Part shown: in pieces, positions 1 through 64,000 of the stretch
Layout: each line of letters opens with the position of its first letter
How positions within the stretch are numbered: position 1 is the stretch's first letter
Origin: Trichoplax adhaerens
Lineage: Eukaryota > Animalia > Placozoa
Reading direction: 5' to 3'
Assembly (NCBI RefSeq): GCF_000150275.1
Contig: NW_002060950.1
Span: forward strand, 1,476,106 to 1,540,105
DNA: 64,000 nt
Program-made: the position numbers and the translations under genes
The notes under the pieces: model-generated
The model's database searches: none
What the model was told of the DNA's origin: nothing
What the model saw: only the letters and a program-made list of their open reading frames with translations

Positions 1-1925
1 TAATACCACCAACTGCTCTGCGTAGCATATAAAAGGTGACGTAGTTCGGTAATTTAGTGTAGTTGAAGTTAGAGAAGACAAAAAGTCTAGGATAACCGTG
101 AGTTATCTCATTAATTGATAGTTTGCTTGGTTACTACTCTTAGGTTACCAATACTATTAATCAAACGTGATATTCGATATTAGCAAGTATCTTTATTAAC
201 CAGTCCTTCGCGAAAGATATAGAAGAATGGCATAATTCAATTTTAAGCCGTCTACAATAGCTATTACTCTATTGTTGCGTCTCTAAACACATTCAGCTTA
301 TCATTTTCATGTTAAAATGTTTCTTAAATATAACTTATTAATATCTCTACCTATTCACTTTTTCCTAAGACGAATACAAGTATAAGGCTATAGCTTCTGT
401 ACGTATAAGTAAAATGATTTCCGAACCTAAGGATAGCAATAAGTAAACTTTGCTTCATTCAATAACACATCAGTTTGAAAGTAGTTTTGTTACCTTAATC
501 AGTAGTAAATTATTTCCGTAACTGAGCATCTCTTTCTACTAATAACCGAACCTAGAAAATAAAAAGTTTACATTGGCGTAAATTACAATAGAATACTATT
601 ATCCTCTACTACGTTAACCAGACATCATTACACGGTTTTACTTAGTGATTTGGAGAACAAGAAATATAGAATTATTAACATTGGATTAGTTCATAAATAT
701 GAGCTGATAGGGCAGAACAATTTATGTTATTTTATGATATATCTGGATGAGCGGACTTAGCATTAATTTAAGTTAAAACTGTCCCTGAAAAAGAATCGAA
801 ATAGGCTTAAGGCAGATATTATGTTAAACTTATTATTAGTCCAGCATCGTAGCAGAATCGTCAGTATATTTTTTAATGCAAGTGATGAGAGGGATACATT
901 ATATTTGATTAGCGTCAGATCTGCTTATTAAATATTAAAACCAATTTAGGTGTACAGATGGATGTGAGAAACATCAATGGCTTGCATTATTCAAACTTGT
1001 TATTCAAATCTATAACTTGAATTACCAAAAAAATGGGATGAACATTATTACTTCTCCTTATTCTGCTAGCTGATTGAGTTGTCACATCAAAATATTAACT
1101 TTAATCTCTTAAAATCGATCTCATCGATAGAAACTAACAATTTTAAAATCTATAGCTGGTATTATTAAGAACTGATTAAACTTCTAAGCCACGGAAATGG
1201 CAATTTTCGGTATCCGTCTTCATACATAGGTTATATGTAATATATATGTTATATTACATTTTTATAACTTATATCAGACAATTTAATTGAAAGATTCCTT
1301 TAAAAAAGGTTGCATTTCTCGTCTTTCGAGCTAAAGTGATGGACTAATTATATGTTAAGATTATTGATACATCAAAGATATTGAATTACGTGGAATTTAA
1401 TTTATTTTATGATTGGAAATGTAAGAATTCTAACTTATTTAAATTCAGATAAAGTAGTCTAAATAAATAATTAATAAAAGAGATTGACAGATTATTGCGC
1501 CTTTTGTTAGTACGGTAATCGTTTCAAAAGCTATTCTCATTTGTAATAAATTCTGTAAATGAAAGGAAATAATATACGTTATAATCTATTATATAAATTA
1601 TAATTGCTACTTTTTATGGCATTCATTTATTTTTCTTTCAAATTTGGATACGATAGAAACCGGTAGAAAGTTGTTTTACATTGCACATTTTCTAAGGAAT
1701 AGCTTAAGATTTGCTAATGAATCGATTTGTTTAATATGCAGGTATCGTTATTTGTTACAGTCTTGGTTGGTTCGACTATTGATAAACGTTTGGTACTTCC
1801 AGCGTGCAAACGATCGTCATTGTTAGCCATAAAAAATTGCAATTACGAATTAGTATAATATTGGTAGACGCTATCATTTAAATATTTATCTTGCCTATCC
1901 TTTCTTACCTTAGACTAAAGAAAGT

Positions 1926-3023
1926 ATGAACTCATCCAATACTGTTAATAACTCATTTATCCCCTTTAGCGATTTTGAAGCTAATGCCCGTTTTATTGCT
2001 TACGCAGTTCTTCTTGCATTTACCGTCATTGGCAATATCATCGTCATAGAGTCATTTATTGTGGTTCGAACTCTTCGTACACCGTTTAACATTTTTCTTC
2101 TCAATTTAGCCACTGTTGATTTATTCACCGGTATATTTAGAATGGGTTTTTACCTCTTCAATATCGCTTATGCTAAAGGATTTGAGTGGCCGTTCAGTCC
2201 AGCGTTATGTAATTTCAGCGGTTGGGCATTAAGTATTGCTTTCTCAGCTAATGTTCATACCCTAGAATTAATGGCTATTTTTCGCTATATTGCGGTGGTT
2301 CATAATAACACCTACAATCTCACGCAAAAGAGAGCTGTTATATCGATCGTTTGCATATGGATTTATTCCAATATTATCGCTCTCCTTCCAATCATCGGTT
2401 GGAATCGGTATCGATATCAAGCAAACGAAATTGCTTGTTTACCTGATTGGTATTACGAAAGTAGCTACCCACTTTTTGTTACTATTTGCGATGTGATCAT
2501 TCCATTAACCATTCTATTCTACTGTTATGTGGCTATTTATATCACGATGAAGAAAACGAGTCGACGTTTCCGTGATATTTCCAATCAGGGCATGGATATT
2601 GCACTCCAGCAAATATCTAAACGAGAAGCTCGTGTTACGCGTGCCATGTTTTTGGTTTTCGTCGCTTTTCTTATTTGTATTGTGCCATATGCTGTCTGTG
2701 TATTCATCTTGTTCTCTATATTTCACATTTGGGTTGGTCGAGACATGGCATTTTTAACTGGTTATTTTGTTAATCTAAACAGTGCTATCAATCCTATATT
2801 GTATGGTTTCCTTTACTGCCGCTTTAGAAAAGCTTATTACTATACTGCTTGTTTGTGGTGGAGAAAATTATCCAGTATATTCACGATTCTATCCAGTCTA
2901 CACCATCGGCATAATAAAGTACGACTTGTGAAAGACTGTGATGGTGATTTCAATCGATCAAGAGGAACAGAAATTATTAGCATGAATCACCATGATCAAG
3001 CGGTCATTCAAGAAGTTGACTAA
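1926..3023 (+). CDS. Class A GPCR, opsin-like without Lys296 (placopsin-like), paralog 1
   Basis: Single-exon 365 aa ORF with 7 hydrophobic segments. Motifs: GN (TM1), NLATVD (TM2), WPF..LC (ECL1/TM3), AIFRY, PIIGWNRY...CLPDW (ECL2), REARVTR (TM6 start), NPILY, RFR (helix 8). Confidence 0.93.
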   Translation: MNSSNTVNNSFIPFSDFEANARFIAYAVLLAFTVIGNIIVIESFIVVRTLRTPFNIFLLNLATVDLFTGIFRMGFYLFNIAYAKGFEWPFSPALCNFSGWALSIAFSANVHTLELMAIFRYIAVVHNNTYNLTQKRAVISIVCIWIYSNIIALLPIIGWNRYRYQANEIACLPDWYYESSYPLFVTICDVIIPLTILFYCYVAIYITMKKTSRRFRDISNQGMDIALQQISKREARVTRAMFLVFVAFLICIVPYAVCVFILFSIFHIWVGRDMAFLTGYFVNLNSAINPILYGFLYCRFRKAYYYTACLWWRKLSSIFTILSSLHHRHNKVRLVKDCDGDFNRSRGTEIISMNHHDQAVIQEVD

Positions 3024-3074
3024 ACACTCAGTTATTTTCATCATCATAATCATGCTTTTACCAACAAGATGGAT

Positions 3075-3740
3075 TCCTATTTTTTATAACAGGCAGTAGA
3101 ATGAAATCATTGATTGCCTTCGCCATCGCCTGTCCTATCCATTTTACTTTGGATAATTACAATATTATCTAATGAAAAATATGCACAGCGCTATTGCAAG
3201 ATTTACGCTTATCCATTCCTGACAAAATACGGTTACTGTATAGTGTATTATTATAGGAGTCTATGCTATGTCTAAGGTAGTATGCTAGCTAATATGGTTA
3301 GCTTCGTTAAAAGTATCTCGCATTCAATCCTGTAAAATCATCGTTATCATGCCACACTACTTATGTATTTCAATATGAGTATAACTCCAACGCCTTTCTT
3401 CTCAAAGTGAAAACGATGGTAAGCAATGGTAGGATTTCTATTTTATCAGATTGCCGATTTAAATACTTCTTGCTTTCACCATCGCTTATTCAATCTATCT
3501 TACCAAGGTAATTATAACACTGTCTAATGAAAAATGTAAACTGCATTGTAGCAAGATATGCCATTCCTGATAAAGTATATCGCATTATAGGAGTCTATGC
3601 TATGTTAAAGGTAATACTCGCATGTTAGCCAGTATGGTTAACTTATCCTCACTATGCTGCCATATTTCTTACCGCCCTGTATGCTTTTAATATTAATATG
3701 ATTCAAACATCTTTTCTCTCCAAATACAAATGATTAAGCG
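3075..3740. repeat. Degenerate two-copy tandem duplication (~350 bp unit)
   Basis: Shared blocks tctaatgaaaaat, ccattcctga, attataggagtctatgctatgt and tatggtta occur at ~3170-3300 and again at ~3520-3640. Confidence 0.7.
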
Positions 3741-6049
3741 TGTATAGAAATAAATAAACTTATTCTGTTATGTTGACAAATACTTCTGAGGACCTTGATA
3801 TCTATGTAAAAGGATACAAATCGATACAAAGGGATGCGTAATCCTTTATAATCTAATAACAAGCTATCCCTCTCTCTTTCGATTGTTATCCACCTTGACT
3901 ATTACAGATGTTAGCCTAATTACAGGGCGCTAACAGAACTCATGAACTCAGTGTTTTACTGACTATTTGCACGATCTTTCATTGAGAAGTCCACTACATG
4001 GACAAATCGAAATTTGGAGCAATCCTTAATAAATTCTATCTTTGTCGCTTAAAGTAGTTTTCTTACTTCACTTCATCTTACTTTACTGATGTAAAGCTGA
4101 TCTGTAATTAATATTGTACATTATAGTCTAGTAAATAAAAAGTAAATAAAAAAATGCTTTTCATAAACGTTCGTCCATCTGTTCAGATTATTCTAGCCTA
4201 TTCTATCATCTATACTGCCGTCGATCAACATGATCAGCTAGTATGCCCTATAATCAATTTGTCAGCAATAGCCGTCCATTTAACAAGTATAATAAATTCA
4301 AAATATTCTCATATAATTACGTACTGTCTATCGATATCTTTGATTTATAAAAGTTTTTAGTAGCGGCAATAACTAGACTAAACCAGTTACGGTTGCTATA
4401 AATGAATAGAATCGTATTTTTGGCTAACGTATTTAATTTTCTTTTGTAATAGAATAATCAAGAAATGTTATCTCCATAATAATTAGATATAAGAAAATCA
4501 ATTTTTCTTACTATAATAAAATCCATTTACCCAAAAGTCATGCTAATCATTCAATGGCATGAGTGAATCAAGGTTCAACTGATTTATAACTGAATTACGA
4601 ATAATTTTCGTTACACTATTCGCCCAATATTATGAACAAACAATTTCAATCACGATGATATTTGATACAGTTTACTCTAGTTACATTAACTCAAATTTGA
4701 TATACAATTCATCCTACATTAAAGATTGCTGTACTGCTAATATCTGATCAAAGGCAAACCAATTATTCAACAAATCAAGGCTAAATACAATCGTGACTCA
4801 AAAAAATATCATATCGCTACAATCAGCTGTCCAGCCAAGCTCTGCTTCAACAATACAATTGTACTACTGTGACAGGGTATTTTAATTAGACATCATTTCA
4901 AGTTTGCTAAATTTAGGTCCATGATGCCATATAGGAAAATGGAGAATTCTCGTTGTTACTTACGTGGTAGCAATGAACTAAAAAAGAGTACCTCACCAAT
5001 ACATATCGATATAGTCTATCGCGGAGTATTCTAGATCTTATTAATACTTATTCAAATCTACGCGTATACTGAATCAATGTAGCTGAAAATTTAACGATTG
5101 AAACTTGAATAATAACTCTGGTAATTCTATGGTAAGAATATTAATTTCAATCGGCTAGTCTTATGCCAGGAAGCCTATGTATTATATAGTTGTTCCCAAT
5201 TTTTTATTAACAATTTATGAATACACTTATATTAATTATGGATTGAAAAGTTCACGATACCGGGAACGATTGACGAATTACTTATCGAATAGGACGTGAA
5301 ACTGTTATACAAATTGTGTAGTTGATCTGCTACCGCATCAAATCAGATAATTATAGCAAATAACAATCAATCTATTTTTGATACCAAATTATAAAAACTT
5401 GATTCTAAAGCACAAAATTGAAACTAAAAGTTAGGATTATTCAATAATAATTGATTTATCTCAATAGTCGATATTGTAACGACGGAAACAGAAATATACT
5501 TGAAAGCGGATAGTAAAATAGTATAGCACAACGTATTATTAGTCAAATTTTGTACAGTTTCGTCCTGATTTTCGTATTTGCACAATTTGTTATTTCTATT
5601 ACGGAAGCGTTCTCAGTTTAATCTCAGTTAGGAAATGGTTAAAATCTCTTTTAAGATGCTTAGAGCCTTTGAATGATTTAAAATGTAATTTATAGATTTT
5701 ATTATTATACAAATATAAATTCAAAATAGGATTTCCTTTCCCTTTCAGCTCTTAGATATCTGTCTTTTATAAATCGGAAATAAAGTGACAAAGAAAAATT
5801 GATAATCTAATTATAAATAATTTACTACAATTCATATCGAAGTTTTTATAATTGCTACTACTGTGAACGCTATCATTAAATAAACATAAACTACTCGTAT
5901 ATTAGTTCCGCTCTACTAAGTAAAAGTCAAGCTAATTTCAAATATTGCTTCAAAGTTGGGCAATTTTGATTCATAATTAATATGTGGATACCCCGTTAAG
6001 AGAAAATTACGGTGAATGAATAAATTATTGAATCGAAAAATTTTTTCGA

Positions 6050-7080
6050 TCCTGTAACTTCGAACAACGATATTCAAGATAATTTAACTCAAATTTAATA
6101 TAAAATTATCGAATATTTCACTTAATTTGAAGGCTATACTTAGAAAAAAATGATTACGAAATCATAATGAATTCGTCAATATTATATTTCTGACGTTTTA
6201 ATAGTGAATGGGGGGGGGGGTAGCTTTGAATCAGCTAGAATGCAACAAAAACCGTCAATAATAACTTCAGCAACGGTATTTAAGATAATTTAACTCAGAT
6301 TCGGTAGAAAAAATATAAGATAAATCCTTTTATTTGAAAGCTATAATTAGACAAGATAACTGCGTTACCGTCTAAGTATATTATCATACTTTTGACGTTT
6401 TAATAGTAAATGAAGCTAGGTTGAAATCAGCCAGAATATAATGAAGTCGATCATTATTATTTTCAGTAAGCATAAATGGAACTGTAGGCATTCATTTCGC
6501 TTAAGCCATAGTGCCTGGACAGTATCATCTTTTATATTATACTACCGTGGGATGATATGCGAATACACTATCGAGAAAAAAAACACAGTAAATAAGTAAA
6601 CTATTCAATCAAAAAAATTTGGTCAATTTCTATGACTTCAAACAACGATATTCAAGATGATTTATTTAGCTCAAATTCGATGTAAAATACGGAATAAATC
6701 TCTTTATTTGAAGGCTATAATTAGAGATGATGGCTGCGTTATCATCTAAGTATAATATGATATTTTTGACGCTTTAATTGTAAATGAAACTAGATTGAAA
6801 TTAGCTAGAATGTAATAAAGTCAATCAATATATGTACAGCAAGCATGAGAAGAGCTGCAGGTATTCATTTTGCTTTAGCCATAGTACTAGGACAGAATCA
6901 TCTTTTATATCATTTGTGACTTCATCACAAAACGGCGAGATCTTGCGGAGGCAATCTAGCAAGCTATTTGGTCCTAAATTGAATCGATATCTTATGATAA
7001 TTTTAGACTACACTAGAGTTGAAACTACTAGCACTCTTTTCATTTTAGCCATAGTACCGGGGTAGGATCATCAGTTATAT
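6050..7080. repeat. Degenerate tandem repeat (~3 copies of 200-370 bp)
   Basis: aacga/gtatt(c/t)aagataattta at ~6065, 6270 and 6645. tgacg(t/c)tttaa..gt(g/a)aatg at ~6190, 6390 and 6765. ttagccatagt..cggac/gt at ~6500, 6875 and 7045. One copy carries a G11 tract at 6210-6220. Confidence 0.75.
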
Positions 7081-9199
7081 TATTTTTTATGTTCTCATTA
7101 TAAAAATACAGCATATTCTATCATAATTTAGCAAGTTATACAATACTGTACTACATTGAGTCGATATCTGACGATAATTTTAAAACACATTAATCGTCAC
7201 TAAAAGCTTATCTTGGCTAAGACAGTATCATCAGAATACAACATATTTAACATTGATATATTATTAATACAAAATTTTTATTTACAATTGATAATATAGC
7301 ATTCAAATTAACTTTAGTGACTCTTATGGAATATTAAATACAGTTTTAAGCAGTTACTATAACGTTATGAATTCTTTCAATAGGTTACCAATGTAGTAAT
7401 ACTGAAAATTTTTGTAGTAAAGGACTAAAAGTAGAGTCCTTTATAGCTTTTAGTATGTAACTAGTATTATTTTACTATAGAAAATACCTAGAAAGTGATA
7501 GCGTCTTTTAAGTTTTACCCCGCCACATCATCATGTCGCCATCTTTTCTTCTTCTTCATTTTACAAGGTATTATATAGATTACTATAGAAGTATCCCTAG
7601 AGCAGTTGCCTAATCTAAAGAAAGGGCGTTTGATCGTCTATTCAAATTGTAAATGAATTTGACTTAGTAACAAAAAACCCTATCCTTAGAGACAGGGGAT
7701 TTATAATATGACAATAAAGTACTGTAATGTAGTCTATAATCGTAGAGCTACCGTACAACCTGACGCTAAAACATCAACTGTCAATACTCAGCGATACTAA
7801 TGTCAGAAAAATAGTCGTAATAGTCATATAAAATTTTTTGATAAGTGATTACTGTGATCTTTATAAAATCCGGATTTTTGGGATTGGGATTCCGGAGCCG
7901 GTCGGATTTATGTCCGATATAATTTTTCTGTATTAATTTATCTATTTTAATTTTTCTGTTTTAATTTTTGGATTTTAGTTTATGGAAAATATCGTAAGAG
8001 TTGATTTTTAAAATTTGAACTTTTCGTTATGAATTTGAAACTTTAGAATTTTATGACGTGACATGAAAGACATTAGGAAAGTTTAGTTAGGAAAATAGAA
8101 AATAAGATGGAAATTGGCAGAGGTTGTATTGATTGTTAAGTAGTTAGGCTGTTATTTTTATGACTAAATCTTGATGTTTAAAGGTTAATTTTTAGACTTT
8201 TATAGTGTATTAATGATAGAAATTATGTTAGAAGTGAAGTTTGATGTATTTTATAGTTAACTTGTTGATTTTATAGTGTTTTGTAACGGAATCATAGGGT
8301 AAATTGTGTCTGAACTTTGAATGATTTTTGTTTTCTTAAATGGTGCAAAGTAGTTTTCTAAAATGGATCTTAAGAGCGATTGGTTAGTAAATCTTTAGTT
8401 CTAAATACATCTGACGGCTCTACGAAGCCTATAAATGATAGTGCAATAAATTGTTGTTCGATTATTTCCCCAAATTTTAATTGGTGTCAAAGTTTCGTTT
8501 AGTCGACCGGAGTGCAACGAAAGTAGAATCAAAGTTTGTTAAAGTTTTGTAGCTTGATCTATACACTTTTCATTTCATTACATTTTGAAGATATTTTTCA
8601 TGGTTAAGTTATTATATATTGTGACTATGTACGATAATTTCTGTTCTATTGAAGGTTGTATAGCTCCAACCACAATCGTAGCTTCCCCAAAAACTAACAT
8701 AATTTACTTGATGTCAAAAATTAATTTGATGAGCTATTAATTATCCATCAGGCTACCAGAGAAAAATACTTCAGAAAAGACCATTATTCATGTATCCGTT
8801 AAGAAGTATCAATGGTATTGAATGTTTCATTTCGAAATGAATATACGCATAGAGTAATTAATAAGGGTTAGAATTCACTACTTTCTATAGAAAAACTCCG
8901 CCTAGCCTTCCATATGTTTATAATGTGATATTGAATACTTTGTTCAATATAGGAAAACAACAATCTGTGCTGAATTCAAAATTGAATGCTTCTAAATCAT
9001 GTACTTCTCTTAATAAAGATAAGTGTGCTTCAAAGAAACTGTTTGCTTTACTAACTATTAAAATAACTCAAATTGGAAGTATTATACATTATTATCTATC
9101 CATATATCATATACTAGATGGTATTTTCAGAATTTTATTACATGTAAAGCTTCATGCAGCTACTATATGAATATCAAAGAGAAATGTAGTCTTCAATTA

Positions 9200-9530
9200 A
9201 TCAATCAGTCTTTACTCCACAAGGCTATCCGAAAGTTCTTGTAATGGTTATACTGGATTATCATAAAGATCTTTATTTCGATTTTAATTTGTAAGAATGT
9301 TAAAAAGAAAGCTGTACAATCTATAATTAGGCAATGAAACTTCACTTCATAAATATATGCGAAAGTTCATGTAATGATTATACTGGCTAATCGTAAAGAT
9401 CTTTATTTTTAGTTTGTAAGAATATTAAAAAGAAATCTGTAAAATCCTTGGTTAGCCAATATAACTTTACTGTGTAAGGATATCCGAAATTATGTGCAAT
9501 GATAATCTTTAATAGTAAAGATCTACATAT
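9200..9530. repeat. Three-copy tandem repeat (~125-130 bp)
   Basis: cgaaagttc.tgtaatg.ttatactgg...atc.taaagatctttattt at ~9230 and ~9360, with a degenerate copy at ~9485. Confidence 0.75.
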
Positions 9531-11281
9531 CTTTTGTTTCAAGCATATTTCAAAGCTAGAAGTCTTTATACTTGTATTTCAATAGCATTACCAACTTGTG
9601 TCGTAAGTTATTCATTACTGTAAATTTCGGCTACGAAAGATTTATTCAGCTCAATAGTTGAAATACTGCAATGAGCAAATCTGCAACAGTTAGAATCAAT
9701 CTTATTATAGTCGTCAATAGTATTATAGTACATTAATATAATTACCGATTTCGTTAGTTATTCTTAAATATCAGAATTATTGGCCTCTCTATTAAAATTT
9801 TTTATCTCCGAACTAGCATGAAAAACTGCTATTCATTCTTCTTGTTCTTCAATAAGATTATTATTATTTAAGGTGTAAGACAGATTACCCTCTATTGCTG
9901 GCTCATTTATTAAATAATGCCATTAAAAATGATTCCATAATAAGGCGTTGATGAATTTGGTTTTCAACAGTTCTTTTAGAGCATTGTATAATTATACATG
10001 GGCGTAATTGTTTCTGATTAATAATTTACTTTATATCTAGGAATTGATGTTAATAATACAACTGAACAGTGATTGAAATTCTCCTTTAAATTTAATTTCT
10101 TATTGAGTTTATTGAACAATGAGGCTATTGATAATATGCAAGTTTAAGTAACAGGGAATTACTTACATTTTCCTGGATTGAATTAAATCTCGTCAAATAT
10201 GATCTTAAATAGTTTATGTCAAAGTATCGATTTTATGGTATTCATGGTTATTTTTGATTAGTGAATAACAAAAAGGTTTCATTATAATTAAAGCAGATAA
10301 TAAGAATAATATTCATGAAATCACAAGAGAAAATAGAATTTCAGATCTTATTGAGCAAATTATCACCACATTAATAAACGCATATGCATTCATGTAATAG
10401 TGCATTTTGTTGCGAATGTATCAAAACTCAATGATTGATATATCAATATAAACCATAGAGAATGCTATCATTTCAGTTCTGATAAAATATTCGAGATGAA
10501 AGACTTCTGGCAGCTTGCGATATCATTTCTAAGTAAGGAGTTTAGATTACAACCTTTCAGAATAGCTTTAATTTTCGACATTGATAAATCATTGATGTTT
10601 TCGTTATGACAGAGGAAATAATTTAGAATAATGCTATCATAATAGATTATTTTCTGATTGATTGGAACTTGATGATGGTCAAAATTAATTTTTCATTCAA
10701 TTGTTTATTGAATAGAAGTTAGATAGTTAATGGTTGATTATACTCATATGATTTTTTCCCCGATAGATTATAATTTACCGATTCTATCTTATGAAGAGTT
10801 ACAACTTGTCCTTTCTCTCAATGATCAATCTCTCATATTACTGAGGGTTCAGTGATATTTTAATAAAGCTAAACTACTATTTGCAAGATAAAAGTATGAT
10901 TCTATTAGGGTATTACTTACAGCAGTTTTAACCGATTTAAAATTGATGCGTACACACAAGATAGAATACTAGAAAAGAGAAATAGAGACATTTCAAGAAA
11001 TTATAAAGGAGGTAAATTTTAACATTTCAATAGAATCAGCCTACAATTAATTGTATTTATTTCGTAAGTAAACCATTCTTGAATTCGCAGCAAAACAAGG
11101 ACTCTTATCAGCGAATATTCAATTTGCAATAGTCTAAATTCTCTCTTGGGCTTATGCTATTTACCATAAGTAAGATGTAAAAACTAATTATCAAGATTAA
11201 GCCTACGCTATCCATAGAATCATCTCCGTAGTCGAATTTCAATCTATTGGAAGTACTACTAGCAAAACAATATCCAAAGTC

Positions 11282-12397
11282 ATGAATAATACTAGCGGTT
11301 CCAATGCAACCGCATATCCTGAAACAGCTTCACATCCATTTATAAGTCTTCAATCTCATGTACCATTTATTGCTTATGTGATACTCCTTATTGCCACAGT
11401 TGTTGGCAATTGTATGGTGATTGCTGCATTTTTCATCAATCGATCATTGCGCACTATTTTCAATTCACTTTTATTCAATTTGGCATTAGTAGATCTATTT
11501 GCGGGTATATTTCGCATCGGATTTATCACTCTATCATTAGGAACAATCCACAACGGTTCTTGGCCATACGGTCCAACATTATGCAATATAAATGGCTTAG
11601 TCCATAGCGTTGCTTTCTCAGCTAATGTTCACACATTAATGACGATTGCTATTTTTCGCTACCTGGTGGTAGTTCGCTACAGAAAAGATTGGATCACCCG
11701 CAATACTGTTATTGTAGTCATCAGTCTAATTTGGATCTACAGCTTGCTATTAGGATTTCTTCCCATTATTGGCTGGAATCGCTATCACTACCAGCCCTAT
11801 GAATATACTTGTTTGCCGGATTGGTATCGCGGCAAAAGCTATTCTATCTTTTTAACGATAGCTGATTTTCTGATTCCAATGCTGGTATTATGTTACTGTT
11901 ATTTGGCGATATATAATTTTATCAAAAAAAATAGCCAACGTATACGAGCCTTTTCTATCAATGGCAACGAAGCTGCACTACAGCAAATTATTCACCGCGA
12001 GACAAAAGTAACACAAGCCATGTTTATTATCTTTATAACTTTTGTTGCTTGTGTAGCTCCCTATGCTATTTGTATTTTTGTCATGTTGTCTATTTTTCAT
12101 ATTTGGGTTGGTGCACATGTTGCATTTTTTTGTGGTTACATGGTCAATCTAAATAGTGCTATTAATCCTATTTTATATGCAATATTCTATAAACACTTTA
12201 GAGCATCCTTTTATCGTCTATGTTGTATCGCTCATAGGCGTGCTAGCATGATCCGTGGCAATCGAAGAATACTAATATCAAACAAGGTGTATGCTACTAC
12301 TACCAATGGCAATCAAACTTGCCCGATAATGAGATCGACCATAAGATCCACCATAAGATCGAAAACAACTGAAACACTATTACAAACTGCACATTAA
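11282..12397 (+). CDS. Class A GPCR, placopsin-like, paralog 2
   Basis: 371 aa intronless 7TM ORF with NLALVD, WPYGPTLC, AIFRY, GWNRYHYQPYEYTCLPDW, RETKVTQ, NLNSAINPILY and KHFR. Confidence 0.93.
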   Translation: MNNTSGSNATAYPETASHPFISLQSHVPFIAYVILLIATVVGNCMVIAAFFINRSLRTIFNSLLFNLALVDLFAGIFRIGFITLSLGTIHNGSWPYGPTLCNINGLVHSVAFSANVHTLMTIAIFRYLVVVRYRKDWITRNTVIVVISLIWIYSLLLGFLPIIGWNRYHYQPYEYTCLPDWYRGKSYSIFLTIADFLIPMLVLCYCYLAIYNFIKKNSQRIRAFSINGNEAALQQIIHRETKVTQAMFIIFITFVACVAPYAICIFVMLSIFHIWVGAHVAFFCGYMVNLNSAINPILYAIFYKHFRASFYRLCCIAHRRASMIRGNRRILISNKVYATTTNGNQTCPIMRSTIRSTIRSKTTETLLQTAH

Positions 12398-13984
12398 GCT
12401 GTCCAAATAATTCCATCAATAATTCATTTTTAGCGATAATTAAACCATCAAATAGCGCTATCAGATTACAAATTGTTTTAGCATTTAAGAAAATTGGCTT
12501 AATACGTTATTATTTTAATTGGTACGATTAAATTCACATGTGTGTGATTTTGTTAATTTACTAAAAAGTAATAACTTCTGCTTTACTCGTTATGAATCAT
12601 GAATAAACTGACCCGTAATTCTACAGTCAAATCTTATAAAAGCTATGTATATTACTCTTTTGGATACAGTCAAACAGATTAGGTTAAAATTTAAAACCAT
12701 AGATAGTAGAAGAAAATGAAACTGAAACGAAATTTTCATTCTACTTGTATTAATGTCAATTATTGTTAAAGTAGAATTCATTAAATACTACAATGACAAC
12801 ATTCCAGATTGCATTGAATGATTTCTTTTATATAGTTGTATTCAATTCTAGCCTGCTATACCTGCGAACCATGTTAGAGAGGCAATCATGCTGCTTTATC
12901 TTAATTTTGTTCGTTAAATCTTACTTTTAGCATAAAATTAAAATTATCAGCCTTAAATAATCACCTTCTTCAATATCTTTACTGATCAAAATATTAGCTA
13001 GAACAGTGATAGACTACGTTCCTATTGATTTTCAGGTAAACATTCCTTTAAGATTCTCACTATTTTTGCATCCTGATATCCTTTTCTTAATATCAATATT
13101 GTTAACTACAATTCTATCTCAAATCAATATTGAAATATACACGTGATCTCATCAATTAACTTGCGTATCAATTTATTAATTGATTATATTATCATCCTTT
13201 ATTGTAGATTCAGCTACTAAATATTAATCTAGTTTAGGTATCATAAACGCTCAGCCACGTATATACTTAAAAAATAGAAACGACGATGCCATCTTAGCAT
13301 ATTATCCTACTAACGATCGATATCTGTACAAATGTAAATATAAACACATATTGAAATCTACCTTATAGAAAAGTCAATATGTCGTAGAGATACCACTTTC
13401 GATATTTAATTCTCAATAAGATCGTTAAAAAATTTATCATATGTACTTTACACTTGCCTTCGCGATATACTCATACAATAAGACTATTCACTAAATAAAA
13501 ATTTTTACAAGAAATTGGCCACAACAACGAAAATATTAATGTCCATTTATTATGTATTCGCGCAAAGACTTCTCCCAAACAATTTACTATTATTTATCAA
13601 TGATAGTGCTAAGCGATCAATTTACTGTAAATAAAAATATCTTAGCCAAGTTGTTGTTTCAATTTAAAGTTATAATTGTTAATTTATCTTACCCTGAAGT
13701 TATTCTGTATCATCGATACAAGTAGTGTAGTAATACCATTTTAATGGTAGCTATCTCAACGAAAGGTATCCATATTATTGTAATAAATACTATATACTAA
13801 TAGTACGAACACAGTAAAACATTGTTCATTGTTAAATCATACTGTATCATTAGAATATTATTATGGTTATTAAATTATTGGTATCGTCATTTCTATCACA
13901 AAGTTATACTTAATTGTATTTATGCACAGAGTTCAATCTTTTTTCTTTTTCTCAGAATTAGTAGTTTGTATAATGATGGAATAA

Positions 13985-14635
13985 TGTATGTCAAATAATA
14001 CAGCCAAGAAACTTTAATTTCTTGTAAAATTTCACTATATTACATAAATTGGTTGGTCTACTTAATTACCGAGTACTATCTGCCTTCAGTCTACAATCGT
14101 CTAACCTATTACACAAGGTTTACGATTTATATGCAATATGTATTGTGGATATCATCTACAAACAGAGCTTTTTAATCTGATAATTTAATGTATAATTTAA
14201 ATTACATTCACTCAATCTTATAATCTTAATAATAGTACAATAAAGTATGTTAAATACTACGGCTAAAAATTTTTTAATTTCTTGTAAAATTTTACTGCAT
14301 TACATAAATTAGTTGGTCTGCTTGATTTTCAAGGACTATCTACCTTCGACCTACAGCCGTCTGATCTATTATACAAGATTTACGATTTATATATATAATA
14401 TAAACTGTATTATGAATATAATCTGCAAACAGAACTTGTATAATTTTACACGCAATTTGAACTAAATTTACTCAACCTTATAAACTTAATAATCATGCAA
14501 TGAAAATATATCAAGTAGCAGCACTACAGCTAAAAATCTTGAATTTTTTTGTAAAATTTCACTATATAACATAAATTAGTTGGTCTACTCAATTACCAAG
14601 GACTATCTACCTTCGACCTACTGCTGTCTAACTGA
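13985..14635. repeat. Tandem repeat, ~2.5 copies of ~265 bp
   Basis: ttgtaaaattt.act..at.acataaatt.gttggtct.ct..att...aggactatctaccttc at ~14020, 14280 and 14550. Confidence 0.85.
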
Positions 14636-16221
14636 TATATTACGATGCGAAGAGACTTATTGGAACCTGAATTACTTAGCTACGATAACCAAGATCGTAT
14701 GCGATGACAAGTTCAATCTTGAAGCCCATGAAAAGTTTTGATCATTAAGGCTCTTATTTACAAACTTATGAATGTGAAATAAATGTTCTACAATTTCTAG
14801 ATCGCTGCAGAACTATGGTAATAACTTAATTTTTTTCAAGGATCATTCTTGTGCGAAAATGAGGAATAGCAAATTATGTTACAGAAATGTAAGGATGCTA
14901 TTTCCGGATGTGATTAGCAGTCTTAAACATTTTCTTTTGTGGATAACTGATAAAATTGACTAGTAGATAATAATGCAATCGTAAATATTTTAGTAGATGA
15001 GAAAGTCCATTTATTAACGCAGTTCTAAATAAACAACATTGATCAAGCGGACGAGTGTATGTAAGAAATCCATGCTATTTCATTATTGTATCAGTATTTC
15101 ATCCTTTCTTCGATACTTTTAAAATGCTTGTAATATTCAATGCCTCTCATAAAACATTTTTGATTATCTAATTGTGAATTGCAAATACCATTTTTGCCAT
15201 TATCTTCAATTATAATTACTATTCGATTTTATTGATGCGAATTTTGGCTTATGTCATTTTAACACGGTAAAATAGACTTACTTGTTAAAAGCATGGTCTG
15301 AATTCTTGTGGTGTAAATCCATTGATTAAGTTAAATGATGGTAATCCTGTTGATATTTATCTACTATGAGCACTTAAAATAGCGATCTGATTATTTCGCA
15401 GATGAAGCAGATTTTATTCATCAATTGCTGAATACAGGAAGTCAGAATAACAAGTAAGACCTGTACAAACTGCATTTTGATAATTGTTATGCAATATTAG
15501 TTACTTATGCAGCATACTCGTATATCTATTTACTCCTATGGGCATGATTACCGTCGATACATATGCGTACATATCGGCAACTATATATAACCTTAAACTG
15601 TGAATCAAATAAATTACCATTCTTACAGTTAAGCGTAAATGAAAATGTTCTATTCTCTTCAATCCTGAAGGTTATTATCAATAGTCAGATTACGGACCAT
15701 ATGGTTAAGGATAAGTCTCAAAATTATTGAATTGATTGCTGTGTATGTATGTTAGTATAGAGATACCACAATTAAAATAATAACACTCATACTTAAAAAT
15801 TGAAAATTATTGATTTACAATGCAATCATAATGATTAATAATTCATAATTAAATCATTGCTAAGACACACGGTCAACATGTCTGTGCAATAGCATATCTC
15901 ATCGAAAATAGAAAAAGAGAATTAGAATTACTACCTCAAGTAATGGAATGCCGGATTGCGACAATTTCATTTTCATGTTTTTTCCCCATTTATATCCAAG
16001 TTTATTGAACTGTATTTCTTGTCGACTAAAGGCGATTTATTAAGTAATATTGCTTTCCTTTAGTCATTTTTTAATCTAAAGTTTATCTCCTGGAAATTTA
16101 GAACAAGACACATCTATATTCTATTTATAGTCGATTTTTAACTGCATTAATTCGCGTACTAGTGTTGGTTAATGTTACAGAAGTCGTTACGAATATAAAA
16201 TATTCCGATAAACGATTATTC

Positions 16222-17451
16222 TTAATCAGACACATCATTATAGATAAATTCAGTAGCCACTGGAGATTCATCACTTTTACAACGGAAACTCTTAGTGGAA
16301 ATTCCGTTTCTCGGTATTAGACTAGGTCCCTTTGAGGGAAATTTGGTCCTTCTTGTCGTCGTAGCTCTTATAATATTCGTTACATTGTTGTTGCTATTAC
16401 TTGTTAAAGGAATGGCATCGTCTCTCTTCCAACGGAGACTAAAAATGCGGATGTAAGCACGTTTAAAGCGATCATTAATGAACGGATAGACTATAGGATT
16501 AATGACACTGTTGAGATTAACCATCCAGCCACAAAAAAATGCCATCGCTCCACCAACCCAAATCTCAAATGCCGAAAGTAACAGAAACATACAAATACTA
16601 TAAGGTCCAAAGCAAATAACAAATGTAGCAAAGACGATGAACATCGCGCGCGTAACTTTAGCTTCGCGGGCTGCTATTTTTTGTAAAGCATTATTGTTAG
16701 CGCCACTAAATGAAATACCACGAATACGCTGACTATTTTTCTTAACAGTCCAATAAATTAATACATAGCAATAGATCATGATGAGAAGGGGTACGGTAAA
16801 GATAGCTACCATGACAAAAATAGGAAAGCTTTTATCATAATTCCAATCTGGCAGACATGTCTGTTCTAGTGGCTGAAATTTATATCGATTCCAACCAAAG
16901 ATGGGCATCAATCCTTCGATTATACTGAATATCCAAGTAACACAGATAGAGAGTGTTACGGTAAATCTAGTCACTAAATGGCCTTTAGAGTGGACAACAA
17001 CGAGGTAACGGAATATTGCCATGATTAGTAGACAAAAAATATTGGCCGTAAAAGCTACACCTTGGATCCAGCCCCCAAAATCGCATAGGGCTTGACCGAA
17101 CGGCCATGTCCAACCAACTACTCTCGTCATCCCAATAAGATTGAATCCCATTCGAAATATTCCAGTAAACACATCGATCACAGCCAAATTCAAGAGAAAT
17201 AAATTGAAAGTAGTAAACAGTGATCGTTCAATATAAAAAGCTAACATAACGATTATATTACCAAGAATAGACAGGACAGCAATAACAACATAAGCAGTGG
17301 CTCGAGCGATCATTTCTTCCTTAGTATAGGGTGGAGGAAAGTGAGGCACAGTAGCATTCATAGAAGTTGGCAATTTTAATGTCTGATTAGCTATACTTTG
17401 ATTAGTGCAATTGGATAGGGTTAAAATTGCAGTCTGATTAGTACAATTCAT
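16222..17451 (-). CDS. Class A GPCR, placopsin-like, paralog 3 (inverted)
   Basis: 409 aa intronless 7TM ORF. N-terminus has several N-x-S/T sites. Motifs: NLAVID, WPFGQALC, AIFRY, GWNRYKFQPLEQTCLPDW, REAKVTR, NPIVY, DRFK. Confidence 0.93.
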   Translation of the reverse strand: MNCTNQTAILTLSNCTNQSIANQTLKLPTSMNATVPHFPPPYTKEEMIARATAYVVIAVLSILGNIIVMLAFYIERSLFTTFNLFLLNLAVIDVFTGIFRMGFNLIGMTRVVGWTWPFGQALCDFGGWIQGVAFTANIFCLLIMAIFRYLVVVHSKGHLVTRFTVTLSICVTWIFSIIEGLMPIFGWNRYKFQPLEQTCLPDWNYDKSFPIFVMVAIFTVPLLIMIYCYVLIYWTVKKNSQRIRGISFSGANNNALQKIAAREAKVTRAMFIVFATFVICFGPYSICMFLLLSAFEIWVGGAMAFFCGWMVNLNSVINPIVYPFINDRFKRAYIRIFSLRWKRDDAIPLTSNSNNNVTNIIRATTTRRTKFPSKGPSLIPRNGISTKSFRCKSDESPVATEFIYNDVSD

Positions 17452-20400
17452 GATGTTTATGATTGAAAATTGTATATAGTATGTTATATAAGATAGTCAA
17501 TTCAATTTTCGTTTTCTTCCTCAATTTAAATTTCACCCAAGGCTATCGAGTTTTAAATAAAAACCACGGTAATCATGGAGCGCAAAAAATACCATCAATT
17601 CCGTAAATTAAATACTTGTTTCTTCACTTGTACCTTGAGTAATAGTCAACTTGTTAATTTTTCCACATGGAATGTTTTCTCAAGATCTACCTCTTCCCTT
17701 CACATCTATAGATAACTAAATTCAAACGGTATCAGCAAATGATCCACCACAAATATAGAAAGGTGACTTGTTTTTTCTGCTTAATACAAGCAGTAGCGTT
17801 AAAACAATGCAGTAATTTATTTAATTTATATACAAAAATATTACTAAAGAAGGTATTTTAATTTAACTAATTAATCACTTGATTTAATTATTCTTTTCTG
17901 ATACTTTAGCAGGCTTAACAATTGGCCAGATAATCAAGTTAAGAGGGGACGGGAAATATCGGTCTTGATTGATTACTCACGTAGCATTGATGACAGAATA
18001 TCCCTATTGAGGTCTATCATTGCAATATGGTCTACTACATTGGTAATAATGATTCTATTTATGCGCTATAATGTAAAGTGAATAGTTCTAGATCAATTGA
18101 CTTTATCAGGAATAATTTACAGGATGATGAGATAGATTAAAATGATCCAGATAATAATTATGCTGAAAAGTTGATTAATCATATATTTTTAAAATTATTG
18201 TCGATATGTACAAATTGCAAATCATCTGCAAAGAGTAGTGCAATTATCGGTAATTTAAAGCCAAGAGAGTAGTATGGCTGCAGGATTTAATGTTGTTACA
18301 AAGTGTATATGATAAAATCTTTCTTTCAGCTTATTTTCTAATTAAATATAAATGTGCATCCTGTATTCTATAATTAATGACTCCTAGGTTATAGCACCGC
18401 TAGGCGTATGTAATTGGTTGATTAACAATACAATTAGTTGTGTGGCCATGTGATGAGTTGATATGGCAATCTTAGAATGATGATTTCTCTACATTCACCT
18501 GTGAGAGAAATCTTTCTACAAACTAATAGTCAATAAACAGGTATCTATTTTAATACAGCAATAATATATTACGGGTATCTCTATCTCGAAATTATTTGCC
18601 GTTAAGTATACATGATAAAGGAAATCAAATTTACATTTCACAACATCCTATTTTTGCTGCCAAGAATTTTCCTCCAAGAAAAGTTTGCGTATGCTTTACC
18701 GTAGATCAGATTGGGTCTTAACAAGATCTTTTTCATGAAGTTAAGAGAATGTAAGAATTCAATATCAACTTGTTATAATAATTAAGCGAGCTCATGTGAT
18801 AATAGAACATATTTGCGTAATAAGGAGCAATACTGAATTGTTACTCTTAACATCGTGACTTAACACCATCGCATAATCGGTAACTTGTTTGCAGAAATAT
18901 GGATAGCTATTTATTGAAGAGATTTCAAGTCTTGTTGATTTCACATCGATAGCAAGTATACTGGTACAATCTGTCAATGAGGAACTTTAATTAATTTTAA
19001 ATTTATGCTTTCAACGCCTATTAATAGTAATAACTGATGATATGTCACGGATATATTAAATTAGTAGTAATGCAACAGTGATAACAAGTCGCTTGCTAGA
19101 AAGTATAAAGTAAAAGCGCACTCAGTCGGTAGGATGGTATTTAAATGTTTCCCAGCGGGTGCGATATCTACTACACTATATATCATATTTTAGGATACAC
19201 CTATAAAGAGGAAAATAACTATTTCTGCGCTAAAACAGGCGAAATAATATCCTTCGCACTTTTATAACAATGCTACGAGAGTGAGACTTCAGATGAAGTA
19301 TATTGAACGTATTAGATTCAAGGATCTCTCAATATGATCAGAAAATTTCCAAGATATTCATTCAAGATTTCTATTACCTTAGTTACAGATCTTATTAAGA
19401 TTTTAAAACAAATTTGTAAACAATATAGCTAAATGTTTGCACTTAACGCGGCAATTTCTGAACTGTATTAGTACCTGATGTTGGCTAGTTTTATTGGGTC
19501 AGCATAACCTATCTATTTTCCCTCACCCTAGAGATATCCAACAACTTGATAGTTTCATGTGTTTATTGGAGTACGTTGAGGTAGGGGCTTGTTATAGTAG
19601 TTCTAGATATTATTCATTAACAATAATTTTTGAAGTAAGGGTTATAAATTGAATAGTTAAAATTTAATAACCTTCTAAGAGTGATCTAATGCTTCTTCGA
19701 TACAGATAAATGAAGAATAAATTATAGAAAAGATGTAGCAGTTTTATTTGTATAAGAGCAATATCGACATGGTGAATAAATAATTAATGGCATTGAATAT
19801 TTGAATTTCAAGCTTAATGATATAACAAGTTTTTAATCGCACATTCATTATTAAAGCCATTTGAAATGAGTTGATATACCATTTTTTATATATTTTTGCT
19901 ACTGCAATGATGGCTATAAATATCATAGTTACTGTAGTGATTTAATTTCCGGCATAGGTCCTACGTTACCAGTATAGTTGATGTATGCTGCCTCTAAATT
20001 TATCAGATTCGTAATTATTGATGTTGCAGTGGAATGGATAAATTCCTATTACATGCTACCACGTATAGGTGATCAACTCTTCAATAGGCTCAAACTAAAA
20101 TTGATATCTATATCTTCACTTCATCTTTATTAACTGTATATTTGTAGTATTTCTTCTTTAGAAAATAGGTCTGTGAATTGCTTTCCCATATCTTCAAATG
20201 TAATATCGTATAGTTTTTCTTTTAGTACCCTCCTCTATAGTAGCGATTGCTATCAACGTAAATAAACGGCATTAATCCCTTTATTATCTGATTTTCCAAC
20301 CTAAGTGCTTTTAAAATTTGGATAATTCTGTCCCATAAATATACGAAGTCAAAATTAGGGAGATCACCTTCACTCACTATTTAGTAATCAAGTACCTTCA

Positions 20401-21398
20401 ATATTAGAAATTAAACTATACTGTAGTCAATAATATCAGTCTCATCTATCTGCTATCTTGCGGTACTTCACATAAGGACCAATAACAAAGGATTATTGAT
20501 CAGTTAGCTTCCTCCTTTAGTAGATCTATTGAAAAACTCGGGCATAAAGCTAAAAGTTGAACTATATGAACTAAATGAAATGATCGATACAATTTTCAAT
20601 TTATATCACCATTTATCGGCTTTGTAGAGCTACTGATAGTCCTATGAGTCATGATATTATCATCTTATCATGAACTTTTAGAATCATTTTAACGATTGTG
20701 TTTTTATAATAAAAGTTCTTATAAAATCTTATAAAACACCGAATACTGACAGAATCACTATGGAATACTTTCAACTAATTTGACTAGTACTACTGTTGAG
20801 AAGGCAAATTATTGGCCTTTCAATGTCAGATTTCAACCAATAAAACAATAATCAAAGTTTTTTTCTTTAATATGATATCTACATTCCGTCAATATAGTAA
20901 CAAAACTACGCAAACATAAATTCGCATATAAAAGCGATACTCTTACAACCTCATAATGTTGAACATCACGATAGTTTTGTATCGCAGCCTAAACATTTAA
21001 GGTATTATTCCAGTCTGACATTTGTATATAAAAGAGAGAATACAACAATACAATCTAGAAAAGCTATCAAATACGTTTCTCTGAAGTACCAAAGAATAGA
21101 TTATCGTTAACTGATAGGAATTTTAAGGAATATTACAAATACACCGGTAATAATTCTTTGTAACGCTAACTCTAGACTTAATTATAAAAAAAATTACCTT
21201 CCAGAAATTCATTAAGCAGAATAAATCTCATTATTACAGTATGGTACTATTTTATTTTGAATCAAAAAATTTTAATATAACATTAACAGTACAAGAAGTT
21301 TAAGTCAATCATAGCAATAAGATCTAATTGCTGAACTTAATACCTGTATATATATACTCGTATTCGGGTATATATTCAGTATACAACTAGCTAGAATT

Positions 21399-21540
21399 TG
21401 GCGAAATCATTAATCTGACCTTTATAGTATACAAATAAATGAAAATTGGCGAAATCATTAATCTAACTTTCAGTATTGACCATAACATACCGTATATATA
21501 TAGTAGACGTGTAAGTGGAAAGTGGCGAAATCATTAATCT
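21399..21540. repeat. Three exact copies of the 18-mer TGGCGAAATCATTAATCT
   Basis: Copies at 21399-21416, 21447-21464 and 21523-21540. Confidence 0.85.
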
Positions 21541-22853
21541 TGCTTGCAAGCATCTAATAGACATTAAAAAATATCATAATCACAATTTATCGTACTATGA
21601 TGCTATCGCAATAATAAATTAACCTATGGAGATAAAGTGTAGGATCTAATTTGTAGACTTATATGTTCAGTACGTAAACCTGCTGAAGTCATTTAGTATT
21701 GAGCCTTGTAGCATCATTTCCACATTGCACCCACTGACTGTAAACATAACCATACTTACCACCTAAAGTATAGGATATACCGTAGTTTTTATTTCTAAAT
21801 TCTCATACAATTTACTGAAATTCTGTCTATAACACCATACGTCGAGACTTTTACAAGAATTAATTATTTCTGTCTAGAAACAATCAATCGTTTCAAATAT
21901 ACGTGTACGTATGTTGGATTTGAGTCCATGTATTAAATTTTTAGACGATAATAAAGCTTTGTTCTATTAAATAAATTAAAGGAAAGAGCTACTAGCCAGT
22001 ATTACATCAGATAGAATCTGAGAAAATATAATAAATTTGCTTTACCAACAAAAGAAAAACAATAAATATAACGTGTTGTGATCGCCCTAAATAGAATTGG
22101 TAGGTAAGAAGAAACCGCATCATACTATAGTCATAGTTTATCATTTTGAGGTAGCTTGTTATTATGATAATCAATACTTTTATCCTTCGAAATAGCTAGT
22201 ATTTACTTTAAGTGTATCAGATGTTTCTGTCCTCTATTATTAAAATATGCAAATTGCTGTATGATTTAAATAACAAAGAATATTGTTAGTAAAGGAGTAA
22301 TTGTACTGAAAATTAGTAAAGTTAGTATTGGAAAAATTCTCCAATACCCGCTATTAGTGTAAGGTATCAAAATTATCGGATACAGTACTCAGCCGTGTAA
22401 GCGAAAGTTTTATAGAAATTGCTCTAAATTGAAAGGGCTAAATATTGATAGCATTGGATAATAGTTACGAAATCTCTGTAAGATATTCCACCTAAAGTAT
22501 TCAAACAATATAGATTGACGACGTGATTACTAGTATTGTATACTGAAAAGAATACTGACATAGCTAATTATCAAATTGCTACTACGAAGAAAAAATGATT
22601 AAGTATTAATCGGTTAAAATTCTAAAGATAAAAGACTTGGTTACAATTTTAACGGTTTACATAGCAATTGAAAAAGCACTTTATATAAATCAAAGCTATA
22701 CAATATTACTTTATTGTAGATTAACAGCTTGTTTTGGTGTAATTTATTTCCTTCCCATTAAAGACTAAATTTACTTGATCTGTGTAAAAAGAATCAGATA
22801 CAATATTCTTGTTTTCAAGGCCTGCTATTGAAAAGGATTAAAACACGAGTATA

Positions 22854-24008
22854 ATGTCTAATCATAGCCTTAGCTTAAATCAGACTAGGGGATTTACACC
22901 GTATACTCTTGCTGAAGCTCAAGTACATTTTACTGCTTATGTGATTGTGATGGTTATAGCTATCCCTGCTAATATAGTCACTATTTTTTCTTTTATCATC
23001 GATCGTACATTGTGTACCAATTTTAATCTCTTCTTGCTTAACATGGCTTTCATCGATTTATTGACCAGTTTATTTCGCATCGGTTTCAACGCTTTCTGTA
23101 TTGCCACTATTAGAAATTCTACATGGCCATATGGTCAGCCACTATGTGATTTTGACGGATTTATACAAGGCGTTGTCTTTGCCGCTAACGTTTACACTCT
23201 CATGGTTATAGCAGTTTGCCGTTATATAGCAATTGTTCATTCCAAGCAGCATTTAATTACCAAAAAAATTGTCTATATTATTATTGTTATCATTTGGGTC
23301 TTTAGTTCCCTGTGTTCGGTCTTTCCTATCATAGGTTGGAATCGATATCGCTATCAACCTTATGAGCACGCTTGCTTGCCTGATTGGTCTTATGAGAAGA
23401 GCTATCCTATTTATATTATGGCTACCGAATTTGTTCTCCCAATGATAATTTTACTTTACTGTTACACCGGAATATTTATCAACCTAAGGAGAAATTCATT
23501 CCGAATGCGCACTGTTTCAGAATTGAACAGTGGCAATAATGAGGCCATGAAGAAAATAGCCCAGCGTGAGGGAAAGGTTACTCGTGGCATGTTTATCATC
23601 TTCTTAGCCTTCGTCATTTGTTTTGCACCATATAGTGTATGTATGTTTCTATTAGCTTCTGCATTTAATATTCCCATAGACAAGGGTTTGATGTTCTTTT
23701 GCGGATTTATGGCCAATGTGAATAGCTTACTGAATCCTATTATTTATGCTATCTTGTATAAACGCTTTCGGCAAGCTTACTATCGGGTGCTGTGTTGTTG
23801 CTGCAGTAAATTAACATTCAGCTCTTCATCGGATCATGCAGGATGCAGTAGCAATCACGGATTGCGATCATTAGCAATGGGTGCCATCGAAAATAAGAAC
23901 GCCAATCATTCTACCAGTCCATCTATGAAAACTTCTAATTATGGCAGTAAAAAATATCGAAGGCGTTTTAGTTTCATCTACAACGAAGAGGACATTAATA
24001 ATAGATAA
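22854..24008 (+). CDS. Class A GPCR, placopsin-like, paralog 4
   Basis: 384 aa intronless 7TM ORF with NMAFID, WPYGQPLC, AVCRY, GWNRYRYQPYEHACLPDW, REGKVTR, NPIIY, KRFR and a Cys cluster after helix 8. Confidence 0.93.
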   Translation: MSNHSLSLNQTRGFTPYTLAEAQVHFTAYVIVMVIAIPANIVTIFSFIIDRTLCTNFNLFLLNMAFIDLLTSLFRIGFNAFCIATIRNSTWPYGQPLCDFDGFIQGVVFAANVYTLMVIAVCRYIAIVHSKQHLITKKIVYIIIVIIWVFSSLCSVFPIIGWNRYRYQPYEHACLPDWSYEKSYPIYIMATEFVLPMIILLYCYTGIFINLRRNSFRMRTVSELNSGNNEAMKKIAQREGKVTRGMFIIFLAFVICFAPYSVCMFLLASAFNIPIDKGLMFFCGFMANVNSLLNPIIYAILYKRFRQAYYRVLCCCCSKLTFSSSSDHAGCSSNHGLRSLAMGAIENKNANHSTSPSMKTSNYGSKKYRRRFSFIYNEEDINNR

Positions 24009-27000
24009 CGAAATAGATGGAAATTTTAAATTCAAATTCAAATGCAAATCTATAGATATTGAATGTATCGCAATTGCACATTTATGGAGCGGTGCTATTT
24101 ATTGGCTGGACTGGATAAAATTCAGTGAAAAATTGGCTATCTTTTCTATCCGAAATTCATCGAAATAGTAATTTTATGAATTATAAACAAAAACATTTTG
24201 CTAATCCAAGAAGTTTCATCATCAAGTGCATATTTAATTTCTATATATTTAATACCTCGGATCAGTCAGAGGAAATTAAAAATTATTCTGTATTATATAA
24301 ATTGAAAAGTACTGCTTCTAGCTAGTAGTTTCATCCTAACTATCAAAATTCACACATGCGATGTTTCTACTACTTGCCTTCTATCTTGCCGTTCAGAATT
24401 TCTCCTTTTCTGGTTCTTAGTTCAATTTTTCTTGTAATTTTTTTTGGAAAGTTGATTTAATGTATCGTGTACATACTGAGCCGTTTAATGTTGTTGGTAG
24501 TACTAACTTCCCATTAATTCTTGGACATTGATTAGGTATGGTACTATTGATTACTCAGCAGTCTTTGTAGTACTAACAATTTTATCTAATAGGATCGGTA
24601 TATTCGTATATTTGTATTAGTAACTTACTATGGTTATCTTAATTTGTTTGCAAGTATAAAAGAGCATCTGAAAGTACCGGTATCTATTTGTCAAATTTTA
24701 TTTTAGTGATACGATGTCGTCATATTGTAGATTTTATCATCGAAATACTGCTCGTACGTATACAGCAGATATACAATAATCTTTCCTTATTCTACTTGTA
24801 TTAAAATTATGATATCACCTAGCGTAAGAGTATGCTTTTTGCCAATCTAGGATATCATTTGGTTAGAATATCATTCATGGCCGAGGAGATACGGTATTCA
24901 TTAGCTTACTTGAACATTTTTCTTTGACCTTAGCATGCTACTTTGTAAAATAAGCATTGCCTGCGATTTGAATGCAAAAGCTGTTACTACAAGTGCGTTT
25001 TGGCTATTTTTAAGAATAGATTCGGTCTTAGGAATGTCCGTAGTCAATCTTAAGAATTTGGCCTTAATTAAACATGGTCGGACATTACTAACACTTTTAC
25101 GAAAACAGATTGAAAAGGTGTTACTGTATATTCTTTCGGTTAGTTACTAAGACATTTTTGATTGTAATATATATATTCGAATAGAATCAATTTCAAATTG
25201 GTACAAGTGTATGAAATGTTCAGTAAATCTGATTATGATGTTACGATATGATCGTTTGAAGCATATGATATCATGAATTAATAAAAATTATGACAATCTA
25301 TGTCTTAACAATTTCGTAATAAAAATTGATGTACCAACTTTGTGTATGGCCCATATAAAATGAGTATAATTATAATACAATACTTACTATGAACTGTAGT
25401 AAATGGACTAACTCTATTTTTATTTAGAAAGTATTATCTTATTCCATATAGTTATTATATAAAGTCGAAGTTTTTAAGCATTATCACGCATTTTTTCGTC
25501 ACAGTACCGTAATCTTGGCCATGAATTAGCTTCGTTCCTATTTAGAAAATTCTGCTTACTGCAGCTAATACGATTAAGATATGAAGCTGATTTTCTACAG
25601 TAGCTATCAGTACCTAATTTTCGTAATATTACTTGGCTGAATGAAATACGTATAATTTTATTTCTGCTTGGAAAATATATTTATCTTATTCAATAAAACT
25701 GAGATATAAAAGGATATATGATAGTTATTAACGCGTAAATTTTCGTGATATCCACTTCGCTAAATGAACTAACTCTATTCTATTTTCTGATAGAGAATAT
25801 TTCTCAGCTAACCAGATTTCAAATAATTGAAAATAGAATTGAGATTATAATTATTATTATTATGCTATTTTCGCATTAGTAGTCTTGTCAAGGGAACAAC
25901 TCTGTTTATATTTAGAAACTATTACCCATCTTACCCAATGATTAGACCACTCTTTCAGTGGCGTAGCAAGCTTTCTGTAGTGGTTGAAAGTTATTCAGCT
26001 ATAGTGCAGCCTTTAATTCGATCTTTTAAATTTTCAAGGTATTTATATTTAATTTAGCTCATATTCCCCATAAACAGATCATTTCCACCGTGGGCAATTA
26101 GCTCCCGATGTTTTTGTTCATTTTTACCGCAGTATTGAGCAACTTTATGTCTTTAAAATTTCTAATGCAAACCAACGGTCACTGGTAAATGTACACTGTA
26201 CAGTCAATTCAACCAGTATACAAGTTACGCTGTAATAGTGGTCTATATAATTTGAATATGAGATTAAAATTAATATTGCCTTTTTACTCAATTTGCAATG
26301 CTAACTATTCTAAATCATAGCTAGCCCAGTTTCTATTTAGAAACGAGTGCTTACTGTGACCATTATAATGAAAATATAGAATTAAGATTATAGTTATCTA
26401 CGAACTATTTATTATGCTTATTTCAATACAGAAACAATTATTTATCTTACCTATTTTAATGAGGATATTAGAAATTGAGATTATATCGTAGTTTTCAGTA
26501 AGTTATTTTTCGTGATACGTGTACGCATACTGTATAAGGGACCTGTCACAAACTTCGTTTGTTACTATGAATTCTTCTTCCATGATTACCTGTAAAACCT
26601 TCTACCGTATTATAAATCTACTACCAAGCGTCAATACTTTCACTACCTTGACGAAGGACCTTAGTCAACAGTAAGAGCTAGTTTAGAAGTTTACTAGGTA
26701 ATATTACAGAAGCTATCTTTATTCAACTGTCGTTCCACTCCACAGCTTAAATTACTATCCTCTCTTTTTTAAGTACAAATGCGCTTACTTATATGCTTGT
26801 GCCAAGCCCCACCTGTACAATCTATTCATTATTTCCTATACCGTAATATAGTCTTTTTCTGTACACATGTAATTATATCTGTTTCTGTCCTCTATTATTA
26901 AAATATGCAAATTGCTGTATGATTTAAATAACAAAGAATATTGTTAGTAAAGGAGTAATTGCACTGAAAATTAGTAAAGTTAGTATTGGAAATTCTCCTA

Positions 27001-27511
27001 TACCCACTATTAGTGTAAGGTATCAAAATTATCGGATACAGTACTCAGCCGTGTAAGCGAAAGTTTTATAGAAATTCCTCTAAATTGAAAGGGCTAAATA
27101 TTGATAGCATTGGATAAATAGCTACGAAATCTCTGCAAGATATTCCGCCTAAAGTATTCAAACAATTTTAAAGATTGACGACGTGATTACTAGTATTGTA
27201 TGCTGAAAAGAATACTGACATAGCTAATTATCAAATTGGTACTACGAAGAAAAATGATTAAGTATTAATCGGTTAAAATTTTAAAGATATAGACTTGGTT
27301 ACAACTTCAACGGTTTACATAGCAATTGAAAAAGCACTTTATATAAATCAAAGCTATACAATATTACTTTATTGTAGATTAACAGCTTGTTTTGATGTGA
27401 TTTATTTCCTTCTCATTAAAGACTAAATTTACTTGATCTGTGTAAAAAGAATCAGATACAATATTCTTGTTTTCAAGGCCTGCTATTGAAAAGGATTAAA
27501 ACTCGAGTATA

Positions 27512-28627
27512 ATGTCTAATCATAGCCTTAGCTCAAATCAGACTAGCGGATTTACACCGCTTGCTAATGCTGAAGCTCAAGTACATTTTACTGCTTATGT
27601 GATTGTGATGGTTATAGCTATCCCTGCTAATATAGTCACTATTTTTTCTTTTATCATCGATCGTACATTGTGTACCAATTTTAATCTCTTCTTGCTTAAC
27701 ATGGCTTTCATCGATTTGTTGACCAGTTTATTTCGCATCGGTTTCAACGCTTTCTGTATTGCCACTATTGGAAATTCTACATGGCCATATGGTCAGCCAC
27801 TATGTGATTTTGACGGATTTATACAATGCGTTGTCTATGCCGCTAACATTTACACTCTCATGGTTATAGCAGTTTGCCGTTATATAGCAATTGTTCATTC
27901 CAAACAGCATTTAATTACCAAAAAAGTTGTCTGTATTATTATTGCTATCATTTGGGCCTTTAGTTCCCTGTGTTCGGTCTTTCCTATCATGGGTTGGAAT
28001 CGATTTCGCTATCAACCTTACGAGCACGCTTGCGTGCCTGATTGGTCTTATGAGAAGAGCTTTCCTTTTTATGTTATGGCTACCGAATTTGTTCTCCCAA
28101 TGATAATTTTACTTTACTGTTACACCGGAATATTTATCAACCTAAGGAGAAATTCATTTCGAATGCGTACTGTTTCAGAATTGAACAGTGGCAATAATGA
28201 GGCCATGAAGAAAATAGCCCAGCGTGAGGGAAAGGTTTCTCGTGGCATGTTTATCATCTTCTTAGCCTTCGTCATTTGTTTTGCACCATATAGCATATGT
28301 ATGTTTCTATTAAAACCTGTATTCAATATTGAATTAAACAGGGGTTTGGTCTTCTTTTGCGGATTTATGGCCAATGTGAATAGCTTACTGAATCCTATTA
28401 TTTATGCTATCTTGTATAAACGCTTTCGGCAAGCTTACTATCAAGTGCTGTGCTATTGCTACAGTAAATTAACATTCAGCTCTTTAGTGGATCATGCAGG
28501 ATGCAATCGCAATCACGGATTGCGATCATCAGAAATGGGTGTCATCGAAAATAATAACGCCAATCATTCTACCAGTCCATCTATGAAAGCTTCTAATGAT
28601 GATGGTAAAAAATATCGAGTGTTTTAG
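27512..28627 (+). CDS. Class A GPCR, placopsin-like, paralog 5 (recent duplicate of paralog 4, shortened C-tail)
   Basis: 371 aa, colinear with paralog 4. A 2-nt deletion near the end (cgaaggcgttttag vs cgagtgttttag) gives KKYRVF* instead of KKYRRRFSFIYNEEDINNR*. Confidence 0.92.
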   Translation: MSNHSLSSNQTSGFTPLANAEAQVHFTAYVIVMVIAIPANIVTIFSFIIDRTLCTNFNLFLLNMAFIDLLTSLFRIGFNAFCIATIGNSTWPYGQPLCDFDGFIQCVVYAANIYTLMVIAVCRYIAIVHSKQHLITKKVVCIIIAIIWAFSSLCSVFPIMGWNRFRYQPYEHACVPDWSYEKSFPFYVMATEFVLPMIILLYCYTGIFINLRRNSFRMRTVSELNSGNNEAMKKIAQREGKVSRGMFIIFLAFVICFAPYSICMFLLKPVFNIELNRGLVFFCGFMANVNSLLNPIIYAILYKRFRQAYYQVLCYCYSKLTFSSLVDHAGCNRNHGLRSSEMGVIENNNANHSTSPSMKASNDDGKKYRVF

Positions 28628-28651
28628 CTTCATCTACAACAAAGAGGACAT

Positions 28652-29731
28652 TCCTCATCCCAGCCACTCGCCCTTGAAATGAGCAGCGCGAGGGTATTTA
28701 TACTACTGTACTGTTAAATGACTTTGATTATGGGTTCATTTCAATAGCTCAGTATAAGATTCTTACAGTACTTTTTACCTCAAGATTTCTTCATGTAAAA
28801 CGAATAGATCTAAGGTAGTCATTTCTGCAGAGTACTGATTATTAAAATAGTATTCGTTATATCGCTAAGGGTGGCCACTAGGCCTTTAAATTTTGATTTC
28901 ATGTAATATTCTGATGAAAATTGAATAAACATAAAATCTTTATAGAGTTTTCTACACAGCCATTTTGATTGTTACATTTTCTTATAACGGTTACTATCGA
29001 CAGAGCAAGCTTTGCTTGCATACTCAAGCGATCCTTAGACACATTATAATGATTGGTATAGAATTGACCACAGTACTAAGGACATTGAACCGCACTGTAG
29101 ATATCTTACAGTACCTGTTAATCTTGACTTGGTATGTCCATCACCGTACATTAGTTATCGTAATGTGCTTTGGACTATTAACTAATCTTAATATAACATA
29201 GTACATTACTATTACAGGGATATATATATATAATACTATCTGTTAATTTTATTAACAAATTGAGCATAAACGTATATTTGACAGTTTCGTTTACCAACCT
29301 TAACATAGCATTAATACTGTATATAGTAACCATCCTTATTCGGTAAACATACTAATACGAAAGTTACTTAACGAAATTTGAATTGGTATAGAAATGAATG
29401 ATCTCTAGGGTTTATGTAAATATTATTGAGAAGGTAGAAGCGATTGATACACATCAGGAGGTACTATTAGTTCTATTGCTCTCATGCAATTCGTAGTGTT
29501 ACCCTACTGTAGTTCCCTGTCCCGGTTATTTTTGATTGCTATATATCATATAACAAAAAATGTTTCTAAGAGGATAATGTCAGTTAGTCAGCGATCTGAT
29601 AGGCGAAAGCGAAGTGAACAACGTGGAAATACACGATCAGTACGTACATTAAATCAATCTGTAAGTAATATCAGGAATTCTGAAGTAGATAGTACTCCTA
29701 GAGATCANAATCAGCCAGCAGGTAATCGTAG
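28652..29731 (+). mobile_element. Non-autonomous Helitron, copy/allele 1 (3' end lost in the N gap)
   Basis: Near-identical to 30207-31153 with the same 5' junction (gaggacat|tcctcatccc), plus 134 extra bp at 29172-29305. Confidence 0.75.
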
Positions 29732-29911
29732 NNNNNNNNNNNNNNNNNNNNNNNNNNNNNNNNNNNNNNNNNNNNNNNNNNNNNNNNNNNNNNNNNNNNN
29801 NNNNNNNNNNNNNNNNNNNNNNNNNNNNNNNNNNNNNNNNNNNNNNNNNNNNNNNNNNNNNNNNNNNNNNNNNNNNNNNNNNNNNNNNNNNNNNNNNNNN
29901 NNNNNNNNNNN
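29732..29911. other. Assembly gap (180 N)
   Basis: Run of N characters. Confidence 1.
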
Positions 29912-30182
29912 TTGCGGATTTATGGCCAATGTGAATAGCTTACTGAATCCTATTATTTATGCTATCTTGTATAAACGCTTTCGGCAAGCTTACTATCAAG
30001 TGCTGTGTTATTGCTACAGTAAATTAACATTCAGCTCTTTAGTGGATCATGCAGGATGCAATCGCAATCACGGATTACGATCATCAGAAATGGGTGTCAT
30101 CGAAAATAATAACGCCAATCATTCTACCAGTCCATCTATGAAAGCTTCTAATGATGATGGTAAAAAATATCGAGTGTTTTAG
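29912..30182 (+). other. Second copy of the 3' end of GPCR paralog 5 (probable alternative haplotype)
   Basis: Matches 28357-28627 and encodes the same peptide (CGFMANVNS...KKYRVF*). It starts exactly at the gap edge. Confidence 0.8.
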
Positions 30183-30206
30183 CTTCATCTACAACAAAGA
30201 GGACAT

Positions 30207-31431
30207 TCCTCATCCCAGCCACTCGCCCTTGAAATGAGCAGCGCGAGGGTATTTATACTACTGTACTGTTAAATGACTTTGATTATGGGTTCATTTCAAT
30301 AGCTCAGTATAAGATTCTTACAGTACTTTTTACCTAAAGATTTCTTCATGTAAAACGAATAGATCTAAGATAGTAATTTCTGCAGAGTACTGATTATTAA
30401 AATAGTATTCATTATATCGCTAAGAGTGGCTACTGGGCCTTTAAATTTTGATTTCGTGTAATATTCTGATGAAAATTGAATAAACATAGAATCTTTATAG
30501 AGTTTTCTACACAGCCATTTTGATTGTTACATTTTCTTATAACGGTTACTATCGACAGAGCAAGCTTTGCTTGCATACTCAAGCGATCCTTAGACACATT
30601 ATAATGATTGGTATAGAATTGACCACAGTACTAAGGACATTGAACCGCACTGTAGATATCTTACAGTACCTGCTAATCTTGACTTGGTATGTCCATCACC
30701 GTACATTAGTTATCGTAATGTGCTTTTAGCATTAATACTGTATATAGTAACCATCCTTATTCGGTAAACATACTAATACGAAAGTTACTTAACGAAATTT
30801 GAATTGGCATAGAAATGAATGATCTCTAGGGTTTATGTAAATATTATTGAGAAGGTAGAAGTGATTGATACACATCAGGAGGTACTATTAGTTCTATTGC
30901 TCTCATGCAATTCGTAGTGTTACCCTACTGTAGTTCCCCTGTCCCGGTTATTTTTGATTGCTATATATCATATAACAAAAAGTGTTTCTAAGAGGATAAT
31001 GTCAGTTAGTCAACGATCTGATAGGCGAAAGCGAAGTGAACAACGTGGAAATACACGATCAGTACGTACATTAAATCAATCTGTAAGTCATATCAGGAAT
31101 TCTGAAGTAGATAGTACTCCTAGAGATCAAAATCAGCCAGCAGGTAATCGTAGCAGAAACTATCATCATCGCCAATTACATCGAATAGGAAGATTAGGTG
31201 ATATTGACTCGATAGCAACAATCGATGATTTTGTATCTGCTCAGCATACATGCGGCTATATGAACCATTCCTGCAGTTACTGCAATGCACAAATGTAGTA
31301 CTTTTGTACAGCATACAGTACACGGTAAAAAGTTACTGAACCTCTGACAGGTCTATCAAATGGTAATACTATGACTGTTAAATGAGCACATTATCGTAAA
31401 CCGTCAGCAAAGCGACGGGAGTTTGCACTAG
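30207..31431 (+). mobile_element. Non-autonomous Helitron (~1.2 kb)
   Basis: Absent at the paralogous site (~23995-24005). Starts TC. Ends with hairpin CCGTC(A)GC-AAA-GCGACGG (31401-31418), a 9-nt spacer and CTAG (31428-31431), followed by T where host homology resumes (tagatagcgaaata vs tagataacgaaata). No TSD. Contains a RepHel-like N-terminal remnant. Confidence 0.85.
30999..31298 (+). pseudogene. Truncated N-terminus of a Helitron Rep/helicase protein
   Basis: Arg-rich low-complexity start followed by H-x-x-G-x-M-x3-C-x2-C-x-A (QHTCGYMNHSCSYCNAQM*). This resembles the N-terminal Cys motif of Helitron RepHel proteins. The ORF stops immediately after it. Confidence 0.65.
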
Positions 31432-31455
31432 TAGATAGCGAAATAAATGGAAATA

Positions 31456-32011
31456 TGTAATGTAACTAGTATTGTGATTGTAGACTGTTAGCCATGTTTA
31501 GTATAATGTACGGTAGATATTTATCCTAAGTGATATTTGGTAGCTATGACTATAGACTGTAGTGGTATAGACACTATGCTAGAGTACAGATGACTATATA
31601 TAGTAAGGTGTTGAGTTACTAATAAGGCTATACGTAAAAATAGAAATGTAAATCATATATTAGGATATGGTTAATTCATTGTACTTTGGCTGGTGTGAAT
31701 AATATCTACGTAAGTACAGTACTGTAGTCTTATCCATATTGGATTAATGATGGTCCGCAGTAGAATAGTCTTACTAAGAATAATTTAACTAAGTGTAAAA
31801 TAAGGTAAAAGGTTGCCATGCGGATTGTAGCTGCGAATGCTAAGGAAAGTATAAAAGCATACAACTTTAGATTATTCTGTTAGTTCGTTCTAGAAGTCTT
31901 TAGTACTAGTATTCGGCTAAAGTAGAGTTGTGTGTAGTTAATCTTTGTATAAGATTCAATAAAGCCGTTATTTTTCTAAAATTTGGAATCTCGTGATTGG
32001 TATATATCACA
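31456..32011 (+). mobile_element. Solo LTR (556 bp)
   Basis: TGTAATGTA...TATATCACA termini with a 5-bp TSD AAATA (31451-31455 and 32012-32016). Absent at the paralogous site (~24021-24030). TATAAAA at 31850 and AATAAA at 31958 are in LTR order. Confidence 0.85.
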
Positions 32012-35000
32012 AAATATTAAATTCAAATTCAAATGCATATCTTTAGATATTGCTTGTATCGCAATTGTACATTTATGGAGCGGTGCTATTTATTAGCTAG
32101 ACTGGATAAAATTCGGTGAAACATTGACTATCTTTTCTATCCGAAATTCATCGAAATAGTAATTGTATGAATTATAAACAAAACATTTTGCTAATCCAAG
32201 AAGTTTCATCATCAAGTGCATATTTAATTTCTACATATTTAATGCCTCGGATCGGTCAGAGGAAATTAAAAATTATTCTGTATTATATAAATTGAAAAGT
32301 ACTGCTTTAACTAACTAGCTAATCATTTATGGCCATTTTCAAATATTATGAATTACAAGTTAAATTCAGATTTGCGATATACTGTAAAAACTGATAGTAC
32401 CAGTGCTATATTTTAAATGAATAAGTATAATAGAAGTACCATTGAATTATTCATTGCATCGAAATATATTGCAAATCAATGTTGACAAAATAGCGTAAGG
32501 TAGTTGTTGGAAACTCTAGGATTTTATTTCGTCATTAGCGTTGATTTTATTATCTGATTCTAGTTAGTAGTTTCTTCCTAATTATCAAAATTCACACACG
32601 CGATATTTCTACTGTTTGCCTTCTATCTTGCCGTTCAGAATTTTTCCTTTTCTGGTTCTTAAATCAATTTTTCTAGTAATTTTTTTGGCAAAGTTGCTTT
32701 AATGCATAATGTACATACTGAGCCGTTTAATGTTGTTGGTAGTACTGATTTTCCATTAATTCTTGGATATTGATTAGGTATGGTACTATTGATTATACAG
32801 CAGCCTTTGTAGTATTAATACTTCTATCTAATAGGATCGGTATATTCATATATTCGTATTAGTAACTTACTACGCTTATTTATCTTATTCAATAAAACTG
32901 AGATATAAAGGTAAGGATATATGATAGTTATTAACGCGTAAATTTTCGTGATATTCACTTCGCTAAATGAACTAACTCTATTCTATTTTCTGATAGAGAA
33001 TATTTCTTAGCTAACCGGATTTCAAATAATTGAAAATAGAATTGAAATTATAAATATTATTATGCTATTTTCGTATTAGTAGCCTTGTCAAGGGAACAAC
33101 CCTGTTTGTATTTAGAAACTATTACCCATCTTACCCAATGACTAGACCACTCTTTCAGTGGCGTAGCAAGTTTTCTGTAGTGGTTGAAAGCTATTCAGAT
33201 ATAGTGCAGCCTTTAATTCGATCTTTTAAATTTTCAAGGTATTTATATTTAATTTAGCTCATATTCCCCATAAACAGATCATTTCCACCGTGGGCAATTA
33301 GCTCCCGATGTTTTTGTTCATTTTTACCGCAGTATTGAGCAACTTTATGTCTTTAAAATTTCTAATGCAAACCAACGGTCACTGGTAAATGTACACTGTA
33401 CAGTCAATTCAACCAGTATACAAGTTACGCTGTAATAGTGGTCTATACAGTATAATTTGGATATGAGATTAAAATTAATATTGCCTTTTTACTCAATCTG
33501 CAATGCTAACTATTCTAAATCATAGCTAGCCCAGTTTCTATTTAGAAACCAGTGCTTACTGTGACCATTATAATGAAAATATAGAATTAAGATTATAGTT
33601 ATCTACGAACTATTTATTATGCTTATTTCAATACAGAAACAATTTATTATCTTACCTATTTTAATGAGGATATTAGAAATTGAGATTATATCGTAGTTTT
33701 CAGTAAGCTATTTTTCGTGATACGCGTACGCATACTGTATAAGGGACCTGTCACAAATTTCGTTTGTTACTATGAATTCTCTTCTTCTATGATTACCTGT
33801 AAAACCTTCTACCGTATTATAAATCTGCTACCAAGCGTCAATACTTTCACTACCTTGACGAAGGACCTTAGTCAACAGTAAGAGTTATTCTAGAAGTTTA
33901 CTAGGTAATATTACAAAAGCTATCTTTATTCAACTGTCGTTCCACTCCGCAGCTTAAATTACTATCCTCTCTTTTTTAAGTACAAATGCGCTTCCTTATA
34001 TGCTTGTGCCAAACTCCACCTGTACAATCTGTTCATTATTTCCTATACCGTAATATAGTCTTTTTCTGTGCACATGTAATTATATCAATTATTCCAGAAC
34101 ATATACATGTGTTAAACAATATATTACGTGCCAACTTAAATCAGCTTAGTGCCTAACAGATTGCATAAATGTGTGACAATTGCCATTTTGATTATTACCC
34201 GTATTTTGCATAGTACTTAACCTAAATCTACACAGCCACTAATGGAAATCCATTATCGGTTGAATATTACAATTTTACCATAATATTTACAACTATCTAT
34301 TTCTAAATCAATTTACATTATCACGTTTACTATCTTAAACCATAACAGTATCTTACTAAAGAGTCAATATTTTTTACAAAATATTTACTTATCTACTTAC
34401 TTTTCCAGCTATAATTTAAATAGAAATTGAGATTATAGTATTGGGTATGCTATTTTCTGTTATATATGTTATATATGAATGGCTACTAAAAGAACTAATT
34501 GGAATTCACTTCGAAAAATACCAGTATTTGCTTGCCTTACACAATAGAATCCATTTATAAAATCGATGTTATAGTTATCAGCATGCTATTTTTCGTAATT
34601 TCACCTTTTCCAAATTATTTTTTAATCCTATTTCTAATTAGCAAGCTTATTTTATCTATTCCAATTAAGATATAGGCCTACGTTTCTAGTTAGCAACAAG
34701 CAATTTTTTTGCTATGTATGGGTACAAGTACTTTGCAATTTGGACCGTTTCTACTCCTCGTTAGAAATACGAGTCTATTTTCTTCCTTTGCTAAATTGAT
34801 TTCAGCTAATTTCAGTAGATATATGCTTTAAAATATAACAAGTATTAGGCTAAAAAATAAATAGTATCGTTAGCAGCAGCCATTTTTACTATTTTAACCT
34901 AATTTTGTATCATAGACCGATGCATGTTTGTACTGTTAGCTGGGAAGTCCTTTAGCGAGACAATACACTATATCATGCGGTGATGTATGGGACAGTATAG

Positions 35001-35325
35001 TACGTCTTACACATACATGTCATATGATGTAAAATAAATGACACTCTGTTATATCATCTTGACTGTGGTATAGTATACATTAGATTAGCGAAAAAGTCAA
35101 AAGTATGACAAAGAGTTTTGCATTTTGTGTCGCCACGAGCACCCTACTCTACTGTTCTGTACATCACCTAAAACCCATAGAAAAGCTTATTGCAATAACA
35201 TCGTAAGCGTAGAAGTAATCCTAACCACCAGCGAGACGTTTTTTAGTGGCATGGACTAGATTATAGTCTAGGAGTCAACAGCAGTGGAGAAGATCGGCGG
35301 ACAGCTCCTGCAGATTTCATCAACT

Positions 35326-39519
<4,194 letters not shown>

Positions 39520-40041
39520 TCCAGACAAGCTATCCTTTCTGTTATGAAAAATTTTAATCACAATATTTTTGTAAAACTTTCGACAGGATAAGTAGCAAAT
39601 TAATAAGGCAATATAAGAATATATCTGTAATATAAAGATATACTGTCATAAGGGTTAAATGTTAATTGATCTTTGTGAGCATGCAAATTTTAAATTTGAC
39701 TACCATTGTTTGCAATGAACTTAATACAAGGATTCTATTAAACAAATTTGATCGATGTCATTCCCCATTTTAAACATACATTGTAGATAAGAAGTAAAAT
39801 CACTTAATTTGGGCACGCAACTAAATTTTAAGCTGTAAGTCCAATCGGTTGACGTTAGTAGTAATTTATGTAATTACGCAATGCCGATCATTAATAAAAT
39901 AAATAAAAGCCATCTGCAAATATAGTCGGCATTATACAACCAACTCTCTCGTGTTGTTTTACTCTACTATAACTGTAAATCGATTTAAGGAGCACATATT
40001 CCATATTAAGATATTCTTAGCATAATAAGTTGATTCATGTT

Positions 40042-43000
40042 TTACTGATTAGAAATATATTGTTGACAATATCGATTTAAATCTGAGTAAGGCGATACGG
40101 AGGAAGCAAAGGTAGATAAAAAGGTTCTCTTTTGAGTCTGGTCAAGGTTCTACAAGGTAAAAAACGCAGCATAATCAATTTTTGATTAATATAATTACAT
40201 CAAGCACACAGTAGCCTATAATGATCAGAAAGGATCGAAACATTTGCATACCTTATTGACGAAAAAATCCAGAGCAGTCGTATAAAATATTTGTTTATCA
40301 ACTTGCTCTAATTTACCTATTCTACTGATCACATAAGGCAACCTAAGAAATAAATTCAAAATAATTCGAAGACAGTAATATCAATGGTTAGGCAAAGATC
40401 AAAAAATTTGCTTCAGATAGTAATCGCAGTAGTCTATGTATCCTACAATGATCGGATCCAGTAATTAGTTGAAGCACTGATTAGTAAACAATTCAAACCC
40501 CATACAGCCATAGCTAAAGGTGTCCTATAAATGAATTATATGGCTAAATCTTAGTCTTTCAATAATTACACTTATTTCATATTCGATATTATTACCTTTG
40601 CGTAAAACTACCGATAGAGAGCATGACCCATTTTGTAACTGCTGTCTGCTGCGACTGACGCTGAAGATTTTCAAAAACTTTAAATAGTACTTCAGCCATA
40701 AGTTGAGGATGAGGTTGTTGACTACTTAAAAACTCTCCTATAACTTTATTCATTATCTCCTGAGGTGAAAAGAAATCTTCCAATACAGATGGTAAAATAT
40801 GAGCAACTACTGTAGCTTCCGAAGGCAGCCCCTTCCTAATCCTATTAGTATAAGATTACAGATAACAATATGTTAAGTACGATTGAGATGATAATAAAAA
40901 ATTCAAAATCGTATAGTAATTTTAAAATTAAAATGCTGCTGAAAGCTGAATACAGAACAGAATATTCATCAAAATTTAAGGTTAAGGTTATTAATGTATA
41001 GTAAACTAGTATGCATTAATATACTCAATGCAAAGTTTTGATACTATTCCATTCAATATTCAGCTTATTACAGTATATGATAATCTGTCATATATACTAT
41101 CGTATATTTATTGAGAAAAGTATATATTATCCAAAAGAAATAAAGAATAGGAATAATAGGACAAATACAACATTCATGCATGACAGCAGTAACAAGGTAG
41201 ATCTCATTCACCTGTCAAATAAGATAGTCACTCGCTCAATTGTATGTACGTTGGCCATAGCATCAAGCTCTTGACCAGGGTTGGCTTCACTTTCAATTTT
41301 TCCTAGAATATGTATAACAGTTAGGTGGTTGCTAACTTGCTACTGAACGCTGGCTTGATATTAAATCCCAATGTTCTTACCGGCGTACATGCATGTTAAA
41401 AGTAGTCCAAGAGCAGACAAAGCTCTCTCAGGGCTTGGCATAGATAATCTAAATGATGCAATTGTAACAATAAAAATATCATCATTCTGCAATGTTAAGG
41501 ATGTATACGCATATAATTATAAGGTGCCTAAACTTACGTATCCTTACCTATCTATACTAAGTTTGATAATCATATCCGATTCATCCGGTGTTAACGTAAA
41601 GGATAAAATAATTCTCTCTAGTCCTCTCATAATGGCATGATATATAACAGGAGGGGTTACTTCATCGCTGGCACTGATCATTGTCACAACAATCTAATAA
41701 AAATATGAGTTTGTACATTTCGCATACCAAGAATAAGCCATATGCGTAATATTATAATACACTTCTATAATCAATTTCCCTATTTCGAGTAATGTTATTA
41801 ACAAGAATACTTACTTGTAACACTAACTGAAAAAAGTTTGTGTCTTTAATGTCATCCACATAATGTTCAATAATAAAGAAAGCTGCCGATAGCATTACCA
41901 AAGTATGTTGATAACTAGTTCCAAACGACATCCTGAGCGCAATCAATATTTTAAGTAATTAAGATATAGCTATATTACTCTTTGAATTATGGTGATAACA
42001 AATAGAATATAAATCTTACAATTGTACTTCACTTAATTTTGTTGTCAAATAATTAATTAGCGGATCTAAGAATGCTGTTAAGGAGCTCATTGGATGGGGT
42101 TCTAATATATATAGTACTCCAAACAGGCCACAAATCTAGAGTTTATTGTGAATTACATTAATGCGACATTTAATATAACAATTTACAAATCATTTCTATA
42201 AGTACAGTAGGAATACCTGTAGCGACAAGTAACTACTCTTCAGTGAAAATTCAATTACGCGACAAATTTTATCAACTGATTGGCCATCCTATGAAATAAG
42301 TTATCGACAAATAATTTTAATACAAATGCGTAACCATTTACTGATTAAATTAATTGGAATTACATTTCTAATACTTACTAATCCTAAGACTGAAACGGCT
42401 TTACAAATTCCAATGACAATATACTGCATCATGACATCGTCTTCGGCTGGATGATATTTATATAATTCCATAAATATATCATACATCCACTGAAAGTGTT
42501 CACGATTAACGAAAATATCTGACAATACCAAAACCTGAAGTGAAGCAAAAAATGCTAAGAAGCGAATGATAAATCCAGAAAGGACAATGGCTGAAATAAA
42601 TTACTTTTATTACCGATTTTGCAGCTTCTCGTTTAAGGTTAATTGTTATATTTTGTGAAGTTTGAGGTGTAAGCCACCGTTCAAATAATTCGAGTAGAAA
42701 TTGCAAACAAGAATGAATGTCTAATCCGATATCTTCTTCAAATATTGTAGCTCTTGAATAAGCGTCGTCTTTGTTGTCAGTCTCCGAAACTTGCATTCGC
42801 AATACACAAACTGGAACCTTTAATAATATAATCAAAGGAACTGTTATGATAAGATGTACATGAGTGACTGATGTAATCAATCTAAGAATTTAGATCACAA
42901 ACCTGGCCAAGAACATATTCCAAGCATGATATGTCACGTTCAGTGTTGCTATTATATAGCATTCGGCTACTGTTATGGTTACTACGTAACCAAAAGTGGC

Positions 43001-46000
43001 TCTTTTTCGACATGCTTGTCATTGTACTTTGCATACAACCCATATTATTGTAATAATTAATGGGTACACTTCTACAGCCAGCAGTTCTTTATACGTAATG
43101 CCGATGAAAAAGTATTAAAATATTAGTTCATAACCCCCATTTATTTGAATTATTGGCATATTACTGATGAAAAATTAACTTAAACCCTCTTTACCTTCTA
43201 ATTGAAAATTTCTCAATTGACTTTTCGACTATTCCTCGTACTTTTTCAAGTTTCTTACCAATGCTAATCCAGTAGTAGAAATTGCTTATATAAGTTTTTT
43301 CTATTGCAGTATAATATCGTTACATCATTATTCATAGTGACTTACACAGAGTTCATAAATGGCAAAGGCTTATGTCTTGAAGAATGCAAATATATACAGC
43401 GATTTGGTCGACCAGCTATGGGAATCAACGACGTATGCAATAACAAGGACGTTAAACCTTCTACTGCTATGCAGTTAGAATGATTCAGTTCAGAAATTTC
43501 CTAAGTGAATCAGAGAGATTAAAAAAGGTATAAAAATAGAATTCTTTCAAGATAGTAACGATCTTCCTCTAATACTGTATAAGGCTTAAAAAAATGATGC
43601 TAGAAAATTTACATCATTGGATGCATTTTCGGGTATTGAAGTCCCTAACACGCCTAACAGAGCAACCCAAATCTCTTCAAATTGTTGTCGTGATGTCCAA
43701 CCTAATACAAATAAAGGCATTAAAGTTGCTAAAGAAGTAACAAAATTTTTATCTCGATTTAATAACATTGACAGTAATGATATTTAGAGTACCTAGTAAA
43801 TTAATACGAAAAACAAAATCTTCAAGTATATCTTTTTCACAAAGATAATCAGGAGATAAAGGTGGCAAAGGTTCAGAAGGACGATACTGATTATCAGCAA
43901 GCCATCCCATTTTCCAAGCAAGTAATGGAACGCAACAATAGCTATTGAAAAGAGGCAAGCGAGCTAATCCAAGTAAGACGCTAATACATGGACCAATTAA
44001 AAATTGTGGGATTTGAAATACTGATCGATGGCTAGCGCTATAGCTAAAAATAGTGCGATGACTATGTAGTAGCTGTGATAGCTTATCACAAGCGTTAAAA
44101 ATCATAATATCATGGTCATTATTTATTGATTGCTGTATAAGGTCAGTGGATAAATTTGATGGCACCAAGACACTACCAGGTGATAAACCGATTGATATTA
44201 TTAAATCGTAAACAAATTGAACGCCTTGACATATAACTCGATGATAATCTGGGTTAGAATAAATGGACACATATTTCTTAGAGAATAAAGCCACTGAAGC
44301 GCAGGAAAGTGCCGAATAAAGTTCTTCATAGCAATAAATCAATTCAGTTATCATACGGCACGATACACCGAGTGACAATAACGCAAAGCGAGCAGCAGCT
44401 TCGCAAAACTCATCAGGTAAATGATAAACAGTTGTCAAATCCACTTCTGATTCCAATACTAGCGTTAGACATTTCGTTAGAGAATTTATGTCCTTAACAC
44501 GTTGAAAGTCGCGAATAATATTTTTGAATTCAATAAGGCTACTAAATTGAGTAGCAGATGTCTTGGTCTCGACTGTATCATGATCAGCGGAAGATAAATC
44601 AATATTTTGTGATAGGGCAGCTTGTTCTCGCTGATAATCATCACGATTTTTCTGTTCTGTTAGAATCATATTTAGTTGATCTGTTATCCTGCCCATAAGG
44701 ACTTTTTGGCACTCTAGAAAAAATTTACTGGGTTCGTGTTGATAACTGTCATTATCTAATTGATGTTGATTTTTATCATTATAGCCATTTGATCCACTTA
44801 CTTCAGCATCATCAGACTTTGAACGTTGAAATTCTGCTAGACACACAGTTATACAATCTTCCAGTAAACTTATATCAAAATCATGGCTATTTAATATTTC
44901 AATAGCATCTGACAATGGCAAATTACGCAGTAATAACGAATATTTCCGTGATGCGTTAATAGAATTTTTATCTTGGAAACATCGGTGCTTAATCATATCT
45001 AAAAACCAAACTTTATCAACTTGGATTGTAGGATTTAGGCTACATTGACGACTGAGTTGACTAATTTCATCTCCATTAATTGTAACATGATTTAAGACCC
45101 GAATAATAAGCGATTTTAATCTTAAATGACGATTTAACTTAAATGTATCTTTCAAAAATTGGGTTAATACATCTGCTTTGCCATCAGCCAATTGTTGTTG
45201 ACAATCTTCAACAGATTCAGTCAATAAAAAATCCAAACGATTGCAAGCTAAAGTCTCAAATAACCTTCCAATACAGCGATGATGAGTATCTAATAATTTA
45301 GTTACGATTAGACTAATAAGTGAGCCGGTTAAACTGTCATGAATATCTGACAGACAACGTACCAATTTTCTGCCGAAGGATGGTTTCGATAACAAATTTA
45401 TCATGGAAAACTTTAATCCATCAGCTACACCTTGTAAAAAGATACCACTTAATTCGACGTCGCCGTTAATATTATTAAGTAAATTAATAGCTGGAGGTTC
45501 AAACGATAATTCAACAATATTTAGTGCATAATTCGATATAAACCATGGCAAAATTTGCTTAAAGGTGGGTCCTTGGTAATAAGATTGTAAGGAGTCCGAC
45601 AGTAGCAATATAATACCACGACGAATAACTTCGTGACTACAACTAGGGAGCTTATTTACGGCTCGTAACGCTATCTTTGATACATATTCACCACGTAGTA
45701 ATAATTGCTCCCACCACCCTTTATCAGTAAATTCAAGCTGCAATAATAACTCGCACCAATCAAGCACTAATCTCGGCATACTCTGACGTAAATCAAGTAT
45801 TAAACTATTAATTTGACCTATAATAGTGTTTCCGTAACCTTCTTGTTGATAATTTTTAATTAATGATTTGGCTTGCTGAGTAAATTTTCTGTATACGGCT
45901 TTTTTAATAATATATTTTAGATACAGAAATAATAAATGTATTTCAGCTCCTAAAAATGCATACTTTGATTCTTCATTACTAGGGGTTGTGATACTTTCAA

Positions 46001-49000
46001 CTAATTTCCCAGTTGCATTCTTAATGACGTAAAATATGAACTGGGTCAACACATCAACAGCGTTATAATTAGATCGTTCCAGGTCTTCATTTGACAAAGT
46101 AAATTGTCTGTCATCGATGTGCATTTCTTCAATACGACCGAGTATGGTATCTTCATCAGCGCGTAGCAAAAATATGTGAAAAATAATCAAAATGCTAGCT
46201 AGCCAACGATGAACCTTTACTTCACTTTCCATATTGGCTGGTGTAAAAAATGCTTTAACTAGCATATCAATAGGCCTCAGCGAAATTGGCATTACCATTT
46301 CAAAGAATCGATGTAATACATGCAAAGCGTGGATGGAATCAACATTAACCTATTTCGTATAAGACCATATAGTATTCATAACATTATTAGTATACTTTAT
46401 CAAGGATATTCATCTGAATATATTTCATTATCAGATGCTAAATATATTTATATATGGATGGACCTGCAATTTCGTCAGCAACGGAAGTAGGAAATCTACC
46501 ATTTGGCGTGAAATGCGCTTCCAACGATTCTCTTCATCGCGACACGATGACAGTATAACTAGGCATAACTCAACCGTCTGAATTGCAATAATAGTATAGA
46601 ATTAGCTAATATCGTTAAATAAGCATCTATCCCATACCATTACATTTGTGATAAAAAAGACAAAAACTAAATTTTTAACTTGAAATTATATTAGCGGCAC
46701 CTCATGATGATCCATCAATTTCATTAGAGTTGCAATAACAACTTCTCTTTGAGCGTCCAATTGTTTACCTTCTTCACCTTTCGGCTTTAGTAAGGAACGT
46801 ACGTTGAATAAGTCAAACACCACAGGCCGAAATGCAGGAATGACTAAAAACATTACAGTTAGAAAAAATAACTGTTACGGATATTTAATGGGTAAAAAAT
46901 ATTGTATTACTATCGACGTGAATAACTTAAAGTTCCATGCTAATATTCATACCATGAGCAGGTGCTAACTGTCCGCTTGCCATTATACCGTCAGACAATT
47001 GAAGTATGCGAGGTATACCAACAATAGGTTCGAGATTCATTCGCTCGTACGACAAAAGTATCAAGAACTGAAATATACTTGGGATTATATTCTCGCTCTC
47101 TCTATTATTGACAAGGAGCAAAGCTTAGAATTAGTGCCAGATTGTAGTAAAGTGGGTATTGAATAACTTTTTTAAAGAATTATATTATTTAAATAAGCGA
47201 ATACTTCATTTGTCCAGCTTCTATTAACTCAAATTGCCGCAAAATAAAGTTAACGAAGGACTAGAATGAGATGCAAATAATCTACGTTAATACTGTAGAC
47301 ATGTCAAAATCTCGTTTTAAAAATTCGAGAAAGTAAGTTTTATTATTAAAATTTTTAAATATTTTTTACCTGATCCGCATCCAGTAACGAATAGTTGACC
47401 CTTATCTTGATAAGCTGCGCAAGCAAGTGAAGAATTTGTTGCTGTAAGTCTACACTACTTGTGAAGGTGTATTGTTTCAGTGCATGGATTACTAACGGTT
47501 CAAAGATACGGATAAGCTGGACGGGGCGCTATTATTCATCGCAAGGCAATCAGAGTGCAAATATTAGCGGTCTTTCGGCGTAAATTCGGTAAAGTAAGAC
47601 ACATTAAAGTATTATCACTATTCTAGTTCAGAACCTTGTTATCGGCCCTTCCTCCTGTTTCTGATGCTGGTAATCGACTGTGTGATTTGATCGTAACAGC
47701 GTCTTCCTCGAGTTGAAAATCATCTTGGCTATTCTTTATACCAATCATTTTAATAGCAAATTGTTTTAAAGGCAATTCTGAGTAGATTTGGTGAAAACCT
47801 GTAAAGATATCCTTAGCTGCTTTATTCGTGTATCTATTTCTGCAAACGTTGACTGGTATTTGCCAAGGATTAGTCGCTGCATTTATACTGAACAAACATC
47901 TAATAAACTTGACATAAAAAATATTTACAACGTGATTATAATTTTGGATGTGCCGGATCACTTTTGTTTCATCAATTTCGAAGGGTGCCTTACCTGTTGG
48001 ACGCAACGTAATGTTGCAGCAGATTCTCTCTTAATGCATGCTTGCATATAATTAACAAATTCTTCTACATACTATATAGATAGATTGCATGTTGATTAAT
48101 TTATGAACAAATGTAGATACACGAATATGCTCCGATACCTTTATACTATTATTGATATTTGAATATTGTGTCTACCTACCCGACCACTTTCATTTAACGT
48201 CGCAACTTCAAGAATTTTGCTAAAGGAAGTCAACGTAGTTTTGAGTAAGTTAGCGAATTTATCCTCGGATTCATTTGTAGCTAAGGAAGACTGATGGTAA
48301 GAAAGTAAGTCATAAGTCGTTAATAATAACATTTGTAGTCGGTAGCTAGACAATGGGAAAAAAGCAAGAGAAATTTGGAACCATAATTATAACTAATTAG
48401 TAACAACATTAATCAAGCATTATATTTCAGTCGAAAACTAAAGTAAAAATACAGTAATAGAGATTCTTCAAAATTATAACAGCAATATCATTGATGAAAT
48501 TTTCATACAATTAATGGACAAATAGCTACGAAAAACGATATTAAAATTTCTCATCATTATAATTAATCGACTATAAGTAATGAATAGAACATGCCACTGC
48601 AGTGTTTCGGATTATATCGGCAAATGAATGTACCTATTGCTTACCTGATAGCTTGATTGAACATTTCTTAATTCTTCATATAGTTTAAAATAGTGCGCTA
48701 CATTTACAAATTGGCCAACTATTCCATTATCTGCAATTCGACCGGATCTTGTTGAGGTAAAGTCGCTGGTATCATTTGATGGAGTTAACTCTTTTTTATC
48801 ATTGACTACAGCACCAGACTCACCGCGATTACGAAATGAAAACCGCTTCTTTGGAGATACAACAGCAGCTAACGAACCAGCAGATGCACTAGCCGTTAAT
48901 CCGGCAATACTACCACTTTTTTCACGTAAAAACTCTTTAGCCTTTTGTGTTTGTGGAATAGTCGTTGGCAAATCATCTATAACGTGCGTAAAAATATTAA

Positions 49001-52000
49001 GTAATCGTGAAATATGTGCGAATAGTTGGTTTGCCAATGGCACCAACAAGAAATCGCTTAACGCAGGCCAACTTTCTGTAATTTCAAATTTTCCATTCTC
49101 GCCATCACTTGTTAAGATTGAGTTGAAGGAAGCACCAACTAGTAGATTACATGCCAAAATAAGTACATCATTATGAGTCTGTAAGTCAAACGTAACCCAT
49201 GACGACGTTAGTAATGATACCATTAACGGTAACGGACCACTACCATTACTACCGCTAATATCATCTAAACTACCAAAGCTATTTTGACGTGATACGTTAT
49301 TAGTATTGGCAGACAAATCTCCCTTTGGCTTACTTCGATGGTAACCCCAAGCAGAGCTATACTTATCAACTGGATAATTATTAGATAGTATAGATAAAGC
49401 GTGTAGGCAACCTGTCATAAAATATTTTGATGATGTTATGTGTAGCTTGGCTAATAAAGAATTAATTATACGCGAAAGGTTAGCCAGGGTAATGTCATCA
49501 ATATATTCATGTCGATCATCAGTTTTTGTTACTGCTGAACCTTTGGTTAACAATGATAGATTCTTGCTCATGTCATGCTCGTAATTTAATATATTAACAT
49601 CGTCTACTAAGGATTGTTGTGCAGCAGCCGTAATATAATCACCTTTAGGGTGATCGATTGGATAAAACAGATGAGGAATAATTTTAACTAATGTTGTTGT
49701 TGTTGCTTGTCGCACACGAATATCTTCATCACCTAATAGCAACATGATAACTTCATCAATGACTTGTTGTTGAGTACAAGGCGAACAATATGATCGCAAA
49801 AAGTCAATATTTGCACGACTTTGGTGCCAATAGTGCAACAAAGTGAAATCTAATTCAGTCAAAATATCCAGTAACTTAACGCGAACAAGCCAATACGGAT
49901 GAATTTTTAATTGAAGTACGGTAGCAATAATATTCCATGACAATTGACTCTCATCACTCTTCATTAGTGAATTTAGGCATAATTTAACGCCTTGTATTGC
50001 CATACCAATAACAACTGATGATTCATCTTTCAATAGTAATAATAAGAGATTTACAAAATTTTCAAGGTAAACTTCATGTTCATTCTTAAATTGTTGCGAC
50101 AAACAACTGTGTAACCATAAATCATAGTGATATCCAGCAACAATCAGTGAGGTCTTAATATAATTGCCGATAAGTAGGGCGATATTACCACGTAATTTTG
50201 GATCAGAATGATTAGCGTATTGTAATACATCCCGGACACGATAGATTTCAAATGCTTGATCATTACGCCCCTCTTGATAACTCGCTATTGATTGTGCATA
50301 AAGCGGAGCGATAAAAGCTTGTGGACAAAATCCTAAAGCTTGAGATACACAATTTAACGACAAAACCTTGACACTTACACGGATAATTTTATCGGGTATT
50401 AATTGACCATTTTCACCATCCAATAGAAATGATGTGCATAGCATACGAATGCACGAAACAATTGGAGCTTTATTACTATCCACCAATCTATCCCATATTC
50501 TCGAAATATCACTACCTTCTATAGAAGGGCGACTAATATCACTACTGTCATCTGCTAAGCTATCCTCCTCATTTGCTTCTGTTACGGGTTGACTCACACC
50601 AGCTGAATCTTGATTAGTAGTAGTAGCATCAGAGCTCTGATTTAAATTAAGTTGGACAGCTACGTTGTCGGCTAGATCAATCTCAACTGATATATTATTG
50701 CCTCCTTTAACAACTGCATCTGGAGCTAAGCTATCTTTATTCTCAACGGCTGATATCGCTGGGTCTATACTTGCTTCTACATTGTCTGCCTTAGATTCTA
50801 ACTGATCGAGATTACTACTTGATTTATTAGGAACAATCTCATGGCTGCTTCCAATACGAGCGATATTGATCATTAAAGTATCATCTGGATCAGATAGTAA
50901 CAGAGACAGTAATGACTTAGGTGGTGATTTCAGTATCAGTTGGAGAGTTTCAAGAGCAGCTGTGACAACATTATGGTTAGTATGCTTTAAGCAGGCCATC
51001 ACAATTCCGTACATCTACAACAGTGAAAGGTGCAATAATTCAAAATGAGGAATAACAAATTTCATTTGAAATCTTTCCCATCAAATCATTATTAAATATT
51101 TGATTAATAATCTAGGTTTCTTTCGAATTATGGCTAAATAAGTAATACTGTATCTAATTGCAATACGGTACTGCGAATTCCTATATTTATATAACAGTCA
51201 GAAAAAGCATTTACCTTAATCAGATGCATGATGTTAACCGGAGAGGAATCTGCATTTTCCGTGATGATTCCACCGATAGTGCCATGAATTCCTCCACTAA
51301 CTGTATCTTTAATAGGTTTCGATAAATATGGTACAATACTACGTAGACATAATAATGTACCAAGCAGTAAGAAATTCTGCTGATAAACATTTTGTAGCGG
51401 TAGTAAAATATCTAGAAGAAAAATTGAATAAATAGATAAATAGCTAAGCCATGTCAAGAACATAAATTAAATTACTATTCCGAAAATAAATATTACCAAT
51501 CAGCTCACTAACGAGCCAAGAAAAGAAATAATTGGGCTTCGTAGTATGCCTACATAATAATGTAACAGCAGAAGCAGCGGTACGTCTGGCAGTGGCAGAA
51601 CTCGATTTGATGTTTATCAAAAAATTTCTAATCAATATCTAAATGTGTCATATACCGATAGATAGGGAGACAAACAGTGAATTTCTATCCAGTTAAGTTG
51701 TCCAAAAGTATAGCTTCCACAAATATAACAGTATCTTAAAAATTCGTATAAAGCATTTACCTTTACTTCTGAATCATTGATGAATTTTCCAAAAACCGGG
51801 CAAATTTTTTGCAATGCAGAAGCAACAGTATCCTAACAACACAGTAAACTCACTGATTCATAGCTTAAAAGGTATAATAAAGCAAAATGTAACTCCTATT
51901 GTAAAACAACAGCTAAATGCTGTAATTGAAATAAGTTGTGCGTGATAACCAATATACCTGAACAGAATCATCTTGTCTCTTACAAATTCTGACAATTCGT

Positions 52001-54804
52001 GGAAGAGCATTAAGCGCAAATGTTCTATTATGAATCATTTTATAGTGTTTGATGTAATTAAAGTGGTAAAAATGCATAGTTTTTAAAATGCGCTATCATA
52101 TCCAGTTATTATGACAATTGTTGAAGTAACACCAATGCTATTGTCTATCGAGTAATCTGATTGATATAGTTATCCGTACTATGCTAACCTGCATTTTTGC
52201 GGTCTGATTAGATGGCACAAGTCTGCAAACCGCCATAAGGCAGCTCTCAATGATCTTGATGTTCCATTCTACTCCAAGGGTAAATATATATACACATATA
52301 AGTTTACGCATCGTCATATCATACTACATTTCAATCTACAGTGTGTACTGAACATGGATTCGCTACTAGCTCATACATATACGCAACATATAGTACTATA
52401 CAGTACCACTATTCCAATACTTAGTTAATATACTGTTCATACTGTACATCATCATATAGTATACTAAAAGTTATATAAACTTTCTATAACTAATACGGCA
52501 CTACATAACGATTATTAACAACGTAATGCGTACCTTTTTAATTTCCTTATACAACTCGATATGCACTCGTCCAATATTAATATCCATTAAAACCTTACAT
52601 AAATAAACAAAACCGATAATGAACGAACAAGTACACGCTTAACCTATAAAATGATCAACGCATATGTCTGTACTTTGATGGTTTTATTTAAGACTTCATC
52701 TGCTATCATGCGAACATCCGATTCGGAGTCATCACAAGCTATCAATAAAATCTCAATGGCAATGCTAATTAATTTACCAAATTCTGGTAAACTCCTATTA
52801 TTTAAACGAAAGAAATGCAAAAATGCTTTATTTAGTAGGATCAATCATGTTATTTAGCCTATTATTACGAAAAAATATGCTTTCTTTCTGTTTTTATTAT
52901 ATGCGTACAGTGTTTCTAGCAAGAAATGATTGAAGTTAGTTGTTAACATACACAATATCAGTAGTGTATGCAATATTAACTATATCACCTTTTTCTGTGA
53001 TCTGGGCAATTATTATCTCAATTATACAGAGTTTAAGACCGAGGCTTATAACAATATTAATAATGTAGTATTCTACTAAATTGGTAATCCAGAATTCAAA
53101 ATTTTATCAACACAAATCAAGTATACCATTTCCATACCAGTTGGAGCAGATAAATTATTTACGGAATACTAATTTAATTGGAAGACAATCGTTCAATTGA
53201 CAATAAGGTCAATGGTACTATAGAGCTTACCTTAACATCATATATGGGTATTGATTATATCATGAGAGTAGCTAAATAATACTTAGTGAATAAATGATCA
53301 CTGCCACTACATTGTATTATTCTATACCAGAGATGTTGAGTTCATGCGATGTAGAATGATATTAAATTTAATACGCTCAATTCTAATTTACAAAGGGAGT
53401 GGATTGTAGATGTCATTATGTCAATGATAACTGATTCTATGTAAATGAAGATGTAATCTGTCCTTGCATAGATTGGATGATAACAAGGCCAACTAATGTT
53501 ATGGAATATGACAATTCATAGCTATGGAGCACACAGGTCTCCTAAACAAATGACTACAGTATACAAAACAGTCAATCCTTCTTAGAAATGCAACGTGTCA
53601 TTCACATTCTAATGGAAGCCTCATCTATACTGTACCCTCCAAAATGAAATTGTTACTACTGATTACCACTAATTTACCCAAATTTAAATAGCTAACACCA
53701 CCAACTCGATAATAACGTATTAATACAACTTATGGTGTATAACATAACAGGCAGTGGGGCAATGATATTATTACTGTATCTTGATATGTATTTTCATTAT
53801 CTGCAGTATCGACAAATAAGTAGAAAGAGACCGCTATCTATTAACACGGGTGCACTCTCTAGTACAGTACAGTACTACGGTACTGTAATTTGTAGACAGT
53901 TAAAATTGTAATAATTCACAGCCAGACATAGAGTATTTGATAAAGTTAGGCACAGATTCATGTTACTTTTTAGTATGATGGTCTAACAGCTAAATACATT
54001 ATTGTCCATTTCCTATTTGTTCTGTATGATTTGACGCCAAAAATGGTAAATAGCATGCATGGTACAACATAAGATTATCCTATCCAATTAGGTTATCAAG
54101 TAATAGATATAGATAAGGTTTGATCAACTTACTTAATACTTGGTGTATTGATTAATTCAGGTATGGAAGAGCAAAAGAAAATACGTTCCTTCGTAGTCAG
54201 TACTTCTTTTTTCCTACAATTAGTGTCATTATAATAATCGTCATCATCAGCGATTGAGCAAAAAAGAAATTAGTCCAAATATCAAAACAACAATAAGACG
54301 CGTCATTAATCCTCTATGTTTATCTACTATTTCACTGGAATGTAATCCTAAACGATAGTCATATCAAGTTTCGATCATTTGCATGATGAATACTTTAATG
54401 CATATTACATATTTGAAAGTGAAGAATGAATAACATGAGGGTATGGGCATAATTAAATTATATTCAGTAAGCATGTCATTGCATTCAATGATGCTTATGG
54501 TATAGACAAATGCAGGCTAGCAATACACATCATCTGCAGATCCAACTTTCTCTATTAGAAACACTATTTATCATTGATCACTACACTAGTAGACAAATCT
54601 AACTATGGCATTAGTAATCTAGCCAAATAGGATGAATAAGGAAGAGTTAAAAGGGGGGAAAAAAAGATAATTTGAACAGCCATTTTCTATGCCAATATTG
54701 ACCAACAGTCATGACCTAACTCACCTTGGATCTTCCTCAGGAGCACCTTCATAATAATTTTTTAATGCTTCAAAAGCTCTCAGTAGCTTATCTGCAGCAG
54801 ACAT
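40042..54804 (-). CDS. HTT: Huntingtin (multi-exon; span given)
   Basis: Exon 1 (54725-54804) encodes the N17-like [17 protein letters not shown]. Other HTT-like segments: [106 protein letters not shown]. Last exon ends [17 protein letters not shown] (stop 40042-40044). Confidence 0.95.
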
Positions 54805-55841
54805 TTTGGTCGTTTTTAATACCACTCAGTATCTCTAAGCTAATAAATCAATGGCACCATGAGTAGAAATGATTGGATAATGGAAATAATTTTGCTTTTT
54901 CCTTCCTCCTCACTCGGTTAGTTGGTAGCAGAAAGCGCCATTGCACCTTGTCAGTGCTACTGCTGAGTAATGACTGACTTTTCACTGTAGTATTTATACC
55001 CAGTCCAGACTACCGCTCATACAGTACTAGTATGATTTGAATCTTCTTTCAGTACTGTACTAGTACAGTATGGCCTTGGCTCTTCTTTGACCGCTGACGT
55101 CAACGCAGGACAGTTTCCGTCCGTCTAAAACATGCCCTACGATGGCGTTGTCGAGAGATGCGAGTACAGTAAAAAAATGGTGGAGTCCCACTACTTGGCT
55201 GCTTATTTGAACTCCTATACAGTGTCCATGATAGTCCTCTAAGATTGAGCTAGTTCGTTGGTTTTATATAGTGTAGTAATGTCTATGCTTTCCATGATAG
55301 TGTAGACGTAGAATGATCAGAAAAATGATCAGCCCTTGTCGTCCCTTTGTCTTTCTTCATGACTAGCGTAGTCCCTGATTGATCGTACTAAAATACTGTA
55401 CTGCCTACTGTAGACAGTGTCGACGATTGTCATGGTTATCCCAATCAGCTTCTATACAGTCCACTATATACTGTACAGTTTCACCAGTGGAGTAGAGTAG
55501 AATGACCAGAAAAATAAGCGGCTTCAGCATGACCATATGACCCTATGACCACTATTTTGCACTGAATGGCCACTTCTCCTTCCCTTAAAATAGTCCCTGT
55601 GACTCTGTGAGTAGTCGTTGGCGAAACAGGACAAACGACTTCTTCTTAAATTAATTAAATGATCTACTATGGTCGAGGATTAGACAAGCCTAAATCCAGT
55701 CTAAGCTCAGATACGATATCCTAACGTTGATTCCTACGATATCAAACACCAGCGACTACTCAACTTCTTTTTTCATAATTTTCATACTCAATACTTTAAT
55801 TGGAATTTGTAGTATAGTATTAAGAATGGCCGCAGTCATAG

Positions 55842-55865
55842 CCGGCCATTCCTAGGAATGGCCGG
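55842..55865. repeat. Perfect 24-bp palindrome CCGGCCATTCCTAGGAATGGCCGG within a cluster of (a/g)GAATGGCCG motifs (55822-55927)
   Basis: The sequence is its own reverse complement. Further half-site copies lie at ~55822, ~55875 and ~55911. Confidence 0.85.
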
Positions 55866-55929
55866 AGTCTTAGCATTGGCCGTGACCAATCTTAAGGACA
55901 AAATCATTCTTAGGAATGGCCGTAACATA

Positions 55930-56510
55930 TATATATATTCCCGCGCAAAAACTAGTCCCTAACTTGATTAAGAAAAATTAAGAAAACATATTAAGTCTCA
56001 ATTCTTGGCATCTCTCTCACTCTTCTATTTCTTAAAATTCGTATTTTACTTTATTCTCGTCTAATGCACTAGTTGATCCTAAATACTTTCAGTATGGTAC
56101 TGTATATATATATTCCCGCGCAAAAACTAGTTCCTAATTTGATTAAAAAAAAATTAAGAAAACATATTACGTCTCAATTCTTGGCATCTCTCTCTCTTCT
56201 ATTTCTTAAAATTCGTATTTTACTTTATTCTCGTCTAATGCACTAGTTGATCCTAAATACTTTCATTGTAATTTATTTCTACTAGTCCCTTACTCTATAG
56301 AAAACGTGTTACGTCTCAATTCTTGGCGTCTCTCTCTCTCTCTTCTATTTCTTAAAATTCGTATTTTACGTTATTCTCGTCTAATGCACTAGTTGATCCC
56401 TAAATACTTTCATTGTAATTTATTTCTACTAGTCCCTTACTCTATAGAAAACGTGTTACATCTCAATTCTTTGCAACTCTCCCTCCTCTAATTTCTTAAT
56501 ATTCGTTTTT
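55930..56510. repeat. Minisatellite, ~4 copies of 145-175 bp with a variable (CT)n core
   Basis: tctcaattcttggc.(tc)n.ttctatttcttaaaattcgtattttac.ttattctcgtctaatgcactagttgatcc at ~55995, 56170 and 56313, with a partial copy at 56460. Confidence 0.9.
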
Positions 56511-56945
56511 TGCTCATTTTTGGACTTCCCACCCAATAAAAAGAGGATATACTATATGTAGTACGCGCAATGTAACGACCGAGTGATCTACTAGTATATA
56601 ATAATAACTACAAACACGTGGATACGAAGCGTATAGCAAATTTTATAGTGTTGGAATGATCATTTCCAGCTTCGATCTCATTTTTAAAAGTGACATTTGA
56701 TAACTTGACATGATTTGCTCATTTAATATCTTCATATAGCAGTTACAGTAGTTAGCACTGTCCTGCACTTGAATAAATATTTTGCCCGTTTAAAATTTCT
56801 ACCCAACTTTTTTTGTCCACCGCCCACTGCAGTACACTGGTAGTAAGCATTGCTCTTCTGAAAGCCTAAATTGTTTACAGTTTGCAGGTCGAGTATTGCG
56901 ATTTCAAAGTAAGGTAATTGGTGTAGAAATCGCCGTCTTGGACCC

Positions 56946-57875
56946 ATTTTTATGCTAATGATATCACATTATTTATTCAAAGTATTTTGTCATAGAAAGA
57001 GTTCTTACCAGCTTGACTTATTAGTACCCTGTTAATTAGATAGTGCAAGCCAAATCATGCTTTATATTGTCATAAATGAACGAAAATTTGCTCATCAAGT
57101 CTAGACAGCTTAGCAGAGTTTGCAAAAGGAATGAGCTTTGCATCCAAATAAAAGTGAGATAGGATTGCTGTAAAAGCACGAATAGTGTCACTCAATATAT
57201 TTTTATGCTAATGATATCACTTTTTTTTATTCAAAGTATTCTGTCCTAGAAGGACTTATTACCAGCTTGACTTATTAGTATCCTGTTAATTAGATAGTGC
57301 AAGCCAAATCATGCTTAATATTGTCATAAATGAACGAAAATTCGCCTATTAAATCTAGACAGCTTAGCAGAGTTTTGCAAAAGGAATGAGCTTCGCATCC
57401 AAATGAAAGTGAGGTAGGATTGCTATAAAAGCACGAATAGTTCAATACAGTATTCTGTCCCAGAAAGAGTTATTACCAGCTTGACTTATTAGTATCCAGT
57501 TAAATAGATAGTGCAAGCCAAATCATACTTTATATTGTCATAAATGAGCGAAAATGAGCTCATTAAATCTAGACAGCTTAACAGAGTTTTGAACTTCGCA
57601 TCCAAATGAAAGTGAGGTAGGATTGCTGTAAAAGCACGAATAGTGCCATACAGTATTCTGTCCCAGAAAGAGTTATTACCAGCTTGACTTATTAGTATCC
57701 AGTTAAATAGATAGTGCAAGCCAAATCATGCTTTATATTGTCATAAATGAGCGAAAATGAGCTCATTAAAATCGAGACAGCTTAGCAGAGTTTTGCAAAA
57801 AGGAATGAGCTTAGCATTCAAATAAAAGTGAGATAGGATTGTTGCAAATGCACGAATAGGGCCATACCATACAGT
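56946..57875. repeat. Tandem repeat, 4 copies of ~200-250 bp
   Basis: ttaccagcttgacttattagta...gatagtgcaagccaaatcat.ctt.atattgtcataaatga at ~57005, 57260, 57473 and 57676. Confidence 0.92.
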
Positions 57876-59068
57876 ATATCACCTGTTGTTGTTTGATACT
57901 GTACCCTCAATTAGAAGCTTAATTCACTAGGCCATGCAGCTTTGCAGACGAACAGAATCTGCCTTGCAATCTTTATGCAATCATGTTGTTGTGGTCGTAG
58001 TAAAGCTTGCCAACTTTGCTCGATCTTACCTTTTTGAGTTGAATAATCGCAGACCCTTACTGATTTAGCATTGCATAAGGCTTTAATATAGTTCATTTAC
58101 ATGCGATTATGCGAGCTAGTCGTTTGTAGCTAATTTTATCTATGTTCATCTATCATTTCGAATTTTACCAGTAGGCCATTACGGCCGAGTGCAGTGTCCA
58201 ATCCTTCCTCTTACTACAGCAGTAAGGAATAAAACTGGAAGCTGAAATTGGAGACTGGATACAAATGAAAATAATCATTTTAAAATAATTGATCGAGAGA
58301 ATAGGAGTAATGATAGCCAGCTTTTCTATGATCAGATACATTTTCATACTAGCTTGGACTATCTGTCTCGTATGAGGTCGTCCAGAGGTACTGCTGATCT
58401 TAAGTTGTTGCTCTAAGTAACTCTGCTTCGTTACTTTAATGTATCGCCTACAACCACTACTAGTTAATCGTTAGCAGAGTTACCCTGCTTATTGCTTTAA
58501 AAGCTACTTGTCTTCAGTCGTTAGCTCCAAGTTACTCTGAACTACAGCTCGACTAGACACTGCAGTACTCTATCACTTGATTACTATCTCCTCTGGATTA
58601 GTCAACGAAAATTTCCCTATCTGCTCAGTAATGCCGCTACTAACACACCAGATCAAAATCGGCCATTTTTCTGACTACTATAATACGTATAAGCTAATTG
58701 AGGCTAGCTAGAATTACTACAGCACAGCATGTTCTTGTTACTTATCTTTTTTGTTGTGATCTACTCATACTGTATATACGGACATATAATTTCTTTAGCT
58801 GTTTGCTATTAGTCTTTAGGTATTCGCTCCAAGCTAACCTGCTTCCTGCTCGACCAGCGACTGCAGTATAGCCGTATTTTGCAATTTCCTTCTTATTCAA
58901 TCCGAAATCCAAAGATAATTTAGCTTACCCAATCCAACTCCAATCCGAAATTTAAAAACACAATTTTGTTAAAATCCGACTTCACTGTCAACCCAAAAAA
59001 ATCTCAAAAATCCCATGGAATTAAATAACCTCACAGTGTTACCCTCCTCCATTACTACCGTATCTACT

Positions 59069-61110
59069 AAAGCCGCTACTAATCTTCAGCAGCTGTTAGT
59101 TCCAAGTTACCCTACATGTAGCTTTAGAAGCGACACGCTTCCAGGTGTTGGGCTCTCCGATTTCCGCTCGCCCAGAGACTACTACAGTAATGGAATAACC
59201 AGCTCCTACAGCCGCTACTAATCTTCACCTATTCACTGCAAGTTCTCTTCCATGTTGCTTTAGAAGTGACACATTTCAGGTGTTGGCTCTCCGATTTCCG
59301 CTTGCTTAGGACTACTACAGTAATTGAATAACCAGCTCCTACAGCCGGTAGTAATCTTCTCCTGTTAGCTCCAAGTTATCTTACATGTTGCTTTAGAAGC
59401 TAGTTGTTTTCGGGTATTGTCTCTTCGATTTCCGCTCGCCCAGGGACTACTACAGTAATTAAATAACCAGTTCCTACAGTCGCTATTAATCTTCACCTAT
59501 TAGCTCCAAGCTATCCTACTATCACAAAACAGCTTTCGTGATCGTACCTAAACTAAACTATCTACTTTAAGGTTCCCCAACTAACTCCAGAGATCCTCAG
59601 TAAAGGAAAACTGACTTAATCCTATACTACAGAAATCGAGTCCAACGATAGGTTCAGGTTAATAAATATATATATTTATTACTAACTAATACAACTTAAT
59701 ACCAGCGTATTCTAGCGTAGCCTCAGTGGAACTGAGATTAAAATTAAAATTATTAATCGTCAAGCTTATATATACTATCCTATGTCACACAAATACCTCA
59801 GTGCTAATCTATCACATTAAACGTTAAATTATGTAATAAGCCTTACAGGCTTACTACAGAGTAGACCAAGTGTTAAAAATAATATATATCTCGCTAGTTA
59901 ATATTAATTAGCCAATTTAATTAGTTATCACACCACAGTGGTACAATATCGCATTTTGAGTTATATTGCCGACTTCGGCATAATTAATTAATAACAGTCA
60001 ATATCTTGCAAAGTCATAAATAATAATAATAATCAATTAACAATTGAGGATTGCTGTCTACAACATAACAATCTTGAATAATATTTTTAATAACACGACA
60101 GTATTTGCAAGGTTAATTTTAATCTTTACAGTCGTTCCTATTCCAACTTTACCACTAGCCACTTATCAAGTTATCAAGGAGCATCAAGCTCCGTCACACC
60201 TACATATTGCTTTAGAAGCGACTCGCTTCCAGGTGTTGGCTATCCGATTTCCGCTTGCCCAGGGACTACTACAATCATGGAATAACTAGTTCCAATAGCC
60301 GCTACTAATATAATCTTCACCTGTTCGCTCCAAGTTATCTTTCCATATTGCTTTAGAAGCGACACGCTTCCAGGTATTGGCTCTCCGATTTCTGCTCGCC
60401 CAGGGACTACTACAGTCACGGAATAACCAGCTCCTACAGCTGCTACTAATCTCCTCCTGTTCGCTCCAAGTTATCTTCCATTTTGCTTTAGAAGCGACAC
60501 GCTTCCAGGTGTTGGCTCTCCGATTTCCGCTCGCCCAGGGACTACTACAGTCATAGAATAACCAGCTCCTACAGCCGCTACTAATCTTCACCTATTCGCT
60601 CCAAGTTATCTTCCATATTGCTTTAGAAGCGATACGCTTCCAAGTGCTCTCCGATTTCTGCTCGCCCAGGGAATACTACAGTCATGGAATAACTAATTTC
60701 TACAGCCGCTACTAATCTTCACCTGTTCGCTCTATGTTAACTTATATGTTGCTTTAAAAATTTATTTAGAAGCGACACATTTTCAGGTGTTGGCTCTCCG
60801 ATTTCTGCTCGCCCAGGGACTACTACAGTCATGGAATAACCAGCTCCTACAGCCGCTACTAATCTTCACCTGTTTGCTCCAAGTTATCTTCCATATTGCT
60901 TTAGAAGCGATACGCTTCCAAGTGTTGGCTCTCCGATTTCCTCTCGCCCAGGGACTACTGCAGTCATAGAATAACCAGCTCCTACAGCCGCTACTAATCT
61001 TCACCTGTTCGCTCCAAGTTAACTTATATGTTGCTTTAAAAATTTCTTTAGAAGCGATACATTTTCAGGTGTTGGCTCTCCGATTTCCACCTGCTCAGGG
61101 ACTACTAATA
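59069..61110. repeat. 135-bp satellite array (~10 copies), split by a 679-bp insertion
   Basis: Monomer ccagctcctacagccgctactaatcttcacctgttcgctccaagttatcttccatattgctttagaagcgacacgcttccaggtgttggctctccgatttccgctcgcccagggactactacagtcatggaataa. Period measured from 60427 to 60562 is 135 bp. Confidence 0.93.
59520..60198 (-). mobile_element. Solo-LTR-like insertion (679 bp) inside the satellite
   Basis: 5-bp TSD CCTAC (59515-59519 and 60199-60203). Removing the insert restores a monomer (ccaagctat-cctac-atattgctttag). On the minus strand it starts TGTGAC, has TATATAA (~59770) then AATAAA (~59680), and ends GTGATA (one mismatch from CA). Confidence 0.75.
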
Positions 61111-61514
61111 ATAAAAAAATAGAATAAAATACGAGTAAATAATTCTATAAATAAATAAATAAATAAATAACCAGCTTACTACTATGAGCTCATGTATGAG
61201 TACAGCACCAAACTGTAAAAGCTGGAGTCAGTACAGACAGCTTGACAGACTTGGTGAACATCCATGCTAACCATTTCTCTGATCTCCCATCAGGTCATTA
61301 TTAAGTCATTAGCGCCAGCTAGCAAATCTTAAACGCTTTTGCATCCCATAAAACAGTGCTGGGAACTTCCATACTATTATACAGGGTAGATAGGAGTAGA
61401 CGACTGCCATTCATTAGCAAGTTCGCTGATCGTTTTGATTGCAACCGATCAACAAGAACTACCGATTGCTGGGAATATCCATGCTAAAGGTATCGACCAG
61501 TTTGCAGCCCGCTG

Positions 61515-63909
61515 ATGGACATTATGGAGAAAGATTCAAGCGCTAAATCACTACAGCAGTTAATGGATGAGTTTATTCTTGGAAATAGTTCCGCAATCAA
61601 CGAAATTATAAAAGGTAATTGAAGACTACAGCATACAGTACGGTATAGTTAGCAAGGATGTTGCTACAACTTGTGCAAAGTCTTCTTTTATCTACCGCTC
61701 ACATTGTGTAGTCAATTGCAATTACTAAGGAGTACTGTACGATACAGTATACTATTATCAGTATCATGACCAACTTGGGCTCATTGACTATCCAATCCAA
61801 CATGGCGCAGCAAAAACTGTGTAGTCCATTTCATAAAGAAATGCAATTTTTTTGAAAAAGGAAGCTCTTATTATAAGTCTTGCTATGTAGACTATGTATC
61901 TTTAATTCAGTATACTATTAACTTGTTGTCGTTGACAGTCGTAATAACGCTAAACTGAGGCCTATAGTAAATCCCTTTCAACGACAAATGCTCTTACATT
62001 ACGAGCAATCAAGCTACTACATTCTCATCGTTATTGCTATCTAGTATAGACGCAATGTATCGTCGATTTCATCCATTGAACGATGCGGAAATGCAACAGG
62101 CTAGGGATACAAGTATCCTGAATTACTAACTTGTCAATACAGTCTCATTGCTGCTTCAACCAATATTACAATTCAATAGTACTTTCCTTGCGAAAGTGAA
62201 GAGAATAAACACAAATGCATCTTCATACGCTTTTATCCTGTCATGCAAGCTATGTTGACAAGGATAGAATATACTTGGTTTACAGCTGATAATTACTATT
62301 AAACCACTGGCTCTTTTCTTCATTGATGTTAGGTATCTACGATGGCCACATCAAGTTAAGCACCATAGTAGAATTGTTAGGGTAAATATATATAATTCAT
62401 ACTATGATTTCACTCCTTTGGTATTGGATATCATGACATTAGTTATTAGAAGGAATAAAGCTATACGTTATGTCACAGGCGAAGTAAGATAATCATGTTT
62501 CTTACAGTTTTCTATTATTGTACCTTCATTTTAGACCTTATTTAACAAGTGTAGAACATGAAAAGCGATTACAAGGTATGAAGTTACTCTCGGAAGTCCT
62601 GCAAATGTTGTCCATGTATAAAATGCAAGCTACAGAAGGTATGTAACTTTTAGGATATCCGCAGCTAGTCTTCATTAATGAGATAGATGAGGTTAATATC
62701 AAATCATTTTCAATATATTAAACATATATACATGACTGCCAATAGTAATGGGAGTAAATCAAGATTAATAAGCAACAACATTTATGATGTATTACGTCTT
62801 TGTTCATTCGAACTTTGTCTAATCTATAATGCTAATCTATTCTGATAGAGATACAATATTGATCGACATTATTATTGATAGATTGATGAAACCAATAATA
62901 TCTATTTGCCAATCATGTATTCTGTATTTATAAGATAATCTTGTGATGTGGCAAAATAGCATCTGCGTTGATGACTTCAACGTTTCCATAGTCAACTAAT
63001 TTCTTCTTTCTTCTGCGAATGATATAGTCCAGCTGTTAGTCGCATTCTATTCTGATCGATTACAAGATCATTTCTCTATATTGCCTGAAACATTACGTGG
63101 TATACTTGCATTGGTAAGGATGTGCGAATATTTAGATTTATTTTCAGATAATACTTGCTGCACTTAAATAATAGTATTAGTACACAGCATCAGTAGAGAC
63201 TTGTCCGTAAGTTCCTTCATGATAATGATTGACTCCTTATCGAATACAGATATTATACTATACTATGTAGTAAGCATATTATTGATTAACTTGACAGGTA
63301 CAGCATCAAATAATTTCGGAAGAAGATGCTGTTACTATAGTGAAGGGAATATTTAAAGAGGTTCAAAATCAGGTACGCATATCTTCACATACATACTATG
63401 GATTATTCTCTGCATTCCTGCCTTGCATTCACTGTATAAAGAAATTAACTCTTCGAGTTGTAATATCATTTCTTGCTATAATTAATGTTAGGCATTATTA
63501 CAAGCTGACAGAAATAAGGTCTACGCAATTCTAGCTGGATTATTAGATAAACACTATGAAGGTTAATGGTGATAAATTACTTAACTACCTATCTTTGGCG
63601 TAATTTATAGCTACACTACAACTATATTAACGTCTTCACAGGTATCAAAATTATGGATGCAGACTTTGTATTTGGTTATATCCAAGTAATGGACGGTGAA
63701 AAGGTATTAATGTATCATAGAGACTATATGCGATCGCTCTTACAAGACTCTAATTGTATCCTCTCGTCCTTTATGACTAACCATAAGCAATCGTATTAAC
63801 TTACTTTCAAATAATGAATTTCAATTCTGTTTCCGCTCACTTTAGGACCCTAGAAATTTACTGCTTGCTTTAAAAATTGCAAAATTTATAGTCCAAAATT
63901 TCAATATTG
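61515..63909 (+). CDS. MMS19: MMS19 cytosolic Fe-S assembly targeting factor, 5' exons (continues beyond the window)
   Basis: Spliced by eye: ...LMDEFILG...|IYDGHIKLSTIVELLG|PYLTS...LLSEVL|QLLVAFYSDRLQDH...|...IVKGIFKEVQNQ|ALLQADRNKVY...|...ADFVFGYIQVMDGEK|DPRNLLLAL. DGEKDPRNL is the MMS19 N-terminal signature. The start codon is uncertain (61515 or 61524). Confidence 0.9.
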
Positions 63910-64000
63910 GTAAGTGCATGCTGTTACCTCGTTTTTTATTTTAATTTTGCATTATAAAAGCTATATTCCCTTTAAAATAAGCCATCTTTTTCGATTTGTA

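Follow-up and report, generated by a model that had tools for sequence, protein, structure and literature searches.

Five intact single-exon class-A GPCR genes are present in the Trichoplax adhaerens window, that is, the whole stretch of 64,000 nucleotides that was analysed. With a probability of about 0.7, they represent a young, lineage-specific tandem array of T. adhaerens orphan rhodopsin-class GPCRs, probable small-molecule chemoreceptors. The five genes form one subfamily within a placozoan-only clade that comprises 25 or more single-exon receptors, the majority located in a cluster of ~330 kb on the same scaffold as the window genes. They are not opsins, as they carry Asn instead of the retinal lysine and Gln at the E181 site, lack W6.48 and fall outside the opsin clade. 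They are already in the literature, and do not constitute a new receptor class.

The tandem array and its published identity

The five receptor genes described in an earlier note on this DNA were confirmed, and are arranged in tandem. The array comprises the following features:

Gene 1, 1926..3023, forward strand: 365-aa single-exon class-A GPCR with R2.57, S3.28, L3.32, FRY, I6.48 and N7.43
Gene 2, 11282..12397, forward strand: 371-aa GPCR with R2.57, N3.28, H3.32, FRY, V6.48 and N7.43
Gene 3, 16222..17451, reverse strand: 409-aa GPCR with R2.57, G3.28, Q3.32, FRY, F6.48 and N7.43
Gene 4, 22854..24008, forward strand: 384-aa GPCR with R2.57, D3.28, Q3.32, CRY, F6.48 and N7.43
Gene 5, 27512..28627, forward strand: 371-aa GPCR, sharing 89% identity with gene 4
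Sixth copy, 3' fragment only, 29912..30211, forward strand: immediately preceded by a stretch of N, and sharing 99% identity with the 3' end of gene 5

Each of the five proteins gave an end-to-end match to Pfam 7tm_1 (E-values of 1e-40 to 1e-44). The fragment at 29912..30211 is most likely an assembly or haplotype duplicate rather than an independent gene. Gene 5 lies inside a 4658-bp tandem duplication, and its comparison with gene 4 gave 13 synonymous and 53 non-synonymous differences, with a dN/dS of ~1.1. This near-neutral divergence would fit the birth-and-death evolution of a chemoreceptor array, and a value near 1 could also correspond to the decay of one of the copies. A search of the T. 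adhaerens genome returned 51 matches, among them the five window genes (545–623 bits) and eleven more, of 158–278 bits, at positions 1.18–1.47 Mb of C1407.

Comparison with Supplementary File 1 of a placozoan GPCR preprint (10.1101/2025.04.18.649542) identified gene 4 as Tadh164 and gene 5 as Tadh152, with exact sequence, and gene 1 corresponds to Tadh162 in the alignment of the same preprint. The position of Tadh152 and Tadh164 relative to its "18 melatoninergic receptors" we infer from the trees built here. In Trichoplax sp. H2, gene 1 has a counterpart of 99% identity, RDD42762, automatically named "rhodopsin", and the orthologues of genes 2 and 3 are RDD42734 (automatically named "Melanopsin-B") and RDD42733, respectively. 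Gene 3 is also the window gene nearest to four orthologue-like Logan/ENA proteins (P0001–P0004, ~50% identity), of which P0002 is encoded on Logan contig SRR30664516.

The gene model XP_002114593 (TRIADDRAFT_951) was found to be a chimera, its front corresponding to the N-terminal two thirds of gene 2 and its back to the C-terminal part of gene 5. Together with its neighbour XP_002114592, it serves as "outgroup opsins from Trichoplax adhaerens" in PMC4898813. The latter accession, which from its adjacent numbering would correspond to gene 1, is labelled "Placopsin 2" (as XP_002114592.1) in 10.1101/2025.04.15.649019, and was not found in the supplements of the choanoflagellate GPCR paper. The placozoan GPCR preprint, in turn, gives Feuda's placopsins as XP_002113363 (Tadh173), XP_002112438 and XP_002112437. 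As the papers give different accessions, the name "placopsin" is used inconsistently.

Receptor motifs and phylogenetic position

Residue positions were assigned by profile alignment to bovine rhodopsin and by counting from the anchors D2.50 and P7.50. All five proteins are opsin-like, and every motif quoted in the earlier note was recovered. The alignment is gap-free from P171 to Y192, with the ECL2 motif GWNR[YF]..Q..E..C..DW present in the five genes; it places Cys opposite C187, Asp opposite D190, Gln opposite E181 and an invariant Glu opposite Q184. The start of TM6 reads RE.[KR]V[TS][RQ]. At P7.50-7 (7.43), opposite K296, the five genes and their four orthologue-like proteins all have Asn. 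The five are opsin-like, non-photoreceptive placozoan receptors devoid of the Schiff-base lysine. Position 3.28, opposite E113, varies (S, N, G, D and D), as does 3.32 (L, H, Q, Q and Q, for genes 1 to 5 in order). The subfamily is further characterised by FR[MI]GF in TM2, Pro at 4.60 and the sequence C-L-P-D-W from the ECL2 Cys.

An Arg seven residues after D2.50 (2.57) is conserved in 5/5 genes, as well as in P0001–P0004, the four orthologue-like proteins. Its equivalence to rhodopsin G90 holds only by counting from D2.50, whereas HMMER aligns the Arg with F88 and the next Gly with G90, because it sets a two-residue gap in TM2. The stretch from D2.50 to C3.25 (D83 to C110 in rhodopsin) is three residues longer in the five-gene family.

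Two other replacements, absent from the earlier note, were observed: FRY or CRY instead of DRY, and I, V, F, F and F (genes 1 to 5) instead of W6.48.

The ancestral rhodopsin/melatonin-type TM4-ECL2 lid is kept in the five genes, including its spacing, the Cys187 disulphide position and the R177-D190-like residues. The animal opsins bovine rhodopsin, melanopsin, peropsin and pinopsin share with them the gap-free segment, including R177, C187 and D190, as well as the E6.30-x-x-V-T-R start of TM6, NPxxY and, according to the model for gene 3, the ECL2 beta-hairpin. In contrast, the 12 reference opsins all carry Lys at 7.43, and neither their counterion Glu (at 3.28 or 181) nor W265 is found in the five genes. 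The ECL2 spacing, Cys187 and Asp190 are also seen in melatonin-like receptors: melatonin and invertebrate melatonin-receptor-like GPCRs have the same spacing from W4.64 to Cys45.50 and likewise lack the DRY Asp, and 10 of 15 melatonin-like receptors have Asp at the 190 site. The hallmarks of melatonin receptors are NRY at 3.49–3.51, YPYP in TM2 and the triad of N4.60, ECL2 Phe and ECL2 Gln (10.1101/2025.04.18.649542), whereas the five genes have FRY or CRY, Pro at 4.60 and neither YPYP nor W6.48. The Asp3.32, Tyr7.43 and Trp6.48 of classical aminergic receptors are all replaced as well.

Counterparts are also found among the placozoan receptors. As described in PMC4159004 and PMC9368030, placopsins (Feuda et al. 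2012/2014) are Trichoplax opsin-like GPCRs without Lys296, and have been used as the nearest opsin outgroup; the five genes, class-A receptors of Trichoplax with Asn7.43, match this description. Guhmann et al. 2022 did not recover the placopsin-opsin sister relation. The trace-amine receptors Tadh153, Tadh165, Tadh168 and Tadh170, placed in a "melatonin-receptor clade" by the preprint (10.1101/2025.04.18.649542), resemble the five genes in being single-exon, in having Arg2.57 (Gln in Tadh165) and, three positions ahead of the ECL2 Cys, a Glu, in the non-acidic residue before RY (3.49) and in lacking W6.48. They differ in having His3.28, Tyr or Phe at 7.43 and an R-L-P motif in TM2, and in having lost the R177/D190-type pair, of which the five genes keep both residues.

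Three free trees were built, and AU tests were run on a set of 59 rows. The window family was recovered with a starred support of 99, inside the placozoan-only clade (97, 99 and 95, all starred), which also holds Tadh170 (P0049/L012), Tadh168 (L016), Tadh153 (L017) and Tadh165 (L014). Opsins were monophyletic without any placozoan sequence (SH-aLRT of 100, 97 and 99), and the classical amine receptors formed a separate clade in all three trees. A wider group joining the placozoan clade with the melatonin-like receptors appeared in two of the three trees (SH-aLRT of 90 and 85, unstarred) and not in the third. The interpretation given in the earlier note was supported in part. The five genes lie outside the monophyletic opsins, and none of the free trees recovered the placozoan clade as opsin sister, but constraining it together with opsins was not rejected (lnL +0.51, p-AU 0.544); the corresponding AU value for a melatonin-like sister was 0.47. 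In direct IQ-TREE runs under LG+F+G4 on 106 rows, the interim lnL was -67713 for the free tree vs -67722 with opsins held together.

Two other approaches to placement were discarded. A word-indexed protein search with gene 3 gave no matches beyond Trichoplax other than adenosine A2b and CCR3 receptors, which are artefactual and reflect shared 5-mers. PDB sequence and Foldseek matches do not assign a family, as class-A receptors score alike (histamine H2 receptor 144.5, bovine rhodopsin 139.8 and MT1 122 bits).

Arg2.57, the candidate ligand and alternative readings

A basic residue at 2.57 was found in 24 of 26 placozoan-clade representatives vs none of 80 other receptors compared, the paralogues of the T. 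adhaerens genome showing 8 Arg, 5 Lys, 3 Gln, 1 Ile and 1 Leu. The Arg is an ancestral mark of the whole placozoan clade and not special to the five-gene subfamily; the Glu that precedes the ECL2 Cys by three residues and the loss of both the DRY acid and W6.48 are further marks of this kind. Arg2.57 and Glu45.47 are both present in Tadh170, Tadh168 and Tadh153, receptors of a sister subclade, for which EC50 values of 6.7, 30 and 43 nM, respectively, were reported for tryptamine or phenethylamine (10.1101/2025.04.18.649542). Since the Arg is clade-wide and occurs in proven amine receptors, it is no pointer to an acid-sensing pocket.

This bears directly on the model of the earlier note, in which the positive charge of the pocket had been relocated from TM7 to TM2, so that Arg2.57 would serve in the non-covalent binding of an anionic, carboxylate or lipid-like ligand. 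The relocation was not supported: among the 26 clade representatives and 80 other receptors, Lys at 7.43 is absent from every relative that is not an opsin, and therefore nothing shows that a lysine existed to be moved. Neither was the derivation of an anionic ligand from the Arg, as the receptors that share it along with the ECL2 Glu are activated by cationic amines. Several observations do agree with the model, namely the invariance of the Arg in the five genes and four orthologue-like proteins, the fact that the subfamily lacks the His3.28 and Tyr7.43 found in amine-activated paralogues, and the predicted orientation of the residue. In the AF2 model of gene 3 (m6d6dcc8d9a8c), the TM2 helix around R100 runs without a break from 81 to 110, with ECL2 as a beta-hairpin, so that by helical periodicity D2.50+7 should be on the core-facing side. 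Against the model, basic residues in the candidate pocket are outnumbered by acidic ones, namely E45.47, D45.53 and the D3.28 of genes 4 and 5. The carboxylate GPCRs characterised so far have their Arg at 3.36, 5.39, 7.35 or 7.39 and are not known to use 2.57, which also counts against it.

Tadh164 and Tadh152 (genes 4 and 5) were cloned and screened in HEK293 cells with 25 monoamine-related compounds plus polyamines, the same mixtures that identified the trace-amine receptors, and neither was among the responders (10.1101/2025.04.18.649542). The lack of a monoamine response would suit an anionic ligand, but DOPAC, kynurenine, L-dopa and 5-HTP, carboxylates present in the mixtures, were also without effect. 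On balance, the charge-relocation model seems unlikely.

The lack of an agonist in this screen would also fit if the five receptors were ligand-independent or constitutively active, functioning as scaffolds or under the control of inverse agonists. This possibility arises because all five genes have lost the acidic residue of DRY together with the toggle W6.48, and alteration of the DRY Asp can increase basal signalling through G proteins (10.1101/2025.04.18.649542). However, Tadh153, Tadh168 and Tadh170 share both losses and are clearly activated by agonists. Moreover, the polar pocket residues are strictly conserved in the ~50%-identical orthologue-like proteins, which argues for a bound ligand, and makes ligand independence quite unlikely. 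Finally, that these proteins are cryptic light sensors, or opsin derivatives with a secondary loss of Lys296, is highly improbable: in favour of it are the rhodopsin spacing of the ECL2 lid, the second rank of bovine rhodopsin, after the H2 receptor, among the PDB matches to the family profile, the jumping-spider rhodopsin as the lowest rmsd (2.6 A) among the Foldseek PDB matches listed (ranks 1–50) and the AU result, but the five genes have no Lys at 7.43 or 2.57, Gln at a site that is Glu in 12/12 opsins, no W6.48, a position outside the opsin clade (97–100, starred) and amine receptors as close paralogues.

The reading as a chemoreceptor array is retained, and a mechanism can be proposed for it. 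The five receptors would be ligand-gated chemoreceptors for small polar metabolites, and, by extrapolation from the paralogues, their ligand may be amine-like: a cationic or zwitterionic compound derived from amino acids, as in the relatives, would be likelier than a fatty or carboxylate anion. Specificity may be set where the five genes differ from the amine receptors, that is, by S, N, G or D instead of His at 3.28, by Q, H or L at 3.32 and by Asn instead of Tyr or Phe at 7.43. Arg2.57 would probably belong to a polar network inside the receptor, together with Glu45.47 or Asn7.43, rather than being a free anion-binding charge. Co-variation between 2.57 and 45.47 was considered as evidence of a salt bridge and rejected as too weak, with Tadh165 combining Gln2.57 with Glu and Tadh163 combining Arg with Gln.

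Implications for placozoan receptors and opsin origins

XP_002114593 is a widely reused outgroup model built from two different genes, and, being chimeric, it can distort the rooting of opsin trees. A small addition of this work is that the combination of a basic 2.57 with the ECL2 Glu characterises the placozoan clade as a whole. This pair provides a cheap mutational handle on amine binding without Asp3.32 in the deorphanised placozoan receptors, and the search for the ligands of the five genes can start from it.

It is conceivable, though doubtful, that this placozoan clade, and not the proteins originally named placopsins, is the true sister of opsins, with the five-gene family as its most rhodopsin-like branch, preserving a pre-opsin state. 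Behind this proposal are three retained traits: an ECL2 lid of the R177-D190 type, spacing as in rhodopsin, and a TM6 that begins with E6.30-x-x-VTR. If it were true, the pre-opsin state would be that of a small-molecule chemoreceptor, in which the polar pair Arg2.57/Glu45.47 held the site where opsins later evolved the Schiff-base system of Lys296 and Glu181-Glu113.

The receptor array and its published record

Between positions 1926 and 28,627, the window contains five uninterrupted ORFs of 365–409 codons, all of them single-exon, each of which matched Pfam 7tm_1 across all 260 model positions (E values from 1e-40 to 1e-44). Together with two neighboring features, they are arranged as follows:

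1926–3023, plus strand: gene 1
11282–12397, plus strand: gene 2
16222–17451, minus strand: gene 3
22854–24008, plus strand: gene 4
27512–28627, plus strand: gene 5
29912–30211: 3′ fragment of a sixth copy, directly after an N run, 99% identical to the end of gene 5
43749–46325 and 48612–51014, minus strand: two large exons of a huntingtin homologue, with Htt_N-HEAT (E 1e-156), Htt_bridge (E 5e-72), and Htt_C-HEAT

Genes 2 to 5 showed 40–48% identity to gene 1, which is itself 99% identical to RDD42762 from Trichoplax sp. H2; the window, C1407:1476106–1540105 of Trichoplax adhaerens, has a G+C content of about 30%. Genes 4 and 5, 89% identical to each other, lie within a tandem duplication (22222–24000 versus 26880–28656) with a period of 4658 bp, in which identity is 96–99% across the upstream non-coding flanks but falls to 84% at the 3′ coding end. 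A dN/dS of about 1.1 was found between them (13 synonymous and 53 non-synonymous differences). The sixth-copy fragment appears to be a duplicate produced by the assembly. Immediately beyond the N run (29733–29911), the 3′ end of gene 5 is seen again, and about 425 bp before this gap (29306–29731) are repeated 1.42 kb downstream (30727–31153) with 98–99% identity, flanking repeats that suggest either an insertion or a haplotype that was collapsed or duplicated.

Several of these genes had already been published. The exact sequence of gene 5 is TriAdh152 and gene 4 is TriAdh164, both in Supplementary File 1 of Yanez-Guerra et al. (bioRxiv 10.1101/2025.04.18.649542), and gene 1 is TriAdh162 in the alignment of the same preprint. 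The transcript-derived C-terminus of Tadh164 departs from the genomic ORF after SPSMKTS, continuing as SILPFRISPF instead of NYGSKKYRRR, a possible sign of 3′ splicing, or of an alternative end to the transcript, at gene 4. Only Tadh153, Tadh165, Tadh168, Tadh170, and Tadh173 were responders in that work (10.1101/2025.04.18.649542); genes 4 and 5, absent among them, are thus screened orphans. In addition, the RefSeq protein XP_002114593 (TRIADDRAFT_951; 287 aa, “partial”) is a chimera, with its N-terminal two thirds from gene 2 (up to QQIIHRETK) and its C-terminal third from gene 5 (from REGKVSRGMF), pieces separated by about 16 kb of sequence in which genes 3 and 4 lie. In work on Limulus opsins (PMC4898813), this protein and its neighbor XP_002114592 were included as “outgroup opsins from Trichoplax adhaerens”. 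A GPCR survey from 2025 (10.1101/2025.04.15.649019) names XP_002114592.1 “Placopsin 2”, but different accessions are given for Feuda’s placopsins, the Trichoplax opsin-like GPCRs lacking K296, in the placozoan preprint (10.1101/2025.04.18.649542), so the name is inconsistently applied.

Placement among class-A receptors

Three trees were built under LG+C20+F+G4 (PMSF) with a peptide-receptor root and with named opsins and melatonin-like receptors added, the T. adhaerens paralogues being genomic ORFs identified by short motifs from the preprint supplement. The window family was monophyletic in all three (support 99) and fell within a placozoan-only clade (97, 99, and 95), and the opsins formed a clade of their own that included no placozoan sequence (100, 97, and 99). 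All four amine receptors of the “melatonin clade” (Tadh170, Tadh168, Tadh153, and Tadh165) were inside the placozoan clade, as a subclade sister to a 23-row group containing the window family. The deep position of the placozoan clade is unstable between trees: it grouped with melatonin-like and other orphan receptors in two of them (SH-aLRT 90 and 85) and adjoined the “HKY” group in one, and the AU test rejected neither its union with opsins (lnL +0.51, p 0.544) nor that with melatonin-like receptors (lnL −2.46, p 0.47). This matches the published disagreement on placopsins, which are sister to opsins in Feuda et al., a relation not recovered by Guhmann et al. 2022; in Yanez-Guerra et al. (10.1101/2025.04.18.649542), the amine receptors of placozoans group with those for melatonin.

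A profile made from genes 1 to 5 and four approximately 50% identical Logan/ENA proteins, scored against 1.84 billion representatives, gave 34,725 matches at E ≤ 1e-3. The window family itself scored 480–625 bits, followed by a second tier of eleven members (198–285 bits), two of them T. adhaerens Tadh169 and Tadh163, all eleven placed by the trees inside the placozoan-only clade. Below it, a flat plateau from about 190 bits down took in numerous orphan receptors of invertebrates, proteins from molluscs and echinoderms that resemble melatonin receptors, and opsins (melanopsin, peropsin). Level with the best non-placozoan proteins was a large invertebrate receptor group with H-K-Y in place of DRY (e.g., P0046, P0048, and P0052), one of which is annotated as “histamine H2 receptor-like” in Limulus. 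The PDB sequence search did not tell families apart (histamine H2 receptor, 144.5 bits; bovine rhodopsin, 139.8; MT1, 122), nor did Foldseek, where all class-A structures had similar scores.

Within the T. adhaerens genome, genes 1 to 5 stood apart at 545–623 bits, and eleven more paralogous matches (158–278 bits) were found on the scaffold of the window at C1407:1180955–1466263, 10–300 kb upstream of it. Nine of these are intact ORFs of one exon, Tadh163 and Tadh167 among them, and the other two are fragments; all belong to the same placozoan clade, and with the window array they make up a cluster spanning about 330 kb. Tadh169 is on a separate scaffold, C1413.

Pocket residues and Arg2.57

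The earlier note had described a rhodopsin-like pocket in the five genes, with Asn at the K296 site (7.43) and an Arg seven residues after D2.50 (2.57). Counting from the class-A anchors N1.50, D2.50, R3.50, W4.50, P5.50, P6.50, and P7.50, together with a HMMER alignment of the family profile to bovine rhodopsin, bore this out: both residues were present in all five genes, position 3.28 (the E113 site) was S, N, G, D, and D, and ECL2 read G-W-N-R-[YF]-x-x-Q-x-x-E-x-x-C-x-x-D-W throughout. The profile aligned with P171–Y192 without gaps, placing Gln opposite E181, Glu opposite Q184, and Cys, Asp, and Arg opposite C187, D190, and R177, and matched K296 to Asn, E113 to 3.28, and the family rEakVTR to A-E247-K-E-V-T-R252. 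Equating the Arg with rhodopsin G90 held only when counted from D2.50; from there to C3.25 the family is three residues longer than rhodopsin, and HMMER, which places two of these in TM2, set the Arg opposite F88 and the following Gly opposite G90. Two further changes, absent from the note, are that DRY is replaced by FRY or CRY, and the toggle Trp6.48 by F, I, or V.

An AF2 model of gene 3 from a nine-sequence alignment (mean pLDDT 70, TM core 80–94, pTM 0.67) showed TM2 as a single unbroken helix (81–110) around R100 and ECL2 as a beta-hairpin (190–193, 198–201); by helical periodicity, residue 2.57 should face the bundle core. R177 and D190 of bovine rhodopsin form a structural ion pair. 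With the equivalents of both present in the window family, the acids that would remain unpaired, facing one Arg, are Glu45.47, which precedes the ECL2 Cys by three residues, and, in genes 4 and 5, Asp3.28.

As judged by anchor counting, the basic residue at 2.57 is real and conserved, but a synapomorphy of the whole placozoan clade and not, as first thought, a mark of the five genes. Arg or Lys was found there in the five window genes, in all four orthologue-like proteins, and in 15 of 17 other clade representatives, compared with none of 80 opsins and melatonin-like, H2-like, “HKY”, aminergic, adenosine, and peptide receptors; the 18 T. adhaerens paralogues have 8 R, 5 K, 3 Q, 1 I, and 1 L. 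Tadh170, Tadh168, and Tadh153 combine Arg2.57 with the ECL2 Glu, as in the window family, and respond to tryptamine or phenethylamine with EC50 values of 6.7, 30, and 43 nM, respectively (10.1101/2025.04.18.649542). An Arg2.57 pocket is thus fully compatible with a cationic ligand, and the Arg is no sign of an anionic one. Moreover, no non-opsin relative compared had Lys at 7.43, so there is no sign of a lysine ever being there to move from TM7 to TM2. The proposal of a relocated charge, and hence an anionic ligand, is therefore not supported, and for this subfamily it is at most an unlikely possibility.

Rhodopsin-type ECL2 likewise is not opsin-specific, as its Trp-to-Cys spacing is shared by melatonin-like receptors of molluscs, and 10/15 melatonin-like and 8/10 H2-like receptors have Asp at the 190 site. 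The window family differs from its amine-activated paralogues at 3.28 (S, N, G, or D versus His), at 7.43 (Asn versus Tyr or Phe), and in TM2 (FR[MI]GF versus R-L-P), and, unlike them, keeps the Arg177/Asp190-type pair; the gene 1 signature is almost fully present in some neighboring paralogues, such as Tadh167.

In conclusion, genes 1 to 5 are not opsins, their opsin-like features being only those common to melatonin-like and other relatives, but a tandem, fast-evolving subfamily of already known orphan placozoan class-A receptors that, by analogy with their paralogues, would most plausibly act as small-molecule chemoreceptors.
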